From Klebsiella phage N1M2: 64,000 nucleotides of DNA. Location of the stretch: the sequence record MN642089.1; one strand, 5' to 3'. A program made the translations under genes and the position numbers. Shown here one piece after another: positions 1 through 64,000 of the stretch. The notes under the pieces were generated by a model, which was not told the origin of the DNA, made no database searches, and worked only from the letters and a program-made list of their open reading frames with translations. Positions within the stretch are counted from its first letter, which is position 1; each line of letters begins with the position of its first letter.

Positions 1-706
1 TGGTGTTGAACCAATAGGTATTTGGAATACTGAAGTCTTTACCACGCTGGGTCGTAATGGACTCAGGAAGGTTAGAAGTAATTCCAGGAACATTGGCTTC
101 ATCCAGAACTAATTCATAAATGAATAGTGGATAGGTTCCAGTACCAAATGAAGCATCAGTGATTTTAACTGTACCTGATTCGAGAGTATCGTAATCAATG
201 AAAGTTAAAGATTCACGAGAGGTAACGTATTCATTAAAGAACAAATCACCAAAGGCAGCCATTGGACCACTGATGGTTTTTGCTTCTTCTTGAGAAAGCA
301 GAACACCATAGTTATTAAGCCACTTACACCACAGTAAACCGTGATCTACTTTGTTGGCTTTAACGTAAGCTTTCAAGTTATCCAGGTCTTCGATCTCGAT
401 CAATGGAACGGCGAAGTCTTCCAGGATATCTTTCATTTGTACACGAGTGATGTCGACGTCAACACGTGCAAAACCGGTTTTGCGCGCTGTAAAGCAAACG
501 CGAGTAATACCATCAGGGAAAGCAACTGGGTTCTCAATAACTAAGTCACCAGCAACCAAACCTGTGTAACGTTCTTTAGCTAACGCCAACTCATCTTCAG
601 GTCCTTCAACCTCAAGACGTTTTATACGTTCTTTCAAGAAACGTTCTACTGGTGTGTATAACGGATCGTTAATACACTTTTTGTTAATCTTAATTTGCTC
701 TGCCAT
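1..706 (-). CDS. hypothetical protein, 3' end runs off window; paralog of CDS 12725..13330
   Basis: ATG at 706 preceded by AGAGGA SD; translated N-terminus (MAEQIKINKKCINDPLYTPVERFLKERIKRLEVEGP...RVCFTARKTGFARVD) aligns residue-by-residue with 12725..13330 product (INDPVFLSARKFMVDRIAKLEAAGP...RCCFLSRKTGFFRAD). Confidence 0.5.
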   Translation of the reverse strand, partial: MAEQIKINKKCINDPLYTPVERFLKERIKRLEVEGPEDELALAKERYTGLVAGDLVIENPVAFPDGITRVCFTARKTGFARVDVDITRVQMKDILEDFAVPLIEIEDLDNLKAYVKANKVDHGLLWCKWLNNYGVLLSQEEAKTISGPMAAFGDLFFNEYVTSRESLTFIDYDTLESGTVKITDASFGTGTYPLFIYELVLDEANVPGITSNLPESITTQRGKDFSIPNTYWFNT

Positions 707-819
707 CAGCAGGGTCCTCTTTTATATGAAAAATCTATACTTTACATTTTAGAAGCAAATGATTCTAAGCCTCATACCATAATAATGAGAGCCCAGGTTA
801 CCCCAGACTCTCATTCATT

Positions 820-3636
820 TTATTTAGTTTTCAAATCAATAACTAATGGATAGTAAAGTGGGTCAGGTGAAGGGAATCTGAATTTAGCATCTGCATAATA
901 AGAAGTTCTTCTTTTCTTATCTGCAATAACCTCAACATATCCAATACCTGTTTGACGGTCATAAATAAGATCGATTGTTCTTACTTTCGTGTTGATATTG
1001 TTCTTGAAGAAATCATCAATACGAATGAACTTAGGATTCTTACCACTGGCATCTTTAAACTGCCACTTGTAAACTAATGTTCCCGACTTGGTAAACTCAT
1101 GACCTAAATAAGAAGCTGTTGCTGCAGGAGCATAATACTGCTGTCCTGTTTTAGCTTCGACAGTTAGCGAAGTACCAATCACTCTCACTTCAAAATTCAC
1201 ATCGAAAGGCATAACACCATTAACATCTTTCAATGGGAGTGTGTGGGTAATGATACCAGTTTTATCATTATAAATGAAGTTACTGGCTTCTTTGGTAAGA
1301 TTGTTTATTTTAACACCGGCACTAGAAGGTCGAGTCGATCTCAGTTGGTAACTAAGAACTAAGTCGCCATTCTTAAGTTCATAACCTAAGTACTCAACGT
1401 TAACTTTCAGTTTAGGTTCTTCAGTGTGAAGTAATTTGAACCATTGATCGTGAACACCATCCTCAGTTTCTATTCTGAGTTTAATATCCAGTCCGTAGTT
1501 TAGCTTGGCGTCCTGGTTATATTCACAATCAACGGCAAAGTTGAGATTACCAGTTTCTGGATCATAGCTTTCAGAACGACGGAGGTTTGAGATCCCCTTT
1601 ACATTCTCACCCAAAACAACAGAAGTTATTTTAACAGAAGGTGGGATTTCCCCGTTCTTAAGTATGACACCTAAGTTAAAGTTAAGTGAGTTCTTAATCA
1701 CACTAATGGCGTTAGTTTTCAATGAAACCGGAAATGAATCAGACCCGAATGTAGTAGACGATTCGAAATCGTATTCTGGGTTATCTCTGTAACCAGCCAG
1801 GTAGACCTTTCCTTTAAGGGTATGGGTTTCTTTGAAGCCGGTGGTTTCTACTTTGGTCAATATAGTCAATCGACCATTATGATAACCAGATTTAATGATT
1901 CCAGTGGATTTACCATTAACTTCAACTTTATTACTAACCATTACCATATTGGCAGGCGATGAGCCATCTTCAAACTTAGGTTCGAATACAGCCTTTTCAA
2001 TACCACCAATGACGGTATGTTCAATCACAGTAAAATCAATCTTACCTTCATCGGTAGGGATATTAATGTAATCCACAGTCTTGATATGAAGTGGTATTTT
2101 TCTTAGCACATTAGTTTTCACTAAAGCAGTACCAATCAACTCTACTTCTACAGCTTCTTCTTTCTGTTCATTCAGAATAAAGAATCCATTAACAATGTTG
2201 GGGTTCGTATCGTGTTTTTGAACGACATTGTTACTAGAAGGAATACGGTTGATCAACAAGCACAGTGAAGTGGCATCGATAGACACTATCTTCTCATTAG
2301 AAACCAGTGAGAAACTATAATCCATTCTGTCGGATTCATTTCTTATAATCGCCTCATTAAAGATGGCAATTGGTTTAGCCGTAGCTTCAACAAACCAAGG
2401 AACCATTTTATTATCGATAATGAAATGACCACGAAGGTTATAATGAAGTTCTCTACTGTTATCCACTACGACTTCCCAGGTAGCGATAAATTCATTACTA
2501 CCTTCAATCCAATTCAATCTTGGAGCAGCTGACCCGATTAAATGACTAACGAAGTCTGCTGGAGGAACGTGTAGATTCTGGAGAAGATAATTGGAATCTT
2601 CCTTTGAGGTTACCTTAAACCGAGCTTGAAGTGTATTATCTCCTAAGGTGGTAGAGATTAATTCTGCCTTATATGTAGATTGATGGTCATAATCCACAGA
2701 CAGATTAAAATCGATAGGTGGATAATTTTCACCTTTGGCTTTGGTAATAAAATTGTAATTCAACGTACCTTCTGGGATAACCCCCACCACTATATCGAAC
2801 TCGTATAGACCAGTGCGAGGATCGTAATTGATACTGTTAGGTTTTACAATACCAGTTGGAACATTATTGCCATATAGGAAAGGTGTCTCAAGAGAGAATG
2901 AACTCGGTGGTAGATTGGTATCAGCCCACTTAACTTCCATCATTACACGCAATGTTCTTTCTTTGAGAACTTTACTAATAACTTTATAGTTGATTGTTTT
3001 AGTTCTTTCTAGTCGACCATTGAAAGAAACTACAGTTCCAGGTTGGTCAGGTAAGGATCTTACTTCCGAACTATATTCCATATCAGCATACATAGCTCTG
3101 CTCTTAGCCTGGTAGGTCGCCACCAATATACCATCGATAGGATTATAAGTTTGCGTTAGTACTTTGTTACTAATCAGGTTACCTGTTGGCTTAGCTTCAT
3201 TATCCAAGCAGGCGAACTCAGGGATCTTCCCATTGGTTCTTTCTACTTTTAATGTCACTATCAGTTTATCGTCATGGAATCTAAATGAGGACGACTTGAT
3301 TAGTAAAGCCGGTTCTGGGATTCTGAGTTCTTCAGAATGTTCAAAAGGTGTTGAATATTTCTCACCTTCTATGATGTAACTTCCTTTGACTTTAAAAGGA
3401 ACATCCACATCTGGGTTTGTTTCCGGTTCTACTTTGAACACTGTTCTGTAAGTACCGGTATTTAAATCGTAACCTTGAGAAACCGGATCACCATCTAAAC
3501 CAATTACATTATTAAGGAAAACCCGTTTAGGATAACCACCCCTTGTATAACGAACAACGTGTTCTATAACTAGGTGATCAAACCCTTCTCTTTTTATTCC
3601 TCCACTAAGATATATAGTGGTTGGGTGATCGATCAT
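820..3636 (-). CDS. large hypothetical protein (938 aa), possibly structural
   Basis: long ORF, strong SD GGAGGAAGT immediately upstream of ATG; no recognisable catalytic motifs. Confidence 0.6.
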   Translation of the reverse strand: MIDHPTTIYLSGGIKREGFDHLVIEHVVRYTRGGYPKRVFLNNVIGLDGDPVSQGYDLNTGTYRTVFKVEPETNPDVDVPFKVKGSYIIEGEKYSTPFEHSEELRIPEPALLIKSSSFRFHDDKLIVTLKVERTNGKIPEFACLDNEAKPTGNLISNKVLTQTYNPIDGILVATYQAKSRAMYADMEYSSEVRSLPDQPGTVVSFNGRLERTKTINYKVISKVLKERTLRVMMEVKWADTNLPPSSFSLETPFLYGNNVPTGIVKPNSINYDPRTGLYEFDIVVGVIPEGTLNYNFITKAKGENYPPIDFNLSVDYDHQSTYKAELISTTLGDNTLQARFKVTSKEDSNYLLQNLHVPPADFVSHLIGSAAPRLNWIEGSNEFIATWEVVVDNSRELHYNLRGHFIIDNKMVPWFVEATAKPIAIFNEAIIRNESDRMDYSFSLVSNEKIVSIDATSLCLLINRIPSSNNVVQKHDTNPNIVNGFFILNEQKEEAVEVELIGTALVKTNVLRKIPLHIKTVDYINIPTDEGKIDFTVIEHTVIGGIEKAVFEPKFEDGSSPANMVMVSNKVEVNGKSTGIIKSGYHNGRLTILTKVETTGFKETHTLKGKVYLAGYRDNPEYDFESSTTFGSDSFPVSLKTNAISVIKNSLNFNLGVILKNGEIPPSVKITSVVLGENVKGISNLRRSESYDPETGNLNFAVDCEYNQDAKLNYGLDIKLRIETEDGVHDQWFKLLHTEEPKLKVNVEYLGYELKNGDLVLSYQLRSTRPSSAGVKINNLTKEASNFIYNDKTGIITHTLPLKDVNGVMPFDVNFEVRVIGTSLTVEAKTGQQYYAPAATASYLGHEFTKSGTLVYKWQFKDASGKNPKFIRIDDFFKNNINTKVRTIDLIYDRQTGIGYVEVIADKKRRTSYYADAKFRFPSPDPLYYPLVIDLKTK

Positions 3637-3714
3637 ACTTCCTCCGATATCGATACTGTTTGGACATAGAATCTGATAAAGAGTCCCTGGACGAACCCAG
3701 GGACTCTAATATCA

Positions 3715-4452
3715 TTAAGGTTCTATAACTAACGTGGTTCTGACACTACGTGAGCTGCATTTAACATCGGCATTACTAAACCATACTTCATAGTTAGTGC
3801 TGCTTTTGTTAGCAACATATGTGGTAAAGGTCACTGTTTTCTCATCAATGATCTTAGCGTCTCTGATCCAGTTAAATGTATTGGATCTCCCAGCAGCCTC
3901 ACTATACGTATAGTCTCGTTGTACAACCAACTTGTCTGATGTTATACCATCCTCAGGAAGTTTGACTGTCCACACCCCCAGGTTTCTTTCTTTGTCATAG
4001 ACAACTGAAACTTCGCCTGGGCCAACAGGAATATAATCGAATTCTGTTCTAGACGTATACTCAACACCGTCAGCTAATATAACTATATTAGTGGCCGCGC
4101 TATCTGGCTTATTGACGATATTTATATGAGCACGCAGACTGGTTTCTCCAAAGAGACCGTTTTCTCTCTTCCTTATTTTTAACGGACCAGTACCGCCCCA
4201 GATACCGGGCTCAAATCCTTTTACTTCCCACTCATTAATATAGGTAGTATTCCCTTTCTCATCAATGACTCTGAATGTTCCAAGTACTGAAGATTTGACC
4301 ATGTTATCCCATTCGGTAACTAGTTGGTTACCTCCTGTATACCCATAGCGCTGTTCAAATAAGATTGCAGGTCTACCCATATAACCATTGACCGCTCCAA
4401 ATGAAAATAATAACTGTTTTAAGTCAACAATGTGACCATAGGATCCGAACAT
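3715..4452 (-). CDS. hypothetical protein (245 aa)
   Basis: ORF in same-strand operon downstream of HEG; start directly follows GC hairpin. Confidence 0.5.
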   Translation of the reverse strand: MFGSYGHIVDLKQLLFSFGAVNGYMGRPAILFEQRYGYTGGNQLVTEWDNMVKSSVLGTFRVIDEKGNTTYINEWEVKGFEPGIWGGTGPLKIRKRENGLFGETSLRAHINIVNKPDSAATNIVILADGVEYTSRTEFDYIPVGPGEVSVVYDKERNLGVWTVKLPEDGITSDKLVVQRDYTYSEAAGRSNTFNWIRDAKIIDEKTVTFTTYVANKSSTNYEVWFSNADVKCSSRSVRTTLVIEP

Positions 4453-4455
4453 AGA

Positions 4456-4479
4456 GTAGGGTGGCTTCGGCCACCCTAC
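4456..4479 (-). terminator. perfect GC-rich hairpin GTAGGGTGGC-TTCG-GCCACCCTAC downstream of homing endonuclease gene
   Basis: 10-bp perfect inverted repeat with TTCG tetraloop seen directly in sequence. Confidence 0.6.
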
Positions 4480-4494
4480 TCATTATGATCTTAA

Positions 4495-5292
4495 TTAAAG
4501 TTCGAAGTCATTGAATGCGCCTTCTGCAACATTGGAATCGATTTGACCTACCAGGTAAGAACTAACCAAAGATTGTTTATCATGGGAGAAAGCCCAGCCA
4601 TTAACAATCTTCTTTCCATTAGATTTTAGAGCACGCCCTATCGATCTCCTAGATATTCCCAAGATTCCAGCACATTCATGGCTCGATTTGAATAACACGA
4701 GTTCAGTCCTGTCACTTATCTCAAGACCATAGAACATTTTACTTGTTCTGGTTCCGCTGTTATTAACTGAAAGTCCCTCTAATGTTATTTTCCATGTGTG
4801 GTCTAATAAAGTATCTTTATATTTATTGACAATCATTGTGCCTGAGACATTGGGAGTTCCAGCCCATCTTGATAGTTCTCGCAGAGAGTGTAGAGTGATG
4901 ACTTTTCCTGTCTTTACATTCTCTATCTTTATATGTTGGCTTGCTTTATTAAGTCCTGTCTTATATGCATGGAAGATGTTATCTGAATTGGTAGTCCATT
5001 CAAGATTGCTCTTAGTGCAGTCTAATTTATTACCATTAATGTGATTACAAGTTATTAGTTTGCAACCTTCTGGAAGATCTGGCCTTGGGCCATTAAATAT
5101 GGAACACACGGTGACATGAATAGTTATATAAGCCTGAACACCATAATCAGAGACGAGATTAACTGAACGATATCCATTACGGAGAAGGTCTTTCATTTTA
5201 AATTGGTCTTTCTTTCTCCTAACATCACCATTTTCATTTATCTCATAATTAGAGAACCCAGGTATGATTATCCAATTATCTTTATTATCCAT
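4495..5292 (-). CDS. HNH-family homing endonuclease (NUMOD4-like N-term, HNH core CNHINGNKLDCTKSNLEWTTNSDN, C-terminal HTH), free-standing downstream of nrdB; C-terminal 24 aa copy the NrdB tail
   Basis: motifs WIIIPGFSNYEINENGDV and C-x-H-x-N-G-N-x-x-D...N-L-E-W; start taken at second Met (GAGGT SD 5 nt upstream) because first AUG (5310) lies inside hairpin arm with no SD; six-frame ORF is 4495..5310. Confidence 0.8.
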   Translation of the reverse strand: MDNKDNWIIIPGFSNYEINENGDVRRKKDQFKMKDLLRNGYRSVNLVSDYGVQAYITIHVTVCSIFNGPRPDLPEGCKLITCNHINGNKLDCTKSNLEWTTNSDNIFHAYKTGLNKASQHIKIENVKTGKVITLHSLRELSRWAGTPNVSGTMIVNKYKDTLLDHTWKITLEGLSVNNSGTRTSKMFYGLEISDRTELVLFKSSHECAGILGISRRSIGRALKSNGKKIVNGWAFSHDKQSLVSSYLVGQIDSNVAEGAFNDFEL

Positions 5293-5304
5293 GAATACCT
5301 CATG

Positions 5305-5332
5305 CCCCATTTACCCAATTGGGTAAATGGGG
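5305..5332 (-). terminator. perfect hairpin CCCCATTTACCC-AATT-GGGTAAATGGGG between nrdB stop and HEG ribosome-binding site
   Basis: 12-bp perfect inverted repeat seen in sequence; abuts SD of HEG. Confidence 0.6.
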
Positions 5333-5343
5333 ATGTTGTTTAT

Positions 5344-6489
5344 TTACAGACTAAAATCCGCAAAGTCATCAGTGTCGACTGTTGAATCAATTTGCCCCAC
5401 AAGATAGGAGCTGATCTCAGCCTCCTGTGGGGCCACCTGAACGTTGTCAGACACCAACCAGGAGTTAATCCATGGGATTGGGTTAGTGGTAGTTGTAAAT
5501 GGCATACCGAGCCCGATAGCGTTCATACGGATGTTCGCAATGTATTCAACATACTGGCACAGGATCGGCTCTGACAGACCAATCATAGAACCATCTTTAA
5601 ACAGGTATGCTGCCCATTCTTTTTCTTGCTGTACAACTTCCAAGAACATGTCGATTGATTCTTGTTTGCATTCTTCAGCAATTTCAGCCATCTCTGGATC
5701 ATCAGCACCATTTGCAAACAGATTCAGGATATGCTGAGTGCCAGTAAGGTGGAGAGCCTCATCACGTGCGATGAGTTTGATGATCTTAGCATTACCTTCC
5801 ATCAGCTTACGTTCTGCGAATGCAAACGAGCAAGCGAATGATACATAGAAACGAATAGCTTCCAGGGCGTTAACTGATTGAATACACAGATAAAGCGCTT
5901 TCTTAATCTCACGCAGGGTAACGACAACACGTTTACCATTAACAGTGTGAGTACCTTCACCCAGGTAATAATACTGCTGGGTTAAAGCAATCAGTTTATC
6001 GTAGTAACGGGACACCGCACCAGCACGACGGGTGATGTGTTCGTTATCCACAACATCTTCAAACACGATAGAAGGATCGTTAACGATGTTACGGATGATG
6101 TGGGTATAGGAACGAGAGTGAATCGTTTCTGAGAAGCCCCAGGTCTCTGCCCATGTTTCCAGTTCTGGAATACTGATAATCGGAAGGAAGGCTACGTTAG
6201 GCCCACGACCCTGTACGGAATCCAGAAGCGTCTGATATTTGAGGTTACTGATGAAGATATGCTTTTCATGTTCCGGAAGGTTCATGTAGTCAATACGGTC
6301 ACGAGTAACGTCAACTTCTTCAGGACGCCAGAAGAAAGACAGTTGCTTTTCAATAAGCTTTTCAAAGATACCGTGCTTTTGTTGGTCATAACGAGAAACG
6401 TTAACGTTCTGACCCATGAACATGTGTTCTAACAGTTGGTTGTTTTTATTTTGGTTAAAAGTTGAATAGCCGGACATGTTTAACTCCAA
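5344..6489 (-). CDS. nrdB: ribonucleotide reductase class Ia small subunit (beta, R2)
   Basis: long identical stretches to E. coli NrdB as recalled ([92 protein letters not shown]-terminal [13 protein letters not shown] tail). Confidence 0.95.
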
Positions 6490-6703
6490 GTAAGATTTGT
6501 TTAAGATGTTTGCACTTAGCTAATAATTATTACTCGGATAAAAGATTAAAGTTAGGCTAAAATAAATTCTTAATGAAAGACACTATCATACGTTAACTTA
6601 AACATGTTTTCACCGAAAGGTGGGAGGGAAAGGGTGGATATGTTTATATAGCGATTACGTAGTAATCATCCTTTAAAGTCTTTGGCCTTTGGTTCCAAAT
6701 CTT

Positions 6704-6733
6704 TTCAGGTAGATATTATTAAAGTGAAGTTAG
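6704..6733 (+). promoter_or_regulatory. copy of conserved phage promoter-like motif (TTCAGGTAGATATTATTAAAGTGAAG)
   Basis: member of 9-copy family, ~75 nt upstream of ATG 6781. Confidence 0.5.
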
Positions 6734-6780
6734 TACCTTAATTTAAATTTGTTGTGTGTTAAACTTTTGAAGGATTTAAA

Positions 6781-7635
6781 ATGAAAACTATTTTAGCTAT
6801 TGTAATTATGCTGTTTTCTCTTTCTTCTTTTGCTGAGGTTGATTACAGTAAAGAAGCGATGGATGCTCGTTGTGGTGATGGCCAGGAAATGATCTATTGG
6901 AATAAGATCGCTAAGACAGGTGCCGAAGTTAAAGTGTGCTTGAATGGGGATATGGTTTCTGGTGGCTTCTATATGCCTGATGGTGATGATATGGTTTACA
7001 CCTCACCATTGATACTAACCCATGTTCAAGTAACCAAAGACTATGAAGCAGTGATCGTTCAGAACTTACCTATGGCTTTCCGCTTCCAGCATAAGTATGA
7101 TGGTCGTGCTGATTATGCATACTTATTCGACATGGGTACAGAATCTGAAAACTCCCGACCTGTTGCTCTGGATCCTACCTTAGCGTATTCTAATATCATT
7201 GGACTGCGTGAAGCTAAACGTGGAACCTTCAGTATCGACCCTGTAAAGCCTGTAGAGAAGAAAGTTAAGACTACCCAGGAGAATACTCAGATCAAAACTT
7301 CTGATGCGGTAGGTGATCGCTGTGCTCCTGGTGATATCGTATTCTACGGTAAAACTGTGAAGGGTAATAAAGAAGTACTGGTTTGTCGTTGGAATGATAA
7401 TGTCTTTTATCGCTTTGGTAAAATCGGTAAGAAACCAGATATGGATTTAAAAGAAGACATTTCTAATATTGGTGTTGCTAACGAACTGGTCAGCATTCCA
7501 AATGGAGATGTTTATTATCACACTGGTTATGAGGATGGGCGTGAAGTTCTGATTGTTTCCCGCGGTAAAGACACATTAGCAACGATCGATCTTGATCAAC
7601 GCAGTGTTGTAAATAATATCAAAGCTTTATTCTAA
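6781..7635 (+). CDS. secreted/periplasmic hypothetical protein with Sec signal peptide (MKTILAIVIMLFSLSSFA|EV)
   Basis: N-terminal hydrophobic h-region plus AxA-like cleavage site; GAAGGA SD; followed by strong terminator. Confidence 0.6.
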   Translation: MKTILAIVIMLFSLSSFAEVDYSKEAMDARCGDGQEMIYWNKIAKTGAEVKVCLNGDMVSGGFYMPDGDDMVYTSPLILTHVQVTKDYEAVIVQNLPMAFRFQHKYDGRADYAYLFDMGTESENSRPVALDPTLAYSNIIGLREAKRGTFSIDPVKPVEKKVKTTQENTQIKTSDAVGDRCAPGDIVFYGKTVKGNKEVLVCRWNDNVFYRFGKIGKKPDMDLKEDISNIGVANELVSIPNGDVYYHTGYEDGREVLIVSRGKDTLATIDLDQRSVVNNIKALF

Positions 7636-7643
7636 CATACTGA

Positions 7644-7672
7644 CTGAGTGTACCCTTAAAGGGTACACTCAG
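7644..7672 (+). terminator. rho-independent terminator CTGAGTGTACCCTT-aa-AGGGTACACTCAG followed by T-rich tract
   Basis: 14-bp perfect palindrome then CTTTATATTCTATTTTCTTTTTTGTTT. Confidence 0.75.
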
Positions 7673-7723
7673 CTTTATATTCTATTTTCTTTTTTGTTTC
7701 TGAGTTCATCTGCATTTCATTTT

Positions 7724-7751
7724 AAACCGATATTATTAACGTGAGTACTAC
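7724..7751 (+). promoter_or_regulatory. copy of conserved promoter-like motif (CCGATATTATTAACGTGAGTACTAC) plus TATAG box at 7773
   Basis: matches family consensus; 60 nt upstream of ATG 7790. Confidence 0.45.
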
Positions 7752-7789
7752 GAGTACAATTTTTATAATACTTATAGGGGATTATAACG

Positions 7790-8416
7790 ATGGATCGAAA
7801 GCAAGTTTTAGTTAATATGCTCAACAAAGATCGTGCAGAAACAGTTAAACTCCTTAAAGAAAGGAAAGCTTCCGGGAATCTAATTGTTAATCCAAAGAAA
7901 GACAATTTAGGTAATGGGAAGTGGAAACGTATCGGCATCGTTACAGCAATTGCTGGGATCGTCTTTTGTGTGGGTGCCATACTTTATAAGAAAAATCAGT
8001 TTGATGGGATCGTTTCCGATATCACCAAGTCTCGTCAAGACAGGGGTGAGGGGACTGGCGGTTCAGTTATTACTGAATCTTTAAATACCTTATCTGAAGG
8101 CGAAGGTATGAAAGCCGGGATAGATGATATAGTTTATTCCGGGATAAAGGGTTTAGCTGTAGGCTCTGCCGTTGGCCTGAGCGCTGCGCTAGCAAGCGAT
8201 GGTGTTCGTGAATTAATGGGTGATGTAAAGAATATTACCTATTCTGATATTAAAGACATCAATATTGAAATTGTGGAGCGTGAATTCAGTAAATACCGCA
8301 CTTACATTATCAATAAGTATCGTCAGTTATGTAAAGAAGATTTACCTACGTTTACCGAACTAGAAGAAGGTATTAAGAAGCTTTCTTCTAAACCTATCTT
8401 ATTCACTAATTTATAA
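7790..8416 (+). CDS. hypothetical membrane protein (one TM helix IGIVTAIAGIVFCVGAILY)
   Basis: ORF with SD; hydrophobic segment. Confidence 0.5.
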   Translation: MDRKQVLVNMLNKDRAETVKLLKERKASGNLIVNPKKDNLGNGKWKRIGIVTAIAGIVFCVGAILYKKNQFDGIVSDITKSRQDRGEGTGGSVITESLNTLSEGEGMKAGIDDIVYSGIKGLAVGSAVGLSAALASDGVRELMGDVKNITYSDIKDINIEIVEREFSKYRTYIINKYRQLCKEDLPTFTELEEGIKKLSSKPILFTNL

Positions 8417-8431
8417 TAGAGAGATTCAATT

Positions 8432-8827
8432 ATGTTTAAATCTATTTGGAAAACTATTGTTAATGCAATCAAGGTTGCTAAAGCATTCATTACTGGCAAT
8501 GTCTGTAAAAACATGTCTAGCCCAGTAGTTAACTCTCGCGAAGATATGATTGTTGTCAATAAAGGCGACAAGCTTAAACTTCTGCCATGGTTATTAGGTC
8601 TGTATCGTAATAATGATTTTGATTCTAGCTATGCGTATGGCAAAGAGTTGAAAAAGAGAATGAGCATCGATATTGCTAGTTGCATGGCCACTGGTGTAAT
8701 CTGGTTCGCTGGGATGATGTTTAACCTCCCATTTAATACTGTTATCTTTATCATCATTTATGCTGCTAACTTGGCAAGATTGATGGTTCGTAATATGAAA
8801 TTGGCTCAAGCTGCTATTGATGCTTAA
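8432..8827 (+). CDS. hypothetical membrane protein
   Basis: ORF with C-terminal hydrophobic segments. Confidence 0.5.
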   Translation: MFKSIWKTIVNAIKVAKAFITGNVCKNMSSPVVNSREDMIVVNKGDKLKLLPWLLGLYRNNDFDSSYAYGKELKKRMSIDIASCMATGVIWFAGMMFNLPFNTVIFIIIYAANLARLMVRNMKLAQAAIDA

Positions 8828-8906
8828 TTTCTATATTACACTAGGTACATGTAGTACAAGAAGGAAAGTTATATGAAGTATTAAAGTCCGCTATCACTAG
8901 ACGATA

Positions 8907-8933
8907 GCACAAACTAATATTATCAAACTTATT
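8907..8933 (+). promoter_or_regulatory. promoter-like motif copy (CACAAACTAATATTATCAAACTTATTG) inside 228-bp non-coding region
   Basis: ATATTATCAAA core identical to copy at 41550; no ORF start for ~120 nt. Confidence 0.35.
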
Positions 8934-9055
8934 GAGGAATCTAGAACCGGTTTACTAACTGGTAGAATATTTTATCTTTTTCTTATTTAGTATTTATGGA
9001 TTAATATCCATAAGGGTGTTAAGCTTTAAATATTAACCACTATCAAGGATCTTAA

Positions 9056-9331
9056 ATGAAAGCATTATCTTACATTATACTTATCGGGATTATTGTCCTC
9101 CTTTATTCCGTTATGTGGAACCCAGGAGAAAGTGAGACCAGGGTACTTGAAGATCAAGGTTTGACTGAGGTACATGTTGATACCTTGAGTTTCTTTGGTT
9201 GTCCTGATGATCAGTATGGTTACAAGTTCGAAGCCACCAACCAAGCCGGTAAGAATGTGAAAGGGGTGATGTGTAAAAAACGGTGTATTCTTCGGTTCTT
9301 GGAATATCCGTTACTTCTAACGATCCTTTGA
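9056..9331 (+). CDS. small membrane-anchored hypothetical protein
   Basis: N-terminal TM segment ILIGIIVLLYSVMW; 3' end uncertain (overlaps next gene). Confidence 0.35.
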   Translation: MKALSYIILIGIIVLLYSVMWNPGESETRVLEDQGLTEVHVDTLSFFGCPDDQYGYKFEATNQAGKNVKGVMCKKRCILRFLEYPLLLTIL

Positions 9332-9351
9332 CCCAAACAAAGGAGTTTATA

Positions 9352-9639
9352 ATGAAAAGATTAGGAGCACTTGCATTTGTAATAGCATTAACTTTACCTA
9401 CCGCAGCCATTGCTGAATTACACGGTTCTATCTTCTTTAGAGGAGAGATCGTAGAAGTCCCATGCTCTGGTGTCAATAATAACACCTCTGCATTGGTACA
9501 ATGTAATCGAAAAGGCGAAAGTCCTAAAACCTTGAATATCAATCTTACTTCTACCAAAGATCAGTATATCGATGGTGTTAAAGTAAATTCTGATAACATC
9601 GGTAAGGGACTGTATACTGTAACTTTAACCATCGCATAA
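9352..9639 (+). CDS. small secreted protein with fimbrial-subunit-like N-terminus (signal peptide MKRLGALAFVIALTLPTAAIA|ELHGSIFFRGEIVEVPCS)
   Basis: AAGGAG SD 7 nt upstream of ATG 9352; G-x-I-x-F-x-G-E-I-V-x-x-P-C pattern typical of chaperone-usher pilin N-termini but protein only ~75 aa mature. Confidence 0.4.
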   Translation: MKRLGALAFVIALTLPTAAIAELHGSIFFRGEIVEVPCSGVNNNTSALVQCNRKGESPKTLNINLTSTKDQYIDGVKVNSDNIGKGLYTVTLTIA

Positions 9640-9644
9640 ATCAA

Positions 9645-9677
9645 AGAGAGGCTTCCGAAAGGAGGTCTCTCTCTTTT
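9645..9677 (+). terminator. imperfect hairpin AGAGAGGCTTCC-gaaa-GGAGGTCTCTCT followed by TTTTT
   Basis: seen in sequence after stop at 9639. Confidence 0.55.
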
Positions 9678-9722
9678 TGTACCTGAACATAAATAAATTG
9701 AAATCACTTAAGGAGTATAGAA

Positions 9723-10124
9723 ATGAAAGTAACTGTAGATTTAACCGCACCTGAATCTCACCCTACCTCTAAATTACCTAAAGCTTTGCGTGAGTTCTGG
9801 TATTTCAAAGATGGTGAAGAACTTCGCCGTTTGATCGACTATACTGGTTGCCCTAATACCGGTTGCCAACATGCACTCCGTGTTTGGGGCGAGCGCGCTG
9901 ATGTTACTGCATGGTTGGATTTGTTCCAAGAAACCTATCCCGAAACAGAGCCAGAGATCATGCTGATTAAAAGTAAGATTCGTCTAGCTTTCGTGCACGG
10001 CACTGGTTTGAATAAGCTGGGTGGGTTGACTGTTGATCTTAAAACCATTACCCGTCAGGTTGGGTATAATGGCGAGATCCTGACCCGCCCTTACTTCTGG
10101 GCCCCATTCTGGGAAGAACGTTAA
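9723..10124 (+). CDS. hypothetical protein
   Basis: ORF with AAGGAG SD. Confidence 0.5.
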   Translation: MKVTVDLTAPESHPTSKLPKALREFWYFKDGEELRRLIDYTGCPNTGCQHALRVWGERADVTAWLDLFQETYPETEPEIMLIKSKIRLAFVHGTGLNKLGGLTVDLKTITRQVGYNGEILTRPYFWAPFWEER

Positions 10125-10125
10125 T

Positions 10126-10410
10126 ATGGAATTCTTAAAAGACTTCTGTAGTCTTCGCCATGGCGATATAATGGATAAAGGTATGTTCTACCTTATCGTG
10201 ATCGTATTTTTACTTATATTGGCATTACCATTTATTATCATACATGATAAGATGGAAATGACTGATGCAAATTGTATTAAGACCACTCAATCCAGAGAAA
10301 ACTCTCATATTCAGTTTATCTATGGTGACAAAGGTCAGATCATAAGTGCATACCCTGTCACCACAACTGAATATCTATATACCTGCGACGATTACCCAAG
10401 GTGGCGTTAA
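10126..10410 (+). CDS. hypothetical small membrane protein
   Basis: TM segment FYLIVIVFLLILALPFIII. Confidence 0.45.
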   Translation: MEFLKDFCSLRHGDIMDKGMFYLIVIVFLLILALPFIIIHDKMEMTDANCIKTTQSRENSHIQFIYGDKGQIISAYPVTTTEYLYTCDDYPRWR

Positions 10411-10411
10411 A

Positions 10412-10831
10412 GTGAAAAAGCAATTACATGTTAATGAAGTCATTGACAGACTTCGTGGTCCTGATGAGATTGTACCTGTTTCTATTAACTTTGAGGACGT
10501 CCTTAGTTATAAGGATTGTACTTATGGTGATGAAACTTCCATTGGTAAAACTTACATTAGGGTAATCAGCAGTGAACGTGGTTACTTAGTAACTGAAAAC
10601 TATAATACCGTAAGAAAGATGATGGAAGATCTTCGTTTAGAAGATCTGCGTCCTTGTTACCGTGTTAAGATCGGCTACCAGGTTCATTACGTTCCTAAGA
10701 ACGAAGTTGAACATATTGCCATTGATGAAGAGAACTCACATACAACTTTGATTCTCAAATCTGGCGATAAGATCAAGACTAATCAGACCATGATCGAACT
10801 TCGTGAATCCGCAATTGAAATCCCATTTTAA
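10412..10831 (+). CDS. hypothetical protein (GTG start after AGGTGG SD)
   Basis: six-frame ORF 10346..10831 trimmed to GTG at 10412 with good SD directly after upstream stop. Confidence 0.4.
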   Translation: MKKQLHVNEVIDRLRGPDEIVPVSINFEDVLSYKDCTYGDETSIGKTYIRVISSERGYLVTENYNTVRKMMEDLRLEDLRPCYRVKIGYQVHYVPKNEVEHIAIDEENSHTTLILKSGDKIKTNQTMIELRESAIEIPF

Positions 10832-10841
10832 AGGTTAAGAA

Positions 10842-11006
10842 ATGAAACAGACTAAAGGTGTTACTCGCCGAGATCTTATTGCTTTCTTCGCAGGTAGTGC
10901 CTTTAGTCCAAAGGCAAAGATCGAAGATTTAATAATTGATACCGTATTAGGTAAACAAGCTAGCACATTAATCAACTTTAGAAAGAGGTTCTTAAATGGA
11001 AAGTAA
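10842..11006 (+). CDS. small hypothetical ORF (54 aa)
   Basis: ATG with AAGGT SD filling otherwise non-coding gap; below ORF-track size cut-off. Confidence 0.3.
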   Translation: MKQTKGVTRRDLIAFFAGSAFSPKAKIEDLIIDTVLGKQASTLINFRKRFLNGK

Positions 11007-11766
11007 AAACAAAGACTGGTTCAAATACGATACTTACTGGCGCCAATGGTCCCGTGTAATTTGTCGTGGTGGTGGAAACTATGATCACGAGATCAGTATT
11101 CCGCTGACCCCTATTAATGATGAAGCAAGTGAATGGTCTCAACTGTCAGAGATCCGCATACACCGCTTCGATGTTCGTTATGCTGCATTCCGCGATAAGA
11201 ATAAGTACACTCACGTACTTCCTGATTCGGTGGTGGAGAAAATGAAGGCTAACTTATCTGCTAATAAAATAGAAGTCCTTCTTCATTCAAACATCCTTCC
11301 GTTAATCGATTGGGATAAGTACATCGAACTGGGTGATTCTGAAATGTCGATAATCCATTGTTCTATGGAACAGACAGGTTTCTTTAACCAGTTGTATGCT
11401 GGAAGTAATTCGAAGGAAACCTTCCCAACTGCGGAACAGTTTAAACGTGAGTATGGAATCCATATTCCGGAAGACCACATTCTCTTAGGTGGGATTTATC
11501 ACCAACATGGTGATGATCATGTACGTTGTCATGGTGTTCATGATCTAGCCAATAACACTATTTCTTTTGAAGTATTGTTGGATGGTAAAGATTATACTAT
11601 AGCAACTCGTTTCTCAGGTCGTTTGGGCGATATCGAATCAACCTGGGATATGAAGTTATTGAACTTTATGCAATCATCCCCCTATATCAAAATAGAAACT
11701 TTTGATGCAGTATTGCAGATGGTTGCTAAAACAAATAACAATCTCAACGTTTTCAAAAAGAACTAA
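10996..11766 (+). CDS. hypothetical protein (256 aa)
   Basis: ORF with AAGAGG SD. Confidence 0.5.
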   Translation: MESKNKDWFKYDTYWRQWSRVICRGGGNYDHEISIPLTPINDEASEWSQLSEIRIHRFDVRYAAFRDKNKYTHVLPDSVVEKMKANLSANKIEVLLHSNILPLIDWDKYIELGDSEMSIIHCSMEQTGFFNQLYAGSNSKETFPTAEQFKREYGIHIPEDHILLGGIYHQHGDDHVRCHGVHDLANNTISFEVLLDGKDYTIATRFSGRLGDIESTWDMKLLNFMQSSPYIKIETFDAVLQMVAKTNNNLNVFKKN

Positions 11767-11776
11767 GGAATTTAGA

Positions 11777-12196
11777 ATGCAACATTATTTCATGTCCTAC
11801 GGTATTCTGGTTAACTTTGGTGAAGACCACTTTATTCATCAGGCCGCTATCTTCCATAATAGCACCATCACCACTGATGAAATGGATCTGGGTTTCAACC
11901 TGAATACCAATCGTGTCTCACCTATGGAAGTTGAACATCAGATCAAAGAGATCTCTGAAGTAGTTGGTGATCGTAAACGTTCATCGATCTTTGATCCTGA
12001 GTCATGTGTCCGTAATCTGGACAACCTGAACTGGGCTGGGTTCACTTATATTCATAAAGAGCACGATCAAGATCAACCAGTCATCATGTTTATCAATGAT
12101 GATAAATACGTTGATCTCAGTAAGTGGAAAGAGATTTCTACTGAACGTGCTTTGGCAACCATTAACAAATTTGCAGAACCAAAGGAAGAAGAATAA
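11777..12196 (+). CDS. hypothetical protein
   Basis: ATG 11777 with AAGGA SD right after upstream stop; six-frame ORF extends to 11702. Confidence 0.45.
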   Translation: MQHYFMSYGILVNFGEDHFIHQAAIFHNSTITTDEMDLGFNLNTNRVSPMEVEHQIKEISEVVGDRKRSSIFDPESCVRNLDNLNWAGFTYIHKEHDQDQPVIMFINDDKYVDLSKWKEISTERALATINKFAEPKEEE

Positions 12197-12654
12197 TGGA
12201 ACTCAAATTCTTATTCGGTAATACACACTTAGTTAAAATCAATCATGACGATGTCAAAGAGAATGCTGAAATAAAACCAGCTATTCTTTTAACCCGTAAG
12301 GTTGATATTGTTCAACACTCTGATATGGCTAACCGTACTCAGTTCATGGGTGTGACTAATGGTGGATTCGTTCGTCGTTTCCGTAAACCATCTGGTTCTA
12401 TCTGGTATGGTGAATCAGTGTCATGCCGTGTCAGCACTGATGAATCCATGGAAAAGGTTTACCGTGCTTTGGTTGAGCAGAACAACTACTGGTATTTCGA
12501 ATTCGAAATGTACGGTGAAAAACACGCTATCTTTATGGCTTGTCCAGAAGGTTATTATCCATGCTCTATCATCTCTGGTATTGAATGGAAACCGTGTGAT
12601 CATAAAGAAATGTATGACATCATTTCAGTAGAAGACGAAGCCAACTGCTGGTAA
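12196..12654 (+). CDS. hypothetical protein (152 aa)
   Basis: TAATG overlap with upstream gene. Confidence 0.5.
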   Translation: MELKFLFGNTHLVKINHDDVKENAEIKPAILLTRKVDIVQHSDMANRTQFMGVTNGGFVRRFRKPSGSIWYGESVSCRVSTDESMEKVYRALVEQNNYWYFEFEMYGEKHAIFMACPEGYYPCSIISGIEWKPCDHKEMYDIISVEDEANCW

Positions 12655-12674
12655 AAATTAAATACATGCATAAT

Positions 12675-12704
12675 CCCTACCTAGCCTTTGCGGGCTAGGT
12701 AGGG
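12675..12704. terminator. bidirectional terminator hairpin CCCTACCTAGCC-TTTGCG-GGCTAGGTAGGG between convergent genes
   Basis: 12-bp perfect stem. Confidence 0.65.
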
Positions 12705-12724
12705 TTAATAATGTTTAATTATTT

Positions 12725-13330
12725 TTATGCTATCGCTTTCAAATCTTCAATGAAGAACATCAAGCCCTGGGTTGGATCGATGTTTATTGCTTCAACAGTA
12801 AACGTGCCTGAATGTTTACCAGTTGGATCAATGGCGTCTAGTTTATTGGTAACGATCTTATCCCAATAAATATTACCCATTATTTTCATTACACCATCTG
12901 GATTACCTTGCTCCGCTTCTGAAACAACACCATACTTATTGCTATCAGTTAACAGTACAATACCGGCTTGTTGTGTTCCGGCTTTAACTGCTGCGATCAG
13001 ATCGTCTACTTTAGCATACTCAGTGACAGTTACTGAGAATTCTTCTAAGATAGGTTTGATGGTTACTTTTTCAACTTCGATATCTGCACGGAAGAAACCA
13101 GTCTTACGAGAAAGGAAGCAACAACGGACAATGCCACTGTTGAAAGAAACCGGAGGTTCGATCATCACATCTTCGTGACGTAAACCATCATAACGTTGTT
13201 TGGCTAAGTCTAACTCTGCGCTTGGACCCGCTGCCTCTAGTTTAGCGATACGATCAACCATAAACTTTCGGGCAGACAGGAACACAGGGTCATTTATCTT
13301 TTTGCTATTGATACCTGAAACAGTGATCAT
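12725..13330 (-). CDS. hypothetical protein, paralog of CDS 1..706; lone minus-strand gene inside plus-strand block
   Basis: see alignment noted for feature 1..706. Confidence 0.55.
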   Translation of the reverse strand: MITVSGINSKKINDPVFLSARKFMVDRIAKLEAAGPSAELDLAKQRYDGLRHEDVMIEPPVSFNSGIVRCCFLSRKTGFFRADIEVEKVTIKPILEEFSVTVTEYAKVDDLIAAVKAGTQQAGIVLLTDSNKYGVVSEAEQGNPDGVMKIMGNIYWDKIVTNKLDAIDPTGKHSGTFTVEAINIDPTQGLMFFIEDLKAIA

Positions 13331-13394
13331 AATTGACTACCTATAAGGGGGAAAGTGTTAGAGTAATTACTCATTCCAAAAGATTCAAATAAAA

Positions 13395-13421
13395 ATAGAC
13401 AGATATTATCATTATGTACAG
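13395..13421 (+). promoter_or_regulatory. promoter-like motif copy (ATAGACAGATATTATCATTATGTACAG)
   Basis: family consensus, 55 nt upstream of ATG 13450. Confidence 0.5.
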
Positions 13422-13449
13422 TTAATAGTAATGTTAATAAGGAATCATT

Positions 13450-13905
13450 ATGACCCCACATGTTGGACCAGCCAGTATGCAAGAACATGAAACCGTAATA
13501 AAGGCTCTGTACGGTTCTATTGAAAAGATGCGTGAACATCCAACCTATCTGGAAGTTGTCAATCGCATTGAGTATTTAGAACGACTTAAAATCGATCTCT
13601 TTAACTTACTAGAGGAAGAAAAAGGTAATGTCCGTTGGTATAAACCTATCTCCTATTTGTCTTCTAAAATAGCAGACTTTGCTTATAAGTATACCGTGGA
13701 TAAACCTATCTCTGAAATCATCCATAAACTTAAAGCTCAGAAAGGGTTACCTGTGGGATTCGTAGTCGGTGAGCTTATTGAAGAAATGAATAAAGCTTTG
13801 TGCGTTATTCAGGACATGATCAAACACCGCAATAAACAATACTTCATTAACGACGACGTATATTTAAAAGAGGCTATTAAATGGAAAGAATCACAAAAAC
13901 GCTAA
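13450..13905 (+). CDS. hypothetical protein
   Basis: ORF. Confidence 0.5.
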   Translation: MTPHVGPASMQEHETVIKALYGSIEKMREHPTYLEVVNRIEYLERLKIDLFNLLEEEKGNVRWYKPISYLSSKIADFAYKYTVDKPISEIIHKLKAQKGLPVGFVVGELIEEMNKALCVIQDMIKHRNKQYFINDDVYLKEAIKWKESQKR

Positions 13906-14285
13906 ATCATGGTCAGTATTACTATGAGTTAGCCAATGAATCATTTAAAGGTCTATCCAAAGAAATCGAAGATGGGTATGCTTACCTTTCTCGTTTATTT
14001 GGGTGGAAACTTTATCTCACCTGGAATGGCGTTAAGACTGCATTGATCCTAGCAAGGGTTAAAGGTTTTATCACCGAAGCAGGTAAGATGTTTGATGATC
14101 CAGAATCTGTAGTGGAGTATTCTTATTATGAAGACATGATCGAAATGGTGCGTGAGTACGACGATCTGTTAAATGAATACAAATCTGACATCATCAAACT
14201 TTTCGACATGGCTTACGATGATCGCAATGTTGATTCTGAAACCCGCTTTAAAGCACATACCTGGGGCGGTCGTGTCCTTAACTAA
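13881..14285 (+). CDS. hypothetical protein
   Basis: ORF with AAGAGG SD, overlaps upstream gene by 25 nt. Confidence 0.5.
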   Translation: MERITKTLNHGQYYYELANESFKGLSKEIEDGYAYLSRLFGWKLYLTWNGVKTALILARVKGFITEAGKMFDDPESVVEYSYYEDMIEMVREYDDLLNEYKSDIIKLFDMAYDDRNVDSETRFKAHTWGGRVLN

Positions 14286-14296
14286 TAGGTGTAAAT

Positions 14297-14824
14297 ATGA
14301 ATACAGTATTCTGGTCCGATGGTCACGTGGATCACCTTCCTGCGGTTAAACAACGTGGCTTTGAAACTATCGAAGCATTTCAAGAGTATTACGCTGATAC
14401 TTGGTGTTCAACTGTCACTAAACGCACTAAGATTTTCTGCGTTGGTGATATGGCATTGACCCATCAAGGTTTGGTGTTCCTTAAGAAGCTTCCTGGTTAT
14501 AAACACCTTATCCTGGGGAACCATGATAAAGAACGTCAAAATGATATTCGGGATCTGATGGAAGTATTTGATGATATCGATGGTTTCTATAAACATAAGA
14601 AATCTCCGTTATACATCGCACACTGCCCTTCACACCCGTCCCAGTTACGTGGTCGTTTGATGGTACATGGACATACCCACATGCAAGTAATTCCTGACGA
14701 ACGTTACATTAACGTGTGTTTTGATTTGCTTCCTAACGGTCCTGTATCTATTGAAGATATTGTATCTGGTAAATATCGTTCATATAGGAAACCTGAAAAT
14801 GTTATCCAAACTGCAACGGCTTGA
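14297..14824 (+). CDS. calcineurin-like metallophosphoesterase
   Basis: motifs SDGHVDH, ILGNHD, VHGHTH (GDxH / GNHD / GHTH signature). Confidence 0.7.
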   Translation: MNTVFWSDGHVDHLPAVKQRGFETIEAFQEYYADTWCSTVTKRTKIFCVGDMALTHQGLVFLKKLPGYKHLILGNHDKERQNDIRDLMEVFDDIDGFYKHKKSPLYIAHCPSHPSQLRGRLMVHGHTHMQVIPDERYINVCFDLLPNGPVSIEDIVSGKYRSYRKPENVIQTATA

Positions 14825-15026
14825 TAAGTTTCTGGATACCGCATTTAAAATTATCTTTACAGTCAATGTAGTGCTGCTCGGGCTAAATTTATTTTGGCCC
14901 AAGGAAACTGCTCGCAATACCATCTTAATACTTTTACCAACTCTCGTGATCATCATGACGATACAAGCTGTATTAGGCTTTATCATCTCCAAGAAGAAGC
15001 GGAGGAGAACTTGGAAAGAACGTTAA
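14799..15026 (+). CDS. small hypothetical membrane protein
   Basis: two hydrophobic segments; weak SD; overlaps upstream gene. Confidence 0.3.
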   Translation: MLSKLQRLDKFLDTAFKIIFTVNVVLLGLNLFWPKETARNTILILLPTLVIIMTIQAVLGFIISKKKRRRTWKER

Positions 15027-15247
15027 AGTTAACCTTCTTCATCATCTTGCTGATATTAACATTCGTTATCTTTAACGGTGTTGTCTTGCATTGTTATGGT
15101 GAAGAGTTTGACAAAGACTTATATAACTTCATTTGGAAGTTTAATCTTTGTTTGTCTTTATTCTTGGCGTACATCACGTACGCCTTCTTTAATATGTTAA
15201 TCGACTATCGTTACCCAACTGGAACTGAAGATGAAGACTTTGAATAA
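15011..15247 (+). CDS. small hypothetical membrane protein (possible TTG start after GGAGGAG)
   Basis: hydrophobic ORF; start uncertain. Confidence 0.25.
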   Translation: MERTLKLTFFIILLILTFVIFNGVVLHCYGEEFDKDLYNFIWKFNLCLSLFLAYITYAFFNMLIDYRYPTGTEDEDFE

Positions 15248-16421
15248 ATATGAAGCCTGGTATATGGAACAGCTCAATAACATTATTGAGAACGGTCAGC
15301 GTCGTGGAGACCGTACAGGTACTGGTGTTATTTCATTACCTGATTTGGAATATCGTCATGATCTCCGTGAATCCTATCCGGTAACTTTCTCTCGTTGGTT
15401 TAACCTGCAGTTCCCTATCATCGAGATTCTCTGGATGATGTCTGGTGAATCAAACATCCAACGTCTGAAAGAAAATGGCTGTCCATTCTGGAATGGCTTT
15501 GCGGTTAAAGGTGACAAGATCGCACCAACCGAGCTTTCCATTACTGAGCGTCTGAAACTGCTGGCTAAAAAGCAGGGTGTCCCTTATGGTAAGGTTCTTC
15601 AAATCTTCGGTAGTGAGCGTCCTGAAGATATTACCATCGAACTGGACAAACAGCAGATTCCTAACACCCAGGATATGCTGATTGCTAAAGACGGTGATCT
15701 TGGTCCGGTGTACGGTGTTCAATGGCGACATTGGCCTAATCCGGATGGGACTACTTTCGATCAGCTGGTTTATGTATTGGAAACCCTCCGTAAAGATCCT
15801 GACAGCCGTCGTGTGGTCGTTGACTGTTGGAACCCAAGCTATCTACCTGATCCTAAGAAGAGTCCTGCAGAGAACGCTGTAGACGGTAAAATGGCATTGA
15901 CTCCTTGTCACTTCACTTTCGGTTTCTATACTTGGGAAATTCCTTTCCATGAACGTGTAGAAGAACTGAAGAAAGTTTGTAGTCGTCAGGAATGGATGTC
16001 AGTTTATCCAATCTATAAAGGTAGTGAGACAATGTTGAAGATCGATCACTTGATCGAGAAATACAATGTCCCTAAATACTATCTGGACCTTAAATACGTC
16101 ATGCGTAGTAATGACTGGATCTTGGGTCAACCGGCTAACATGAACATGTACTCTGCCATGTTGATGATGTTTGCGAAAGAACTGAATATGGTTCCTCGCT
16201 ATGTCAAATACACTGGTTGGGATGCGCATGTTTATACCAACCACCTGGAAGGCGCTGAAGAACTGAATAAACGTTGGGCTGAGAAGACTCACAAGTTCTC
16301 AACAATCAAGATGGATCTGGATACAGAACCAAAAGGTTTGTTCGGTTACCACCAAGATGACTTTAAGATCATCGGTAAGTATGAACCTATGGATCGTATT
16401 AAGTTCCCTATCGCCATCTAA
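15231..16421 (+). CDS. thyA: thymidylate synthase family enzyme (ThyA-like) with two large insertions; dUMP-specific by retained Asn177 equivalent
   Basis: GDRTGTG, GDLGPVYGVQWRHWPNPDG, DPDSRRVVVDCWNP, MALTPCHFTFGFY (catalytic Cys), RSNDWILGQPANMN, C-terminal PIAI; 396 aa vs ~264 aa for E. coli ThyA. Confidence 0.85.
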   Translation: MKTLNKYEAWYMEQLNNIIENGQRRGDRTGTGVISLPDLEYRHDLRESYPVTFSRWFNLQFPIIEILWMMSGESNIQRLKENGCPFWNGFAVKGDKIAPTELSITERLKLLAKKQGVPYGKVLQIFGSERPEDITIELDKQQIPNTQDMLIAKDGDLGPVYGVQWRHWPNPDGTTFDQLVYVLETLRKDPDSRRVVVDCWNPSYLPDPKKSPAENAVDGKMALTPCHFTFGFYTWEIPFHERVEELKKVCSRQEWMSVYPIYKGSETMLKIDHLIEKYNVPKYYLDLKYVMRSNDWILGQPANMNMYSAMLMMFAKELNMVPRYVKYTGWDAHVYTNHLEGAEELNKRWAEKTHKFSTIKMDLDTEPKGLFGYHQDDFKIIGKYEPMDRIKFPIAI

Positions 16422-16500
16422 ATAAACCAAGCTAGGGGCTCTTAGGAGCCTTTAGCTTTTCAAGGTATACGTTTACCTACCCTACAAATAGGAAATCGTT

Positions 16501-16725
16501 ATGAACTTACCACAATGGGTTATAGAGGTTAATCAACATGCATTCCTGATAATGATCAGTTTCTCTTTCGCATTATCGTTCTTCTTCTGTTTTTCTGATC
16601 TCCATAAGTACACCAAGTTGAAATACATTGTTATCGACTTCGTGGGTTATGGGGTAATCTCAATCGGATCTATTATTGTCGTCTACACTCTGGTGATGAC
16701 CACTTTAATGAATCATTATTTATAA
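16501..16725 (+). CDS. small hypothetical membrane protein
   Basis: two TM segments. Confidence 0.4.
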   Translation: MNLPQWVIEVNQHAFLIMISFSFALSFFFCFSDLHKYTKLKYIVIDFVGYGVISIGSIIVVYTLVMTTLMNHYL

Positions 16726-16735
16726 GGAATCAAAA

Positions 16736-17635
16736 ATGAAAAACGTTAACATTCAAATCAATTCTTTCGTTGGCGTAGCATCAATCCAAACCATGATCCG
16801 CCATGTAGGTACTGTAACTAAACAAAAGGTTCTTGAAGATTGTATTATCGATGGGATGGTCGGAACCAATACCTTTAATGCCCTTAACTTCATTGCTGGT
16901 TATGTGTTCGGCACTCGCCCGCATGTTCCACAAGGCATCGTTGGATTGGAAGATGGCATTCTCTCCGTCCAACGTTGGTATGAGGGAGTTAGAACTTCAA
17001 TGCCGCCACATCGCCAATCAGTATGGCCTCGTTTGGAATGTGATGGTGTTTGGGGAACCGATACATATATCGCATTTTCCAATATGGCCAATTTATATTG
17101 CGAATTGTTCATTGCTGCAAAATCTAAATCTGAAGGATTCGGATTAAGACGTCGTGATCCTTCCCGTCCATTTATTGATGGTCGTCCTATTGACTTAAAA
17201 CCTACCCAGCCAGAAATCTCTCTATCTCCAAGAGAGACAGTTCAGATGACCGGTCAGGAAGATGACCCAGAAACTCTCCAGGCTCTTGCTAACGCTATGG
17301 GTTGGGATAATCCAGTGATTACCCCTGCTCAACTGTTAGCTTCTCAGAATGGGTTTGAGGCGTTAATCACACGTCATGCTGGGACTAAAGAAACCCTGGG
17401 TATTCTTGTATACATGAAGCCTAGTCGTTTATCTCGTTTATATGACTTCAATATTGTTGGGTTATATGTGCGTGAAGGTTGTCGTGATGCCAGTATCGGA
17501 ACTTCTTTAGTTGGTCGTCTTAAAACAATTGCCGCCAATCAAGATAGTGATGTGAGTTTTACCCTTGCGAGTGTAGCAAGTAAATCTTCTCGCGTTGCTC
17601 AGTTCTTGAGCGGTATGAAGATCAATATGAAGTAA
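16736..17635 (+). CDS. protein with two PG_binding_1-like repeats (IDGMVGTNTFNAL, CDGVWGTDTYIAF) and C-terminal domain of unknown function (weak GNAT-like motif)
   Basis: D-G-x-x-G-x-x-T repeats; C-terminal VREGCRDASIGTSLVGRL resembles acetyl-CoA binding loop. Confidence 0.4.
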   Translation: MKNVNIQINSFVGVASIQTMIRHVGTVTKQKVLEDCIIDGMVGTNTFNALNFIAGYVFGTRPHVPQGIVGLEDGILSVQRWYEGVRTSMPPHRQSVWPRLECDGVWGTDTYIAFSNMANLYCELFIAAKSKSEGFGLRRRDPSRPFIDGRPIDLKPTQPEISLSPRETVQMTGQEDDPETLQALANAMGWDNPVITPAQLLASQNGFEALITRHAGTKETLGILVYMKPSRLSRLYDFNIVGLYVREGCRDASIGTSLVGRLKTIAANQDSDVSFTLASVASKSSRVAQFLSGMKINMK

Positions 17636-17643
17636 ACCAATAA

Positions 17644-17671
17644 CCCTCTATTCCTTAACGGGAATAGAGGG
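17644..17671 (+). terminator. hairpin CCCTCTATTCC-ttaac-GGGAATAGAGGG
   Basis: 11-bp perfect stem after stop 17635. Confidence 0.65.
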
Positions 17672-17694
17672 GTTGGATTTCAGTTGTATTTCTT

Positions 17695-17725
17695 TTCAGA
17701 CATATATAATTAAAGTGTATAAGAC
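17695..17725 (+). promoter_or_regulatory. promoter-like motif copy (TTCAGACATATATAATTAAAGTGTATAAGAC) with TATAG box at 17758
   Basis: ~85-nt block near-identical to 23895-23978. Confidence 0.55.
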
Positions 17726-17775
17726 AATAAAGTTTTATACAACTTACACTAATCAACTTATAGAGAGATACAATC

Positions 17776-18126
17776 ATGGCTAACAACTTCGCAAACGTAG
17801 AACACTTCGCTGACCGTAACGTAGATGGTCTGGCATACATGAAAGATGTACTGGCTAACGTTATGGGTGCTAACACCAAATCTGAGAAAGCTGAAGAATT
17901 CGGTAGCTTCTCTATGGCTGCTATCAAAGCTATCGGCCGTAAAGCTTTTGGTGCTATCCCACTGTTCCGTACCAAACCACAGGTTAATGGCATCATGACC
18001 TTCCAGGTTTTCTTCAACGACTTCGCTGAAGCTAACAACCTGAACATCCGTCTGCGCACTACCGGTGTATGGGACGAAGCAACTCTCAATGCCTTCACCA
18101 TGATGGTAGAGAAATACAAAGCGTAA
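17776..18126 (+). CDS. hypothetical protein (116 aa)
   Basis: ORF behind conserved leader. Confidence 0.55.
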   Translation: MANNFANVEHFADRNVDGLAYMKDVLANVMGANTKSEKAEEFGSFSMAAIKAIGRKAFGAIPLFRTKPQVNGIMTFQVFFNDFAEANNLNIRLRTTGVWDEATLNAFTMMVEKYKA

Positions 18127-18132
18127 TAATCG

Positions 18133-18173
18133 GCATCAACAGTATGGGGAATTTATCCTTGTACTGTTGATGC
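18133..18173 (+). terminator. hairpin GCATCAACAGTA-(17 nt loop)-TACTGTTGATGC
   Basis: 12-bp perfect stem after stop. Confidence 0.5.
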
Positions 18174-18212
18174 TATATTTAGTTAAACACTTTATTTTTG
18201 TCTGGAGAAATA

Positions 18213-18860
18213 ATGTCACCTAAATTAGTATTGGCGTTCGACATGGACGACACTCTTGTAGATACTTATGGTTTTATTTACAACCACATGTTGCAGTTCT
18301 ATACTGACCGTGGTATGGAAACCGAATTAAATTATATCATGGATATGCACGCCAAAGGTTTTAGTAGCTTAAGCTGGCGTAAAGATGAATCTGACGATGT
18401 GTTCTATCAGATCATCAAGAAACATACTTATATGGTTGATGCTAAACCAACCATGTTGCTCTCCAATGACTTCATCTCTATCTGTAATCGACTGATTGAA
18501 AGATATAAAGATGACGTTCAGTTTGTTATTTGTACACATCGTGGTTTTACAAGCCATGGGCAACCATTAACTGAAGAGTGGTTAGAGAAGTTTGAAGTCG
18601 ATCATATCTTCAAAACTGTTCATGCCCTGGATCGTAAAGAACATGCTAACAAAGTAGCGTTCTTGAAAGAACAATATCCTGGGTCTGAAATCCGTTTAGT
18701 TGACGATAACCCAATGCATGATGGTGAAACTGTTCATCCTTATATGCCTGAGTTAGTTATCTATGATAAGATTACTGCGTTACCGGGTTATGCTAATCAG
18801 CGTAAGTGGACCGGTAATCTTTCTTTCTTTAATATGTGCTACCAAATCCTTAAGGACTAA
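18213..18860 (+). CDS. HAD-superfamily phosphatase, probable 5'(3')-deoxyribonucleotidase
   Basis: HAD motif I LVLAFDMDDTLVD; ATG 18213 with GGAG SD (six-frame ORF starts at TTG 18198). Confidence 0.6.
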   Translation: MSPKLVLAFDMDDTLVDTYGFIYNHMLQFYTDRGMETELNYIMDMHAKGFSSLSWRKDESDDVFYQIIKKHTYMVDAKPTMLLSNDFISICNRLIERYKDDVQFVICTHRGFTSHGQPLTEEWLEKFEVDHIFKTVHALDRKEHANKVAFLKEQYPGSEIRLVDDNPMHDGETVHPYMPELVIYDKITALPGYANQRKWTGNLSFFNMCYQILKD

Positions 18861-18862
18861 TC

Positions 18863-19486
18863 ATGAATATTTCTACTACTTCTAAACTTTCTTCATTCAT
18901 CCACTATACCACTTACTCTATGATCGTTGCTGTTGACGAAGCGGGTGGTATCGGCATTGATAATAAATTACCTTGGCCTAAGTGCAAGGAAGATATGCAG
19001 TGGTTCCGTTCTCAGACTTTGGGTAAAATCATCGTCATGGGTCGTAAGACTTTTGAATCGATCGGATCCAAACCTCTCCCTGGTCGTATCAACATTGTTA
19101 TTGGTTCCAAACTGGAACCAGAAGTAGCTCGTACTTTTAATAAAGAAAATGAAGGTAACAAAGACGCAGGGTATCTGATGTTTGTTCCTTCTGTTTCTAA
19201 AGCTAAAGAAATGATTTCAATGACCGCTGGTACACTTCACAATGGTGGTGAAGTAATGGTCATCGGTGGTGCTTCCATTTATGAGGCATTCTGGAACGAC
19301 ATTGGTCGAGTCTACCTTACTACTTTCAAGGATACCTTTAATACTGACGTTAAGATCCACATGAATCTAAATCAATTTGAATTGGTTTATCGAGATGACC
19401 GTTCAGTGTTGGGTCCTAAGTTTGAAATCTATGATGCTCAACAAACCTTCCGTGTTGAACGTAAAGACACTTCCCGTTTTGCTTAA
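18863..19486 (+). CDS. folA: dihydrofolate reductase
   Basis: MIVAVDEAGGIGIDNKLPW...MGRKTFESIG..PLPGRINIVI typical DHFR N-terminal signature. Confidence 0.85.
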   Translation: MNISTTSKLSSFIHYTTYSMIVAVDEAGGIGIDNKLPWPKCKEDMQWFRSQTLGKIIVMGRKTFESIGSKPLPGRINIVIGSKLEPEVARTFNKENEGNKDAGYLMFVPSVSKAKEMISMTAGTLHNGGEVMVIGGASIYEAFWNDIGRVYLTTFKDTFNTDVKIHMNLNQFELVYRDDRSVLGPKFEIYDAQQTFRVERKDTSRFA

Positions 19487-19502
19487 TTGAGAGATAAAGT
19501 AA

Positions 19503-19757
19503 ATGTTTAAGATTCCGGCTGATATGATCGGTAAAGTTCGTGTTGGTGAAACTTTGGTTATTACCAAAATTGGTCATGGTAAAGCTTCTATCTGTGGAGA
19601 ACATGTGGTAGTTGAAGTTCCATCCAAAGATCGTAAATTGGGTGAACGGTTCTTTGCTACTGGTGATAACCGTTTAGTTAAACGACTAAGTTTGACTAAT
19701 GTCGTTTCAACCTGTAAAGAAACTCAGATTGTCTTTAAAGGCAAACGTATACAATAA
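19503..19757 (+). CDS. hypothetical protein
   Basis: ORF. Confidence 0.45.
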   Translation: MFKIPADMIGKVRVGETLVITKIGHGKASICGEHVVVEVPSKDRKLGERFFATGDNRLVKRLSLTNVVSTCKETQIVFKGKRIQ

Positions 19758-19766
19758 CAACTAATA

Positions 19767-19790
19767 AAGGGGATGGGTAACTATCCCCTT
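19767..19790 (+). terminator. hairpin AAGGGGAT-gggtaact-ATCCCCTT
   Basis: 8-bp stem after stop. Confidence 0.45.
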
Positions 19791-19802
19791 AGGAGTAATG
19801 TC

Positions 19803-19940
19803 GTGCATTTCTTATTAGAGCTATTAGCACTATTCGTAGGTGCTATCGTTATGGGGTTCGTATCTTTCTTAGGGTATGAAGCATTTAAGTACTTGAAAAC
19901 CCGTGCGGTAAAATTTTTCAAACAGATATTATCTAAGTAG
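19803..19940 (+). CDS. small hypothetical membrane protein (45 aa, GTG start after AGGAG)
   Basis: hydrophobic ORF below size cut-off; promoter motif copy overlaps its 3' end. Confidence 0.25.
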   Translation: MHFLLELLALFVGAIVMGFVSFLGYEAFKYLKTRAVKFFKQILSK

Positions 19941-19945
19941 TAAAG
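19917..19945 (+). promoter_or_regulatory. promoter-like motif copy (TTCAAACAGATATTATCTAAGTAGTAAAG)
   Basis: family consensus upstream of ClpP-like gene. Confidence 0.45.
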
Positions 19946-19958
19946 TAGAAATAATAAA

Positions 19959-20618
19959 TTGGAGATGATGATGTCTGAACAAATAACTGCGTTAGATTCT
20001 AGAGAAGTTTATCCAATGGAAATCATTGGGGTGATCTCAGAACAATCTAATCCAGCAATCATGGCTAAGATTCGTGGGAACACTAAACGCTTACCGTATC
20101 ACATCTATACCAGTGGTCCAGGTGGTAATGTGGCAGCTGGGTTCGCGATAATGGACATATTAGGATCCATGGATGTGAATGTAGTTTATTTCATCCAGGG
20201 TTTCTGCGCATCGATGAATGCGTGCTTTGTTCAGGATCGTGATTTCCTGAGATTGTGCTATCCGCATACTCGATTCATGTTCCACAGTTCGATGTTGAAG
20301 TTAGAGGGGAATGAGGAAACTATCGATAACCTCTACAAGAACCTTAAGCTTTATGATTCTGAAATTATTCAGGTCGTGGCTGATGGTGTCGGAATGGAAT
20401 TCAAAGAAGCTAAACGGAAACTGTTCACCTATGATAAATTCTTTATGGGTAAGGATTTATTAAAGCTGGGCGAAAACGGTGCTGTAGATGGCATCATTCA
20501 AACTGATCTGGGTGACCATAAATATCTGTGTGAAACTCGCGATGGATTGAAAGTGATCGATACTTACATTCATCAACGTTCAGACATTAAAGAACTTCCA
20601 CTGTGGGTGAAATCGTGA
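19959..20618 (+). CDS. ClpP-family serine peptidase homolog (Ser-His-Asp triad conserved)
   Basis: IYTSGPGGNVAAGFAIMD, GFCASMNAC (Ser), RLCYPHTRFMFH (His), YDKFFMG (Asp) align with E. coli ClpP INSPGGVITAG / GQAASMGA / RFCLPNSRVMIHQP / RDRFLSA. Confidence 0.75.
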   Translation: MEMMMSEQITALDSREVYPMEIIGVISEQSNPAIMAKIRGNTKRLPYHIYTSGPGGNVAAGFAIMDILGSMDVNVVYFIQGFCASMNACFVQDRDFLRLCYPHTRFMFHSSMLKLEGNEETIDNLYKNLKLYDSEIIQVVADGVGMEFKEAKRKLFTYDKFFMGKDLLKLGENGAVDGIIQTDLGDHKYLCETRDGLKVIDTYIHQRSDIKELPLWVKS

Positions 20619-21037
20619 ATCAGTTACTATGGATATTCTTGGGTATGGGTTGTGGGATCTATATCTTAATAGGTCTCTGGGTATTAGGTAATTACTTCTG
20701 GTGCTTCGGGACGGCACAGAGTAATCCAACCACTAAAATTAAATTCATTAACACCCTTATCTCCATTGGTCTAATTCTGCTATGGCCATTCTTTTATCTG
20801 TGGTTAGGGTGTGTGATCATTTATGACTATATCCAACACCTCAAGACTAAGAAAAAGAAAGTTCGTCTTTATACTTGCATAGGTAAGGGCGGTCGTTATA
20901 AATGTTACGGAGAAACTATTGGAGCAGGTACATCCAAAGGTGAGTCCGTGGTTATCTATCAAGACATAGATAGCAAGAAACTATTCCATCGTACCAGAGA
21001 TGACTTTGATAAACGCATGAAGCTGCTTGATAAGTAA
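20603..21037 (+). CDS. hypothetical membrane protein
   Basis: N-terminal TM segments. Confidence 0.45.
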   Translation: MGEIVNQLLWIFLGMGCGIYILIGLWVLGNYFWCFGTAQSNPTTKIKFINTLISIGLILLWPFFYLWLGCVIIYDYIQHLKTKKKKVRLYTCIGKGGRYKCYGETIGAGTSKGESVVIYQDIDSKKLFHRTRDDFDKRMKLLDK

Positions 21038-21085
21038 TCTGTAATAAACCAACCTCACTAACTTTAGAAAATAGGAATCAAGAAT

Positions 21086-22645
21086 ATGTCTTCCATCCTG
21101 ACTGAACAAACCTTCACCAATGCATCTGAAACTCGCCAGATCGTAGACGAAGTAATGAACAATGCATTTGAATCTGTATGTTCTACCATGGGACCGAATG
21201 GTCGTTATGTTGTAATCAATCAGCTGAATAAACCGAAGGTCACCAAAGATGGCGTGAGTGTAGCGAAAGCTCTGGATTTCGGTGAAGCTCGTCGTAACCT
21301 GATCGCTCAGATCATCACGGAGCCGTCAATCAAAACCGATAACGAAGTTGGTGATGGCACAACTACAACTGTGTTTATGACCAACCACCTGTATCGTGCA
21401 TTTGGTTCGCGCATGACTTTCCGTAATGTTCGTTATGTTGATAGCCTGATTCAACAAGTCCATGATTATATCGGGACATTGATTATCCCTGGTAATCTTC
21501 ACAGTGAAGAATTCCGTAACATGTTGATGACTTCTTCGAACTATGAAGAAGAGATTGTCGATAAAGTTCTGGAGATCTTCAAGTCTAACCAGAATCCAAA
21601 TATCACGCTGCAAAATACTCCGGCGCTTCCTAAGGATGAGATCGAGTTCACTAAAGAAATTAAATTCGATGGTGAATATGGTCAGAACAGTTATGCTCCG
21701 GCAAGTGGCGTTACTGTGGTCCCTACCGATAAAGCATATGTGGTGGTGGTTGATGGTAATGTACGCAGTATCCCTGCAGAGTTCCTTAGTCGTATGGCCT
21801 TTAAAGCTACTCAACATGCGGTCATTCTGATTGCTCGTAACTTTGATCCATCGGCAATGGCACAGATCAATAACGAGAACCAACGACTGGGTATTATGAA
21901 GTTCATCCCATATAAGGTTGCAGCGGCAGGTTCTTTGGGTACTGATACCATGAATGACCTGGGTAAGATTCTGGGACTGAGTCCAGTATTTGAACTGGGA
22001 AGTTATGATTATGATCGTGCTGTTACCAACCAGTTCGATATGTATCTGACAACCTCTGGTCTGCAGTTCGATAAAGACAATGCTGAGATGGAAGCCATCA
22101 CTGACGAGATCTTAGAAGGTCTGGATGTTCGTTGGGAAGCGCTCTCTATCGTAGAACGTCAAACTCCTGTCGGTCTGGCATTGGCACGTCGTATTGCTCG
22201 ACTGCGTGCAAACAACATTATCCTGAAAGTAACTGGGGTAACTCCAAGTGATGCAACTGAACGTTATTATCGCTATGAAGACGTTGTTAAAGCAGCGAAG
22301 ACTGGTTTGCAGTTTGGTGTGATTCCTGGTATTGGTTATGGCTATCTGATGGCATCTAACGTCATTGCTGCCTTGCCTGAACAATCTGATGAGGAGCTTG
22401 AGATCTGTCGTAAGAACTTGATCCAGGTATTATGTGCTCAATATGAACACTTAACTGGTCATGATTATACTGGCGGAACTCCTACCTTTATCGATCTGGT
22501 AACTGGGGAAGAATCTGATACACCTATGAATGTATTTGATAATGCCGCGGCTACTATGATTGCTCTTAAAGGTGCTTGGCAAACTGCCAAGACTTTGGGC
22601 AAGATCAGTAATGTAATGGGCCGTTCTAATAAGTCTTATGCATAA
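21086..22645 (+). CDS. GroEL-like (group I) chaperonin homolog
   Basis: GPNGRYVVINQ..PKVTKDGVSVAKALDF and GDGTTTTVFMT match GroEL GPKGRNVVLDK..PTITKDGVSVAREIEL and AGDGTTTATVLA; 519 aa; no GGM tail. Confidence 0.75.
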   Translation: MSSILTEQTFTNASETRQIVDEVMNNAFESVCSTMGPNGRYVVINQLNKPKVTKDGVSVAKALDFGEARRNLIAQIITEPSIKTDNEVGDGTTTTVFMTNHLYRAFGSRMTFRNVRYVDSLIQQVHDYIGTLIIPGNLHSEEFRNMLMTSSNYEEEIVDKVLEIFKSNQNPNITLQNTPALPKDEIEFTKEIKFDGEYGQNSYAPASGVTVVPTDKAYVVVVDGNVRSIPAEFLSRMAFKATQHAVILIARNFDPSAMAQINNENQRLGIMKFIPYKVAAAGSLGTDTMNDLGKILGLSPVFELGSYDYDRAVTNQFDMYLTTSGLQFDKDNAEMEAITDEILEGLDVRWEALSIVERQTPVGLALARRIARLRANNIILKVTGVTPSDATERYYRYEDVVKAAKTGLQFGVIPGIGYGYLMASNVIAALPEQSDEELEICRKNLIQVLCAQYEHLTGHDYTGGTPTFIDLVTGEESDTPMNVFDNAAATMIALKGAWQTAKTLGKISNVMGRSNKSYA

Positions 22646-22653
22646 CTAAGATC

Positions 22654-22677
22654 GAGCTGAGGGTAACACCTCAGCTC
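22654..22677 (+). terminator. hairpin GAGCTGAGG-gtaaca-CCTCAGCTC
   Basis: 9-bp perfect stem after stop. Confidence 0.6.
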
Positions 22678-22709
22678 GCTTAGACTCATTCTCCTTATTT
22701 TTTTTTCTT

Positions 22710-22955
22710 ATGAACAAATTAATTAAAGAAGAGTTAAAGAAACATTTAGAAAGTGGTGATTTCTGTGTAACCGTTTGTATTGGTGAAACGACCTTTCTAT
22801 GTTTTCCTTTATTACACTCTGTAGATATCTATAGGCTAGAAGGGAATCATCTAACCCACCATGAAAAGGAAATCAGCCCTGATCTCGATATAGATGAGAT
22901 AGAAACTTATTGCATCTATATAGAAGAACGGTGTCTAGCTGATAACAATAAGTAG
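22710..22955 (+). CDS. hypothetical protein
   Basis: ORF. Confidence 0.4.
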   Translation: MNKLIKEELKKHLESGDFCVTVCIGETTFLCFPLLHSVDIYRLEGNHLTHHEKEISPDLDIDEIETYCIYIEERCLADNNK

Positions 22956-23005
22956 GAGATTTATCTCCCCTATAGTGGCTCTTTGATTTTCAGGAAGTAT
23001 GGAAT

Positions 23006-23287
23006 ATGATACTGAAAAGAATTACCACTGCGAAGGGCGAAGGTAGAAAACAATTAGTTAATTTAGACAACATGCTTGCAATTGCCTTTATGATAATTGT
23101 TTTAACTTATGCGCTATGCATTGACTATTATGTCTTTGCCTACTTTACTATGGGTTTGGTTGTGGGTCGCGTCGGAGAAATAATTTTTGAAGTGAAGCAC
23201 AATTTATTTGATAAACCTTTTTTACATTGCCTAGTACTTTTAGGGATTCCGGTTCAGTTAGCTTGGAATCACTTTATGCATAGTTAA
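23006..23287 (+). CDS. hypothetical membrane protein
   Basis: ORF, TM segments. Confidence 0.4.
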   Translation: MILKRITTAKGEGRKQLVNLDNMLAIAFMIIVLTYALCIDYYVFAYFTMGLVVGRVGEIIFEVKHNLFDKPFLHCLVLLGIPVQLAWNHFMHS

Positions 23288-23303
23288 CGGAGTTAAAAAC
23301 ACA

Positions 23304-23888
23304 ATGTCCAGTTTGTACTTTTACCACAGTTCAATGAATGCGGGTAAATCAACAACATTGCTACAAGCCAACTACAACTATCATGAGCGCGGGATGAAGA
23401 CTCTTGTTCTTAAGCCAGCTATTGATACTCGTGAAGGCAAAGCTGTAATACGTTCACGTATCGGGCTTGAAGCTGAATGTGTCATGTTCGAAAAACATGA
23501 TAACCTATTCTGGGTCATCCAAAGCCTGATTGGATTAAAACCAAATCCACATTGCATTCTTATTGATGAAGCACAATTCCTAACCAAAGAGCAGGTCATT
23601 CAACTTTCAGAGATTGTTGATCAACTCGATGTTCCGGTATTGTGTTATGGGCTGCGGTCTGATTTCCAAGGGAACTTATTCCCAGGGTCGGCTGCGTTGT
23701 TTGCTTTAGCTGATAAACTCGAACGTGTCAAAACGATTTGTTGGTGTGGTAGAAGTGCTCACATGGTTTTGCGTCTTGACTCTGAAGGGAAAGTGGTACG
23801 TGAAGGTCAGCAAGTGGATGTAGGTGGGAATGATAAATACATTTCGGTTTGCCGCAAACACTTTAAGTCTGGTCAAACTCACGCTTGA
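23304..23888 (+). CDS. tdk: thymidine kinase
   Basis: LYFYHSSMNAGKSTTLLQANYNYHERGMKT (P-loop), LIDEAQFL, VLCYGLRSDFQGNLFPGS, CWCGRSAHMVLRLD, YISVCRKH closely parallel E. coli Tdk. Confidence 0.9.
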   Translation: MSSLYFYHSSMNAGKSTTLLQANYNYHERGMKTLVLKPAIDTREGKAVIRSRIGLEAECVMFEKHDNLFWVIQSLIGLKPNPHCILIDEAQFLTKEQVIQLSEIVDQLDVPVLCYGLRSDFQGNLFPGSAALFALADKLERVKTICWCGRSAHMVLRLDSEGKVVREGQQVDVGGNDKYISVCRKHFKSGQTHA

Positions 23889-23905
23889 TTTTAGTTGTAT
23901 CTTAT

Positions 23906-23937
23906 TTCAGACATATATCATTTAAGTGAATATGAAC
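23906..23937 (+). promoter_or_regulatory. promoter-like motif copy (TTCAGACATATATCATTTAAGTGAATATGAAC) with TATAG box
   Basis: near-duplicate of 17695 block. Confidence 0.55.
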
Positions 23938-23978
23938 AATAAAGTTCTTATACCTTAACTAATATAGAGAGAAATATC

Positions 23979-24326
23979 ATGACTACTATCAACGAAAACA
24001 TCATCAAACAAATGGACGCCATCCTGGACAATAAAGATCTGCCTAAAGAAGGTGATTACGTTAATCGTCATCGTAACATGATCGGTGCTTTGGCTGGCGC
24101 AGCAGTTGCTGTAGGTTTGGAAGTGGTTAGTCCAACTGGTTCTAAAACTTCTGCAGTAGTTGCAGCAGCGGTAAGCCTTGGTGCTACCTATGCAGCACGC
24201 AACATCATTGAGGCAGCTCCTCAGTCTAACATTACTGCAGCAACTGTAGCTGCCGGTACTTGTTATGCAGGGATGGTTGGTGGTCGTATTGCCGCTTGTT
24301 ATTTCCCAGGTAATGTAGGCGAATAA
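23979..24326 (+). CDS. hypothetical Ala/Gly-rich protein
   Basis: ORF behind conserved leader. Confidence 0.5.
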   Translation: MTTINENIIKQMDAILDNKDLPKEGDYVNRHRNMIGALAGAAVAVGLEVVSPTGSKTSAVVAAAVSLGATYAARNIIEAAPQSNITAATVAAGTCYAGMVGGRIAACYFPGNVGE

Positions 24327-24333
24327 GTAAACT

Positions 24334-24355
24334 CAGGCTACCTTCGGGTAGCCTG
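24334..24355 (+). terminator. hairpin CAGGCTACC-TTCG-GGTAGCCTG
   Basis: 9-bp perfect stem, TTCG loop. Confidence 0.6.
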
Positions 24356-24386
24356 TTATTCGGTTCTTATTTTTTTTGGTGAGAAT

Positions 24387-24677
24387 ATGATATCTTGTCG
24401 AAAATGCCTAGCATTAGCACTATTGTTTTCTATTGGGTTCTGTGCCATCGTTGTAGCTTGTTTGGCTAAAACACAATACTCGGCAACAGACCTTCTTATT
24501 CATTGCACCAATATTAACAAAGGAAATATACTTCCGTATCCCTCTGGTTGTGCGAGGCCCGTAGAGGTCATCGATAATGTTTTTACTTTTGTTAATGCTC
24601 AGGGTGCTTTAGAAACTTACGTTATAATAAGTAAGCGGGATGGGACATTTCAGTATTATGAAGTCAACCATTCTTGA
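24387..24677 (+). CDS. small hypothetical secreted/membrane protein
   Basis: N-terminal hydrophobic segment. Confidence 0.4.
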   Translation: MISCRKCLALALLFSIGFCAIVVACLAKTQYSATDLLIHCTNINKGNILPYPSGCARPVEVIDNVFTFVNAQGALETYVIISKRDGTFQYYEVNHS

Positions 24678-24763
24678 TATCCTATGAAAGTAATTGACTA
24701 AACTCTCACTTCACTATGAAGATGAGAGAATGGTTTTGTTTCATCAACATGGAATTTAAATAA

Positions 24764-25486
24764 ATGCAACAGACTCCTAGCCCTTGGCAGTACCTGCTCG
24801 ATATCGTTATCAAATCCAAACTGGCAGCTGCTGCCGCCAGCAAAGATCCTGCTTTCCGTGCACGCCAAGAAAAATACTATACCGATCTTAAAGAAGATCA
24901 GTGTGAGTTTTCTACCCCTGTACGTAAAGGCGATAATTGGTACGTTACCATCACTTGTCGTGAACGCGGTTTCCAGTTGGTAGACCTGCCTTATAAAACT
25001 GGCGCATTGTTCCCTATGGTCAAACCAATGGCCAACTATGTCCTGGAACCATCGTCTATCGCTATCAACACCATGACCGGTCTGTACTACGTCATGTCTA
25101 ACGAGCACCTGCATCTGCAAGTTCACCCTCAGTCTAATATCTGGGAAGCTCTCAAGATGACTGGTTATGAGTTTGCTCCTAAGCACTTTGTTACCAATAT
25201 GTATGAGCAGCGTAATGAAGAATTGGCAGCAGATGGTCATATCGACATTAACCATAGTGTTGTCACTGGTCGTATCTATATCTCTTATCTGCAGAAGCAA
25301 GCAGAAAAGGTAGAAGATCCTAAAACTGAAATCCCGGTAGAACCTCCGGTTGAAACTGTAGAAAAAGATCTTCCTCCAGTTGAAGAAACTGAGAAAGAAA
25401 CTGCCGGTGAAGTTGAAGAAGAAAAACAGGAAGAAGTTGCCAAGCCTGTAACTTTTAATAAACAGCAGAACTTCAAAAAGAAATAA
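24764..25486 (+). CDS. hypothetical protein with acidic PVE/EET-rich C-terminal region
   Basis: ORF; low-complexity acidic tail. Confidence 0.55.
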   Translation: MQQTPSPWQYLLDIVIKSKLAAAAASKDPAFRARQEKYYTDLKEDQCEFSTPVRKGDNWYVTITCRERGFQLVDLPYKTGALFPMVKPMANYVLEPSSIAINTMTGLYYVMSNEHLHLQVHPQSNIWEALKMTGYEFAPKHFVTNMYEQRNEELAADGHIDINHSVVTGRIYISYLQKQAEKVEDPKTEIPVEPPVETVEKDLPPVEETEKETAGEVEEEKQEEVAKPVTFNKQQNFKKK

Positions 25487-25498
25487 TCTAAAATAATT

Positions 25499-25529
25499 TA
25501 TCTAGAGCGGGGGAAACCCTGCTCTAGAT
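25499..25529 (+). terminator. hairpin ATCTAGAGCGGG-ggaaac-CCTGCTCTAGAT
   Basis: seen in sequence after stop. Confidence 0.55.
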
Positions 25530-25544
25530 TTATGCTCTATTTTA

Positions 25545-25575
25545 AAACAGATAGATATTATCATAGTGTAAAGGC
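25545..25575 (+). promoter_or_regulatory. promoter-like motif copy (AAACAGATAGATATTATCATAGTGTAAAGGC) with TATAG box at ~25598
   Basis: family consensus. Confidence 0.5.
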
Positions 25576-25616
25576 TTAAATATATTTTTTTACTAATCTA
25601 TAGAAGGAAATTAAAT

Positions 25617-26108
25617 ATGTTCTCTCTGATTAATGCTTGTGGATCTGATATCGAGTACGTTGAAGAATTGATCAAAGCAGTTCGAAAAGAACAACGTGAA
25701 GCCCAGTCGGCTATTCAGTATGAAACCAAATCAGTTTCTGTTAAACTGGTTCATGAATATCAAGTAACCAAAAAGCCACGTTCAGTTGCAAACATTCGTT
25801 ATAACACAGAAGAACGTTTGAGCAATGGTAAAGTGAGTTGTGATTCTTACTTGATTAAATTGGAGGAAGGTGAAACTTATAGCATGGATCCTATCAACGG
25901 TTTGATTGAAGGTATCCTTGAAGCAGTTAATAATGATATCGATATGGCGGCAATGTGCGGCTCTGTATTGGAAGCTGAGGATATCTCTGATCGAGTCCAA
26001 CGCTATATGACATCTGCTTTAGAAGGTGCTTACATCTTTGATGGTGTAAGTGTATCCACTGTGGTTGTTGCTAATCAACCATCTGAAATTATTGTAACGG
26101 TGTGTTAA
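25617..26108 (+). CDS. hypothetical protein
   Basis: ORF. Confidence 0.5.
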   Translation: MFSLINACGSDIEYVEELIKAVRKEQREAQSAIQYETKSVSVKLVHEYQVTKKPRSVANIRYNTEERLSNGKVSCDSYLIKLEEGETYSMDPINGLIEGILEAVNNDIDMAAMCGSVLEAEDISDRVQRYMTSALEGAYIFDGVSVSTVVVANQPSEIIVTVC

Positions 26109-26599
26109 TGCAAATATGGTTAAACCGAGATGGTAAACTCGTTTCAAAACCAACTGTTGCTGGTATCCCTATTCCTAAAGATAAATTACAGGAACCGGTG
26201 AATATCACTAAATTAGGTAACTTGGTTTATGTCTTACGCTTTGACGAGGAGACGGATGCTTATCTCACTATCTTCAGAAAGGACATAAGTCTAACACCAA
26301 GACTCCTTAAACTTCATGGTGTTCAACAACGTGAAGATCCTCAGAAACTCGCTGAGATCGTATTCAGTAAACTACTGTCGTTTGATAACAATCGCTTAGG
26401 TAACCGTGATCGCAATATCGCACTACCTATTGTCAGACCTCTGTGTAGTGAATTCTTCCGCGGTCATATTCAGACCCCTACAAAAATGCTGAACTATTCA
26501 GCTTATAAAACAATGCTGACCTTATTTGACCAAGATGGTAAAGGTGTGCTTCGTGTCAGCTATGTAAAACTTTCTCGTTCAATAAAGGATAGCCTGTAA
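26102..26599 (+). CDS. hypothetical protein
   Basis: ORF. Confidence 0.5.
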   Translation: MLMQIWLNRDGKLVSKPTVAGIPIPKDKLQEPVNITKLGNLVYVLRFDEETDAYLTIFRKDISLTPRLLKLHGVQQREDPQKLAEIVFSKLLSFDNNRLGNRDRNIALPIVRPLCSEFFRGHIQTPTKMLNYSAYKTMLTLFDQDGKGVLRVSYVKLSRSIKDSL

Positions 26600-27303
26600 T
26601 GATTGATATACTCGGTAACGCATTAAAATCTTCTTTGATGGAATGTAACAAAATCGAAAACCCTAATGACTATGCAAAAGAGTTATTAGAAACGATTAAC
26701 CGTTATAAAACCAACATGTTTAAAATGTTGGCTGTAGATACCAAACTGGTTTATGATCCTAAAGAACTGGTACAGATTCGTATCTGTGGTTCTTGGCGTA
26801 TCAGACCTGGGATGGATCGTAAACCTCAATTCCTCGAATCGTCTCCATTCATTCTTCATCTGAATGGTGTGATCCCAGCTATTGGTGAACGTAAGAACCG
26901 GGAATCTTCTTATAACTTGGGTATTGATATCAGTGATATTATTGATGTCGAGAAACTCAACATGCTTAAAACTGATTGGTATACTGGAAGCGTACAGGAA
27001 AACGAAGATGATGAAACTTCTGCTTTTGATATGCCTGGCGTCTATATGTTTGGCGATCGTCAGGCGACTGAGGTAATTGATATTACCCTTCAGTTCAGCG
27101 CTCATGTTTACCATCACGTTGTTTCTGAGTACGAACGTAAATCAGCAGAACGTATGGCTAACGACCCTAAACTGTCTAATGAAGTCCTTCGTAAACGTGC
27201 TGAGCAAAAGGAACGTGCGATGGGTTATGATTTGACTGATGTCTTTAATAAACGTGTTGGGGTAAGTAAGCCGCAATTAAGCGCTGCACAAATGCGTCGT
27301 TAA
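26599..27303 (+). CDS. hypothetical protein
   Basis: ORF, TAATG overlap. Confidence 0.5.
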   Translation: MIDILGNALKSSLMECNKIENPNDYAKELLETINRYKTNMFKMLAVDTKLVYDPKELVQIRICGSWRIRPGMDRKPQFLESSPFILHLNGVIPAIGERKNRESSYNLGIDISDIIDVEKLNMLKTDWYTGSVQENEDDETSAFDMPGVYMFGDRQATEVIDITLQFSAHVYHHVVSEYERKSAERMANDPKLSNEVLRKRAEQKERAMGYDLTDVFNKRVGVSKPQLSAAQMRR

Positions 27304-27330
27304 CTTTCAGCATAGCTGATAGGAATAGAA

Positions 27331-27906
27331 ATGAAAATCATTGAACGTATCAATCAAAGAGAATTGATAAAGTTAGACTCTGCACAAGGCTTTTATAATC
27401 TCTTACCTAATCCCCAAATTAATGCAACGTTAGATTTGCACTTGGATGATTACAACAGGTATCTTGGTGTTGAAGCCACAGACAAGTGGGGAATACATCT
27501 TTATGTTAGGAAACTTTCGGTAGTTTGGTTTTATACCGATAAACGCGGTGTGTATCTGGAATACTGGTCTCCAATTGGCGGTACAGATTTCACGCTTCAC
27601 ATTCAGTGGAAAGAGTTAGGCTTGCGAGTCGAACATATTCCAGAAAGCGTTGTGGAGAACTATCTCCCAATGATTAAGAACAAAATGATGACTACATACT
27701 TCCAGTTTATCATTACCCGTGGAAGTAAATGTAGAAAAGCCATTCTTGAAGCCCTACGATCTATTGAGACAGTTGAACGTATGTGGCATATCAATAATGA
27801 GTTTTCAATCATTCAGGAAGGTGGTCTGTACCATCTATATCGGGGTCGTACTTTACGTCGTGGCTATATTCCTCTCGAAGCTATTACCCCTCATCTTTTA
27901 ACCTAA
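27331..27906 (+). CDS. hypothetical protein
   Basis: ORF. Confidence 0.5.
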   Translation: MKIIERINQRELIKLDSAQGFYNLLPNPQINATLDLHLDDYNRYLGVEATDKWGIHLYVRKLSVVWFYTDKRGVYLEYWSPIGGTDFTLHIQWKELGLRVEHIPESVVENYLPMIKNKMMTTYFQFIITRGSKCRKAILEALRSIETVERMWHINNEFSIIQEGGLYHLYRGRTLRRGYIPLEAITPHLLT

Positions 27907-27914
27907 CGACAAAA

Positions 27915-27950
27915 TACCCCTACCCCTCCGTAAGGAAGGGTAGGGAGTAT
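27915..27950. repeat. member of conserved intergenic hairpin family (CCCTACCCCTCC-gtaa-GGAAGGGTAGGG)
   Basis: between convergent genes; related to 31874, 36245, 43763. Confidence 0.6.
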
Positions 27951-27963
27951 ACAATTAAATTTT

Positions 27964-28602
27964 TTATGGGTTTCTTGCTTTCAACTGATCTTCTAACTGT
28001 TTGATGTAAGCATACAGTTGTTGATTCTCAGTTGTCAGTTCTTCAATGCGAACTACGTCTGAAGGATTGCTAGTGATTGCTTGCTGACGTGTGTTTTCCC
28101 ATGCATCTGCCTGTTCTTTAGAAACATAACCACGAGTGGGCATTGTTCCTATAACAGTTCTCGGATCTTGGATACCAACAGAATTTTTGATGTACTCATT
28201 AAAATGAGCAATTACTGAATTGATACGATCTTTGAAAGCAGGTGGACACGCACCCAAATCAGAGATAATACAAACACGTTCATAGATCACACCATCAACT
28301 AGAGGGAATGATTTAAGATACGTCGATAAAAGATACGTATCAGGTCTTCCACGACTAGTCAGTACAATGACTACAGCTTCAGCTGCGATAGCTTGGTCCA
28401 GATAAGTTTGATACTGGTCTTGAGTAATACCAACCGGTTCAAACACGAGTTTGTAAATATCTTCTTTATCAGCTTGCATCTCAGGAATAGTGCGCACAGC
28501 TTCGACAGTATAGTAAATCTTTGGATCGACTACATTACTGAAAGGATTTTCAGCTTCGAAGGAACCTGCAGCCCAAATTGCTGGAATTAAGTTCTGACTC
28601 AT
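27964..28602 (-). CDS. hypothetical protein
   Basis: ORF. Confidence 0.5.
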   Translation of the reverse strand: MSQNLIPAIWAAGSFEAENPFSNVVDPKIYYTVEAVRTIPEMQADKEDIYKLVFEPVGITQDQYQTYLDQAIAAEAVVIVLTSRGRPDTYLLSTYLKSFPLVDGVIYERVCIISDLGACPPAFKDRINSVIAHFNEYIKNSVGIQDPRTVIGTMPTRGYVSKEQADAWENTRQQAITSNPSDVVRIEELTTENQQLYAYIKQLEDQLKARNP

Positions 28603-29930
28603 TCAGGAATTACCTTATCTTTGACAAATTGATAACGGGAGATCATCGTAAGCTTAACTTTAGATGAACGTCTCGTAATATACAGTTTGCCATCTTTGAT
28701 AACACGCTGAATACCTTTTGGAGGCATACCATCTGGAGTAACAATCTCACCAGCTGCGAGCATCTCTTCTAAGTCGAAGATAAACTTAACAGTGTCTTTA
28801 GACATCATACCTGCCTGAGAGTCAGTAGAAGGAATCAACTGGTAGTCAGGGAAGATGTCGCGGATCTTATCACGACCTGCATGGTTCTTAGGTTTCCCTA
28901 CGAAAGCCATGTGAGCCGACTTGTACAGATGAGGTACAATCTGAGTCGATTCTATGACGCTGTTCTCACCCCAAAGGCTTGCGTACTTCTTAGGTAAGTC
29001 TAAACCACCTTTAACGGTGTAGATTGGGGTAAACGTTGAACCAGCGATGGTTTCATTCTCAAGACCGATTTCATTCCAATAAGGAACAATCGCAAACTCA
29101 AGCGGGTTGAACAAGTCTGGGATAATATCAGCCCAGTCAGTTTCAGGATGCTTGGAGTGAGTGAGAATACACTCTTTGATCTTCTCGTACGTTTCTTCTT
29201 CTGCGTCATTAGGGTTGCCATAGTAAATGACAGTCCAATCTCCGCGGTTATAATGAGGAACGTTGATCAGGTCATAGATGTCAAAGGACATTACAATACG
29301 TGCAGTATACGGATTGGTATTATCACCAACTAGTTTCTGCACACGATCTTCGATCATCGCTGTGGTTTCATCAGCTAAGCGCTGAGCAACTTGTTTATAG
29401 TTCTTATCAGCAAGGAAATCGATATCGTCGATCGGGATAGGGTGAATAACATAGATTTCACGATATGGGAATTCGACACGGAAATATTCGTTAGCGAACC
29501 AGATCTTGAATTCTGATGTTACCTTACCTACAGTTAAAGTGAAGGAAATACTAGACGGCAACCAAATTGCGTTGTTGGTGACCATCACACTAACATCTTT
29601 CCATTCCCACCCTTTAGTGTAGGTTGCTTTAAGTAATTGGAGACAACCCTGAGAAGATTCGGTTGTTTTGTTTTGAGTAGCTTGGTCGTATAACCACTTA
29701 CACATGTTGAGAACTGGTGTTGCAAATTCCTGAGGAACTTTCTCATACATGGAAGTTTCAGAGACACCACGGAACACATGGAGATCTACTGGGTTATCGG
29801 GACCGAAATAAATATCAGGTTCTTTGGAGTAGGTCATCGTACTGTTGGTTAATTCACCAATGGGGGAAGTTGACCCATTGATCACCAAGTCATGAACCAC
29901 AGCAAAGCAACTATACAGAGTTGTTGACAT
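28599..29930 (-). CDS. hypothetical protein (443 aa)
   Basis: ORF. Confidence 0.55.
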   Translation of the reverse strand: MSTTLYSCFAVVHDLVINGSTSPIGELTNSTMTYSKEPDIYFGPDNPVDLHVFRGVSETSMYEKVPQEFATPVLNMCKWLYDQATQNKTTESSQGCLQLLKATYTKGWEWKDVSVMVTNNAIWLPSSISFTLTVGKVTSEFKIWFANEYFRVEFPYREIYVIHPIPIDDIDFLADKNYKQVAQRLADETTAMIEDRVQKLVGDNTNPYTARIVMSFDIYDLINVPHYNRGDWTVIYYGNPNDAEEETYEKIKECILTHSKHPETDWADIIPDLFNPLEFAIVPYWNEIGLENETIAGSTFTPIYTVKGGLDLPKKYASLWGENSVIESTQIVPHLYKSAHMAFVGKPKNHAGRDKIRDIFPDYQLIPSTDSQAGMMSKDTVKFIFDLEEMLAAGEIVTPDGMPPKGIQRVIKDGKLYITRRSSKVKLTMISRYQFVKDKVIPE

Positions 29931-29963
29931 ATTGCAACCTTTTAGCTATAATGAAACATATTT

Positions 29964-30389
29964 TTGAAAAGTGGTGGACACAGCATGAACTTCTTTCTGA
30001 GGGAACTAATCAATAGGATAATTAGTTACTTTATCCGAGTATCCAAAGGTGACTCATATGAAGACAAGATAGAACACTTGTTACGTAAGTCACTCTTATT
30101 CACATTTATGGCTTTGATTTTTGCTCTCACCATGACCTCTAAATATTTGGTAGCCAACTGGTACCTAGAAGATTTAGAGAAGAGTCTAAATAAAGTTGAC
30201 ACCTTCATGGTTGAGCAGCAAGATAACATGAACAGTCTTTTCCGTATTAACGGTGATCAGTTGAAACAGATCGATAAACTCACTCATGAGAATAACGACT
30301 TGGAGACTGATATCCGTACGTTACTCCACAACCAAGCTATCTTGGAAAAGGAGAACAAGGATCTACGGAAAAAGCTGGGTAAGAAATAG
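29964..30389 (+). CDS. hypothetical membrane-anchored coiled-coil protein
   Basis: TM segment then heptad-like C-terminus. Confidence 0.45.
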   Translation: MKSGGHSMNFFLRELINRIISYFIRVSKGDSYEDKIEHLLRKSLLFTFMALIFALTMTSKYLVANWYLEDLEKSLNKVDTFMVEQQDNMNSLFRINGDQLKQIDKLTHENNDLETDIRTLLHNQAILEKENKDLRKKLGKK

Positions 30390-30449
30390 TAAATTAAGAC
30401 AAGGATGTCCATTAGTTGTTACATCACAAATTGGCAGGTATAACTAACA

Positions 30450-31871
30450 ATGAACATTGTCTACTATATCGTAAGTTCTTTTATCAAAGATAAAAATGTC
30501 GGACTATCTGGCGGTCATGGCTATTCTTACGATCCCGGTAATGAGAGCAAGCGTAAGTTACAGAAAGACGTACCAACAGTTTATGGATACTACGTTAATG
30601 GTAACTATCAAAATATCGCAGTGGATCAGATCGATATTTATAATGGTCGTATCCTAAACCAACCAAATGAAGTTGACGCTTATCTCACTCATCTGGAACT
30701 GATCATTAATAAATGGTTAGAAGAGAAGAAAGATGGCAACAAACTTTTGGTAATTAGTAACTGTGTCAAAGCGCACAAGATGCTTGAGAAAAACAAGTGT
30801 CCTGATCAGTACAATGCAGAACTGTTCAAACGTGTTTATGCTTTGATTCAGGAACATAAGAAAGATATCATCCACGATATCGAGTATTATGCAAAAGGTG
30901 GTGAAGGTCCTAAGACAGCTCATAAACAATTGGAACTCGCAATTGCGTTGGCAGATTTACCCAATCCAGATGCTGTCACTCTTGACAAAATGGATGTTAA
31001 AGAGTATAAGAACCCAGAGATCGATTTCAATAAGTTGGTTACCGCAACTCGCTGGTATTTCAATACTGGTGATAAATCAACTTTCCATGATGTCGATGAA
31101 CAAGGGTATCGTCACTATACCTTTGGTCGGGTTGACCCGGATAAGAACTATTATGGTAAGGCAACACCAGATGTGTACTATTCTGCATTGTACACTAAAA
31201 CACCTATTAAGGTTTTGGATAAACTGTTCGCTTTCTGTCAGAAGAACAAGCCAAACCCTTACAACATCATGGCAGCCGGTAACTTGAACCACATCAAATC
31301 AAAAGAGATCGCTCGCGTTATCGATACGATCCCTGGAACATTTGGTAAGAAAGAGTTAGTTGCCCCAATGACGTTAGGTAATAATGAAGGTGCTAATCTG
31401 GTTGAATTCATTGACCCACCTGGATTATCTTACCGCATTCGTGATTTCCATGCCAAGCTGGATGCTATCTTCCGTTTCTGGAGAAAGCGTGATGAGAACG
31501 GGTGTTATCAGAAACATAAGTTTATTGATATCACTGAGTTGTTCTTTGTCAAGGATCCTAAAGGCAAATGGAAAATCCATCCGGACTTCACTAACAACAC
31601 TTTGAAAATGCCGGTGTCTATTGAAGCTCCTGGTTGTATTAAACCAGTTACGATCAATTTGAGTATGAAGTTCGATACTCCTGAACGTAATGCTTTAAAC
31701 AGTTTGATTGTGAATAAAGTAGAAGATATTAAAGTCTTCCTTGCTTTAGATTTCAGTGACGACTCTGGTGTTAGTTATTGCACCATTGTACATACTCCTG
31801 AATTTGATTACATTCATTCTAATAGCATCGCTAACCTTCGGGTTTACAGTTTGAAAGAGCTGGGCAAATAA
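30450..31871 (+). CDS. hypothetical protein (473 aa)
   Basis: ORF. Confidence 0.55.
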   Translation: MNIVYYIVSSFIKDKNVGLSGGHGYSYDPGNESKRKLQKDVPTVYGYYVNGNYQNIAVDQIDIYNGRILNQPNEVDAYLTHLELIINKWLEEKKDGNKLLVISNCVKAHKMLEKNKCPDQYNAELFKRVYALIQEHKKDIIHDIEYYAKGGEGPKTAHKQLELAIALADLPNPDAVTLDKMDVKEYKNPEIDFNKLVTATRWYFNTGDKSTFHDVDEQGYRHYTFGRVDPDKNYYGKATPDVYYSALYTKTPIKVLDKLFAFCQKNKPNPYNIMAAGNLNHIKSKEIARVIDTIPGTFGKKELVAPMTLGNNEGANLVEFIDPPGLSYRIRDFHAKLDAIFRFWRKRDENGCYQKHKFIDITELFFVKDPKGKWKIHPDFTNNTLKMPVSIEAPGCIKPVTINLSMKFDTPERNALNSLIVNKVEDIKVFLALDFSDDSGVSYCTIVHTPEFDYIHSNSIANLRVYSLKELGK

Positions 31872-31873
31872 AG

Positions 31874-31915
31874 CATACTCCCTTACCCTCCGCAAGGAAG
31901 GGTAAGGGTTATATG
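31874..31915. repeat. 42-nt conserved hairpin element CATACTCCCTTACCCTCC-gcaa-GGAAGGGTAAGGGTTATATG (identical copy at 36245-36286)
   Basis: exact repeat seen in sequence; bidirectional terminator position. Confidence 0.7.
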
Positions 31916-31927
31916 TTTGTTTCTTTT

Positions 31928-33016
31928 TTAGTTCATGAATTCATCTGCTAATTGAGCAAGATACTTACCTGCTTCTTCAGAGACTTCTTCTTTCGCTAAT
32001 TTGATTGCGTCTTTCACAATCGCTTTGCTGGTTTTCTTCTCACCTATCTGCAATTGAGAATCAAGAGTAATAACTGCATCACGATATCTTGCAGCGATAG
32101 CTCCCAGTTCTTTATCTACAGCAACAGCACGAGAAAGACTACGACGTTTACCTTCGTCTACAGTATCTTTGTTAGCTTCGTTCAGCTTATCCAAAGCAAC
32201 GGTAGCTGAAGCAAGAATAGATTGCATGTCGCCAGCTGCATCGATTAGATCACGTGTAGCCATAGTCAGATTACTAACTTTGGTGCCAGTGAAGTCAGCT
32301 TCCAGTCTATCCACCTTGGCTGCCTTTTCGATAGCTTCAATGCTGGTGTTCAGAGAGGTCAGTGTTTCACCATTAGGATCGATACGTTTGATCTCTTTAA
32401 TATGACCCGCTACGCCAGCTAATTGACGTTTAACGGTTCCAGAGATACGTTCTATCGTTTCACTCTGAATCTCTTCATGACGGGCTTCTGCTTCGTCAGT
32501 AAGAGCCACTTCCTTGATCTTCTGATTGATAATCATCTTGTCAGAACTAGACAGGCGTCTGATAATACGAATTATCTCGTGGTTACTACCATCGGTAGCT
32601 AAACCATCAATGCCTTTGGTCGCTAGTTGTTTAACTTGTCTGTTAACGACATCCCCTTCAAGAGATTTTTTAGCTTTAGTGAATTGTCTAGCTGTATCAC
32701 CATTAATCCAATCTCTGATGGCACGCAGTAAGTTCTTGATCCACTCATAAACTTTCTGACCACCTTTCTTAACGTTATCAAGGAAACTTTCCTGACCTTC
32801 TACTTCGACCAAGTCAATACCATGAAGTTTAAGTACGGTATCTGCATAGACAGCGTCGCCGCTCAATTCATTATCACCAACACTTTCTTTAGCCAATTCA
32901 GCCAGGCCATTGGTGATGGCGCAAGTGTGTTCAAACTCTGATTCCAGAGATTCAAAACCAGTAATGTGTTTCAGTTCCATTTTCATTTTACCATTGGAAA
33001 GGGGCCGTAGCCCCAT
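31928..33016 (-). CDS. hypothetical coiled-coil protein (start may be at downstream Met MKMELKH)
   Basis: ORF; first AUG lies inside GGGGC-tacg-GCCCC hairpin. Confidence 0.5.
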   Translation of the reverse strand: MGLRPLSNGKMKMELKHITGFESLESEFEHTCAITNGLAELAKESVGDNELSGDAVYADTVLKLHGIDLVEVEGQESFLDNVKKGGQKVYEWIKNLLRAIRDWINGDTARQFTKAKKSLEGDVVNRQVKQLATKGIDGLATDGSNHEIIRIIRRLSSSDKMIINQKIKEVALTDEAEARHEEIQSETIERISGTVKRQLAGVAGHIKEIKRIDPNGETLTSLNTSIEAIEKAAKVDRLEADFTGTKVSNLTMATRDLIDAAGDMQSILASATVALDKLNEANKDTVDEGKRRSLSRAVAVDKELGAIAARYRDAVITLDSQLQIGEKKTSKAIVKDAIKLAKEEVSEEAGKYLAQLADEFMN

Positions 33017-33019
33017 TAA

Positions 33020-35119
33020 TTAAAAGATATCACTCAGAGAATAATTCTTGAATGAGACATGATGATCAAAGTGTTCAGAATCTAAGTTATAACCTTCCAT
33101 CCCGACCATATTCATCAAGTTCATTTTACCAGCAACAGCTTTGGTGTTAGCTCCACCCGCCATCGTTAGCTTACCACCACCAAGGAGAATTTCAACTTGT
33201 TCCTTAGACCATTCCATAATGTCAATAGAACGAGAGGTGATGTTTTCTTCAGATCCAGTATCAAGATCAATAAGGTAAACGAAACATTCGGCATCCTGAC
33301 CTTTACGATAAATACGAGCAATGGTCTGTTTCAACTCATAAGAGCGGAATGGGGAGTTCATCAGAATCAACTGGTTACACATCAATAAAGGGTAACCTTC
33401 ACGGAGTGTGTTGAAAGTAGTAATTAGCGGGTTGACATTTGGATCATTCTCAACCTGTTTAATTACCTTCTCAATATCACCAGAGTTCTCGCCATGTACA
33501 GAAATGGAATCGATACCTTCAGATTCGAAGTAAGTCTCAAGTTCTTTGATAACTTCTATATAGGAAGTATAAATCGCAGTTTTCTTTTGAACAGACTGAA
33601 TCATCTCTGGAAGTTTGGCATGTCGTATAATGTCCCTGACAGCCTCCATACGGGCTCTTGATAAAACACGCCCTAATGCCTCACCACGAATCTTAAGTCC
33701 CACATACTTGACTGCAGACTTAATATGACGGAAGTATTTGAGGTCATCTCCCTTGAGTTCTTTTTCGATATCCTTTTCAACTGAATGAGCAAATTTAGAT
33801 TTGTCAGAATCAGTAAAGTTGTTGTACCCATGTTTCTGGAAGTAGTTCACAATCTCAATGTACTTATCAAGACGGGCTTCTTCTTTAGCATCACCTTCTA
33901 TCCAAGTGCGATACTGTTCAACAAACTTTTCCCAGTCGGAAATATATCGAGGCATGTGTTCATTATAGAACATAACACGATCTTCGATAAAGTCCATCAT
34001 CACTGCTCTGATATTATTCAGAGTGTATTTCTCAGCTCCTGGGAATTTAACAGGTACAACTTCAGGTTCAGGTGGTTCGTCCATCCCCTCGACTTTAGTA
34101 ATCGTAAATTTAATTCTACCCAAACGGTGAGCCAGCATCTGACTCAAGAATTCATTATCACGACCATACATCTTCAAGAAGTCAGTCTGAACATCCTTAT
34201 CAAAGAACTTATCGATAACAGTGAAGAGAGCAAAGGTTTCACGGCCTTGAGCTTTGATAGGTGTACCTGACATGAACAATACGTCTGAAACAAACTTATT
34301 AGAGCAGAGATCAATTAACCCCTGAGTTTGTTGTGACTTATATTCATTATAGTTGTGTGATTCGTCGACGATGACTTTGATGGGCTCTTTACCTTGCTTA
34401 GAGATAACGGAGATTAAACCATCGAATTCTCTACTACGGAGATTTTCTTTATAGATAATAAAGTAATCGGCGTCTGCATGGTTAAGCGGATCGGTCCCAT
34501 CTAAAGAAGTCCAGATCTTTGGAGTTTCTTTAAAATACTTAGTTGTCATCTCATTAACCCAAGGGGTCTGAACTAAGTGTTTTGGAACTACAATAATAGT
34601 TTTATAGGGAGAGATCATCTTGGACCAAACTAGGCTAGTGTATGTTTTACCACTACCTGGTTCAGCATCAAGTAAACAACCCCGTAACTGATACCCATAT
34701 TTTATACGAGAGTATCCTTCGAGAAACTCTTGTTGATCTGGGAAAGGTTTGAGTTTAAAACTTTTGAGTGCTTTATTAACATCGTAAGGCGGATAATCCT
34801 GGAATGTAGTTTCAATCCAGGTCTTGGCTTTGATCTCGTTATAGAGTTGATTGTATTTAAACATCCCAACCCGATAACGGTCTACCTGACGCTTGTTACG
34901 ATTAGTTGTAAAGTGGTCAAGAATCCATGCCAACTCCACCATAAAGAACTGGTGTATTTTGAAACGTCGGTTATTCAGTTTAGTGATCATTCGGCTAGCA
35001 ATTACAGATGTACCGAAGTTAGACTTAAGGTCCAACTCAAATGCATTTATATTAATACCGTTGATAACATAGTAGGAACCGACCTTTTCCACAGATGGCG
35101 AAAAGTTAAAGAATTCCAT
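33020..35119 (-). CDS. superfamily-2 (SNF2/DEAD-like) helicase
   Basis: Walker A DAEPGSGKTYTSL, motif II VIVDESHNY, helicase-C motif VI QTIARIYRKGQ. Confidence 0.7.
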   Translation of the reverse strand: MEFFNFSPSVEKVGSYYVINGININAFELDLKSNFGTSVIASRMITKLNNRRFKIHQFFMVELAWILDHFTTNRNKRQVDRYRVGMFKYNQLYNEIKAKTWIETTFQDYPPYDVNKALKSFKLKPFPDQQEFLEGYSRIKYGYQLRGCLLDAEPGSGKTYTSLVWSKMISPYKTIIVVPKHLVQTPWVNEMTTKYFKETPKIWTSLDGTDPLNHADADYFIIYKENLRSREFDGLISVISKQGKEPIKVIVDESHNYNEYKSQQTQGLIDLCSNKFVSDVLFMSGTPIKAQGRETFALFTVIDKFFDKDVQTDFLKMYGRDNEFLSQMLAHRLGRIKFTITKVEGMDEPPEPEVVPVKFPGAEKYTLNNIRAVMMDFIEDRVMFYNEHMPRYISDWEKFVEQYRTWIEGDAKEEARLDKYIEIVNYFQKHGYNNFTDSDKSKFAHSVEKDIEKELKGDDLKYFRHIKSAVKYVGLKIRGEALGRVLSRARMEAVRDIIRHAKLPEMIQSVQKKTAIYTSYIEVIKELETYFESEGIDSISVHGENSGDIEKVIKQVENDPNVNPLITTFNTLREGYPLLMCNQLILMNSPFRSYELKQTIARIYRKGQDAECFVYLIDLDTGSEENITSRSIDIMEWSKEQVEILLGGGKLTMAGGANTKAVAGKMNLMNMVGMEGYNLDSEHFDHHVSFKNYSLSDIF

Positions 35120-35136
35120 AGTAAGGACCTATTGAA

Positions 35137-36240
35137 ATGAACGAAAAAGAATTTGAATTCGAAAGTGATAACCACTATAACCTGTATGCTTTTGCGGAGC
35201 TGACTCAAAAGAAAGTATTTGAGGATTCAGCTTTTAAAGTTGAAAACCAGGATTACCACGATCGTTACAAAGTATCCTTGGGTGGGTACATTTGGTATGT
35301 CGCTGCTAAGTTCATTGGTAAATTCTGGCTGATGCTGGAACAATGTGAATACCAACAACTTGAAGCAATTATTGCTGAAGAAAAAGATGTTAAGGAAGGT
35401 CCATACATCCCTTATGAGAAGATCACTGGTGATGTTGATATGTCGGGTCCTTTCTATGAACTCGTTGGTGAGGATTTCATCAGCGTTGAAAATCGCATGA
35501 GCGGTTTGGTTAAAGCAGTAGCACAGAACATTCGTGAAACTGCAACAATCATCAATGAAGAAATGGAACTGGTCGCTAAAGACGGTGATATCGTTAAGGA
35601 CTTTGATGGTTATGTTACTTTTGACACCAAGCTGGGCCTCGACTTTAATGTAGGTCTGTGCTTTGACAAGATCAAACCAATTGCTGAAGATAATGCATCG
35701 GCTTGGATTGAACGCACTCCTATCACTCAAGAATATCTGGATACTTATTTCCCTAATGCGGGTAAACGTATTCTGGGTAAACTTGATCAAGTCAACTCTC
35801 TGGTTAAAGCACTGTTTGAATCTAAGACAGTTACTCGTAACCCTGAACTTGTTGAATATGCGGGCTGGTTGGTCACGGGTACGCTTGTGAACGCCTATCT
35901 TAATCAGAACGTAACTTACATCAGTTTCGGCGGTAAGGACAACTGGAGTGTTCTGGGTAAGGAAACTAAGAACAACCTGGCTTGCTTTAAATACCTGGAT
36001 CAGGAAGTCGAATACATTATCAAAATGTTGGATGGTATTGAGAAGACCGATGGTGTTGATATTTACTCTATGGATATTGATACCTTTGCTGTCTTCGGTC
36101 GTAACTTCGATAATAAAGTCGTTACGGAAGCATTGCAAGGTTATGTTCAGCCTCTGTTGGATAAATACTCCAAAGGTTTCGAGCAATGTTTAGCTACCCG
36201 TATGGCAATGATCGATAACCAACACTTCTTTAAAGCATAA
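35137..36240 (+). CDS. hypothetical protein
   Basis: ORF. Confidence 0.5.
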   Translation: MNEKEFEFESDNHYNLYAFAELTQKKVFEDSAFKVENQDYHDRYKVSLGGYIWYVAAKFIGKFWLMLEQCEYQQLEAIIAEEKDVKEGPYIPYEKITGDVDMSGPFYELVGEDFISVENRMSGLVKAVAQNIRETATIINEEMELVAKDGDIVKDFDGYVTFDTKLGLDFNVGLCFDKIKPIAEDNASAWIERTPITQEYLDTYFPNAGKRILGKLDQVNSLVKALFESKTVTRNPELVEYAGWLVTGTLVNAYLNQNVTYISFGGKDNWSVLGKETKNNLACFKYLDQEVEYIIKMLDGIEKTDGVDIYSMDIDTFAVFGRNFDNKVVTEALQGYVQPLLDKYSKGFEQCLATRMAMIDNQHFFKA

Positions 36241-36244
36241 CAAA

Positions 36245-36286
36245 CATACTCCCTTACCCTCCGCAAGGAAGGGTAAGGGTTATATG
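36245..36286. repeat. second identical copy of 42-nt conserved hairpin element
   Basis: identical to 31874-31915. Confidence 0.7.
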
Positions 36287-36288
36287 CT

Positions 36289-37068
36289 TTATGCTAATTT
36301 TTTAGCTTCAGTTATTTGCAGTTGAAGCACGCGAGTCAGTTCACTTAACTGGGCGAGCATTATCCCTGCGAAGTTAGCATTATCTACTAACTCACCAATC
36401 GCCATATTAAGGGATTCGGTTTCTTTAGGATTCAGAATAACTTCCGATTCTTCTATCTTAGCTTTCAGAAGGTTGGTAACGTAAATGACATTATCCATAC
36501 GCTTACTAACAACTTCAACATCACGCGCATTCAAAGTCTGCACGACCGTATTAAAGTTATTAAGGATATCTGTTGCCGAACCAAAGTTAGGATACAGTTC
36601 ATTCAGGCTACGAGTATAAGCCCCGGTATCTTTCATGAAGTTCTGGAAAGTCTCACGAGATTTAGAAATGAGAACCAGATCGTTCACATTGCGAATGCTA
36701 AAAGGAACTTGTCCAGTAGCTGCCGCTTTTTTAATACCGCGGTATACATTATCAGCTTGAGAATCAACCATTTTGATAATAGGAACTGCGTGGAGAACAA
36801 ACTCTACGAAATCCTTAAAGGACCAAACTGATGGGTTAAAGAATACTGGAGATGGGATATGTTTGATAGCAGCAGAAAAGTACACATTCTGATTAGCTAA
36901 ATCTTTCCATACTTCCCCACCTTTAACGGTGTGAATTGACTTATTAAAGTTCTTAGCGTTAAAGGCATCAAACCCAACACTGAGTTCTTTAAAGAAAGAA
37001 GTAAAGCGCTCGCCGACTGAAAGGGCTTCGTTGCCACTTACATCGGTATTTAATAATTCGGTAGACAT
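36289..37068 (-). CDS. hypothetical protein
   Basis: ORF. Confidence 0.5.
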   Translation of the reverse strand: MSTELLNTDVSGNEALSVGERFTSFFKELSVGFDAFNAKNFNKSIHTVKGGEVWKDLANQNVYFSAAIKHIPSPVFFNPSVWSFKDFVEFVLHAVPIIKMVDSQADNVYRGIKKAAATGQVPFSIRNVNDLVLISKSRETFQNFMKDTGAYTRSLNELYPNFGSATDILNNFNTVVQTLNARDVEVVSKRMDNVIYVTNLLKAKIEESEVILNPKETESLNMAIGELVDNANFAGIMLAQLSELTRVLQLQITEAKKLA

Positions 37069-37135
37069 GCTATGGCAAACTCCACTAGTGTGTGTTATTG
37101 AAACGTTTCATAACATTTAAATAAAAGGTATTACA

Positions 37136-38605
37136 ATGCTGACTGCATTTAACTTCTTGAAAGACTACGGCGCTGAATCCAACCTTCAAATTGGTTTGAA
37201 CGTCTCTCCTATCTTTGACCTTCTGACCACCACTATGATCAAAGGTAAAGATGGGGTTTGGTACATGAACGGCGGTCTGATGCCGATCAACGGTTTGGCA
37301 GGTGGTAACAACACCCAGAAAACCGGTAAGACTGTAAAGGACGTTGCTAAGTTACTCCATCGTTTCCAACACTCCATTATTCTGTATGGTGATACTGAAT
37401 CTACACTTGACGTTTCTCGTCTGGCTGAAGAAGTCGATCGCCTGTTTGGTATTCCTGGGTACTTCGAAGAAAATATCGAAGATGTCCGTTTCCACTACAT
37501 GCCTAACTCTGCTGGTATTGATGGGACCGAACTGCACAATAAAGTAATTGAAATCTATAAGACTATTACTGCATTGTCAGAATCCAAAGATAAAGAAGAA
37601 CAGGCCGCGTATAAGTCTCTGTTCCTGGATACTCCATTCTGGTCACAGAAAGCTAATAAGCACGTTCAGGTTATGCAACCTATCCTGTTCATTTGTGACT
37701 CTATCTCTGAAGTTCTGTTTGATAACTTGATGTTCAAACAGTTCGATGAAGGTGAGATGGATGAAGGTGGTAAAAAGCGTACTCGTGATATGGAGATCGG
37801 TAACCTGCGTCGTATCCTGATGACAGATACCTGTATCCTTGGTCCGCGTGTTGGTCTGCGTTCTTACTGGATCGCTCAGTCTGCTGATGTTATCAACATG
37901 GATGGTAAGCCAAAAGAGAAAGACTCTACCTTCCTGCGTCATAACAAAAAGCTGGCTGCTCCTAAAGCAATGCTTAAGTTACCGCACATCGGTATTGAGA
38001 TCATCAAAGGTCAGGTTCTTAAACAACCAGATCACTCTGTGACTTATCCTCGTGGTAAAGATTCTACTATCTCTTCCAATGCTAAGTCTAACCCAGAACT
38101 GGTTCAGTATTACACCACGGTCTTCCGTAACAAATCTGGTAGCTCCGGTGGTGATATTAGCTTCGTTGCTGGTCAGGCAGAAGGTATCCTTGAATACCTG
38201 TCAATGTATGATGCATTGAAAGATAACAAATACTTTGGTTTGGAAGGTTCGGCTATTCGTCATAGCTGTGCTCTTATGCCAGAAGTAAGCATTATGCGTA
38301 CGACAGTTCGTGAACTCCTGGAAGGCCCAGAAGCTAATCACAAACTGCAACGTGCAATTGAGCTGTGCTATCACATCTGGCACATGCAGACTTTCTGGGA
38401 TAACTTCCCTGAAGAATGGCGTCTTACTCCATCTGAGATCTATGCTAAAGGCAAAGAACAAGGATTGGATTGGGATGATGTTCTTGAAAATACCATCTAC
38501 TACTGGCACGATAACCCAGAGATCAAGAAACATACATTAACCGTTTACGAACTGATGGAAATCATCGTGAATGGTAAGAAACCATATTGGAAGGAAAAGA
38601 AATAA
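37136..38605 (+). CDS. hypothetical protein (489 aa)
   Basis: ORF. Confidence 0.55.
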   Translation: MLTAFNFLKDYGAESNLQIGLNVSPIFDLLTTTMIKGKDGVWYMNGGLMPINGLAGGNNTQKTGKTVKDVAKLLHRFQHSIILYGDTESTLDVSRLAEEVDRLFGIPGYFEENIEDVRFHYMPNSAGIDGTELHNKVIEIYKTITALSESKDKEEQAAYKSLFLDTPFWSQKANKHVQVMQPILFICDSISEVLFDNLMFKQFDEGEMDEGGKKRTRDMEIGNLRRILMTDTCILGPRVGLRSYWIAQSADVINMDGKPKEKDSTFLRHNKKLAAPKAMLKLPHIGIEIIKGQVLKQPDHSVTYPRGKDSTISSNAKSNPELVQYYTTVFRNKSGSSGGDISFVAGQAEGILEYLSMYDALKDNKYFGLEGSAIRHSCALMPEVSIMRTTVRELLEGPEANHKLQRAIELCYHIWHMQTFWDNFPEEWRLTPSEIYAKGKEQGLDWDDVLENTIYYWHDNPEIKKHTLTVYELMEIIVNGKKPYWKEKK

Positions 38606-38606
38606 A

Positions 38607-38969
38607 ATGAATGACTTTAGCTACGACTATTCGGTACTTGTAATCGCAGAACCTGACTTCCTCAACAAAGGCAAGGATTGCGAAGCATATCGAGAGAAGT
38701 TAATGAACTTCTTAGAGAAGCGAGCTGGGGAGAGTACGCTGCGCGCAATCAGTATCACTGGTAGCTACGGTCTCCCCATGGAAACTCAGATTGAAGTCGA
38801 TAGTCGGAACAAGACTTCTTTCGTTAAATCGCTTGATGATCAACTGCTTCAATTTAATGAGATCGTGATAATCACGAACTTTGAGAATGATAGCTACATT
38901 GATGCATTGAGTATCCGTGCTGCTGAACTCTCAAAAACCTTAACTATCTATGGTTACGAGACTAAGTGA
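38607..38969 (+). CDS. hypothetical protein
   Basis: ATG 38607 with GGAAGGA SD directly after upstream stop. Confidence 0.45.
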   Translation: MNDFSYDYSVLVIAEPDFLNKGKDCEAYREKLMNFLEKRAGESTLRAISITGSYGLPMETQIEVDSRNKTSFVKSLDDQLLQFNEIVIITNFENDSYIDALSIRAAELSKTLTIYGYETK

Positions 38970-39646
38970 TGAAAAACCGGAAAGAGATAGAAAGTGATAT
39001 TCTTGCATTAGCTAAGAAGTTCACTCTTGGTGGTGGAAACCACCAACTCTATTCCGAACTGTTTGGGCGTCTTGATGACGCCCAGTTTGCTAAGTTCTGG
39101 AATAGCATTTGCGATAACAAGTTTATTCCGATGTTTGTTGACAACTACAATGTGAAAGAAGGCATTAACTACGATCACATGGTTAAGGTTGCTGCGGAAT
39201 ACAACATCCCGTTGGAACAACAGTTGGTTATCACTGACCCAGATACTGGTTTGACTTTCACCACACCAGAAACTGCGTTGGTTGGTTTTGCTGAAGCACG
39301 TAAGCAACGTCAGTTACAAGCTAAGAAGTTTGGCGCATCTAAGCACGACTATGAAACTGAAGACTTGACTGGTCAACCTACTGGCGATTCAAAAGCTGGC
39401 GGTATCTCTAACCCAGAGATTCAGGTTCTTCTTTCTTTAGGTCTTCCTACTTTAGCTAAAGAGTTGGCAGACGTTCGTGGTGGTGATGCTGGCGCTTATC
39501 GTGCATATAAGAATGACATCCTGACCTCTGGCCAGGCAACTACTGAATCTGCGTTGACACGTGGTACCGGTGTTAAGTCACTTCAAACAGCACACTACCT
39601 TCTGTTAGGCCAGCACATTGATAACAACCTGAATTCGAGAGACTAA
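38966..39646 (+). CDS. hypothetical protein
   Basis: ORF, TGATG overlap. Confidence 0.5.
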   Translation: MMKNRKEIESDILALAKKFTLGGGNHQLYSELFGRLDDAQFAKFWNSICDNKFIPMFVDNYNVKEGINYDHMVKVAAEYNIPLEQQLVITDPDTGLTFTTPETALVGFAEARKQRQLQAKKFGASKHDYETEDLTGQPTGDSKAGGISNPEIQVLLSLGLPTLAKELADVRGGDAGAYRAYKNDILTSGQATTESALTRGTGVKSLQTAHYLLLGQHIDNNLNSRD

Positions 39647-40122
39647 TGGAACAGCAAATTAGTTACGATCCGATTGTTCAGTTGATCAGTTATGTAGCTG
39701 AAGAGTTACATCAGGAAATCGTTATTAACCAGGATAGTTCTGAGTTCTGGAAAAAGGCTCAGGATTATATCTTTGACAATAGCGTAGCTTCTGTACGTGA
39801 AGGCATAAACAACTTATCTGAAGGTATCGGTGAATCACCAGACCTTTATAGTTATCTTAGTAGTTTGGTCTTCAGGACTTTCTCCCAACCTTTCACAGCT
39901 CCTGCCCTTGAAAGTTTCTCAAAAGGGTTTGATATGGTAGCTGGCGATGCTTTCTTCCGTGATGGCTTTGGTTTCAAAGCTAGTGAGATGACCAAGGTAG
40001 AACAACTACTATTGTTCATTACCGTTCATCGTAATCACATTCAGCTTGCCTTTATGGAAGCAGAAGAGGAAGCAGAGAAACAGCGTATTGAAGAAGCTCT
40101 ACGGCAAAGAAAAAGGCAATAA
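39646..40122 (+). CDS. hypothetical protein
   Basis: ORF, TAATG overlap. Confidence 0.5.
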   Translation: MEQQISYDPIVQLISYVAEELHQEIVINQDSSEFWKKAQDYIFDNSVASVREGINNLSEGIGESPDLYSYLSSLVFRTFSQPFTAPALESFSKGFDMVAGDAFFRDGFGFKASEMTKVEQLLLFITVHRNHIQLAFMEAEEEAEKQRIEEALRQRKRQ

Positions 40123-40128
40123 CCGACG

Positions 40129-40857
40129 ATGAACATTGAAGTCTATACCGAAATGGATTCGTTGTTTGACGCTCGCCGTGGCATCATTATTAAATGTGCT
40201 TTGGAATCTGGCAATAAACGTTTCGACTGGAACAGGAACTTTAAAGAGATCTATGCTCGACGTCGATTCGATTACTTTCATCAACCTGAATTAGGTATTA
40301 CTGATGAAGGGTTTAAAGCCCGGTATGCTCAGCGGTCCATAGCTGACTTTGCTGATGAAACACAAGCATACATCATTCCAAGTAATCTCATATACAACAT
40401 CTTTAAGATAGTACGTGAGATTGAGTTCGGTGTAGGTCAGATCATCTCAGTGTCTAAGTTTAACTTAACGGTTAATCTGTATCCTTATGTATTGACTCAA
40501 GATCTGACTGACGAACTAGCATCTGTAATCCGTGGAGCGGTTCCGTTTAACATTGGTCTATCCTTTGTAAACATACCGTATGAAAATTTAACTCCTGCGG
40601 TTTTACACGCTTATCAGTATTGCTTCATTTATGACTTCCTGACTGGTGAACATCGTAAAGCATATTGGGAAAATTATGTCCCAGCTGCAAATACGAATAC
40701 CAAGTTCATAGTTCCAGATGTAATACTGAATAAGGAACTTCCAGAAGAAATGAGAAGCGAAAAGCCTATCGATCTAATTGGAAAAATGAATGCTACTCAA
40801 GGTGGTAAAATAACCTGGGTCCCATACTCAAAAACCATATTCGATTATAAAGAATAA
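40129..40857 (+). CDS. hypothetical protein
   Basis: ORF. Confidence 0.5.
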   Translation: MNIEVYTEMDSLFDARRGIIIKCALESGNKRFDWNRNFKEIYARRRFDYFHQPELGITDEGFKARYAQRSIADFADETQAYIIPSNLIYNIFKIVREIEFGVGQIISVSKFNLTVNLYPYVLTQDLTDELASVIRGAVPFNIGLSFVNIPYENLTPAVLHAYQYCFIYDFLTGEHRKAYWENYVPAANTNTKFIVPDVILNKELPEEMRSEKPIDLIGKMNATQGGKITWVPYSKTIFDYKE

Positions 40858-40863
40858 GGTCAC

Positions 40864-40890
40864 CCTAGGAGCCCCGCAAGGGCTCCTAGG
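40864..40890. terminator. hairpin CCTAGGAGCCC-cgcaa-GGGCTCCTAGG between convergent genes
   Basis: 11-bp perfect stem. Confidence 0.65.
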
Positions 40891-40905
40891 AGTGTTTGTT
40901 GTCTA

Positions 40906-41508
40906 TTAAGATTCTGGATCGAATTCTTCATCGTCATCTTCAGGAGCTTCGGTTGTATTTACCGTTACTTCCATATCGTCGTCGTCAAAGGTAGATTCAA
41001 TCTCCTTAGCGTTAACGATCTGACGACCTTGGTACAGTTCGTCTTCTTTGATCTCGTCATCTGGATCTTCTATACGGATAATAGGAGCCAATGGATCAAG
41101 TACGAATGCCTGATTACCATAAGTTGGAATCACAAGCTTGCCTGCAGCTACTTCATTAAGAGCGTTAACGAAGGTTGCAAAGTTAGCTCGGTTGTCTTCC
41201 AATTCTCTGTCCTTGAGTCTCTCTTTGCGATCGTCACGAACGGTCTTCTCAAGTTGAGCAAGAATGGTATTGATGGAATCCAACAGTTTAGGGTTGTTAG
41301 GTTTATTAATAAAAGTCTGAGTAGCGATATCTAACAACAGGGTACGTTGCTTCTGAATAATACCAACTAACTCATTCTCAGCTTCTTTGCTCTGAGGACC
41401 TTTAAGAACCTTATTGATTTCAGCAATCAAAGCGTCCTTATCGGTTACGGTTTTCAATTTCTCATCAGACGGCGGGGCCGGATGAATTTCATCATCATGG
41501 TCAAACAT
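40906..41508 (-). CDS. hypothetical acidic protein
   Basis: ORF with GGAG SD; Asp/Glu-rich termini. Confidence 0.5.
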   Translation of the reverse strand: MFDHDDEIHPAPPSDEKLKTVTDKDALIAEINKVLKGPQSKEAENELVGIIQKQRTLLLDIATQTFINKPNNPKLLDSINTILAQLEKTVRDDRKERLKDRELEDNRANFATFVNALNEVAAGKLVIPTYGNQAFVLDPLAPIIRIEDPDDEIKEDELYQGRQIVNAKEIESTFDDDDMEVTVNTTEAPEDDDEEFDPES

Positions 41509-41540
41509 AATTACTCCATATTCTTTAGCGACTATTATAT

Positions 41541-41570
41541 TTCAAACAAATATTATCAAAGTAGATACGG
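41541..41570 (+). promoter_or_regulatory. promoter-like motif copy (TTCAAACAAATATTATCAAAGTAGATACGG) with TATAG box at ~41595
   Basis: family consensus. Confidence 0.5.
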
Positions 41571-41617
41571 TGGAAATCTAATTTAATAATATACGTTATA
41601 GTCTTGAGGTAAATAAG

Positions 41618-42169
41618 ATGTTCTTTGAAAAGCTATTAAACAAGATTCCTTTCTTCCGTAATCGTCGCATCAAGAAGATTAAGGAGGATCTCGCTGAGAT
41701 TAAACATGACTTCACTGAGGGTCATTTTAATGAGCAATTTATCAGTGGTCTTCACAATATCCTAAATAGTTCCTTAATCGACTTCTCAGACGATTTAGTG
41801 GCGACTTCATTAAATGATATTACGACGTATTCAAAAACGTCTATATCGGCTCTGAAGCTCGCAGAAAAACCGATTATATCGAAAGCAACTCTTGGACTTT
41901 CCCCGTTGTTAAGCATGTCAAGAACAACCGGGTATTTCTCAGAGTGGTATTCTAACGAAGACTCTTTGTTAGAATTTATTAGCGTGATGAAACTGTATTT
42001 GCAAGCCCACACTTGGCAAATTGCAAACCCTGACTACCAGAATCAGGAGAAGGTTTCTGAACTTATTAATAGCATGAATCCTGAGTTTTTGGACTCACTA
42101 TTATATAGACTATTATTAGAAGATCTGGTCAGTATAATAACATTCTACGTAGAGAGCAAATATGATTGA
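41618..42169 (+). CDS. hypothetical protein
   Basis: ORF. Confidence 0.5.
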   Translation: MFFEKLLNKIPFFRNRRIKKIKEDLAEIKHDFTEGHFNEQFISGLHNILNSSLIDFSDDLVATSLNDITTYSKTSISALKLAEKPIISKATLGLSPLLSMSRTTGYFSEWYSNEDSLLEFISVMKLYLQAHTWQIANPDYQNQEKVSELINSMNPEFLDSLLYRLLLEDLVSIITFYVESKYD

Positions 42170-42572
42170 GAAGAATAAGGGCCTGTCGTTCAGCAAGAAT
42201 AAGAACTTTGTTCCTGCTGAACAGTTAACGGATGTACCAAGCCGTCTTTTCAGAAAGATCGTGGATGTACTGAACATTAACAATGCAAAGTGGAAAACGT
42301 ATTTAGATGATTACTTACGTTGGCAGCACCCTGACGATTCCGGTCCGGCAGCTGAAGTTAAACGTCAGCGCTCGACCGCCTTGGGGAATTTGCAAAGTAC
42401 CTTGTTTTACTCCAAGAACTTAACTTGGAACAAATTGTTGGTAGCTCTAAAGATCTGTCGAGTTACGAAGATCCGTGTGATCTTTGAAATAGAAACAGAA
42501 TCTGGTGAGCAACACACCATCACTGAAACTACAGTTCTTCGTAAATCACCAAAGGGCACTGTAGACGAATAA
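42162..42572 (+). CDS. hypothetical protein
   Basis: ORF. Confidence 0.5.
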   Translation: MIEKNKGLSFSKNKNFVPAEQLTDVPSRLFRKIVDVLNINNAKWKTYLDDYLRWQHPDDSGPAAEVKRQRSTALGNLQSTLFYSKNLTWNKLLVALKICRVTKIRVIFEIETESGEQHTITETTVLRKSPKGTVDE

Positions 42573-42578
42573 CGGATG

Positions 42579-42604
42579 TGTTACCTTACCTTCGGGTAAG
42601 GTAA
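42579..42604 (+). terminator. hairpin GTTACCTTACC-TTCG-GGTAAGGTAAC followed by T-rich tract
   Basis: 11-bp perfect stem; shares CCTTACC/GGTAAGG core with repeat family. Confidence 0.65.
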
Positions 42605-42641
42605 CCTCTTTTAAATAATTTATTTTTTTTTAGGATTAATT

Positions 42642-43757
42642 ATGTCAACTTTAGTTCAAAGAGCAAGTTTGTTTGAAGGGGTAGACCTAAATAACAAACT
42701 ACAAGAAGCTAGCCGTTCAATGACAGAAACGGTATCTGGTTTAACTAACCAATTAGTCAATCCATTTAAAGTAGTCACTGAAGCTACTGAATCCGGTGTT
42801 GCGTTAATTAGTGAGAAACAGTCGCAGATTGCTTCTAATATTAGTGCTTATAAATCTCAGGCTCTAACCGGCATCAACAATGCTATCAAAGGTCTTACCG
42901 GTGGATTGTTAAATATCGGTGACATCGGTAGTATCGTTACCTATCAAGATGGGTTTAAAGTTAATACTGATGAGTTACTACGTTTAGGTAGTAAAGGTCT
43001 TGGCTTTAACATCAACTCCATGCGTGATTTGAAACAGCAAATCGGTAATGGGTTTATTGATGAACTTGATAAAATGACCGGTGGGTTGGCTTCTGGTTTA
43101 TTTTACGCTGATGGAACCAAGTTACACATTGCTGATGGTTGGGAAATGAATATGGGGATGTCTCTCATTGACTTCCTCGGAAAAGACGACCCTGATGGAT
43201 TTGGGACCATTGTTAACGTAGCAGCCATGAATAGCATCCTTAATACGATGCTTGATAAAACCATTGGGTATGGAATGTGGCAAGGTTATGGTAATTACGG
43301 AAACATGTATCTGTTCCAATCCGATTACCATGACCAACTTATCGATTCATTAGGTTTGGCAATCGGGCGTGGTGATTGTAAATCTATTCAAGTCATCTTT
43401 GATATCATCAAACAAGAAGGTATCAATAAAGTTAAAGCTAAGTATCCTGAATTGATTGAACAGATGCTTTCTAACTTTACATTTAGCTCTGACGAAGATG
43501 CTAGTAATTATCAAGAGATCAAAGTCCTGTTACTTCAAGTTATCGAAACTGTAGGCGGTAAAGACTGGTACCAGTATCCGACTTCATTTGGTCCAGCAAC
43601 CAACTTAGCTTTAGTTAACTTTATTTCTGATGACGCCAAACTTCTATTAGGTGAAGAAACTAATTTGGTTCCTTTATTATGTTCATCCGGAATCTTCATT
43701 GATCAATCAGCTCCTGATGTCTTCATGCAAGATTTCCCTAAAGCAGTTAAATTCTAA
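42642..43757 (+). CDS. hypothetical protein (371 aa)
   Basis: ORF. Confidence 0.5.
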   Translation: MSTLVQRASLFEGVDLNNKLQEASRSMTETVSGLTNQLVNPFKVVTEATESGVALISEKQSQIASNISAYKSQALTGINNAIKGLTGGLLNIGDIGSIVTYQDGFKVNTDELLRLGSKGLGFNINSMRDLKQQIGNGFIDELDKMTGGLASGLFYADGTKLHIADGWEMNMGMSLIDFLGKDDPDGFGTIVNVAAMNSILNTMLDKTIGYGMWQGYGNYGNMYLFQSDYHDQLIDSLGLAIGRGDCKSIQVIFDIIKQEGINKVKAKYPELIEQMLSNFTFSSDEDASNYQEIKVLLLQVIETVGGKDWYQYPTSFGPATNLALVNFISDDAKLLLGEETNLVPLLCSSGIFIDQSAPDVFMQDFPKAVKF

Positions 43758-43762
43758 ACAAG

Positions 43763-43804
43763 CATAACCCTTACCCCTCCTCACGGAGTGGGTAAGGGAA
43801 TATG
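43763..43804. repeat. member of conserved hairpin family (CATAACCCTTACCCCTCC-tcac-GGAGTGGGTAAGGGAATATG)
   Basis: between convergent genes. Confidence 0.6.
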
Positions 43805-43815
43805 TATTATTTTTT

Positions 43816-46020
43816 TTATCTGTTCAGAGGTCTACCGGTAAAGATACGTGCAATATCACCAACAATACTATCGTTAACAACGCCAGCGATAGTTGCAGGT
43901 TTGAACATGTTCTCAGCATCTGTAGCAAGACGAGTCATACGACGGTTTAAGTCATTATAACGAAGAACAGTGTCCAAGTAATCAACACCAGCAACACGGT
44001 TAACCCAGTCATTGTATTTACCAATGTCTCCCAGATAACGGGCAGAGACACCAGCAACGTTTAACAACGCCAGAGGATTTGTAACACGTGCAATAGGAAC
44101 ACTCATGACTTTATCCAAGTCAGCGATAGTGAGATCAACACGGACGTTACGTGGCTTCATATCGGTAGTCCAACCTAATGGACCATTACCAAATGTGAAG
44201 GAAGCGTTCTGAACAATTCCTGTACGAATAATAGATCTACCACGACTGAAACACTTAACCAAGAAAGGAGAAGTATAAGTCGAACCACCTGTTGAGAAAG
44301 GAACAACGAATGGCATGATCAGAGCTAATGGTAAAAACACATTAGTCGCAATGGAGTATGGGTGTGCGTATGGCGCTTCAAAGTAGAAACTGAATTGTTC
44401 ACTATGAAGATTGGTATCAGAATCAGACCAGTGCTCAGGGATATCTACTTTTGCGTTACCCAACAGAGCAAGAGGTACGTTACCAATGACAGACCCAGCG
44501 GCCAGGCCAGCGGCAGCATCCTTGATCCCACCAACAAAGCTATCGATAATGTCGACACCTGTATTACCTCCAGCAATGTTAAACTTAAAGTCCTGAACTG
44601 CTTGGACAGTGTTGTTGAAAGTGGAAGCTATGGCAGATTGCGTTGTTTGGTTACTGAAAGTATCACTAACTGTCCCGATTCCTTCAGTACGGAATGTAAC
44701 CCCATCCATACCGCCGTAGAACCCATCCATAAGCAGTTGACCGATCTGACCAAGCCAACTGGACTCATCCAAGTCAGGTGCATCAGAAATCGATTGTGGG
44801 ACGGTTCCTTGCATATCAGGTCCAGTGGTTCCACTTTCGCCATTAGTGACACCAAATGAACTCATCCCTTCTGTTTGGACTTGTGCTCTTAACTTATCGA
44901 TATAAGAACCTTCAGTCCCAACACCTGCAGCAGCAGTTGCTGTAGCATCGGTAGGTTTGATGTTCACGCCTGCCTGAACACTGGTATATGCAGAAGCTAC
45001 TTCAGGATAGGATATCTCATCAACACCACGGTCCTTAGCAACAGTCTTGAGTTCTTCCATTAGGTATTGACTTGTTGTCATCCCACTTGTGTATCCACCA
45101 TTGGCGTTTACAAATGAGGAGTCCTTCATCAAGTCATTAAGGATATCTTCAATAGCCGAGTCTTTCTGTTCAACACTACGAATAGCAATGTTGTTATCCA
45201 GGTCCTTCACCTTCTTCATAAAGTAACGGAACTTACGAACACCACGAGTTGAAACTTTAAGGATATCGATTGTTCCATCTTTATTGATAGCGTCAGGGAA
45301 GAGACTATTCAGATAAGATGCGTTGTTTCTAGCAGCTGTTGAATCCTTGATATACCCTTTCTCTCCACCACCATTAAAGTCACGGTCACCTTTCTTAGTG
45401 TTACCTTGATCTTGGCGATCGTTAGGAAGAACAGTTAAAGCATAACCTGCTGCAATCATCAAGTCATTAAAGATACCTTGAGCTGCAGTGAAGTACATGC
45501 CCTGAGCTGGCTTACAATAATACCATTTGTTCTTTGGTGTGTTCGTTAAGAACTCAAAGAAGTTAAATGATGTTGCGATGATCTGAGCTGGCCAGAATGC
45601 AATAGCGCCCGCAGCTTGTCCAATATAGAAAGCCCAGGTTGGAGCACGACCTTTGTTAGCCATGATTGCTGCTGAATAATCAAACATGTTCAGAATGAAA
45701 GTAATCATACCTGTAAATTCAGCGACACCTGCAGTGAGTGTTACTGATAAGGCATTGTCATTATGAATACGTTTGTAATAACGCCCTTGGTTACCTAAAC
45801 GGTTTTCCATTAGAGGTTTAGGATGAGGATCGGTATTTAAACCGAACCCAGGCAATGGGTTAATAAATTTATTATCACCAATTGCTGTAGAAAAGAAGCT
45901 AGTGTAGAGATCATAGTCAGACCTGATTAATACCTTCTCAGGATCTTTGATCCCGTCGCTCATAATACGAAATGAACGACTAACTATGTTTGCGTCCTTA
46001 TAAGGAACTGATACGCTCAT
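43816..46020 (-). CDS. hypothetical protein (734 aa), possibly virion component co-transcribed with giant PG hydrolase gene
   Basis: ORF immediately downstream of giant gene. Confidence 0.55.
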   Translation of the reverse strand: MSVSVPYKDANIVSRSFRIMSDGIKDPEKVLIRSDYDLYTSFFSTAIGDNKFINPLPGFGLNTDPHPKPLMENRLGNQGRYYKRIHNDNALSVTLTAGVAEFTGMITFILNMFDYSAAIMANKGRAPTWAFYIGQAAGAIAFWPAQIIATSFNFFEFLTNTPKNKWYYCKPAQGMYFTAAQGIFNDLMIAAGYALTVLPNDRQDQGNTKKGDRDFNGGGEKGYIKDSTAARNNASYLNSLFPDAINKDGTIDILKVSTRGVRKFRYFMKKVKDLDNNIAIRSVEQKDSAIEDILNDLMKDSSFVNANGGYTSGMTTSQYLMEELKTVAKDRGVDEISYPEVASAYTSVQAGVNIKPTDATATAAAGVGTEGSYIDKLRAQVQTEGMSSFGVTNGESGTTGPDMQGTVPQSISDAPDLDESSWLGQIGQLLMDGFYGGMDGVTFRTEGIGTVSDTFSNQTTQSAIASTFNNTVQAVQDFKFNIAGGNTGVDIIDSFVGGIKDAAAGLAAGSVIGNVPLALLGNAKVDIPEHWSDSDTNLHSEQFSFYFEAPYAHPYSIATNVFLPLALIMPFVVPFSTGGSTYTSPFLVKCFSRGRSIIRTGIVQNASFTFGNGPLGWTTDMKPRNVRVDLTIADLDKVMSVPIARVTNPLALLNVAGVSARYLGDIGKYNDWVNRVAGVDYLDTVLRYNDLNRRMTRLATDAENMFKPATIAGVVNDSIVGDIARIFTGRPLNR

Positions 46021-46059
46021 GTTTACCTCTAAAAGTAAGGGGACCGAAGTCCCCTCATC

Positions 46060-49000
46060 TTAATTCATTCTCACCATTGGGGAATTACTAGAGCTGCGTT
46101 CCAACAACTGAGCAATCTTGTTAAGCGTTTGGTTAGCTATAGCAAGTTGACCTGCTGCGGTAGCATCTGTAGTATTGATATGATCAGGCATTGCAGGAGC
46201 TTGAACAACTTGAGGCATGGCCTGCTTATCAACTGGTTTAGCCGCTTCTTTAACTGGTGCTGGTTGAGCACTATTAGAAGAAGGACTAGAAGATGAAGTA
46301 GGAGCCCTAGGTTGATCGATAGATGGAGCACTAGAGTTAACTGTATTCACCGGACCATCATTAGTATCACCTGCAGCCACACCAGGATCGAGCGTTGAAG
46401 CTGTCTTCATTGGCGGTGGAGTACCTGCATTAGATGGTGCGGTATTGCGTGCATCTGATTTCAACAAGTCGCTAACGGTATTCTGACCAGGAGGTGTTGC
46501 GATTGGAGTATCTGTAGCTACGGCTCCTTGAGGAACACCTTTATCTGCTGCCGCAGGTGGTTCATTAGTTGGTGCTGGAGGAGTTGCAGCTGCTTGTTCG
46601 GCTTCTGCCCCATCTAGCGCTAAATCACCATTGCGGAGTTTATTCAGATATTCCTGATAGTATCTACGACGTTCATCTGTAGCTGGTACAGCATTACCGC
46701 CATTGATACCACGAACCGCTGTATCGAAATCACCCGTCTTAGCAATAGACAACATTGCCTTGTTGTTCTTAAGGAATCTAACAGCTGATTCAGCCATTAC
46801 ATTAGGATCCTCAGAAACCAACTGCGGATTACTAACAACATCGATACCCGTTTCTTTCTTGAACCGTTCGTAGTTTGCTTTACCAGTTAACTGGAAGAAA
46901 CCACGCCCACGATATTTCCAACCATCCTCAGGTGTAGTGTTTCCTAATTGTGGACCTTTAGGTGCACGACCATATACCCACATCGCTCGTTCAGCAGGAG
47001 ACATTGCTGCAACCTTCTGAGCTGTAGCGGCATCAGGAATGTTCTTAAAGTATTTCAGCAAGGTAGGTGCGGACCAGTTGGTGTTTTCCACCGTGTTCTG
47101 GTAGTTACCTGTTTCTTTCTTAACCATTGCCAAAGCAAGTGCGATAGTTTTAATATCAGTTATCCCAGCTTTAAGTAGGTGGTTAAGCATGAGCTTCTCA
47201 CCTTGCTCTGGGGACATCTTAATACCTTTATCTTCACCGGCCTTCTTCAAGAACTCTGGGTTAAAGTTAGCATCAGCTTTACCCATGAACTGACCTGCTG
47301 ACCCAGCACCGCCACCATCAACACTCATGGTAGGGTTAGGATAGACACTAGTGGGTCCGCCAGTTCTTACACCGTTCATAGATGGGGTGAATGAAGACCC
47401 ACCAATACCTTTGTTATTACCGAAAACTTCTTGGATAGCAGATTGAGCAGCTTGTCTACTTCTAGCAGCTTGTGCCATCTGAACTGGATCATCACCGCTA
47501 GTACCGCGAGATTTCTCTTCTTCCAACTCAGGATCTTTCAGTCTAGCTTCCTGTGCTTTCATATCCAAGATTTTCAGATATCTATCAGCACGGTCAGACC
47601 ATTTACCTGAAGTAGAGTTAGGGAATGGAGAAGCCTGAACTTCCCAAACAGTTTTAAGTTGTTCATCAACTGTCACCATTTGTTCGGTTAGTTTTCTAGC
47701 GACTTTGGCACGATTAGTAGCCGATAATTGTTTCCAACCTCTTTCCGGAACCACACCAGTTAATTTCTTAACCTCAATAGTGTATGTCATTAACGTAGGG
47801 AGGAATCGATCACGGAACCAAGTCATCCAATTCATCTCAGCCAGTTTAGTAGAGATTCTGAATGCTGGTTTAAACAGTTCTAACAGTTGAGAAGACTTAC
47901 CAGTGAATCTGGCTTGATCCCCAATTACCATGATGTAGGATTCGACATAACGTTCCAGACGCAATACCGCTTCCACACGCCAAGGCATGTTATCAATGTT
48001 ACCATAAACCGCAAGACGAGTCATGACGAATGGATCCATTTCCTTATCGCCACCAGGCATCAAGTCAGAGATATCAATCGTCTTAACTTGCTCTGGTTGA
48101 GAGAAACGTTTCTCAATGTCATCCATAGAAGCACGAGCTGCTATTTTAGACATCGCGTCTTGAGCAGTTATTTCAGCACTTGGACCAGTTTCTTTAGGAA
48201 CGCCTGGTGCTTGAGCTTTAGCATTAGCCTCTACCGTCGGTGCAATTTTCTCAACCGTAGTTGAAGGCTTAGGATAAGATTTTTCCATATCCTTAAGCAC
48301 TGCATCGATTTTGTGTCTCGTTGATTCCGGACCCATTGTGCCGTATTTAGAATCGACACGGACATCGATGGTAAATGGATTCGGCGAGAACGTATTCAGT
48401 GTTTGCTGAACTCTTTCCAATACCTGTACAACTTCATATCCCTTGGCATTATCGAATGACTCGATATCACCCATTCTTGCCACAGAGACTGCCGCGTTAG
48501 TGACAAGGAACACTGGTTTGAAACGAGCTACGAACCAAGTCTGAATAGCGCCTGCGTCGTGGTTAGTTCCTGAGTCGGTGTTCATGAAGTCAGTTAAGAT
48601 CTTCTCAATAGGTGCATCTTTCTTCAGAGAAGCACGATTATCTCGGATGGTGACGTAAGGATAAAGAACTTGTTCTAACCAACCCAGACGACGTCCAAAT
48701 GAAGATTGTTGATCAGCACAACCATACATAGCAAAACGAACGGCACGTGGTTGTGTAGCATACTGGGTTTTCAGTTCCCCGTATCCATCAGGAGTTTTAG
48801 AAACACCCTTGATCTTATCTTCATAAGCTTCCATCTCGTCTCGTTTAAAGAAGAACTTCTTATCACTTGACCAGAATAATCCATAGTTGTCCAGACCTTC
48901 TCTGGTTTCCTTATCCATAGGTAAGGAATCGGTAGCAGCTTTGGCCAACATACCAGATGGTAACCATTGGGTCAGTACATCAACTACGGCATCGCCTTGA

Positions 49001-52000
49001 GTACGATAGTGACCTGTTACTGAATCACGCTCGCCCATACTGACATCAGCCGCTGAGGTTGGTGTCGCATCTTGAGTATCATCTCCAAACATATCCGCTA
49101 AGAGATAACTACCAACTGCCGCAGTAGGGGAACCAAATGCGAATCTTCCCATGCGACCAAGTCGACCGCCACGACCAGCTCTCGCACCACCTCTTCTACG
49201 TCTAGTAGATTGACCACGTTGTTCAACGTCTAAGTCATCAGCAGGAGATCCCCCGAACAACCCTCTTCTCATTCCACCTGCGGCCTTGCCCATAACAAAT
49301 GCTTGTGCAAGTTTAGTGAAACCTAATTTGAGAAGTTTGTAGATTGGCGAGGCTACTCCTAACACACCACTAAACATGGCGCTACCAATTTTACCTAAAC
49401 GCTTGATTGAAGCTGCGGTAGTTCCCAATGCAAACTTACCTACACCACCAAGAATATCACCAATAGCACCAAGCGGGTTCTTGAAGAGTTTGACGGCAAA
49501 GCCACCGGCACCCATTACCAAACCTTTCAGTTTATCAAATAGACCACCACCTTCTTTCTTGCCAGCACCTTCTTCTTTACTACCACCGAGTGTCTCAGAG
49601 ATATTAATGATTGCTTCATTAACACGGTGCTTCTCTTGTTTCTCTTTCTGCTTTTCTTTCCAAGCCAAAGAGTTTAGACGCAAACTGTTATCTGAACTTT
49701 CACCCGTTACACCTAAAGGTTCATCGGGGTCTACTTCTGCAGGGATATCAAACTGTTTACAGAGTAAACGATAAATTTTGTCCAGACGACGCTCTACACC
49801 ATTCGGCCCAGATTTTCTTCCAGCAGCACCATTGCCTTCTCGATTAGGACCTTGAGAATAACCGAACCTTCCGAGGAGGTTATTGATCCCAGCTCTAGCC
49901 AACCCTGCCGCACCGCCAACCATATTAGCAGCCATACCGCCCACGTTACGTACAGCAGCACCTGAGGCAGTGACCAGACCGGACTGATATTCCTCTTCAC
50001 TAACCAGTTGATTACCTTGGTTATCATAAACAGCTCCATCAATCTCATTCCAACCAGTAATTGGTTTGAAACTACCATTGGCATCGCGAACGAAGTAATC
50101 ACCGGTTTTAAATTTACTAGCTCTTAATACAGGGTTCTTTAAATCAGATTTAAGGAACACATCCTGTTGATAGAGAAACTCTTTACCCAACTGAATGGTC
50201 GATCTAATACGCTCCATTGGGTTAAGCATGTTGTAAGCACCCACAGCCGCGTCTCTAACGCTACGCAAGCCTTTTAGTGCCACTGCTCTACCATCAGACC
50301 CAAAGATCTTCCCTGCTAACTCTCTGGCTCCCACAACGGACTTATTAATAGCATCCATTACTGGACCGCGGATATCTTCCCAAGTTTTAATAACTTTCTT
50401 GGTAGCCATGTCCACGTATTCACCAGCGCGCAGTTTGGCTGCCTTCAGAATAGGCTCACCGCGTTCGTCAAGGATATCTTCTTCATCCGAAGGAGCATCC
50501 CCTTCTGGAGCGGCACCTGATCTTTGACGATGTTGTAACCACGCACCACCCAACAATCCCAATCCAGCAACTGACGCCGCCATAATTGGGTTCTGCATGA
50601 ATGAAGACGCAACACCACCCAATAACCCACCAAGGATAAGAGGGTTGTTCTTGAAGAGGAATTCTGCAGATCTACCCAATACGTCATTTGGTACCAGTTT
50701 CTTAATACGATCAAGAACTGAACGTTTGGCTACTTCTTCTTGTTGCTCTACACGAGGGCTAGGGGCACCAGAGAACAACTTACCTGCTTTAGCTAAATCA
50801 AGCATGGTTGTGAGAAGCATCGACATTTCTGTCGTTTTATCGAGAATCCCTTGGTTACTGGTTTTGATGTCACTAAAGACACCAGTCTCAGAATCCCAAT
50901 TAACCGTAGTGGAGTTTTTGAGTTGGTCGAGGTTACTTAAGCGTTCATTCAAAGTTCCTAATGTATTATTAAGATCTTCATATGGATTAGCTGTAGGGCC
51001 AGCGCCAGCTCGTATTCCTCCCAGTGTTGGAGAAGGACCATTACCACTAGGGGTAGCACCTTTCAATACCGGGTTGTCTGGATTATCCATATACATTCCG
51101 ATACGATCATGGAATGCTTGGATGTTAATCTTATCGATACCATTATCGGTATAGATAACTCCTAAGTCACGGAGCATTTGTTCGTTACCAGTGGCACGTA
51201 ACAAATTAATACGTTCAGTGATATTAGGAATGTTTTCTTTTAAGTCCTGTGCTTTAGAACTAGCTGCGTTTAAACGTTCACGACCTTCTGCGGTATTAAG
51301 ACGCCCCAGCATTTTGGTTCTGGTTAAACCATCCCCACTTTGGAACTGTCTAACTTCATCATCGGTAATCCCGAAGTGACGTTTCATTACCGCATGGATT
51401 TCTTTCAGGTTCTCTGGAGAAACCCCTGGGATATCACCTAAGTAATAAAGAGGTTGGAAACCATACTCTTTGTCAACGTCGACAACGATCTGTTTAGCCA
51501 GCGCTTTACGAGCACCTGGTGATAACAGTTTGTCTGGATCCAAAGAGTCAACCATATTCAATGCAGCTGAAGTAAAGCTACGGAACTCAGAGTGAGGCAT
51601 TAAGTCAGAAGCGACTGAAATTCTTCTGTCGGAGTCTTTTTGGAATTGGCCTCGAGTATAGTTGTATCCAACTGACTCTACATCGTCACGACCGGTTCTC
51701 ATCTTTTCCAAGATAAGGTTAGTCTGAGAAATCAACCCTGGCAATACTTCATTCAGGGTGATGTTGTTCATCTCTTTCCAAATACCTGGTTTATCCAGAT
51801 CTTTAGGATTTCTTCTATTGATGGTATACTGAGTCCCGCGAGAGCGAGTGGTCTCTGACATCAATCGGTTAAGAGATTGTTTTGCTTTGTTCTCTGCAGC
51901 GTTCTTAGCCACCCAAACTGCTTTAGGTATTGGCTTGCGACCAGGAGGTAAACTATCTACATATTCCTCGTAATCGTAGAACCGCATCTCATCAAGAGGT

Positions 52001-53247
52001 TGCCAGTTATCCGCCATGTAGTTGGCAATACCACCACCAGACATAGCGATATGAGAAACTGTGTTACCCATATCTGTTACTTTGGCAATCTGTTCCCTAA
52101 TAAAGGTGCCTTGTTCAGGGTATTTCTTTATTAGGTTATCGATGGCTCTTTTACCTGGACCACGTGTAAAGAAGTATGGTAATTGGTCTACTGCCACACC
52201 AGCTATCATCTTACCAATGATATTGCCGAGCAAGCCGCGACTAAACCCTACATCACTACCCATCTCCAAACCGTCTGCAAGGTTCCCTAAGAGATCACTA
52301 ATCCCATTATAGGCATCTTTACGGTTACCGGCATTAAACCGATCACGGAGCATTCCAGAGATACCGCCAACACGTTTACCAACCGCATTGAACACACTGT
52401 TTCGCATGTACTCTTTGGATGCAGTAAATGTATTGGTCTTTTCAAAATCTGAAAGTTTACTGTACTGAACAATACGTTTCAGTTCAGCAACTTCGGCATG
52501 AATACCAGCTTCCATGAACTTGTAGAATTTCGCATCTTGAACATAAGAGCGTGCCATCAAGTTCAGTTTGGCTTGATCCAATTTAGCTTGTACATTTCTT
52601 TGGTAGCTAAGAAGGTCACGTATCCCACCTTCTATATTTACAAGCTGTCTATTACCTGCACCAATAGTTGCAGATATCTGACCGCCTACGGTGGCAGCCA
52701 TATTGTTTAAAGATTCACCGAGTGAAGCAAACATAGCTGATTGAGCCATTACTGAAGCATCAATAGCTTGGTCTACATCATCTTCGTCAACATTACCTAG
52801 TTTGGCATTGAAATTAGGATTTTCAGGATCGAGACGTTCCCAACTGGAGAAGTCTTTTTCACTGAAATTACCTAATGCATTCTGAGCAAAACCAGGAAGC
52901 TTTGAACCCATTCTCTGATTGAGGTGGGAAGCAATGCTTTGTAAGGATTTGGCGGATTCGGCATTTTCCTCTTTAAACTCTCTAACCAGATCGTCAACAC
53001 GACTACTGACAAAAGAAAGTTTATCAAGGGCATTGCTGTAAGAACTTGGTAAGATAGTTCTCAGTGTTCTCATGCGAGCTTCACCGGAACCTAAGGTTTC
53101 ATCAAAAGCACCTTGCAGAAAACCTGTTGCAAGACTTCTGACAAACCCCTTACCTTTAAAGGGATCCATATCGAAATCCATATCGAAATCTATATCCCCG
53201 GCAAATGGATCATCTCCCCAATCCATATCGAAATTATCGCTTGCCAT
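46060..53247 (-). CDS. giant virion-associated protein (2395 aa) with C-terminal GH19-family peptidoglycan hydrolase domain and Pro/Ala/Ser-rich tail; phiKZ gp181-like
   Basis: KKETGNY...WKYRGRGFFQLTGKANYERF matches GH19 E-T-G / Y-x-G-R-G-x-x-Q-L-[ST]-x-x-x-N-Y signature; N-terminal DFDMDFDMD acidic repeats; GAGGGT SD. Confidence 0.8.
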   Translation of the reverse strand: MASDNFDMDWGDDPFAGDIDFDMDFDMDPFKGKGFVRSLATGFLQGAFDETLGSGEARMRTLRTILPSSYSNALDKLSFVSSRVDDLVREFKEENAESAKSLQSIASHLNQRMGSKLPGFAQNALGNFSEKDFSSWERLDPENPNFNAKLGNVDEDDVDQAIDASVMAQSAMFASLGESLNNMAATVGGQISATIGAGNRQLVNIEGGIRDLLSYQRNVQAKLDQAKLNLMARSYVQDAKFYKFMEAGIHAEVAELKRIVQYSKLSDFEKTNTFTASKEYMRNSVFNAVGKRVGGISGMLRDRFNAGNRKDAYNGISDLLGNLADGLEMGSDVGFSRGLLGNIIGKMIAGVAVDQLPYFFTRGPGKRAIDNLIKKYPEQGTFIREQIAKVTDMGNTVSHIAMSGGGIANYMADNWQPLDEMRFYDYEEYVDSLPPGRKPIPKAVWVAKNAAENKAKQSLNRLMSETTRSRGTQYTINRRNPKDLDKPGIWKEMNNITLNEVLPGLISQTNLILEKMRTGRDDVESVGYNYTRGQFQKDSDRRISVASDLMPHSEFRSFTSAALNMVDSLDPDKLLSPGARKALAKQIVVDVDKEYGFQPLYYLGDIPGVSPENLKEIHAVMKRHFGITDDEVRQFQSGDGLTRTKMLGRLNTAEGRERLNAASSKAQDLKENIPNITERINLLRATGNEQMLRDLGVIYTDNGIDKINIQAFHDRIGMYMDNPDNPVLKGATPSGNGPSPTLGGIRAGAGPTANPYEDLNNTLGTLNERLSNLDQLKNSTTVNWDSETGVFSDIKTSNQGILDKTTEMSMLLTTMLDLAKAGKLFSGAPSPRVEQQEEVAKRSVLDRIKKLVPNDVLGRSAEFLFKNNPLILGGLLGGVASSFMQNPIMAASVAGLGLLGGAWLQHRQRSGAAPEGDAPSDEEDILDERGEPILKAAKLRAGEYVDMATKKVIKTWEDIRGPVMDAINKSVVGARELAGKIFGSDGRAVALKGLRSVRDAAVGAYNMLNPMERIRSTIQLGKEFLYQQDVFLKSDLKNPVLRASKFKTGDYFVRDANGSFKPITGWNEIDGAVYDNQGNQLVSEEEYQSGLVTASGAAVRNVGGMAANMVGGAAGLARAGINNLLGRFGYSQGPNREGNGAAGRKSGPNGVERRLDKIYRLLCKQFDIPAEVDPDEPLGVTGESSDNSLRLNSLAWKEKQKEKQEKHRVNEAIINISETLGGSKEEGAGKKEGGGLFDKLKGLVMGAGGFAVKLFKNPLGAIGDILGGVGKFALGTTAASIKRLGKIGSAMFSGVLGVASPIYKLLKLGFTKLAQAFVMGKAAGGMRRGLFGGSPADDLDVEQRGQSTRRRRGGARAGRGGRLGRMGRFAFGSPTAAVGSYLLADMFGDDTQDATPTSAADVSMGERDSVTGHYRTQGDAVVDVLTQWLPSGMLAKAATDSLPMDKETREGLDNYGLFWSSDKKFFFKRDEMEAYEDKIKGVSKTPDGYGELKTQYATQPRAVRFAMYGCADQQSSFGRRLGWLEQVLYPYVTIRDNRASLKKDAPIEKILTDFMNTDSGTNHDAGAIQTWFVARFKPVFLVTNAAVSVARMGDIESFDNAKGYEVVQVLERVQQTLNTFSPNPFTIDVRVDSKYGTMGPESTRHKIDAVLKDMEKSYPKPSTTVEKIAPTVEANAKAQAPGVPKETGPSAEITAQDAMSKIAARASMDDIEKRFSQPEQVKTIDISDLMPGGDKEMDPFVMTRLAVYGNIDNMPWRVEAVLRLERYVESYIMVIGDQARFTGKSSQLLELFKPAFRISTKLAEMNWMTWFRDRFLPTLMTYTIEVKKLTGVVPERGWKQLSATNRAKVARKLTEQMVTVDEQLKTVWEVQASPFPNSTSGKWSDRADRYLKILDMKAQEARLKDPELEEEKSRGTSGDDPVQMAQAARSRQAAQSAIQEVFGNNKGIGGSSFTPSMNGVRTGGPTSVYPNPTMSVDGGGAGSAGQFMGKADANFNPEFLKKAGEDKGIKMSPEQGEKLMLNHLLKAGITDIKTIALALAMVKKETGNYQNTVENTNWSAPTLLKYFKNIPDAATAQKVAAMSPAERAMWVYGRAPKGPQLGNTTPEDGWKYRGRGFFQLTGKANYERFKKETGIDVVSNPQLVSEDPNVMAESAVRFLKNNKAMLSIAKTGDFDTAVRGINGGNAVPATDERRRYYQEYLNKLRNGDLALDGAEAEQAAATPPAPTNEPPAAADKGVPQGAVATDTPIATPPGQNTVSDLLKSDARNTAPSNAGTPPPMKTASTLDPGVAAGDTNDGPVNTVNSSAPSIDQPRAPTSSSSPSSNSAQPAPVKEAAKPVDKQAMPQVVQAPAMPDHINTTDATAAGQLAIANQTLNKIAQLLERSSSNSPMVRMN

Positions 53248-53277
53248 TAATTTACCCTCGTTTAGGATATCTCAGTA

Positions 53278-54894
53278 ATGAGCAGAAAACCTACTAACTT
53301 TACCTTGCTTGATACAAACAAGGTGCCCTGGGGAACTATGACACCAGTTACGGTGGCAGACTCGTTCGAAGGGCAAACTAGTAACCTTAATGATGATGGT
53401 TTATATTCCACATCCATCTTTGGCCGTGTAGGTACGGATGAACGTGATAAAACTATCTCATATATCGATGTTACTCTCCCAATATTCAACCCCACGTATT
53501 TTAAAGCACTAATTCAACTGAAAGCTTTATACGGCGAAATCATCCGGGGTAGAGCATATGCAGTTTGGGATGCTGCTGAAAAGGATTTCATAAAATCCAA
53601 CATCTTAGAAGGCGATACTGGATATGCTTTCTTCATGTCACATTTCCACGAACTCGATCCTGTACAGAATGAATCTTTCAAACGTAAACAGAAGATCGAC
53701 CTGGTAGAACAATTCAGAGACAGAGCGCTCTCTAATAAGGTTATCGTTATACCTGCCGGTATTCGCGATATTGAAATGAACAACGGCGTTGTTTCAGAAA
53801 ACGAGATCAACGACCTTTATCGTAAACTTATCTTCCGTTCCAAATCTCTTAACGTAAGAAATGTGGACATCGACGATCCAGTCTATGATAATATCCGTTG
53901 GGGTTTACAAGAGTCTTTCAACAATATCGCTGACTTCCTATTTAAGATGCAGGAAGGTAAACGTGGCTTCATGCAACGTCGCATGTCACGCCGTAGTATT
54001 TTCGGGGCGACTCGTAACGTTATTACCTCCCGTAAAGTATCAGTAGAAAACTGCGACGATAACGTCACAGGCGATCCTAACTCCACCATCATCGGTTTGT
54101 ATCAAGCACTGCTTGGATTCAACCTGGTGGCCATACATGAACTCTCAAGTGGGTTCTTGAGTGAAGTGTTTACTTCTGGTATGGGTGTTGCTCGTCTCGT
54201 TGACCCTAAAACGCTCAAGGGAACTTATGTTGATGTAAGTCCGGTAGTCGTAGATAAATTTACTTCTTCAGATGGCTTGACTTCTCTCTTTAATGGTTAT
54301 GGTTCTCCTAACTTGAGAAACCGTGATATCAGAGTAGCTGGCCACTATCTCGGATTGGTTTATGACGACGGTAAGAATGTCATGCTGTTACACGACATTG
54401 ACGATCTTCCTGAATCATTCGATAAGAAGAAAGTTAGACCGGTAACTTATACTCAGTTCTTTTATATGCAATGTGTAAAAGCAATTGAGAAGAAGATGTT
54501 GCAGGTTACACGTTACCCAATCACAGGTATCGGTTCTATCTATCCGAGCCGTGTCTTTGTAATGCCAACTAACTCAACTTCCAGCAAACGTACATTATTA
54601 GATATTGATGGTTCCCCAATCGATACTTATAACTACTTCCCGGAATGGACTAAGAATCCAAGTTACTTTGACGGTATGTCTATTGCGAATATTCGCTTGG
54701 GACTTGCCGGTGGTGACTTCGATGGCGACGCCTTGTCTGCTAACTCCATTATGGCTGAAGACTCCATTGCTGAGATTGAGAGTTTGTTTGGTAAACGTGA
54801 CTTCTACATTTCTGGTTCTGGTGATTTCCTTTATGACCCAGTTCAGGAACCACATGAATTCCTTTTACGCTCATTAACAAATGGATTAGCATAA
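53278..54894 (+). CDS. multisubunit RNA polymerase beta-prime N-terminal half homolog (through catalytic DFDGD loop)
   Basis: IFGRVGTDE (cf. RIFGPVKDYE), VIPAGIRDIE..SENEINDLYRKLIFRSKSL (cf. LPPDLRPLV..SDLNDLYRRVINRNNRL), KRGFMQRRMSRRSIFGATRNVITS (cf. [23 protein letters not shown]), GGDFDGDAL (cf. NADFDGDQM). Confidence 0.8.
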   Translation: MSRKPTNFTLLDTNKVPWGTMTPVTVADSFEGQTSNLNDDGLYSTSIFGRVGTDERDKTISYIDVTLPIFNPTYFKALIQLKALYGEIIRGRAYAVWDAAEKDFIKSNILEGDTGYAFFMSHFHELDPVQNESFKRKQKIDLVEQFRDRALSNKVIVIPAGIRDIEMNNGVVSENEINDLYRKLIFRSKSLNVRNVDIDDPVYDNIRWGLQESFNNIADFLFKMQEGKRGFMQRRMSRRSIFGATRNVITSRKVSVENCDDNVTGDPNSTIIGLYQALLGFNLVAIHELSSGFLSEVFTSGMGVARLVDPKTLKGTYVDVSPVVVDKFTSSDGLTSLFNGYGSPNLRNRDIRVAGHYLGLVYDDGKNVMLLHDIDDLPESFDKKKVRPVTYTQFFYMQCVKAIEKKMLQVTRYPITGIGSIYPSRVFVMPTNSTSSKRTLLDIDGSPIDTYNYFPEWTKNPSYFDGMSIANIRLGLAGGDFDGDALSANSIMAEDSIAEIESLFGKRDFYISGSGDFLYDPVQEPHEFLLRSLTNGLA

Positions 54895-57800
54895 TGTTCA
54901 AAGAACCTATCATTATTGATGGGAGTGAGGCCATGCAGTATAACATGTTTGTTAAGCTGTATGGTACTCGCGAGAAGACTAACGATATCACCAATCCCCG
55001 CTATACTCCTGTCGGGGATATCATGCTTCCGCGTAATTCACTCATTCACTATCAACAGCAACATCCTGGTGAAATAGGTCCGAGTAACACCGCACCTTTT
55101 ATTAGTAACTTTGATAAACGTATCAACATTTACTTTAACGTTAATTATGAAACTGTTCTTGGTGTAACTAAAATTGAGAACATTCAGTTAAGTAAAATTA
55201 TCAAAGGCTACGAAGGTTCACACTTCATCTATAGTCGTGCTCGTCAATATCAGACGGTCATTGGTAAAGAAGGTGAGCTGTTAGTAAACGACTTGGCTGT
55301 AGGTCAGATTCCTGTTGTCTATAAACGCAGAACTGTATTCACGCCATATCAAAAATCCTACAACGAAATGTACACGTTGATGGATTCCGTAAATGAATTT
55401 GCTAAGTTTGGTCGTCACCAGTTTATCCAAATTGAAATGCCTCGCGTCTTCCCTACCTTTAAAAATCTTCAGCTGAACTTTGAGAAGTATAAGAAGTTCT
55501 TTAATGAAGATTATGAAGTTGTTCGGTATGACAAGATTCCTCTTCAACCATTCCAAGCAGAGCAATCATTCTGGTTGTTGGATCTGTATGGGATTCTGAT
55601 GGGTTATGAAGATGCTAAGTACAGCCTGTTTAACCGTTTGAGTGATCAAGCACGTCAACAGCTGGAAATCATTTTCACCTATAACGGTATGTGCTGGATT
55701 GTTAACTTACAGAACCTAATTAACGTTCTGAGTTATTCAGACAAACCTAATGATGAAAAAGCTAGCTCTTTAAAGATCAACTATTTCAAACGCTTCTATC
55801 TATCTTTAATTAGCCTAGTTACTCCTATCTCGGAAGGTATTGGGAAAGTTAAGGATGAAGAAGAAGATAACGGGGACGATGACCAAGACGGGCAGTCAAC
55901 TAGAAGAGAAACTGCTGATGACAAATCGTCCGAAGAAGGGGTTCCTGGGAAGGGTACCGCTGTGGGTGATAATTCTGGGGGTAGTTCTTTGGCTGATCTT
56001 TACGCCAGCACTCCGAGAAGCGATACTCTACAAAACGACGCCGTACGAAGTGAGGGAACGCAAGCTGATACTGAAGCACATGACCCAGTCGCCGATGCAT
56101 CAGACGAGGAAGACGACGTAGACCAAGACAGTTGGGGACAAGATGTCCCAGATGAACTGTTTGAACGTGCTACTGTTGAAAACGTCTCTCTGACTGTCGC
56201 TCAAGCTGCAAGTCCTACTTCAACTATCTCTCGTCAATTAACGGAACTTTCTCGTAACGGTCAATTAACTTCCAAAGAGAAAGACTTTTATGAAAGAGCT
56301 GCTAACAGTTATCATGACATTGAGTTTGGCGGACACACGCTGGCTGAGATCGTAGATATCAAACCTGAGGACATGGTTCTCAAAGATACTTCGATTGCTC
56401 CAGACTCAATCGTAATTACTGATAAGTCGGCCCTTAAATCACGTACTGAACTTCTCAGCGATGAGTACATCAAGAACATTCACCAGAGAAACATTCTGGA
56501 AATGATTCTGCATGTTCAGAACGGCGGTACCGCATTAACCGATCTGGAAGTAGAAAGAACAATTACGGCTGACTCTAAGTATGATGTTTATACCATGAAG
56601 TTCCAGCGTGTTAAAGGTGGACAATCTACTCGTCGTATGCGTTTACCTGTGGTTGAAGAAGATGGTACCTTTACCATTAACGGTGTTAAGTCTTATATGC
56701 AGTTAATGCGTATGGAACTTCCTATCCGCAAAATCTCTCCAACTAAGGTTGCCCTCACTTCTTATTACGATAAGAAGGTAATGGTTGAACGCTCAACTAA
56801 GAAAGTAGATGACTATGCTCGTTGGTTGAAATCGAGTATCATCGAAAGGTCTTATGTTGATAAGACTCTCCAGGTAGGTCTTGGTGGATTCAAACCACCT
56901 AAAGAAGAAGTCTGTTACTATTATTCTGTTCTGGCTTCCCGTTTCAAAACCGTCATTACTCCCGAATACCATTTCGACTTCGATACTGTTTCCTTAGTAG
57001 ATGGTAAACGTGAGTTGGCTAAGTTGTGTAATACCAACAGCTGGTTAATTGGCTTTAAAGGCGAACACCCTATCCTTATCGATAGCACTGGTCTGATTAC
57101 AGTGGATGGGGCAGAGCAAGGTTATATTGAAGAGATCTTGGGGTTAAACATTTCCAAGGCTCCTATCCCTACTGCTACTGTTAACATCAATGGGTATCAT
57201 TTCCCAGCGATTGTTGTTCTGTCTTATTGGATTGGTTTCAGTAATGTCCTGAAGGCTCTCAAAGCTCAGTACCGAACTGTAGACCCTGATCAACGTCCTA
57301 ACTTAGGCGCTGATGAGTATATGGTCCAGTTAGCCGATGAACGCTTGATCTTCAACCGTCGTGATGAACTTACCACACTGGTGATGTCCGGTCTTCGTAA
57401 GTTAAACAACTTGAGTAACTTCTCTCGTTCTAACTTAGATGATCCTAATATCTGGTTTGGTCTTGTCGGTGACCAACGTGTTAAACCAAGTCACTTCAAA
57501 GAAATGACTATGTTGTATGACATGTTTATCGATCCGATTACGATGCGTTTGTTAGAGAAATTCAAATATCCAGTTGTTATGGATAAGTTGATCATCGAAG
57601 CTGTTAAGCTGATGCTCTCTAATGAATCCAAACACGAAATCGAAATCACCGAACAACGTTTCGTCGGTTATGAACGTTTTGCTGGTCATGTTTATCGTGA
57701 GATGGTTAAAGCAACTCGTCAAGCACGTAACAAACCAAATAACGGTAAGGTTACTTTCGACCTCAACCCTGAAGCCGTGATGATGAACATTATCACTGAC

Positions 57801-59234
57801 TCCTCAGCCCAAGCTTGTGAAGAGGTTAACCCAGTTCACCAAGTTAAGCAACAAGAGGAAGTTACTTTCGGTGGTTCATTGGGTCGTAGTGATCGTGCAA
57901 TGGTTCGTCGTACTCGTGGTCAATTACCTAACTATGAAGGGATTATCTCTGAGGCAGGTAAAGACTCCGGTAAAGTTGGTTTCATTAGTTACCTAACTTC
58001 TGATGCCAAGATCGTTGACCTTTATGGTAACATTAACGTTAAAGAGAAAACAACCAACACTGGTCGTGGCTCTGTCGTTATGAACTTACTGTACGGTACA
58101 ACGAAGGACGATACCAAACGTACTCTGTTCTCTGGTGTTCAGCAGTCTCAGGTTATGGCTGCGGATAACTACGTGATGAACCCGCTGCGTACTTCTTATG
58201 ATACCGTTCTTGCTTATCGTACTTCTGAACTTTATTCTTCTGTTGCAAAACAAAATGGTAAAGTGACTGAAGTTACTGCTTATGGCATGAAAGTTGAATA
58301 TGAAGATGGTTCCGAAGATAAGTTCCCATTAGGTTATGAGATTGGTAAAGGTGCTGGTGAATATCATAAGCACATGAAAATTACCGACTTCAAAGTTGGG
58401 GATAAGTTTGAGAAGGGAACTATTGTAGCGTGGGATGAGATGTTCTTTGCACGAGACAACATTGATCCGACTCGCGTTGTGTGGAAAGCTGGTGCGATTG
58501 CTCGTATTGCATTGATTGAAGACCAGTTCACCTTTGAGGACTCCATCGGTATCGTTAAAGGTTTTGCTGAAGCTTCGACTTCTCCATTCCTTAAACCGAA
58601 TGATTTCAAAGTAGAAGCTGTTCAATCTATCAAGATGCATGTGAAGGTTGGTGATACTGTTGAGTACGATCAGATCCTATGTGACATCGAGAACCCGGTC
58701 TCGGCTGTATTCGAAGCTGATGATAGTGGTGATTTTGATGGTCTTGATCGTGCGGGTATTAAACAGATCAAAGCTAAACAGTCTGGGGTGATCTCTAAAA
58801 TTGAAGTTGTTTATAACGGCGACATCGATGGTTGGAGTGAATCTCTTCGTTCCTTTATTAACAAGCAAAATGGGATTCGTTCTAAAGTAGCTAGTTATAA
58901 AGTGAATGCCGCTACAACTGGTAACGTTGGTGGTAACACTTCGGTTGGTAAATCTAAAGTGTATCCTGATACTGCTGTTGTTTATATTTATATCGACAAC
59001 AAGATCAAAACCACTACTGCAGATAAGTTCGTAGTTGGTAACCAGATGAAAGGCACTGTTGGGTTTATCTATGAACACCCAATCTACACTACCGACGGTC
59101 GTCCTGTAGATATTACGTTCTCTCTTAAATCACTACTGAACCGAATGGTACTTAGTCTTCGTGACAAGTTGGTAGCGAATGAAGTGAACAACGTTTATAC
59201 AGAACGCATGGTTTCGAAATACGGAAAATATTAA
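54894..59234 (+). CDS. multisubunit RNA polymerase beta-subunit homolog (N-terminus to GRHGNKG-region) with ~100-aa acidic insertion
   Basis: DGTFTINGVKSYMQL (cf. KGTFIINGAERVIVSQL), FGGSLGRSDRAMVRRTRGQLPNYEGIISEAGKDSGKVGFISYL (cf. Rif-region [43 protein letters not shown]), TFEDSIGI (cf. NFEDSILV), DKFVVGNQMKGTVGF...GRPVDITFS (cf. DKMAGRHGNKGVISK...GTPVDIVLN); start overlaps upstream stop (TAATG). Confidence 0.8.
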   Translation: MFKEPIIIDGSEAMQYNMFVKLYGTREKTNDITNPRYTPVGDIMLPRNSLIHYQQQHPGEIGPSNTAPFISNFDKRINIYFNVNYETVLGVTKIENIQLSKIIKGYEGSHFIYSRARQYQTVIGKEGELLVNDLAVGQIPVVYKRRTVFTPYQKSYNEMYTLMDSVNEFAKFGRHQFIQIEMPRVFPTFKNLQLNFEKYKKFFNEDYEVVRYDKIPLQPFQAEQSFWLLDLYGILMGYEDAKYSLFNRLSDQARQQLEIIFTYNGMCWIVNLQNLINVLSYSDKPNDEKASSLKINYFKRFYLSLISLVTPISEGIGKVKDEEEDNGDDDQDGQSTRRETADDKSSEEGVPGKGTAVGDNSGGSSLADLYASTPRSDTLQNDAVRSEGTQADTEAHDPVADASDEEDDVDQDSWGQDVPDELFERATVENVSLTVAQAASPTSTISRQLTELSRNGQLTSKEKDFYERAANSYHDIEFGGHTLAEIVDIKPEDMVLKDTSIAPDSIVITDKSALKSRTELLSDEYIKNIHQRNILEMILHVQNGGTALTDLEVERTITADSKYDVYTMKFQRVKGGQSTRRMRLPVVEEDGTFTINGVKSYMQLMRMELPIRKISPTKVALTSYYDKKVMVERSTKKVDDYARWLKSSIIERSYVDKTLQVGLGGFKPPKEEVCYYYSVLASRFKTVITPEYHFDFDTVSLVDGKRELAKLCNTNSWLIGFKGEHPILIDSTGLITVDGAEQGYIEEILGLNISKAPIPTATVNINGYHFPAIVVLSYWIGFSNVLKALKAQYRTVDPDQRPNLGADEYMVQLADERLIFNRRDELTTLVMSGLRKLNNLSNFSRSNLDDPNIWFGLVGDQRVKPSHFKEMTMLYDMFIDPITMRLLEKFKYPVVMDKLIIEAVKLMLSNESKHEIEITEQRFVGYERFAGHVYREMVKATRQARNKPNNGKVTFDLNPEAVMMNIITDSSAQACEEVNPVHQVKQQEEVTFGGSLGRSDRAMVRRTRGQLPNYEGIISEAGKDSGKVGFISYLTSDAKIVDLYGNINVKEKTTNTGRGSVVMNLLYGTTKDDTKRTLFSGVQQSQVMAADNYVMNPLRTSYDTVLAYRTSELYSSVAKQNGKVTEVTAYGMKVEYEDGSEDKFPLGYEIGKGAGEYHKHMKITDFKVGDKFEKGTIVAWDEMFFARDNIDPTRVVWKAGAIARIALIEDQFTFEDSIGIVKGFAEASTSPFLKPNDFKVEAVQSIKMHVKVGDTVEYDQILCDIENPVSAVFEADDSGDFDGLDRAGIKQIKAKQSGVISKIEVVYNGDIDGWSESLRSFINKQNGIRSKVASYKVNAATTGNVGGNTSVGKSKVYPDTAVVYIYIDNKIKTTTADKFVVGNQMKGTVGFIYEHPIYTTDGRPVDITFSLKSLLNRMVLSLRDKLVANEVNNVYTERMVSKYGKY

Positions 59235-59236
59235 AA

Positions 59237-60103
59237 ATGGCTAATAGTAACACTGATGTATTCGCAATTAAAACATTGCAATCATTGTTACGAGAGCTTT
59301 CCCTATATAAAGGCCGCATTGACGGCCTTTTTGGGCAAGGTTGTCGTGATGCATTTAAATTGATGTTGCAAACTCATACTCCTAGTTTCAACACCACTCT
59401 CTATCAAGGTAGCTATGATGCAAGTCAAGTCTTTACTCTGGTTCAGACTGGTTTGGCTGCTGTTGGTCTATATACCCGTCGTATTGATGGTATCTGGGGT
59501 AGCGGCACTATGGATGGTTTCAATGAGCTTGTTGAATTCTATCGCAAAGCCAAAGGTCTCCCAACGTACTGGTTTGCGTGGTCTGGGCATCCGAATGTCC
59601 CGGCGGCAGGTGTCGAGAATTATAAAGAATGGGTGATGCATTGGGGCAAACCTGCCGATCACACTTCCTTTATTCTCAGCTGTAATGCATTAGAAACTGG
59701 TCGTACTTTTAATCCTGCTATCCGTAACCCTAAATCTGGAGCAGTTGGCTTGATTCAATTCATGCCTAAAACTACTGCACCTGATCTGGGGACTACAGCA
59801 GATGCTCTTGCTAAAATGACTTTTGTTGAGCAACAAGAGTATGTCTTCAAATATTTTGAAAAGTACGGTTATATTAAGAAGTGCCAGCACCTTGAAGATT
59901 ACTATCTTTCTATCTTCATGCCGAAACTGGTTGGTAAGAGCCCAGATGAAGTCGTTGCTTCTCGTGGTTCTCTGACTTATTCCCAGAACGCTGGTTTCGA
60001 TGCCAATAAGAAAGGTTATTATACTGTAGGTGATATCGCATCTGCTATTAACCAGTTCTATTGGGATGGTCTGGATCCTAAGAACCGTAAAGTTATTAAT
60101 TAA
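59237..60103 (+). CDS. endolysin-like protein: two PG_binding_1 repeats + C-terminal lytic transglycosylase (SLT-like) domain; phiKZ gp144-type architecture
   Basis: IDGLFGQGCRDAF and IDGIWGSGTMDGF repeats; ALETGRTFNPAIRNPKSGAVGLIQFMPKT resembles SLT E-S/T...G-x-x-Q-F motif. Confidence 0.65.
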   Translation: MANSNTDVFAIKTLQSLLRELSLYKGRIDGLFGQGCRDAFKLMLQTHTPSFNTTLYQGSYDASQVFTLVQTGLAAVGLYTRRIDGIWGSGTMDGFNELVEFYRKAKGLPTYWFAWSGHPNVPAAGVENYKEWVMHWGKPADHTSFILSCNALETGRTFNPAIRNPKSGAVGLIQFMPKTTAPDLGTTADALAKMTFVEQQEYVFKYFEKYGYIKKCQHLEDYYLSIFMPKLVGKSPDEVVASRGSLTYSQNAGFDANKKGYYTVGDIASAINQFYWDGLDPKNRKVIN

Positions 60104-60130
60104 CCGTCTCAAGAGCATAAGGAAAATTAC

Positions 60131-60297
60131 ATGTCTGCTGTAGACAATATCATTACAGTTAGCAACTTGTTTGAAGTTGTTAGCAAAGTAAAAGAAAAAG
60201 TAGGTTACGAGTTCCAGGCTCCTTTGGAAGCTGATGAACAGAACGAAGTTACCTCTCGTGCTATTAAACAGAAAATCATGGAGAGCGTCTCAGAATG
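60131..60297 (+). CDS. small hypothetical protein (55 aa)
   Basis: ATG with AAGGA SD; ATGA overlap with next gene; below size cut-off. Confidence 0.3.
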
Positions 60298-61812
60298 ATT
60301 ACCCAACAAACTGTCCTGATGGCTACTCCGATCGCATTACTTGCAACTGAGAAAGGCATCGATCTTCATGATAATGTTAGTGACGTTATCAAAGGTCTGA
60401 ATGAATGTACCGCCAATATCCGTGGGTTTACTGAGGACAACATCGCTGTTGAACTTCCTGAGTTTACCGAAGCTGTAAACGAACACACCATGGTTCTGGA
60501 AGAAGCGACTACCATTATTGCAGAACGCATTCGTTCAGCTCTGAACCTGATCTCTAAAACTGTTAAGCCTATTCTGAAAGATGTTGAAAACAGACTTCGT
60601 TCAGAAATCGATCCAGGTAACGTTGCAGATACTATCTTTAGTTATCTCGATGTCGAAATGGTTAACATTGAACCAAGCTTCCTGAATAGCCCGTATTACC
60701 CTAATGCGATGCCTCAGAACTTTATCGATGTTCCGACCATTCGTCTTAACCAACTTCTGCTGGGTACGTATCCATCTCTGTCTTCAGAAGAACTGGTTGA
60801 CCTGATCGCGGTAAACGTAGACGACCTGACTGGTTTCTGGTCTAACCCAGAAGAAGTAAAACGTATTTATGAAACCTTCTTTGTTGAAAAGAACTGGTGG
60901 GAACTGTTTGATGGTTCTGCTATCTCCAACGGTTCTGCTGATCTGGGTAACTACGAAAACTACGCATTTAAAGCTTTCCGTCCTCTGGTTATCGGTAGCC
61001 TGCTGCTGAACAGACTGGTTGCAATGGAAGATCCGCTTGATGGCGTTACTGGTGTTAGCCTGGAAGATTATCGTACTTCCCTGCTTGTTACCCGTGATCT
61101 GTTCAACGCCATGCTTTATAAGTTTAAGCAGGTTTGGGAAACTCGTGCAGCTGCTGGCGTAGTAATCATTAACGATGGTGTTCGCGTTGAAACTGCTGAC
61201 TGGGGTAACCTAGTAGGTAATCAAGTACTGACCGGTAAACTGCTTGTTGGTTATAACAATGCCGTACTGGAAATGTTTGCAGATAAAGAAGAGATGTCTC
61301 TTACTGAATTTGCTGCTGGTTATGCTTACGCTAAGACTCGTGACTACGCAGTTAAAGATATCATTACTGATAAAGAAACTGTAACTGCCGCTTGGCAGGA
61401 ATATTGCGGTGATATGCGTACTGCTCTGGTAGTTCGTAAAGGTAGTATCGCTAAGCGTATTTTCTGTCAGGTTCTGGAAGGTCTGTACGCTAAAGAAGAA
61501 TATAAACCATTCATCGATATTATTGATGAACATATTCATCCGACTCAGCGTATCCTGTCTCGTGTTCAACAGCATGTTGACCTGGATCTGTTCTTTGCCA
61601 ATATCCCAATGCTGGATGCCGTTATTCGTGAAGAGAACTCTCTGATGAATACCGTATTGGCAGCTAACCTGTCTGATGCTTTCGATTCTCCTATTGCTAG
61701 CGAAATCTTGACCATCAACGCATCTATGCCTGCTCACTCTCTGGTACAGCAGCGTAAACACCTGTCTCGTTCCATTGACCTGGTTATCCTTAACAGACTG
61801 ATCAAACTGTAA
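60295..61812 (+). CDS. hypothetical protein (505 aa), likely late/structural
   Basis: ORF. Confidence 0.55.
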   Translation: MITQQTVLMATPIALLATEKGIDLHDNVSDVIKGLNECTANIRGFTEDNIAVELPEFTEAVNEHTMVLEEATTIIAERIRSALNLISKTVKPILKDVENRLRSEIDPGNVADTIFSYLDVEMVNIEPSFLNSPYYPNAMPQNFIDVPTIRLNQLLLGTYPSLSSEELVDLIAVNVDDLTGFWSNPEEVKRIYETFFVEKNWWELFDGSAISNGSADLGNYENYAFKAFRPLVIGSLLLNRLVAMEDPLDGVTGVSLEDYRTSLLVTRDLFNAMLYKFKQVWETRAAAGVVIINDGVRVETADWGNLVGNQVLTGKLLVGYNNAVLEMFADKEEMSLTEFAAGYAYAKTRDYAVKDIITDKETVTAAWQEYCGDMRTALVVRKGSIAKRIFCQVLEGLYAKEEYKPFIDIIDEHIHPTQRILSRVQQHVDLDLFFANIPMLDAVIREENSLMNTVLAANLSDAFDSPIASEILTINASMPAHSLVQQRKHLSRSIDLVILNRLIKL

Positions 61813-62549
61813 TGGAAATAGAAAAGCTGAAGAAAGATCGTGGGCGGATTGATTCCGCCCTTAAAGTCATGCCAGATGGAAGCGTGGTTGCTTTAAAGAA
61901 ACTTACAGTTTGTTTTCCTAAGCGTTTCGAACAAAGCAACTTAGCAGAAATTTCAGATACCGTCACTTGCATTTTAATGTTGGGTGTTATCGTTGGTGAC
62001 GCATACGGTTTCCTGGGTGGGATGGTTAAAGTTAATCTCCTCCCAGGAGATATCTATGAAGAAACAATTGGAAACGATCGTTACTTCATGCTTGAGTTTG
62101 AACCTGGTGATATTGTTATTGAATCGTTGACTGTTCCTATGGACTCCAACATCGGTTACTATTATTACCTTGAGTTCACCAAGTATGCTCGTATCCCATG
62201 GTATTTTGATGCTGCTGATTTACTTAGTGTTTATGATGAAGCTAAGTTCTATACTGGCAAGTCAATGGGGACAAGTAACCAAGCCATTCGCGTATTCTAC
62301 GCTTTGACTCAACGTGATCCTAAAGACTTAGGTATTCCGTTCCGTTACTCGTCAAGTCTCAAAGACCCAGCAGTGAAACCTCGCATTATCGGTATTAACA
62401 ACCCAGGGCAGTTGCTCAACTCTACCTTCAGCCGTTTGGCTTCTGGTTATATGTCTGACAACATCATCTCTGGTATTCTTAATCCTGATACTAAGGTTAC
62501 ACATCTGGAAGAAGTTATTCGTGGCCTTCCGGCTGCAGGTGGTAATTAA
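61812..62549 (+). CDS. hypothetical protein
   Basis: ORF, TAATG overlap. Confidence 0.5.
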   Translation: MEIEKLKKDRGRIDSALKVMPDGSVVALKKLTVCFPKRFEQSNLAEISDTVTCILMLGVIVGDAYGFLGGMVKVNLLPGDIYEETIGNDRYFMLEFEPGDIVIESLTVPMDSNIGYYYYLEFTKYARIPWYFDAADLLSVYDEAKFYTGKSMGTSNQAIRVFYALTQRDPKDLGIPFRYSSSLKDPAVKPRIIGINNPGQLLNSTFSRLASGYMSDNIISGILNPDTKVTHLEEVIRGLPAAGGN

Positions 62550-62550
62550 G

Positions 62551-63399
62551 ATGGATGAAATTAGTTTAGGTAATATCGTTCTTGCTCATTCAGGTAAGAA
62601 AGGTATTCTTCGTCCTGACGCTGATGGTCTGTATGAATTAAACGCTGGGGGTTTTAATATCCCCAACCATGCTGGTATTACCTATCCAGCTAATGAATAC
62701 ATCATCTCTCAGATCGAAGAGAACAGTGACCTTAACCGTCGTGTTAAAATGGGTTACTGCAAGATGGAAGTTGAGCACCCTGAACCATTTATTTATGTCA
62801 TTGAAAATGGTGTGAAGTATCGTGCACCTATGACTGACGTTATTCAGTGGATCAACCGTTTGCGTTCTTTCGACCCAGATCGTATCTGTGGTTTGATCAG
62901 TCAAGTTATTTGGCGTCCTGAAGACAACCGTAACTTATCCAAACCTATTTGGAACCTGATCAAATGTAAACCATTCGGTCCGCGTGGTCCTGAGTTCCAA
63001 GAATCTCTGGAAACTCCTCAGCATAACACGGCTGTTAGTATCCGTACTCAGATCTCCCCATTCCGTCCTGGTGAACTCCAGAAGAACGTTGAATACTGGA
63101 CTGGTTATGATTGGGTATCTGAGCCTGGTATGGTTCATGCTAACAAACACATGACTGCTGGTTGTGAATCCTTCTTGAATGATTTTGGTATGGTTGACAA
63201 CATGAAGAAATTCAAAGTTGCCGACGTTATCGAAAAACTTGATCATGCTCTTGCTACAGCAACATCTGGTGAAGAACTGGATCGTGTTGGTGGTATGGAA
63301 GCACTTGGTCAATATCGTGACATGCTGTCAGCGATCAAGAAGAACTACCGTGCTGGTGAAACCACCACTATGGGCGTTAGCTTTACTGATATCTTCTAA
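62551..63399 (+). CDS. hypothetical protein
   Basis: ATG 62551 right after upstream stop; six-frame ORF extends to 62521. Confidence 0.5.
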   Translation: MDEISLGNIVLAHSGKKGILRPDADGLYELNAGGFNIPNHAGITYPANEYIISQIEENSDLNRRVKMGYCKMEVEHPEPFIYVIENGVKYRAPMTDVIQWINRLRSFDPDRICGLISQVIWRPEDNRNLSKPIWNLIKCKPFGPRGPEFQESLETPQHNTAVSIRTQISPFRPGELQKNVEYWTGYDWVSEPGMVHANKHMTAGCESFLNDFGMVDNMKKFKVADVIEKLDHALATATSGEELDRVGGMEALGQYRDMLSAIKKNYRAGETTTMGVSFTDIF

Positions 63400-63406
63400 T
63401 TAGATA

Positions 63407-63434
63407 AGTAGGGGTCCTTCGGGATCTCTACTTA
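63407..63434 (+). terminator. hairpin AAGTAGGGGTCC-TTCG-GGATCTCTACTT
   Basis: stem with two G-U pairs, TTCG loop, T-rich after. Confidence 0.5.
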
Positions 63435-63502
63435 TTTTGTTATGCGTGTTTGTATTATACGTTACGTACTGAAAATAATTTAATCTGAAAAGGAAATAAT
63501 AA

Positions 63503-64000
63503 ATGTCAGAAGCTAAACCATTTAACCTGAATACCCTTCGTGTTGCTACTCAGGTTCGTGAACTCGTCCTCCAGGGCGTTACCCTGAAGAACACTCTGAA
63601 AGATATGCATGAAGTTTGGATGAGTTTGTACAGTGAAGATAAGAAATGTCTTATCGTTGAAATGCAAGCAACTAAAGTACGTGCTCAGCTGATTAACCTG
63701 TATGCCATCAAACTGATCAAATATGTTAACAGTATTGTTGGTCTGGATTTGGTTCCGCTGTCTCAACAAGTTAATCCAGCTTCTGCTGATATGCAGAATC
63801 GTGACCCAGCTACTTTCTCATGGAAGATGGATAGCATCCTGCTGAACATCTGTTCTAACAAAATCGACAACCACGAACATCTGTTCAAACTGTTGATGAT
63901 CAATCTGTTTGGTGTATCTGAACAGGTAATCGAATTCTCCCTGAATCCTACTTGGGATTCACTGCGCGATATCGTTATCAAAACCTACGATATTGATCTG
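63503..64000 (+). CDS. hypothetical protein, 3' end runs off window
   Basis: ATG with AAGGA SD; open to window end (not in ORF track because no stop). Confidence 0.45.
   Translation, partial: MSEAKPFNLNTLRVATQVRELVLQGVTLKNTLKDMHEVWMSLYSEDKKCLIVEMQATKVRAQLINLYAIKLIKYVNSIVGLDLVPLSQQVNPASADMQNRDPATFSWKMDSILLNICSNKIDNHEHLFKLLMINLFGVSEQVIEFSLNPTWDSLRDIVIKTYDIDL

Follow-up and report, generated by a model that had tools for sequence, protein, structure and literature searches.

Mobile open reading frames (ORFs) of fungal mitochondria are the closest described precedent for an endonuclease gene that duplicates the end of the gene it enters. C-terminal duplications associated with such ORFs have been reported for atp6 of Allomyces macrogynus, for atp6, atp9, cox2 and nad3 of Glomus sp., for atp9 of Rhizopus and for cox2 of Mortierella (PMC3630166, citing Paquin et al. 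1994). The endonuclease ORF, of the LAGLIDADG or GIY-YIG type, is inserted towards the 3' end of an essential gene and brings with it a foreign C-terminus, which completes the host gene and displaces the native one (PMC3630166). At the nucleotide level, relatives without the insert resemble the displaced native copy far more than the foreign one, and the two copies differ mainly by synonymous changes.

Among phages, a comparison is offered by T4 MobE, a free-standing HNH endonuclease encoded in the spacer between nrdA and nrdB. This enzyme nicks the nrdB gene of phages that lack the homing endonuclease gene (HEG), and self-protection through nucleotide polymorphisms has been proposed (PMC2790892; review PMC2988022). 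Homing by double-strand-break repair with co-conversion is an established pathway (PMC2988022). In Aeromonas phage Aeh1, mobE resides within nrdA, one of the 'genes in pieces', and hairpins regulate expression of the HEG (PMC2988022). A further relevant enzyme is I-HmuI of Bacillus phage SPO1 (PDB 1U3E), a nicking HNH endonuclease encoded inside a group I intron of the DNA polymerase gene.

The locus described here belongs to the Klebsiella jumbo phage N1M2. It very probably harbours a free-standing, intron-less homing-endonuclease cassette lodged inside the 3' end of nrdB, 5' of the codon equivalent to Tyr356. One copy of the gene end, tail 1, would have arrived as a replacement, and the other, tail 2, would be the displaced original.

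Layout of the nrdB locus

The analysis covered a window of 64,000 nucleotides of sequence record MN642089.1, in which nrdB and the HEG are both located on the minus strand (Table 1). NrdB of N1M2 is identical in length to its Yubaba counterpart, and the pEt-SU protein has 376 aa. Read from its first ATG, the HEG ORF spans 4495..5310 on the minus strand; the annotated start, supported by a ribosome-binding site (RBS), is the ATG at 5292 and yields a product of 265 aa that is 100% identical to the Klebsiella phage N1M2 protein N1M2_165. The gap between the two genes, given as 31 nt in the original prediction, measures 33 nt to the first ATG and 51 nt to the likely start.

Table 1. Features of the nrdB locus in the N1M2 window
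Feature	Position	Strand	Description
nrdB (class Ia ribonucleotide reductase beta subunit)	5344..6477	-	377 aa, full length; Pfam PF00268 Ribonuc_red_sm, E=1.3e-46
Tail 1, functional nrdB 3' end	5344..5412	-	Read as cassette-borne; supplies the Tyr356 equivalent and the C-terminal tail
Recoded 17-mer TCCTATCTTGTGGGGCA	5393..5409	-	Part of tail 1 (codons S-Y-L-V-G); putatively the immune allele of the HEG target
nrdB-HEG spacer	5293..5343	-	Perfect hairpin with 12-bp stem (5305-5332), then GAGG ribosome-binding site
HEG proper, I-HmuI-like HNH homing endonuclease	4564..5292	-	243 codons before the junction with tail 2
Tail 2, displaced resident nrdB 3' end	4495..4563	-	In frame as C-terminus of the HEG; supplies its stop codon
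Proposed cassette	5412..4564	-	849 nt: tail 1 and stop; hairpin spacer with RBS; HNH ORF without its own stop codon
Native nrdB terminator-type hairpin GAGTAGGGTGGC-CGAA-GCCACCCTACTC	4454..4481	-	Now 3' of the HEG
Post-terminator leader ATGTTCGGATCCTATGGTCA	4433..4452	-	The next ORF (4452..3715) starts here; landmark for colinearity with HEG-less relatives

The spacer hairpin has a predicted folding energy of -25.4 kcal/mol (z=-4.6). A strong hairpin occupies the same position in every related cassette, with a different sequence each time, and in the genome L006 it is followed by U9. The HEG possesses its own GAGG RBS and ATG, and tail 1 closes with a stop codon. An intron or intein was considered and rejected on account of this stop codon and of the negative Rfam search, which returned no intron between positions 4000 and 7000 of the window even at E<=1; the HEG is therefore free-standing, outside any group I intron or intein. 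Scans for sigma-70 promoters and terminators gave no excess over shuffled expectation, and the post-terminator motif GGATCCTATGGTCA, examined as a repeated promoter-like element, has a single occurrence within the window.

The domain layout of the HEG product is recognizable from sequence matches as NUMOD4-like N-terminal strands, an HNH motif and a C-terminal helix-turn-helix. In Pfam, HNH_3 (PF13392) scores 25.6 bits over residues 65-111, above the gathering cut-off of 24.8, and NUMOD4 scores 20.5 bits, below its cut-off of 23.4. The protein matches the HNH endonuclease family phrog_59 at E=3.2e-34, and its closest solved structure by sequence is I-HmuI, with a weak but significant match over residues 7-132 (E=0.0035). 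The His and Asn residues of the presumed catalytic beta-beta-alpha-metal motif align to the DHKDGNK...N...N region of 1U3E, and N83, H84, N96, N102, N105 and H108 are invariant in 7-8 homologues of 35-72% identity. Homologues align over residues 2-238 only, and in the AF2 model, with a mean pLDDT of 77, the value falls below 50 for residues 248-265. Scans of IMG/VR with the HEG protein and with a recoded 20-mer produced no matches; a metagenome scan with the HEG alignment found only distant HNH_3 relatives of 25-48% identity, nearly all in the N-terminal half and useless for context. The protein is a putative endonuclease, whose candidate target is deduced only from the insertion boundaries of two pairs of filled and empty sites.

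Polarity of the two tails and the insertion point

The tails comprise 22 codons each and have 15 of the 22 residues in common, including the first 10; a BLASTP comparison of the whole HEG product with NrdB retrieves the pair at E=2e-6, and no third copy is found within the window. Eight of the ten shared initial codons differ synonymously, only 39 of the 69 nucleotides are identical and the longest identical stretch is 5 nt. The presence of a duplicated NrdB end on the HEG is therefore real, as originally proposed, and it does not stem from a recent duplication within this genome.

The two copies have different affinities. Compared with Yubaba, N1M2 nrdB is 83% identical in nucleotide sequence overall; the first 60-nt bin stands at 88%, the last three at 0.70, 0.75 and 0.60, and the megablast match ends at 5423. 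Tail 1 shows 58-65% identity to the tails of Yubaba, Sureiya and L007, whereas the nrdB bodies are 82-83% identical; conversely, it is 81% identical to tail 1 of L006, though the bodies of these two genes share only 71%. By this comparison tail 1 is mosaic and foreign to the gene to which it is joined: the nrdB body is resident, and the last 22 codons and stop are derived from the cassette. A host origin of tail 1 was also considered and rejected, as the E. coli nrdB sequence AGT TCT TAT CTG GTC GGG CAG fits neither the recoded core nor the alternative, sensitive-type core. The latter, TACCTGGTAGGTCA, is present in tail 2 and is identical in Yubaba, Sureiya, L007 and L092.

The DNA behind each tail points in the same direction. 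In Yubaba, Sureiya and pEt-SU, which lack the HEG, nrdB has one end only, behind which come a hairpin and ATGTATGGATCCTATGGTCA, in this order. In the N1M2 window this order of hairpin and ATGTATGGATCCTATGGTCA-type leader stands after tail 2, not after tail 1. The position of the native hairpin matches that of hairpins following the nrdB stop in Yubaba, Sureiya, pEt-SU, L006, L007 and L092, the leader motif also follows the nrdB terminator in Yubaba, Sureiya and L007, and the ORFs downstream of the locus are syntenic with those of Yubaba and L007. When the nrdB end of HEG-less Yubaba is set against both copies, tail 2 is the nearer one (74% identity, compared with 58% for tail 1). Among the 120 closest NrdB proteins there is no HEG-less sister of N1M2 with a tail equal to tail 2, the nearest tails being SDVAEDAFDDFQL and SDVADDAFDDFQL.

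Filled and empty sites can be compared directly in two pairs of phages. The genome L007, which carries the HEG, matches HEG-less Yubaba at 96.5% in the DNA immediately upstream of the tail and at 98.5% downstream; its tail 2 equals the functional tail of Yubaba at 69 of 69 nucleotides, whereas its tail 1 reaches only 68%. Sureiya likewise represents the empty state, with flanks in the same 96-98% range. The insertion boundaries in L007 are TCG TCC TA/ on the left and ...CTA/TCT TCC TAC on the right, the slash marking the junction. The second pair is formed by the Erwinia phages Simmy50, which has the insert, and Desertfox, in which it is absent at the 3' side, again with flanks of 96-98% identity: after the HEG stop of Simmy50, the remnant of tail 2 and the intergenic region are 98% identical to the nrdB end of Desertfox. 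The two pairs place the insertion point just 5' of the Tyr356-equivalent codon (E. coli numbering); for N1M2 itself, the empty site is reconstructed from relatives that are 83% identical. Tail 2 is, on these comparisons, the resident nrdB end, and tail 1, the hairpin and the HEG together form the insert.

The original prediction had assigned the opposite roles, with tail 1 as the own end of nrdB and the HEG-borne tail 2 as a foreign or recoded fragment of a donor nrdB that arrived with the endonuclease. Such a scheme would agree with the age of the divergence between the tails, clearly no recent duplication given 39 of 69 identical nucleotides and 8 of 10 differing codons, and with the terminal NDFEL-stop of tail 2, which resembles the DNFEL-stop of Simmy50 nrdB (72% nucleotide identity). 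It is nevertheless very improbable: the hairpin and leader of HEG-less relatives stand behind tail 2, tail 2 of L007 is indistinguishable from a functional Yubaba tail and continues into downstream DNA of 98.5% identity, the tail-1 core is confined to genomes with the HEG, and the identity of N1M2 nrdB to its relatives drops exactly at tail 1. The polarity of the earlier proposal is thus reversed, but its essence survives, as one tail did come with the endonuclease: tail 1 travels with the HEG and has the recoded signature of HEG-bearing relatives. The filled and empty sites, together with the lack of an Rfam intron at the locus, likewise bear out the proposed footprint of intron-less homing into a ribonucleotide reductase (RNR) gene.

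Even less probable is either an origin in situ, in which the 3' end of nrdB was duplicated in tandem and the copies diverged, with the HEG landing between them, or an assembly artefact that mixed genotypes with and without the HEG. In favour of such an origin, both tails measure 69 nt and, at the protein level, form direct repeats on either side of the HEG. Tail 1 is, however, nearer to tail 1 of other genomes than to tail 2 of its own and shares with them a common 17-mer; the architecture recurs in independent assemblies and in isolate genomes, in two phage genera; and identity changes abruptly at the insertion boundaries, with no gradual decay. The preferred reading remains a mobile cassette with a replacement gene end.

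The recoded core and the displaced tail

The core of tail 1 is linked to the HEG. The 17-mer TCCTATCTTGTGGGGCA is invariant in all five Petsuvirus-like alleles with a HEG, although the HEGs themselves are only 51-72% identical. No other invariant run in the last 399 nt is as long, the next being 8 nt, and elsewhere in the alignment codons for invariant amino acids are identical in only 23% of cases. Its support amounts to ~0.23^5 per position, or ~0.04 corrected for positions, in a calculation that ignores phylogenetic non-independence. Alleles without the HEG and the tail-2 copies read TAC CTG GTA/T GGT, whereas the tail-1 core reads TAT CTT GTG GGG; within the window the 17-mer is unique. 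The fixation of one single 17-mer is stricter than plain 'non-target' immunity needs.

A homing route can be proposed from this anatomy. In a mixed infection the enzyme would nick or cut a HEG-less nrdB at or near TCC TAC CTG GTA GGT. Recombinational repair, with the nrdB body as left homology arm and tail 2 plus the downstream DNA as right arm, would then copy the whole insert (tail 1, hairpin and HEG) to the recipient. Because tail 1 completes NrdB, the essential gene would remain intact, and tail 2 would be pushed downstream, still ahead of the native terminator hairpin, to be read as the C-terminus of the HEG. Two features may make the HEG-bearing genome immune: at the functional junction the downstream half of the site carries the recoded sequence TAT CTT GTG GGG, and at the tail-2 junction the 3' end of the HEG takes the place of the upstream half. 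As tail 2 keeps the presumably sensitive core, such immunity would require a recognition site that reaches upstream of the junction. The low nucleotide identity of the two tails may also block the direct-repeat recombination that would delete the HEG precisely. Recoding to avoid self-cleavage or recombination, as initially suggested, is therefore plausible, but the recoded copy is tail 1 and not the one borne by the HEG.

The fusion of tail 2 to the HEG admits a functional interpretation. Free C-terminal peptides of R2 bind R1 and inhibit class Ia RNR. A fused R2 tail under selection, extending from the Tyr356 equivalent to the C-terminus, could dock the HEG on the large (alpha) subunit of RNR and thereby target it to the machinery of dNTP synthesis or replication, or could throttle RNR or modulate it by competing with NrdB. 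If true, a selfish element would have turned part of the protein it targets into a module for protein-protein interaction. An intact, in-frame tail of 22 residues is present in N1M2, L006 and L007, three lineages whose HEGs are 64-72% identical; the divergence of tail 2 is rich in synonymous changes, like that of functional tails (10 synonymous and 4 non-synonymous between N1M2 and Yubaba); and the structure prediction shows the tail as a flexible appendage (pLDDT<50).

Selection for such a role is nonetheless unlikely. In the Petsuvirus-like L092 and in Simmy50 tail 2 is equally intact, although it follows the HEG stop and is out of frame, and its intactness is thus independent of translation. 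The HEGs of L008 and L089 lack any tail 2, and no remnant was detected in a search of their 3' flanks. The nucleotide identity of the L007 tail 2 with a functional allele speaks for recent capture and not for long-term selection, and the three fused HEGs constitute one clade, so that fusion was probably a single event. Being out of frame in two genomes and absent from two others, the fusion is most likely incidental, a by-product of the loss of the HEG stop codon in the ancestor of the N1M2/L006/L007 clade. Tail 2 is probably not a functional R1-binding appendage. With the tail out of frame or missing in related HEGs, there is less reason to see R1 binding as part of the nuclease's equipment.

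Comparison with described systems and implications

The N1M2 locus resembles the fungal mobile ORFs in the position of the endonuclease ORF within the 3' part of an essential gene and in the travelling foreign segment that completes it, here the last 22 codons of NrdB. In both, the displaced copy is the one closer to insert-less relatives (N1M2, 74% against 58%; L007, 100% against 68%; Simmy50, 98% to Desertfox), and the copies differ mainly synonymously. The differences from the Allomyces type are equally clear: N1M2 is a bacteriophage with a jumbo genome, its enzyme is of the I-HmuI-like HNH type, and the HEG is a separate cistron, cut off from nrdB by the stop codon of tail 1, 51 nt of spacer and its own RBS. 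It is not in phase with the upstream gene but runs in phase into the displaced native tail. The invariant recoded 17-mer of the five HEG-bearing alleles is a further distinction. The original view that the layout is undescribed consequently stands only in part: it matches the C-terminal duplications of mitochondrial mobile ORFs (PMC3630166), and for phages no description was found in the open-access literature, where absence is no proof. The N1M2 paper does not mention the HEG.

Like T4 MobE, the N1M2 enzyme is a free-standing HNH protein encoded beside nrdB and dependent on upstream transcription, and in HEG-less phages it would likewise target the codons of a conserved, critical NrdB residue. 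In both systems self-protection is ascribed to polymorphisms of the HEG-bearing allele, and flanking nrdB sequence, co-converted in T4, would be so in N1M2 as well; in N1M2, tail 1 is foreign with respect to the gene body, and the HEG-bearing allele is polymorphic at the presumed target, with the recoded 17-mer linked to the HEG in five genomes. T4 MobE, in contrast, is intergenic and targets the 5' end of nrdB, and entails no coding duplication, displacement or fusion; its HNH subfamily is a different one, with a zinc finger in the C-terminal region. The placement in N1M2 is thus not that of the T4 Seg/Mob type, as the insert lies within the coding region of nrdB, whose last 22 codons are replaced and the resident ones displaced into the HEG ORF.

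Aeh1 mobE shares with N1M2 a location within RNR coding sequence of a large phage, a hairpin-associated HEG and the preservation of RNR function. Aeh1 nrdA, however, is split into two polypeptides that must reassemble, whereas NrdB of N1M2 remains a single polypeptide of full length, thanks to the replacement end that comes with the cassette; tail 1 restores the complete protein and tail 2 is redundant, being absent or untranslated in L008, L089, L092 and Simmy50. With I-HmuI, the N1M2 protein has in common the order of N-terminal strands, HNH motif and C-terminal helix-turn-helix, as well as an inserted element that disrupts its own target, in N1M2 the presumed one; it relies on a duplicated, recoded gene end and not on splicing.

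For annotation, it matters that N1M2_165, listed as a 'hypothetical protein' of 265 aa, is a chimera, and that the mosaic nature of nrdB 3' ends in these phages can mislead RNR phylogenies. The filled and empty sites, which fix the insertion at the catalytically critical Tyr356-equivalent codon, represent natural test materials, and the 17-nt candidate immunity signature differs by four wobble positions and is directly testable. The displaced tail displays a decay series from fused through out of frame to lost. Read as a cassette, the locus shows how a HEG can enter the coding region of a phage gene that is essential, with neither an intron nor an intein, by bringing a recoded spare of the piece that it displaces. 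Since the fungal mitochondrial mobile ORFs arrived at the same solution, this strategy appears convergent across very different genomes.

Two nrdB ends around one endonuclease gene

In N1M2 the ribonucleotide reductase (RNR) small-subunit gene nrdB is followed on the same strand by an I-HmuI-like homing endonuclease gene (HEG) whose C-terminus carries a second nrdB-like 3' end, as originally predicted. The functional end, tail 1, and the fused copy, tail 2, have 15 of their 22 residues in common (BLASTP E=2e-6), and eight of the ten codons in their shared 10-residue stretch differ synonymously; 39 of 69 nucleotides are identical, the longest identical run being 5 nt. The window contains no third copy of the nrdB tail. 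The gap between the genes, initially put at 31 nt, measures 33 nt with one start codon and 51 nt with the other.

Features of the nrdB-endonuclease region in N1M2
Feature	Position	Strand	Description
nrdB	6477..5344	minus	377 aa; Pfam Ribonuc_red_sm E=1.3e-46
Tail 1	5412..5344		22 codons + stop
Spacer nrdB-HEG		minus	51 nt; perfect hairpin + GAGG ribosome-binding site
Spacer hairpin	5305-5332		28 nt; -25.4 kcal/mol, z=-4.6
HEG ORF	5292..4495	minus	265 aa; HNH_3 above Pfam cut-off
Tail 2	4563..4495		fused to HEG C-terminus
Insert	5412..4564		849 nt; tail 1 + hairpin + HEG
Motif GGATCCTATGGTCA	4433-4446	minus	directly 3' of nrdB terminator hairpin
245-aa ORF	3715-4452	minus	after nrdB terminator

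The HEG ORF matches phrog_59 'HNH endonuclease', shows a sub-threshold NUMOD4 match in Pfam and weakly resembles I-HmuI, an intron-encoded nicking endonuclease (1U3E, E=0.0035); its product matches 'hypothetical protein N1M2_165' of the 253-kb Klebsiella jumbo phage N1M2 at 100% identity. The spacer hairpin is a palindrome-like stem that scores as terminator-like on the plus strand, where ATGTTGTTTA follows; an Rfam miRNA match at this position is sub-threshold and spurious.

N1M2 NrdB shares about 76-79% identity with its chromosomal counterparts in Yersinia, Serratia, Hafnia and other Enterobacterales. The N1M2 publication names an NrdB and no NrdA (PMC7058600), so the host may provide the alpha subunit for the phage beta subunit. 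A close NrdB homologue from NCBI, P0025, has 494 aa against the usual ~376 and a normal C-terminal tail; it may harbour an N-terminal extension or fusion.

Resident and incoming ends

The closest annotated relatives are the Petsuvirus jumbo phages Yubaba and Sureiya (Serratia) and pEt-SU (Edwardsiella), none of which has an endonuclease after nrdB. In Yubaba and Sureiya the single nrdB end is followed by a GC-rich hairpin and then by ATGTATGGATCCTATGGTCA; in pEt-SU, whose nrdB product terminates in SEVNTEEFGDFQL, the hairpin precedes only a degenerate version of the motif, GGGATTCTATGGTC. In N1M2 the order tail, hairpin, ATGTTCGGATCCTATGGTCA is found behind tail 2 and not behind tail 1, and ORFs farther downstream are syntenic with Yubaba. 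Nucleotide identity between the N1M2 and Yubaba nrdB genes is 83% overall and 88% in the first 60-nt bin, and across the final three such bins it drops to 0.70, 0.75 and 0.60; the megablast match ends at 5423, just short of tail 1, and the Yubaba tail is 74% identical to tail 2 and 58% to tail 1. The order behind tail 2 and the drop in identity at tail 1 show that tail 2 is the resident nrdB 3' end, pushed downstream, and that tail 1, hairpin and HEG constitute the insert. The original prediction of a homing fossil with a co-transferred, recoded copy is therefore upheld with its polarity reversed: the nuclease-fused copy, taken there as foreign or recoded, is colinear through hairpin and leader with HEG-less nrdB ends.

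Motif GGATCCTATGGTCA is kept in N1M2, Yubaba, Sureiya and L007 (in locus L001 at 5314-5327, ~54 nt after the nrdB stop) and degenerate in pEt-SU, L006, L092, L008 and L089; its single occurrence in the 64-kb window at this stringency speaks against a general promoter motif. The adjacent 245-aa ORF matches only the C-terminal ~233 residues (74% identity) of a 1035-aa protein encoded after nrdB in Yubaba and L007; relative to that gene ~2.4 kb appears to be absent from N1M2, and the first 13 codons of the ORF stem from the conserved leader, non-coding in Yubaba.

A protein search returned six close HEG homologues, and all of these with upstream DNA available sit directly downstream of nrdB; the 1,031-nt L092 contig starts at the HEG. 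Tail 2 is fused in frame in L006 (HEG 72% identical to that of N1M2) and L007 (64%). The L092 HEG (49-50%) has its own stop (..NQQDLY TAA), followed by CC and an intact, out-of-frame tail 2, while those of L008 and L089 (51%) end at their own stop after ..DKLDLIKILNE and no tail 2 is present. L007 represents a near-isogenic filled site with respect to Yubaba and Sureiya: identity to Yubaba reaches 96.5% immediately before the tail and 98.5% across 2 kb downstream, and its tail 2 matches the functional Yubaba tail at 69/69 positions, its tail 1 at only 68%. The foreign segment begins within TCG TCC TA/T CTT and ends at ...AAA CTA/TCT TCC TAC (slashes mark the edges). By comparison with the E. 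coli nrdB 3' end, the insertion point lies directly 5' of the codon that corresponds to Tyr356 of E. coli NrdB, a residue with a role in radical transfer.

Erwinia phages of the genus Agricanvirus show the same layout and thus add a second genus. In Simmy50 the HEG, whose product shares 46% identity with the N1M2 enzyme, follows nrdB, and directly behind its stop comes GT TCT TAT CTG GTC GGT CAG...CAA CTG TAA; this stretch together with the intergenic region shares 98% identity with the Desertfox nrdB end, and Desertfox is without a 3' HEG. Desertfox-type Erwinia phages instead have a paralogous HEG, 38% identical to that of N1M2, directly in front of nrdB (L005 2992-3828 in Desertfox), and Simmy50-type phages have the HEG downstream. 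Between the two phages nrdB is just 73% identical and both flanks 96-98%, so the gene forms a divergent island with endonucleases at its borders.

Relatives' nrdB is also interrupted after ...IIKLIAR (Sureiya, L003 4844-5744; L007 2504-3437; L008 3240-3478). The interruption in Sureiya and L007 spans ~900 nt with a 219-aa HNH_3/HTH ORF annotated 'winged helix-turn-helix' and drew no Rfam call at the gathering threshold; in L008 this region holds a group I intron without an ORF (RF00028, 69 bits). Thus two or more selfish elements have independently struck nrdB in this clade, and L007 has both.

Recoding, fusion and a proposed homing route

The nrdB end was available in five HEG-bearing Petsuvirus-like loci (N1M2, L006, L007, L008, L089), and at the codons for S-Y-L-V-G all five have TCC TAT CTT GTG GGG CA. 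The sequence in HEG-less alleles is TAC CTG GTA GGT (pEt-SU, TAC TTG GTG GGT), and TAC CTG GTA GGT is also found in the tail-2 copies except that of L006 (TAT CTG GTT GGT). Over the last 399 nt of the five alleles only 23% of the amino-acid-invariant degenerate codons are codon-identical, and no other invariant run comes near this 17-mer in length, the second longest being 8 nt; the adjoining codons (Ser354, Gln, Ile, Ser) vary synonymously. N1M2 and L006 are 81% identical in tail 1 and only 71% in the gene bodies. The invariant 17-mer and this contrast indicate that the recoded end belongs to the mobile unit and is under nucleotide-level constraint. Selection for translation efficiency is argued against by the replacement codons TAT, CTT, GTG and GGG, which differ from those these genes use elsewhere.

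HEG homology stops at ~residue 238, tail-less relatives' HEGs terminate 0-7 residues past a common ..D-L motif, and the fused HEGs of N1M2, L006 and L007 form one clade; the simplest history is that the HEG lost its stop codon once. The L092 junction, with 8 extra nucleotides (TATTAACC), is comparable to such a loss. No decay was seen in any tail-2 copy, including the untranslatable out-of-frame copies of L092 and Simmy50. Together with the L007 copy, nucleotide-identical to a functional allele, this indicates that intactness reflects recent capture or refreshment during homing and is no sign of selection for the fused product. In the AlphaFold model HEG residues 248-265 form a disordered appendage (pLDDT<50), and a functional tail 2 docking to the RNR large subunit is very improbable.

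The anatomy of the locus is observed; its mode of homing we infer. T4 MobE, a free-standing HNH enzyme adjoining nrdB, nicks HEG-less nrdB at the codons of a critical residue, and nucleotide polymorphisms have been proposed to protect its own genome (PMC2790892). By analogy, the SSYLVG codons of HEG-less alleles are probably where the N1M2 enzyme nicks or cuts, I-HmuI providing a second model. In the ensuing repair by phage recombination, in which flanks are co-converted (PMC2988022), the nrdB body would serve as left homology arm and tail 2 plus downstream DNA as right arm, placing tail 1, hairpin and HEG in the recipient. NrdB keeps its full 377 aa, its Tyr356 equivalent and C-terminal tail being provided by tail 1. 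Immunity would arise at the functional junction from the recoded downstream half-site, and at the tail-2 junction from the HEG 3' end taking the place of the upstream half-site. Within any one genome the two tails are 56-68% identical with longest runs of 5-8 nt, a divergence that would also suppress direct-repeat recombination, which would delete the HEG precisely.

In every cassette a strong hairpin of its own separates the stop of nrdB from the start of the HEG, lineage-specific in sequence and followed by U9 in L006. This fits an origin from a donor's nrdB end, terminator and downstream free-standing HEG, and is consistent with the way hairpins are known to down-regulate phage HEGs (PMC2988022).

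Relation to described arrangements

Among described layouts the nearest is that of the mitochondrial 'mobile ORF with C-terminal duplication' in Allomyces atp6 and Glomus atp6, atp9, cox2 and nad3, in which a foreign C-terminus comes with the endonuclease ORF and the native one is left downstream, closer to insert-less relatives (PMC3630166). At the N1M2 locus, by contrast, the host is a phage, the enzyme is of the HNH type, the HEG is a separate cistron and not fused to the upstream gene, and it is the endonuclease that bears the displaced tail. T4 MobE differs in being located in an intergenic spacer, and Aeh1 mobE in dividing nrdA into two required polypeptides (PMC2988022). The endonuclease is absent from the text of the N1M2 paper, and no phage description of this arrangement was found in the open-access literature; the layout, originally thought undescribed, is so for phages but has this mitochondrial precedent. 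What is new is a phage, HNH, separate-cistron version of a known arrangement, not a new principle. The N1M2 locus is a clean natural system in which to test target immunity and the homing of an element into essential coding sequence.

Follow-up and report, generated by a model that had tools for sequence, protein, structure and literature searches.

The window (the whole 64,000-nucleotide stretch of DNA analyzed here) carries eight copies of a repeated AT-rich motif. The motif is real, and we consider it highly likely overall that its copies are early-class promoters of the type found in the jumbo phage OBP, that they are read by the virion RNA polymerase, and that a TATAG box close to several of them stands apart from the promoter, keyed to the start codon and marking the edge of the ribosome-binding site (RBS). 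Each element is a ~38-bp directional signal of the form TTGTAT..TTTCAgAC..ATATTAT..aGTG. Relative to the predicted transcription start, a weak TTGTAT-like block with a near-invariant A lies ~30-33 nt upstream, the TTTCAgAC block at about -22 to -15 and the ATATTAT core at -13 to -7, and the motif ends in a conserved (A)GTG, the last G of which is the predicted start (GTAG in 2/8 copies and ATG in 1/8). All eight sites align block for block with the promoter consensus published for N1M2 (TBYAWWWWWTTTCARRYAKATATTATYWAAGTGWA, 31 sites; PMC7058600) and with that of OBP as given in the same source (BSHAWWWWWTTTYARRYAKATATTATYWWADTG), which quotes the OBP promoters from Cornelissen et al. (2012) and reports that they were classed as early and phage-specific. 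Related motifs in phiKZ and 201phi2-1 are experimentally mapped early promoters, with transcription starting ~10 nt 3' of the AT-rich core, right after infection and with no need of host polymerase or newly made protein, and have been attributed to the virion RNA polymerase (PMC7598289, PMC8244752, PMC11512511). Judged by its sequence, the motif is the already-published early-gene promoter of OBP and its giant-phage relatives, a known kind of promoter, since its consensus matches those of OBP and N1M2 and has mapped relatives in phiKZ and 201phi2-1. We infer its start position, timing and reading polymerase by homology with the phiKZ-clade phages, whose core differs (TATATTAC).

The window derives from a nucleus-forming jumbo phage of the OBP type (Chimalliviridae, Petsuvirus-like). 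It shows synteny to OBP, pEt-SU, Yubaba and Sureiya, four phages filed under Petsuvirus (a genus of Chimalliviridae). Serratia phages Yubaba and Sureiya are ~79% identical to the window, and no phage record searched exceeded ~79% nucleotide identity. This phiKZ-related genome encodes split multisubunit RNA polymerases and, as the initial annotation noted, some of the genes fall within the window: two adjacent beta-like genes (538 and 1446 amino acids; 53278..59234, plus strand), recognized through PHROG 2986 (E 6e-206), PHROG 3148 (E 0) and the Yubaba annotation, with a weak match to Pfam Rpb2_6 below the curated cutoff. They adjoin head-maturation genes, lack the early motif, and are candidates for encoding subunits of the virion polymerase that would read it. 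The Yubaba annotation lists more beta and beta' genes elsewhere in its genome.

A first matrix, built from the nine sites originally reported and scored by leave-one-out, gave 22-29.5 bits for seven sites, 12.0 for the site at 13403 and 9.4 for that at 8917, against 9.3 for the best unrelated position. An independent 38-nt matrix, trained on only 19 Yubaba sites, none orthologous to window sites, returned exactly eight window matches of 22.3-41.0 bits, every one on the plus strand (cores at 6713, 7730, 13403, 17704, 19926, 23915, 25555 and 41550). The runner-up score with this matrix was -0.9 (either strand, 128 kb), and dinucleotide-preserving shuffles (n = 200) yielded a mean of 0.17 matches of at least 10 bits. 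The complete Yubaba genome holds 26 motif sites, all on the plus strand and each ahead of genes; one is directly 5' of an RNA polymerase beta gene (226570) that is expected to be early and is located at a distance from the virion-gene cluster. Of the nine copies reported, eight thus stand (22-41 bits with the Yubaba matrix), all oriented toward plus-strand genes as described and with reported coordinates only a few bases from the true motif starts. The ninth (8907/8917; 8895..8932, plus strand) is not supported as a member: it consists of an ATATTAT core only, the TTTCA and GTG blocks are missing, and no plus-strand start codon lies within ~140 nt. It is also absent among the Yubaba-matrix matches listed, which extend down to -4.0. 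The matrix scans likewise confirmed the reported lack of the motif at the junctions 29930/29964, 35119/35137 and 53247/53278.

All eight predicted promoters lie on the plus strand, and the scores given here are those of the Yubaba matrix. Promoter 1 (GGTTCCAAATCTTTTCAGGTAGATATTATTAAAGTGAA; 6691..6728; 41.0 bits; predicted start near G6726) heads gene 6781-7635 and shares a divergent gap with an nrdB-like gene, 5344-6489(-); its ortholog positions are retained in Yubaba, Sureiya, OBP and pEt-SU, with diverged flanks. Promoter 2 (7708..7745; 34.1 bits; predicted start near G7743) heads genes 7790-8416 and 8432-8827, has a hairpin upstream (7644-7672, -22.6 kcal/mol), and is without an ortholog because the segment is not common to Yubaba. 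Promoter 3 (13381..13418; 24.2 bits; predicted start near G13416), in which ATG replaces GTG as it does in several Yubaba sites, heads operon 13450-17635, containing a thymidylate synthase homolog. It is kept from ~-45 to +10 in Yubaba and Sureiya with one T/C change, and OBP and pEt-SU have sites at the matching position. Promoter 4 (17682..17719; 39.5 bits; predicted start near G17717) heads gene 17776-18126 behind a hairpin (17644-17671) in which T-A has become C-G in Yubaba, a compensatory change. Promoter 5 (19904..19941; 26.2 bits), with GTAG at the predicted start (near 19939) and orthologous sites in four relatives, heads a Clp-protease-like gene (start ~19971; Clp Pfam match), followed by 21086-22645 (annotated as a GroEL chaperonin in OBP and pEt-SU) and a thymidine kinase cluster. 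Promoter 6 (23893..23930; 34.5 bits; predicted start near G23928) heads gene 23979-24326 and is nearly invariant, together with the 5'UTR, in Yubaba and Sureiya. It begins at most 5 nt after the preceding stop codon, without a terminator, and may therefore add to read-through rather than start an isolated unit. Promoter 7 (25533..25570; 28.0 bits; predicted start near G25568), for which orthologs were found, heads operon 25617-27906 and follows a hairpin (25500-25529, -23.9 kcal/mol). Promoter 8 (41528..41565; 22.3 bits), whose predicted start (near 41563) reads GTAG, heads genes 41618-43757 and shares a divergent gap with 40906-41508(-); the aligned 180 nt (~41480-41660) differ from Yubaba and Sureiya at three positions only, and orthologs occur in OBP and pEt-SU.

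Every site is intergenic, co-oriented with downstream genes and located at an operon head, and 7/8 have syntenic counterparts in Yubaba, Sureiya, OBP and pEt-SU (some with diverged flanks), a conservation of position across five phages. A mechanical ORF map leaves 6.5% of the window intergenic; 2/8 sites fall in ORFs of this map that Yubaba does not annotate, and real genes overlap none. The motif starts 55-81 nt before the plus-strand start codon, in rough agreement with the 40-80 nt first estimated, and the core lies 46-72 nt before the ATG. Divergent gaps hold three of the sites, and terminator-like hairpins (-17 to -28 kcal/mol) precede four, namely promoters 2, 4, 5 and 7 (at ~115 nt for promoter 5). 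Following the phiKZ and 201phi2-1 models, a multisubunit RNA polymerase would be packaged in the virion, injected with the DNA, and recognize the signal without host sigma factors. It would then transcribe rightward operons that contain nucleotide-metabolism genes and genes for small unknown proteins; the predicted 5'UTRs measure ~32-59 nt, and the strong hairpins before several promoters would end the preceding transcription units. Genes 9723-12654 have a hairpin before them and lack the motif, and hence the motif does not explain all rightward transcription.

The initial annotation had proposed a promoter for one temporal class, early or middle, served by a phage-encoded multisubunit RNA polymerase. 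Comparative evidence supports both points and appears to narrow them to the early class and to the virion polymerase as the likely enzyme; on these comparisons, the motif is almost certainly read by the RNA polymerase carried in the virus particle. It is improbable that the promoters instead serve a non-virion phage polymerase or belong to the middle class. In 201phi2-1, middle promoters drive some genes that would be expected to be early (PMC11512511), but neither the known middle motif (phiKZ AAanTTACc, or TACT at ~-22) nor the late one (TATG at +1), both of them short and weak, resembles the window motif (PMC4666361, PMC8244752). All profiled phages of the group have a long AT-rich "-10" motif as the distinguishing mark of their early class (PMC7598289). 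Moreover, the Yubaba beta gene 226570, which has a site directly 5' of it, would have to be expressed before the non-virion enzyme exists if it encodes a subunit of that enzyme.

Recognition by the host is less plausible still. TATTAT would make a good -10 hexamer for a variant sigma-70 promoter with TTGTAT as its -35, several copies have a TTGTAT-like block upstream, and the site at 13403 was flagged by a sigma-70 consensus scan (TTCAAA-17-TATCAT). However, only 15 nt separate the TTGTAT block from TATTAT, short of the 16-18 nt range; TTTCAgAC and GTG, the best-conserved blocks besides the core, have no sigma-70 role; and the Yubaba sites are confined to one strand. Site 13403 was the only one of the eight to pass the scan for -35/-10 hexamers 16-18 nt apart, and sigma-70-like matches were depleted in the region (41 versus 61 ± 7 expected), which bears out the earlier view that the motif is unlike a sigma70 promoter. 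The slightest chance of all falls to an operator for a DNA-binding regulator with no role in polymerase recognition. In some copies the center is nearly palindromic (AGATA-T-TATCT), which accounts for weak minus-strand scores, but such copies are a minority, and the full motif is strongly asymmetric, strictly co-oriented with downstream genes, behind terminator-like hairpins, and at a fairly constant distance from the start codon (core to ATG, 46-72 nt in the window).

The TATAG box was found in five of the eight motif-bearing regions, rather than in at least six cases as first reported. On the plus strand, it lies directly 5' of a purine-rich Shine-Dalgarno region at 7773..7777 (17 nt before ATG 7790) and is followed by AGAGA at 17759..17763 (17 nt before ATG 17776) and 23963..23967 (16 nt before ATG 23979), by AAGGA at 25599..25603 (18 nt before ATG 25617; TGTAG in Yubaba and Sureiya) and by TCTTGAGG at 41597..41601 (21 nt before ATG 41618; conserved in OBP); one of the five reads TATAGT rather than TATAG(A/G). 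Its distance to the ATG is 16-21 nt (mean 17.8, sd 1.9), not 18-23 nt, and the spacing from the core, described initially as near-constant at ~44 nt, ranges from 43 to 55 nt in the window (sd 4.7) and from 36 to 55 nt in Yubaba. On the minus strand, TATAG occurs at 13341..13345, 15 nt from the start of 12725-13330(-), which has no early motif and whose OBP ortholog also carries TATAG, and at 29946..29950, 20 nt before the start of 28599-29930(-), a motif-less gene annotated as a virion structural protein in relatives. At positions -26..-12, TATAG precedes seven window genes, compared with an expectation of 0.6 at the genome-wide rate and 1.95 ± 1.36 in shuffled local upstream sequence; the corresponding numbers for Yubaba are 22, 2.3 and 7.4 ± 2.8. 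A second peak, at -7, falls after the Shine-Dalgarno sequence and ahead of the ATG. TATAG is associated with motif-bearing genes (10/23 versus 12/239, P 1e-6), is found before 12 Yubaba genes without the early motif, and is absent 5' of most structural genes, both in the window and in Yubaba, where the genes lacking it include those for the major capsid, tail sheath and terminase.

The reported pairing of TATAG with the motif holds only in part: the box is tied to the start codon, also precedes motif-less genes and is probably a separate element rather than part of the promoter. TATAG overlaps or precedes AGGA, GAGG or AGAGA, and it keeps 13-21 nt from the ATG (sd ~2) with a contiguous purine-rich Shine-Dalgarno sequence, whether or not the gene has the motif. 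The leading pentamer at -24..-12 in phiKZ is ATAGG (9 versus 0.5 expected), and at gp119 it lies 3' of a TATG at -50 that is the published P119L start motif (PMC4666361). Because this phiKZ equivalent sits inside the 5'UTR begun at the P119L TATG, TATAG is most likely RBS context, the AU-rich 5' edge of a strong RBS, rather than a second promoter, and is most likely favored in the first genes of early operons. A generic RBS role does not fully explain the association with motif-bearing genes, and ATAG itself does not pair with the anti-Shine-Dalgarno sequence, which counts against the RBS reading. Alternatively, TATAG could be a start-site element of the non-virion polymerase, a five-base analogue of the phiKZ TATG(+1), in which case motif-bearing genes would carry an early and a late promoter in tandem and show continuous expression. 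We regard this as unlikely. In its favor, TATAG resembles TATG, in which G is the start (PMC4666361), dual promoters have precedents in AR9 and phiKZ gene 054 (PMC7598289, PMC8244752), the box is enriched about 3-10 fold, and the short divergent gap ahead of structural gene 28599-29930(-) retains it in the window, Yubaba and pEt-SU alike. Against it, most structural genes lack an upstream TATAG, the peak at -7, 3' of the Shine-Dalgarno sequence, does not fit a start site at all, TATAG shows no genome-wide avoidance (observed/expected 1.07-1.14), and orthologs have TGTAG or CATAG in its place. Across the phiKZ region that was inspected, TATG lies ~17-65 nt (mostly 48-65) before the ATG in 8/12 displayed genes, with no peak at -13..-21; only P119L (-50) is a literature-confirmed start there, and ATAGG falls within its mapped 5'UTR.

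Among known systems, the phiKZ late promoter TATG(+1), which the non-virion polymerase reads (PMC4666361, PMC12809450), shares with TATAG its T-A-T-(A)-G make-up, its very short length and its place upstream of genes. Unlike that TATG (mostly ~48-65 nt before the ATG), TATAG is locked to the Shine-Dalgarno sequence and ATG at 13-21 nt and also at -7, and it is missing before most structural genes. The TATTAT core sits at the predicted -12..-7, as does the bacterial sigma-70 -10 element (TATAAT), but the motif has no -35 at 16-18 nt and has extra conserved blocks, and the published biology of its phage family is independent of the host polymerase. The early promoters of phiKZ and 201phi2-1 share with the window sites an extended AT-rich element near -10, T-rich or conserved blocks near -20 and -30, strong conservation and a position at the head of early operons, in phages with two split multisubunit RNA polymerases. 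They differ in the core (TATATTAC in phiKZ versus ATATTAT(C/T) in the window), and the phiKZ-clade sites were validated by 5'-RACE, dRNA-seq or cappable-seq, whereas those of the OBP clade are predicted from sequence. The closest likeness is to the predicted early promoters of OBP and N1M2, which have the same consensus (A-WWWWW-TTTYARRYAK-ATATTAT-YWWAGTG), are likewise intergenic and at operon heads, and number in the tens per genome (31 in N1M2, 26 found in Yubaba). The GTAG (2/8) and ATG (1/8) variants of the window copies have no evident functional difference from these, and the OBP promoter positions are syntenic with those in the window.

When the nine copies of the AT-rich promoter-like motif reported in the initial annotation were aligned on their ATATTAT core and scored with a matrix from which each site was omitted in turn, seven sites reached 22–29.5 bits, the copy with its core at 13403 reached 12.0 bits, and that at 8917 (reported as 8907) reached 9.4 bits, the best unrelated window position scoring 9.3 bits. 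A scan of the complete genome of Serratia phage Yubaba returned 26 motif sites, 26/26 of them on the plus strand. To avoid circularity, an independent 38-nt matrix was built from 19 Yubaba sites, after the 7 orthologs of window sites had been dropped from the 26. This matrix produced exactly eight matches in the window (22.3–41.0 bits, all on the plus strand), with cores at 6713, 7730, 13403, 17704, 19926, 23915, 25555, and 41550 (promoters 1–8, in that order). The runner-up score on both window strands was −0.9, and 200 dinucleotide-preserving shuffles gave a mean of 0.17 matches of at least 10 bits. Because it was recovered by the independent Yubaba matrix, the site at 13403 is, judged by its sequence, a genuine member of the motif, and its ATG-for-GTG variant is seen again in several Yubaba sites. 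Eight of the nine copies claimed were thus upheld, and the ninth, at 8917, was rejected as the independent matrix misses it, it has the core alone, and no plus-strand start codon lies close by. All eight sites (8/8) are in intergenic DNA, as the two apparent overlaps involve open reading frames (ORFs) without Yubaba annotation, and none lies at the divergent junctions from which the motif had been described as missing. No convincing gene was found at 8828–9722, where ORFs overlap on both strands and the rejected copy is located; a small hairpin with a T-rich tail (8946–8963) lies 16 nt after core 8917. Over ~6781–9700, gene sizes depart from those of the corresponding Yubaba segment, and promoter 2 has no Yubaba counterpart.

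The 26 Yubaba sites, set in one alignment with the nine copies reported for the window, supplied the conserved blocks. The first resembles TTGTAT, includes a near-invariant A, and occurs 16 nt 5' of the core, a TTTCAgAC block lies immediately 5' of ATATTAT, and an (A)GTG block follows, whose last G is 13 nt after the core start and forms the most informative single column (2.1 bits). The suggestion that the motif does not resemble a sigma-70 −35/−10 pair held up. Reading it as a sigma-70 promoter is at odds with a consensus scan of 6400–26300, which found 41 sigma-70-like sites versus 61 ± 7 in shuffles and, among the motif sites, a coincident match at 13403 only. Moreover, 15 nt separate the TTGTAT-like block from TATTAT, and nothing in a sigma-70 promoter corresponds to the best-conserved blocks. 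In phiKZ and 201phi2-1, an AT-rich element lies ~10 nt 5' of mapped early start sites, and early promoters show more conservation near −20 and −30 (PMC7598289, PMC11512511, PMC8244752). If the last G of (A)GTG is taken as +1, the core would occupy −13 to −7. Based on the distance to these mapped starts, transcription is predicted to begin near 6726, 7743, 13416, 17717, 19939, 23928, 25568, and 41563, with predicted leaders of ~32–59 nt; we infer start sites, timing, and polymerase assignment by homology. A shared 5'UTR stem-loop as a general feature of early transcripts was rejected, because only 2/8 leaders beat shuffles in folding (17717, z −2.8; 7743, z −1.9; the other six, z −0.9 to +1.0). 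Leader 4 starts with a stable 9-bp hairpin (17717–17740). Promoters 4 and 6 are alike over the whole leader (17682–17775 and 23893–23978), as far as TATAGAGAGA, and no similarity is detectable between the 116- and 115-aa proteins behind them.

The window has a G+C content of 40.7%; among database records, it is closest to those of the Serratia jumbo phages vB_SmaM-Yubaba and vB_SmaM-Sureiya (~79% identity over 83–86% of a 9-kb probe), with more distant synteny to Pseudomonas phage OBP, Edwardsiella phage pEt-SU, and Kosakonia phage Kc263, among others. Records of these relatives are classified as Petsuvirus, a genus of Chimalliviridae (nucleus-forming phiKZ-related phages). The OBP gene order is kept, running from a leftward nrdB through small rightward genes, thymidylate synthase, DHFR, a Clp-like gene, GroEL, and thymidine kinase to virion genes. 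Seven of the eight motif sites have counterparts at matching syntenic positions in Yubaba, Sureiya, OBP, and pEt-SU, and at 6713, 19926, and 25555 the motif blocks are retained though the flanks have diverged; the site at 7730 is in a segment not shared with Yubaba. As promoter sequence and position are both conserved among phages of Pseudomonas, Edwardsiella, and Serratia, the motif offers a reliable marker for early-gene prediction in the OBP clade.

The gap holding promoter 8, with both flanking gene starts (~41480–41660), has 3 differences per 180 aligned nt versus Yubaba/Sureiya, and the surrounding genome is ~79% identical to theirs. Much of the promoter 8 leader is kept in OBP, including AGAT..ATCT and TATAGTCT(T/C)GAGG. 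A perfect 15-bp palindrome, GATTACGTAGTAATC (6653–6667, plus strand), followed by ATCCT, is located ~46 nt upstream of promoter 1, in the gap where nrdB and the early genes diverge. Yubaba retains it (103920, 189711), with the second copy preceding another gene, and the pEt-SU version (6785), GTTTACGTAGTAAAC, carries a symmetric double change that preserves the palindrome. The element resembles a site bound by a dimeric DNA-binding protein or, alternatively, a small hairpin.

Divergent gaps hold promoters 1, 3, and 8, and promoter 6 is directly behind a stop codon. Strong hairpins (−17 to −28 kcal/mol) lie between the upstream stop codon and promoters 2, 4, 5, and 7; that of promoter 5 is ~115 nt upstream of the promoter, right after the stop codon, and in Yubaba that of promoter 4 differs by a compensatory T-A to C-G change. 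Downstream genes encode small unknown proteins and a Clp-like protease, together with (by relatives' annotation) thymidylate synthase, DHFR, a GroEL-like chaperonin, and thymidine kinase, which we infer to be typical early functions. The eight sites would define the phage's early transcription units, at roughly 6.7–27.9 kb and 41.5–43.8 kb, containing genes of nucleotide metabolism, genes for Clp-like and GroEL-like proteins, and many for small unknown proteins. Leftward Yubaba genes without the motif include nrdB, helicases, DNA polymerase, terminase, tail sheath, and several virion proteins. One Yubaba site is immediately 5' of a gene for RNA polymerase beta (226570), in keeping with production of the non-virion enzyme early in infection. 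Eight rightward genes at 9645–12654, behind a strong hairpin and T-tract (9645–9672), themselves carry no early motif and so must be reached via read-through or an unrecognised promoter class. T runs of at least 8 in the window (22695, 24367, 42620, 43807; TTATTTTTTT...) are all intergenic and on the plus strand, each past a strong GC-rich hairpin, and 3/4 are just 5' of the next start codon. They may represent a phage polymerase termination signal or a U-rich leader; the hairpin-to-T gap (~12–17 nt) exceeds that of a canonical intrinsic terminator. A search of the window for RNA families and tRNAs of known type found none.

The TATAG box, a pentamer 5' of start codons, had been paired with the motif in at least six cases and at a near-constant distance from the core. 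It was present in only 5/8 motif leaders, and its distance to the core ranged from 43 to 55 nt (sd 4.7) versus 16–21 nt (sd 1.9) to the ATG; the corresponding Yubaba distances were 36–55 nt (sd 5.6) and 13–21 nt (sd 2.3). Since the distance to the ATG varies less, TATAG is anchored to the start codon, not to the promoter. At −26 to −12, it precedes 7 window genes versus 0.6 from the genome-wide rate and 1.95 ± 1.36 in local shuffles, and 22 Yubaba genes versus 2.3 and 7.4 ± 2.8, respectively, a count attained in 0/1,000 shuffles. Paralogs that could cause this enrichment were not found among TATAG-bearing genes at E 1e-4. The box is ~9 times commoner before genes with the motif than before the rest (10/23 versus 12/239 in Yubaba, p 1e-6), and it also precedes motif-less genes, for example, 28599–29930 (minus strand), a virion structural protein in relatives' annotation. 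A search for a common late-promoter motif 5' of 130 motif-less Yubaba genes found enrichment of T-runs, AT-rich words, and Shine-Dalgarno-like words only.

A purine-rich Shine-Dalgarno sequence follows or overlaps TATAG, a search for a longer surrounding motif found conservation limited to the downstream purines, and some orthologs have TGTAG or CATAG instead. TATAG also occurs at −7, as GGA(A/G)TATAGAAATG. This second favoured position, between Shine-Dalgarno and ATG as (A)GGA(G/A)TATAGAAATG, is used by window gene 9723 (9710–9725) and at least five Yubaba genes. For calibration, we used a 49-kb phiKZ segment (NC_004629, 95000–144000), where TATG lies ~17–65 nt (mostly 48–65) 5' of the ATG in 8/12 genes displayed, with no peak at −13 to −21; the P119L start (TATG, at −50) is published (PMC4666361), and the remaining TATG sites are motif matches alone. 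At −24 to −12, TTTTT is the most enriched pentamer in the window and Yubaba alike. In the phiKZ segment, the top pentamer over this interval is ATAGG (9 versus 0.5 expected), with AATAG also among the most enriched, and in gp119 ATAGG is downstream of the published P119L start, within the 5'UTR. Because phiKZ has ATAGG inside the 5'UTR and TATG elsewhere, TATAG(R) is probably part of the ribosome-binding region. Given that ATAGG and AATAG are enriched 5' of start codons in phiKZ, an (A/T)ATAG-purine ribosome-binding-site context seems common across Chimalliviridae with different hosts.

It is unlikely that TATAG is instead a start-site element of the non-virion polymerase; genome-wide avoidance, expected of a minimal promoter, was not seen (observed/expected 1.07–1.14). 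We are similarly doubtful that TATAG(R) is more than ribosome-binding-site context and constitutes a class-specific signal on OBP-clade early-operon leaders. Such a signal could be a start-site element of five bases used by the non-virion polymerase, creating tandem early and late promoters, or alternatively a site recognised by a phage factor governing early mRNA translation or decay; either would explain the excess before motif-bearing genes. TATAG-type leaders cluster on the opening genes of early operons.

RNA polymerase genes do lie inside the window, as the initial annotation had proposed. PHROG matches identified two adjacent beta-like genes (53278–54894, PHROG 2986, E 6e-206; 54894–59234, PHROG 3148, E 0), which adjoin a gene annotated as prohead core protease in Yubaba. 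In every jumbo phage with such polymerases, a motif of this kind lies 5' of presumed early operons, and wherever transcripts have been profiled, it is an early promoter that must be read by the virion polymerase (PMC7598289). A potential promoter of Klebsiella phage N1M2, TBYAWWWWWTTTCARRYAKATATTATYWAAGTGWA, is published with 31 locations, and the same table lists consensus sequences for OBP (BSHAWWWWWTTTYARRYAKATATTATYWWADTG), considered early and phage-specific, and for 201phi2-1, EL, and phiKZ (TATATTAC) (PMC7058600). Owing to the match to this published consensus and the early, virion-polymerase role described for such motifs (PMC7598289), the earlier interpretation, a promoter of one temporal class read by a phage polymerase, appears right in substance. 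An IMG/VR scan with the exact consensus matched only five contigs, of 149–277 kb (four >230 kb). The published promoter family is extended here to another OBP-like genome, which is of value mainly for annotation. On present comparisons, the window element belongs to this known family, in which its copies are new, and it agrees with the OBP and N1M2 consensus in every block.

Follow-up and report, generated by a model that had tools for sequence, protein, structure and literature searches.

Adjacent genes for a ClpP-like peptidase, a small membrane protein and a GroEL-like chaperonin in Klebsiella phage N1M2 and related jumbo phages

Why does a phage carry genes for a ClpP-like serine protease and a GroEL-like chaperonin close together, and could the two products work as partners? 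This question is raised by a 64,000-nucleotide stretch of DNA (sequence record MN642089.1; hereafter the window), whose source is Klebsiella phage N1M2, a relative of OBP and one of the jumbo phages that form a nucleus (phiKZ/OBP type). A first-pass annotation, made from the sequence alone, had proposed a proteostasis pair here, with a GroEL homolog lying two genes downstream of a ClpP homolog. The ORF listing confirmed this layout, with one ORF (20603-21037) between the ORFs at 19959-20618 (+) and 21086-22645 (+), and both family assignments proved correct. The resulting unit comprises three genes, all on the + strand, which encode the ClpP-like protease, a small membrane protein and the GroEL-like chaperonin (Table 1). 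The neighbors of the ClpP-like gene are the genes for ThyA, HAD, DHFR and TK.

Table 1 Features of the ClpP-like/chaperonin locus and the separate prohead protease gene in the window.
Feature	Position	Strand	Basis or remark
GC-rich hairpin, probable end of preceding (HAD-DHFR) transcription unit	19767..19790	+	3' of 84-aa ORF
OBP/N1M2 'early'-type promoter motif TTTCAAACAGATATTATCTAAGTA	19916..19939	+	32 nt upstream of ClpP-like ATG
ClpP-fold serine peptidase, 215 aa	19971..20618	+	Pfam CLP_protease, AlphaFold2, Foldseek, triad conservation
ClpP-like C-terminal extension, about residues 179-215	20505..20615	+	alignment, model, profile search
Small membrane protein, 140 aa	20615..21037	+	PHROGs 12584/9878, function not annotated
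GroEL-like chaperonin, 519 aa, OBP gp246 orthologue	21086..22645	+	6hdd, phrog_5725
Strong hairpin + T-run, probable terminator or attenuator of ClpP-TM-GroEL unit	22646..22709	+	
Peptidase_S80 prohead protease (phiKZ gp175 type), outside module	62521..63399	+	adjoins virion structural genes

Gene starts and transcription signals

The ORF call placed the start of the ClpP-like gene at the TTG at 19959, and the 'MEMMM' N-terminus that had been remarked on is an artefact of this call. Because this TTG overlaps the Shine-Dalgarno GGAG (19961-19964), the homologues all begin with MSEQ, and the N1M2 protein A0A6B7ZF63, which is 100% identical to the ClpP-like product, has 215 aa, the true start is the ATG at 19971. 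The middle gene most likely starts at the GTG at 20615, in line with homologues that begin with MNQLLW, and this start overlaps the ClpP-like stop as GTGA. The same 4-nt overlap is present in Yubaba and four metagenomic contigs, and it suggests that the ClpP-like and membrane protein genes may be translationally coupled. The membrane protein contains two predicted transmembrane (TM) helices and a linker rich in lysine; its C-terminal domain of 55 aa is nearly invariant, and its gene adjoins GroEL in 10 of 11 OBP-clade loci, including those of pEt-SU and Survivor, both of which have no ClpP-like gene. An assignment of the C-terminal domain to DUF1653 found no Pfam support even at E-values up to 10; the AlphaFold2 model of the protein was poor (pLDDT 67.5), and a Foldseek search against the PDB gave no match at an E-value of 0.001 or better.

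Using the consensus of the early-type promoter motif from the N1M2 paper (PMC7058600), we found six sites in the window against none expected, and the site in front of the ClpP-like gene shows one mismatch to the consensus. Of 11 orthologous loci, 10 have such a motif shortly before the first gene of the cassette. The earlier suggestion that the pair acts early in infection thereby gains indirect support; the literature assigned the 'early' class of the motif by genomic position only. Sigma-70 promoters were also considered and rejected, the scan of the region giving fewer matches than shuffled controls. At the other end of the unit, a hairpin with a T-rich tract stands directly 3' of the GroEL stop in all 12 loci (12/12), with differing stem sequences; in N1M2, the core stem (22653-22678) can be extended to 22646-22684 (-24 kcal/mol) and is followed by a T-run at 22698-22709. 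This hairpin may attenuate rather than terminate transcription, because TK and two small downstream genes lie between it and the next promoter motif. The hairpin that probably ends the preceding unit likewise has equivalents at the matching place in Yubaba, OBP and SXP01, also with different stem sequences. Judging from these signals, the three genes are probably co-transcribed and expressed early.

The ClpP-like peptidase and its departures from ClpP

The ClpP-like product matched Pfam CLP_protease (PF00574; MEROPS clan SK/S14 fold) with an E-value of 2.1e-12 and 47.7 bits (gathering score 20.2). Its AlphaFold2 model (pLDDT 89.9), in which the long handle helix is present, was superposed by Foldseek on many ClpP structures with a TM-score of about 0.8 and an rmsd of about 2 Å over ~170 residues, and the closest PDB matches were bacterial ClpPs, including P. 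aeruginosa ClpP1. The ClpP identity proposed at first is thus upheld by both the profile and the predicted fold. The statement that all three catalytic residues are kept also holds: S81, H105 and D155 (numbered from ATG 19971; codons at 20211-20213, 20283-20285 and 20433-20435) align with S111, H136 and D185 of E. coli ClpP (precursor numbering). Residue conservation was counted over 50 members of the family, whose size was determined by an exhaustive profile search. The Ser and His are invariant (50/50 each), the third position is acidic in 47/50 (Asp in 39 and Glu in 8), and the oxyanion Gly is kept in 49/50. The gene is under purifying selection, with a dN/dS of 0.07 against Yubaba. These conserved residues predict a catalytically intact peptidase.

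The protein nevertheless falls far short of canonical ClpP, scoring 36.1 against TIGR00493 (cut-off 308.6), 42 against PRK00277 (cut-off 249), and 36-42 bits overall against ClpP equivalog and subfamily cut-offs of 228-361. The axial-loop sequence had been reported missing, and the alignment showed that helix A is deleted along with this loop: 48/50 members have a gap at the columns of E. coli L23/L24, 15 residues precede strand 1 compared with 28 in mature E. coli ClpP, and no helix lies ahead of the strand at residues 16-24 in the AlphaFold2 model. We further mapped onto the family, through a sequence alignment of roughly 20% identity, the residues that we take to form the E. coli ClpP pocket for the IGF/IGL loops of ClpX/ClpA. 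Most members have Arg in place of L48, and 31/50 have Ser in place of F82; the F49 column is deleted in 47/50, the M92 column holds polar or variable residues, and Y62 is retained in only 15/50. The columns of I90, F112, L114 and L189 are still hydrophobic. With this presumed residue list and ~20%-identity alignment, 5-6 of the 11 pocket positions are deleted or polar, and it is probable that most of the unfoldase-docking (ClpX/ClpA, ADEP) pocket is gone from the family. Nor has the family conserved the Arg (E. coli R170) of the Asp-Arg sensor between the rings.

The family also has a C-terminal extension of ~40 residues that is missing from ClpP, modeled as a three-stranded beta-sheet with a short helix. 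Close homologues are more alike in this segment (...CETRDGLKVIDTYIHQRSDIKELPLWVK) than in any other, and Pfam gave no match to it. In the profile search, ~45-50 cluster representatives cover this extension, and generic ClpPs end at about position 183. By analogy with where the C-terminus of ClpP lies, the beta-sheet should occupy the apical face, where unfoldases dock. No ClpX-like ORF gave a significant match within the 64-kb window; a tblastn search of all phages with E. coli ClpX gave 346 records, and OBP-like phages may or may not be among the weak hits in this set.

The chaperonin and the distribution of the pair

The product of the third gene matched Pfam Cpn60_TCP1 (PF00118) with an E-value of 4.8e-15 and 55.6 bits (gathering score 34.3); this alignment spans residues 30-105 only, and the NCBIfam GroEL models span residues 9-437. 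It also matched phrog_5725 ('chaperonin groEL', 6.4e-122) and the OBP chaperonin structure 6hdd over residues 6-519 (E-value 4.4e-214), and tblastn gave 63.7% identity to OBP gp246. The Cpn60 profile and the full-length 6hdd match thus bear out the claimed GroEL homolog of 519 aa, which scores below canonical GroEL (101.6 bits against the TIGR02348 equivalog, cut-off 582.1). Its gene has a dN/dS of 0.13. As first described, the GDGTTT block is present (residues 89-94, aligned with the motif in what we take to be the E. coli GroEL sequence), the GGM repeats are missing from the C-terminus (...GRSNKSYA), and no GroES/Cpn10-like ORF was found within the window. The accompanying view that phage GroEL homologs are rare does not stand, tblastn having returned 251 phage records, 145 of them with at least 80% coverage.

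Phage chaperonins of the OBP/EL/AR9 type are lidless and seemingly always open, and they have been studied as a possible third chaperonin group. The structure of OBP gp246 has been solved, and this single-ring, ATP-dependent chaperonin works without a co-chaperonin, suppressing the aggregation of, and refolding, a phage endolysin in vitro; the chaperonins of OBP, EL and AR9 all function alone in vitro (PMC9598537). The chaperonin half of the pair is already known, as an orthologue of OBP gp246 that is ordinary for this phage group, and by analogy the N1M2 protein is expected to be a single-ring heptamer without a co-chaperonin.

When the gene pair was looked for in related phages, as the first-pass annotation had advised, it recurred in OBP-like phages and in metagenomic contigs. 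The ClpP-like gene lies directly upstream of GroEL or TM-GroEL in Yubaba, OBP, SXP01, AH04, Kc263, ZPAH34 and LAh10, and the same pairing is seen by coordinates in Sureiya, D3, D6, D9, AhC3_1, ACP1, AVP1 and AerS_266, as well as in six metagenomic contigs. Every phage record with a member of the ClpP-like family also has the chaperonin, and the pairing behind the same promoter motif holds down to about 42% GroEL identity. In ZPAH34 and LAh10, the TM gene is shifted upstream, and the ClpP-like/GroEL adjacency stays. In pEt-SU, Survivor, pAEv1810, Miami, RisingSun, EL and pTD1, no ClpP-like gene was found at 5 kb or less from GroEL, and a search for hidden genes near GroEL in these seven phages (including ORF145 of EL), with a profile from eight orthologues and the filters off, gave nothing better than an E-value of 0.2. 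The chaperonin can do without the ClpP-like gene, which has disappeared on several occasions with GroEL retained. In Kc263 and one metagenomic contig, a second ClpP-like paralogue stands beside the gene for the RNR small subunit and at a distance from GroEL; no second copy was found in the window. A scan of IMG/VR found no family members, a scan of JGI metagenomes found only three generic ClpP-like loci, which do not carry the extension, and a word-indexed protein search found only 11 relatives.

GenBank annotations name the family 'ATP-dependent Clp protease subunit'; the gene is unannotated in SXP01 and labeled 'hypothetical' in LAh10, and the chaperonin is labeled 'hypothetical' in Yubaba and Sureiya. 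The claim that the pair had not been described as a module stands in part: the two genes are visible in the OBP annotation (gp244/gp246) and are listed next to each other as ORF191/192 of Aeromonas phage Z90 (PMC12837969), and ClpP in jumbo phages was pointed out by Iyer et al. 2021 (PMC7824862), but the literature searched yielded no functional work on the two as a module.

Possible roles and relation to known systems

We lean, with modest confidence, towards an early proteostasis unit of three genes in which an ungated ClpP-fold peptidase is an accessory 'fold-or-degrade' partner of the chaperonin. In such a unit, the early-type promoter motif would drive the ClpP-like, two-TM and chaperonin genes up to the hairpin and T-run, and the chaperonin would most likely bind and refold non-native phage proteins with ATP and no GroES lid. 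The ClpP-like protein would be an unfoldase-independent, ungated chamber peptidase, given the loss of helix A, the gating loops and probably most of the pocket, and the gain of the C-terminal sheet. Early in infection, it might dispose of polypeptides that are unfolded or misfolded, or of particular host proteins, acting beside the chaperonin as an accessory rather than an obligate partner. We infer from the locus a conserved early proteostasis operon with a new ClpP variant and a functional coupling of protease and chaperonin, and likewise the peptidase's ATPase independence, substrates, oligomeric state and links to the chaperonin or membrane protein. The adjacency could, however, be inherited synteny, because the phages that carry the pair are all members of a single clade. 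It is possible, although we are doubtful, that the genes are independent accessory genes sharing an ancestral early unit, the protease hitting host proteins for takeover or anti-defence. Consistent with this are the several losses of the ClpP-like gene with GroEL kept, the paralogue located away from GroEL and the confinement of the family to one clade; in Iyer et al. 2021, ClpP and other peptidases of patchy distribution are interpreted as anti-host (PMC7824862). On the other hand, the ClpP-like gene keeps its place upstream of GroEL or TM-GroEL despite local rearrangement and GroEL identity as low as ~42%, and every record with a family member contains the chaperonin, both of which speak against independent genes.

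The ClpP fold with its handle helix and triad, the bacterial ClpPs (including P. aeruginosa ClpP1) at the top of the PDB matches, and the GenBank label would fit a canonical ClpP core that hijacks host ClpX/ClpA, forming tetradecamers alone or mixed with host ClpP and degrading selected proteins. This is unlikely in view of the deleted axial loops and helix A, the probably eroded pocket, the unconserved sensor Arg, the scores far below the ClpP cut-offs, and the C-terminal extension, which should sit on the unfoldase-docking face. Very unlikely, too, is a direct complex, in which a heptameric ClpP-like ring, with its C-terminal 'crown' in place of the unfoldase surface, docks coaxially (7:7) on an open single-ring heptameric chaperonin; the putatively translationally coupled two-TM protein might then tether the complex to the membrane. 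Such a complex would amount to a protease coupled to the chaperonin, to a fold-or-degrade chamber or to a proteolytic lid on a chaperonin that lacks GroES, but it could not be obligatory for the chaperonin, because the ClpP-like gene has repeatedly been lost and the chaperonin retained. As for virion assembly, the first-pass annotation had allowed that the ClpP-like product might turn out to be a prohead protease among capsid genes. This was ruled out by the separate Peptidase_S80 among the virion genes (Pfam PF20034, E-value 1.9e-69; phrog_3014, 1.6e-73), a type whose role as prohead protease is described for gp175 (PMC5694885) and whose homologues occur in 243 phage records and are universal in the wider group; the ClpP-like gene itself has ThyA, DHFR and TK as neighbors. 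We give hardly any credence to a second morphogenetic protease, in which the ClpP-like enzyme would process a subset of capsid or inner-body proteins beside the S80 protease. Its best PHROG matches are indeed 'head maturation protease' families (phrog_2976, 1.5e-10), RefSeq re-annotations and the Z90 paper (PMC12837969) place the family under head maturation or assembly, and SPN3US has a diverged second protease paralogue (PMC5694885). However, its 41.5 bits against the NCBIfam model Clp_rel_HeadMat (NF045542) are far under the cut-off of 120, its gene follows an early-type promoter and has genes of nucleotide metabolism, not a head module, around it, a dedicated prohead protease is already present, and pEt-SU, Survivor and pAEv1810, closely related and with the same virion, do not have the gene.

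The conserved promoter-to-hairpin unit gives the OBP-clade chaperonin concrete candidate partners, a ClpP-fold peptidase and a membrane protein, and it points to a stand-alone ClpP variant in which a new conserved C-terminal module would replace the unfoldase interface. The family is probably mislabeled both as 'ATP-dependent Clp protease subunit' and as 'head maturation protease'. If the protease acts early on host or misfolded phage proteins, it would be a new proteostasis element of nucleus-forming phages; the practical impact would be modest unless a physical chaperonin-protease complex exists.

Among known systems, bacterial ClpP (MEROPS S14; E. coli 1TYF and P. aeruginosa ClpP1 7m1m) shares the fold, handle helix, triad and oxyanion Gly with the ClpP-like protein at about 20-24% identity, whereas the phage protein has the extra C-terminal beta-sheet and no axial loop or helix A. 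The head-maturation proteases (NF045542; PHROGs 2976, 133 and 1684) are, like the ClpP-like protein, phage ClpP-fold enzymes with a reduced N-terminus, presumably ATPase-independent in both cases, and the profile similarity between them is weak (E-value about 1e-10). Unlike theirs, the ClpP-like gene lies outside a head-assembly module and is fused to neither scaffold nor capsid, and its product bears its own C-terminal extension. EL gp146 (6tmt) and AR9 gp228 are more distant relatives of the N1M2 chaperonin. OBP gp246 (6hdd) is its full-length orthologue at the same place between DHFR and TK, with the GDGTTT motif, no GGM tail and no nearby GroES gene, and nothing notable apart from sequence divergence sets the two apart. 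Closest to the N1M2 peptidase are OBP gp244 and the 'Clp protease' genes of Yubaba, Sureiya, Kc263, AH04, ZPAH34 and Z90, which belong to the same family and share both its extension and its position.

Organization and putative transcription signals of the ClpP-TM-GroEL cassette

The source of the window is a nucleus-forming jumbo phage, OBP-like and related to phiKZ, whose nearest phage DNA records are the Serratia phages Yubaba and Sureiya (Petsuvirus, ~255 kb; 79% nucleotide identity over 19500-23000). Besides split phiKZ-type RNA polymerase beta subunits, RNR, a UvsX-like recombinase and a helicase, it encodes a ClpP-like protein, a small membrane protein (TM protein) and a GroEL-like chaperonin in succession, flanked by nucleotide-metabolism genes. 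Both ORFs of the protease-chaperonin pair reported by the first-pass annotation (the 19959 and 21086 products) are present.

Coordinates of the cassette, its promoter motifs and other features of the window
Feature	Position	Strand	Remarks
HNH endonuclease gene	4495-5310	-	phrog_59, 7e-35
RNR small-subunit gene	5344-6489	-	adjoins HNH gene
Promoter motif copies	6703, 7720, 17694, 19916, 23905, 41540	+	consensus scan
ThyA	15231-16421		nucleotide-metabolism neighbour; Pfam
HAD phosphatase	18198-18860		neighbour of cassette; Pfam
DHFR	18863-19486		neighbour of cassette; Pfam
Small ORF	19773-19940		5' of ClpP-like gene
Promoter motif	19916-19939	+	32 nt 5' of ClpP-like ATG
ClpP-like gene	19971-20618	+	215 aa
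Terminator-like stem	20205-20224		weak, 7 bp
TM gene	20615-21037	+	140 aa; two predicted TM helices
GroEL gene	21086-22645	+	519 aa
TK	23304-23888		neighbour of cassette; Pfam
2395-aa ORF	46060-53247	-	short Glyco_hydro_19 match
Peptidase_S80	62521-63399		adjoins virion structural genes; Pfam E 1.9e-69, phrog_3014 1.6e-73

A phage-specific promoter consensus is common to N1M2 and OBP, and was considered early in OBP from its position before early operons (PMC7058600). The core motif TTTCARRYAKATATTATYWAAGTG (up to 3 mismatches) occurs six times in the window, always on the plus strand, versus 0 copies expected from shuffling, and these copies mark the starts of plus-strand gene arrays, for example just past the divergently oriented RNR small-subunit gene. 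One copy precedes the ClpP-like gene and the next lies past TK. Scanning of the ClpP-TM-GroEL stretch revealed no internal motif copy and no strong hairpin, the sole terminator-like stem being the weak one inside the ClpP-like ORF. GTG 20615 is the most likely start of the TM gene, which thereby overlaps the ClpP-like stop codon as GTGA, and a hairpin of -24 kcal/mol followed by a T-run lies directly 3' of the GroEL stop codon. The same signals recur in relatives: 10 of 11 orthologous loci have a motif copy just 5' of the leading cassette gene, and 12/12 have a hairpin plus T-rich tract after GroEL, with unrelated stem sequences. From these features together, we infer a single transcription unit comprising all three genes. 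Since TK and two small downstream genes have no motif of their own, the hairpin after GroEL may cause either full termination or attenuation only.

The C-terminal 55 residues of the TM protein (YTCIGKGGRYKCYGETIGAGTSKGESVVIYQD..LFHRTRDDFDKRMKLL) hardly vary among homologues whose overall identity is 55-94%, and this domain had no match in Pfam or by fold search. The TM protein stands beside GroEL in 10/11 OBP-clade loci, including those without the ClpP-like gene.

Several other features of the window were recorded. The small ORF 5' of the ClpP-like gene would encode 55 aa if initiated at ATG 19773 and 45 aa if initiated at GTG 19803, which has the Shine-Dalgarno sequence AGGAG. It starts inside an upstream hairpin, overlaps the promoter motif at its 3' end and is conserved only in Yubaba and the Shewanella phage SXP01; it may not be a real gene. 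ThyA is unusually long (396 aa), as in relatives such as Yubaba and ERZ14207137, and its Pfam match falls into two pieces, with residues 11-234 spanning only profile positions 3-154, which implies a ~70-residue insertion. The HNH gene adjoining the RNR small-subunit gene likely encodes a homing endonuclease. The 2395-aa ORF, whose chitinase/lysozyme-like match lies near residues 2107-2160, probably encodes a virion-associated cell-wall-degrading protein, presumably of the phiKZ gp181 kind.

Identity and divergence of the ClpP-like protein

The identification of the 19959 product as a ClpP homolog is borne out by a Pfam CLP_protease match above threshold and by matches to solved ClpPs (E ~1e-9). 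Its AlphaFold2 model (pLDDT 89.9) superposes on ClpP structures with a TM score of ~0.8 and an rmsd of ~2 A over ~170 columns, including the long handle helix. All three catalytic residues are kept, as had been proposed: Ser81/His105/Asp155 (counted from ATG 19971) align with S111/H136/D185 of E. coli ClpP. The 'MEMMM' N-terminus originally read for this protein proved to be an artefact. TTG 19959 overlaps the Shine-Dalgarno sequence GGAG, the homologues begin MSEQ, and the N1M2 protein has 215 aa, which places the start at ATG 19971. Over these 215 residues the window protein shows 100% identity to its best match in the viral structure library (UniProt A0A6B7ZF63, 'Putative ATP-dependent Clp protease subunit [Klebsiella phage N1M2]'), so that the window derives from N1M2 or a phage nearly identical to it. 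The dN/dS relative to Yubaba, approximate because dS is near saturation, is 0.07 for the ClpP-like gene, lower than the 0.13 of the chaperonin gene. Judged from its sequence, the ClpP-like protein is an enzyme under selection and catalytically competent, rather than a decaying relic or a pure decoy.

A profile search run exhaustively over 1.84 billion representatives yielded ~45-50 cluster representatives that matched the entire ClpP-like profile, 29 with E <= 1e-30; the next-ranked matches were generic ClpPs, ending at profile position ~183. In an alignment of 50 members with E. coli ClpP, all 50 have the catalytic Ser and His, 39 have Asp and 8 have Glu as the third triad residue, and 49/50 keep the oxyanion Gly. 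Helix A, represented by E. coli L23/L24, is deleted from 48/50 members and F49 from 47/50, and the inter-ring sensor Arg (E. coli R170) shows no conservation. At the positions taken to form the docking pocket in the ClpP-ADEP and ClpX-ClpP structures (mapped by sequence alignment), Arg predominates in place of L48, 31/50 members have Ser for F82, the M92 position is variable or polar, and only 15/50 retain Y62. Overall, this family appears to have lost both the N-terminal gate and the pocket for unfoldase docking.

The last ~40 residues of the model, a segment missing from bacterial ClpP, form a three-stranded sheet and a short helix, and are the most conserved segment among the closer homologues. 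Because the C-terminus exits at the apical face beside the docking pocket in known ClpP structures, this extension would, by analogy, lie on the apical face. The ClpP-like protein falls outside both canonical ClpP and the head-maturation family: it scored 36-42 bits against NCBIfam ClpP models with cut-offs of 228-361, and 41.5 bits against the ClpP-related head-maturation model with a cut-off of 120.

Conservation of the ClpP-chaperonin pairing

A profile built from eight ClpP-like orthologues was used to locate the family near GroEL. The ClpP-like gene lies directly 5' of GroEL or TM-GroEL in the window, Yubaba, OBP (gp244), SXP01, AH04, Kc263, ZPAH34 and LAh10, and tblastn coordinates gave the same arrangement in Sureiya, D3, D6, D9, AhC3_1, ACP1, AVP1 and AerS_266. 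Six metagenomic contigs have the layout DHFR-84aa-ClpP-TM-GroEL-TK, and in four of these the ClpP and TM genes overlap by 4 nt. With this profile, no ClpP-like gene was found within 5 kb of GroEL in pEt-SU, Survivor and pAEv1810 of the same clade, nor in the more distant Miami, RisingSun, EL and pTD1. The chaperonin accompanies the ClpP-like family in every phage record that carries it, whereas the chaperonin often occurs without a ClpP-like gene; the pairing is therefore conserved but asymmetric. Some of these genes lack a functional annotation: the ClpP-like gene of SXP01 (3857-4516 of its locus) has none, and the GroEL-like gene of Yubaba (9594-11153 of its locus) and its Sureiya equivalent are annotated 'hypothetical protein'.

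The Kosakonia phage Kc263 carries two ClpP-like paralogues, one 5' of GroEL and the other (P0008) divergently adjoining the RNR small-subunit gene, and a metagenomic contig has a second-type paralogue in the same position beside that gene. The Kc263 pair is reminiscent of ClpP1/ClpP2 pairs, and by this analogy hetero-oligomers are conceivable.

Candidate roles and relation to known systems

The best PHROG matches of the ClpP-like protein are 'head maturation protease' families (~1e-10). RefSeq re-annotations give this name to several orthologues, a label that is probably wrong. The first-pass annotation had named a prohead protease among capsid genes as the finding that would overturn its reading of the 19959 product, but that role is filled by the Peptidase_S80 encoded elsewhere in the window, and this separate gene decisively rules out the ClpP-like protein as the prohead protease. 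S80 homologues are spread over 243 phage records of the phiKZ-like group, and the family is that of phiKZ gp175, which has been shown to be the morphogenetic protease in such phages (PMC5694885). A second morphogenetic protease in the ClpP-like protein is very improbable.

We lean towards reading ClpP-TM-GroEL as an early-expressed proteostasis unit that combines an ungated, unfoldase-independent peptidase with an OBP gp246-like chaperonin. The ClpP-fold enzyme would be a chamber peptidase and an accessory, non-obligate partner of the chaperonin, with unfolded or misfolded chains, or particular host proteins, as candidate substrates. Such a stand-alone peptidase is plausible since N-terminally truncated ClpPs need no ATPase to degrade unfolded substrates. 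Use of host ClpX or ClpA by a canonical ClpP core is unlikely, set beside the apparent loss of the docking pocket, and assembly of a ClpP-like heptamer with the single-ring chaperonin into a symmetry-matched 7:7 complex is a decidedly doubtful proposal. Plain synteny, with an anti-host role for the ClpP-like protein, is a possible though less probable explanation: because all carriers fall in one clade, inheritance is inseparable from functional constraint on these data, and a comparable anti-host reading was given by Iyer et al. 2021 (PMC7824862).

The proposal that the pair had not been described as a module stands in part. GenBank entries for N1M2, OBP and others annotate both genes, and the two are co-listed for phage Z90, where ClpP (ORF191) and GroEL (ORF192) are grouped as 'assembly-related' and left unanalysed (PMC12837969); the main text of the N1M2 paper is silent on both (PMC7058600). 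Beyond the Z90 listing, the literature searched gave no functional description of the pair. The ClpP-like half is a novel form within a known kind of protein, with its distinctive C-terminal module and a previously undescribed operon context; the chaperonin half is already known.

The 21086 product is indeed a GroEL homolog (Pfam Cpn60_TCP1; PHROG 'chaperonin groEL', 6e-122). As first described, it has the GDGTTT block (residues 89-94) and no GGM tail, and no Cpn10-like ORF was found within the 64-kb window. The supposed rarity of phage GroEL homologs did not hold, as tblastn gave matches in 251 phage records, of which 145 reached 80% coverage or more. The protein scored 101.6 bits against the NCBI GroEL equivalog (cut-off 582); it lies outside canonical GroEL and belongs to the phage chaperonin group, matching the cryo-EM OBP chaperonin 6hdd along its entire length (4e-214) and EL gp146 (2e-49). 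It is 63.7% identical to OBP gp246, which has the same genomic position, and would act in the manner of that protein, a single-ring, ATP-using, co-chaperonin-free heptamer that suppressed aggregation of the phage endolysin and refolded it in vitro (PMC9598537).
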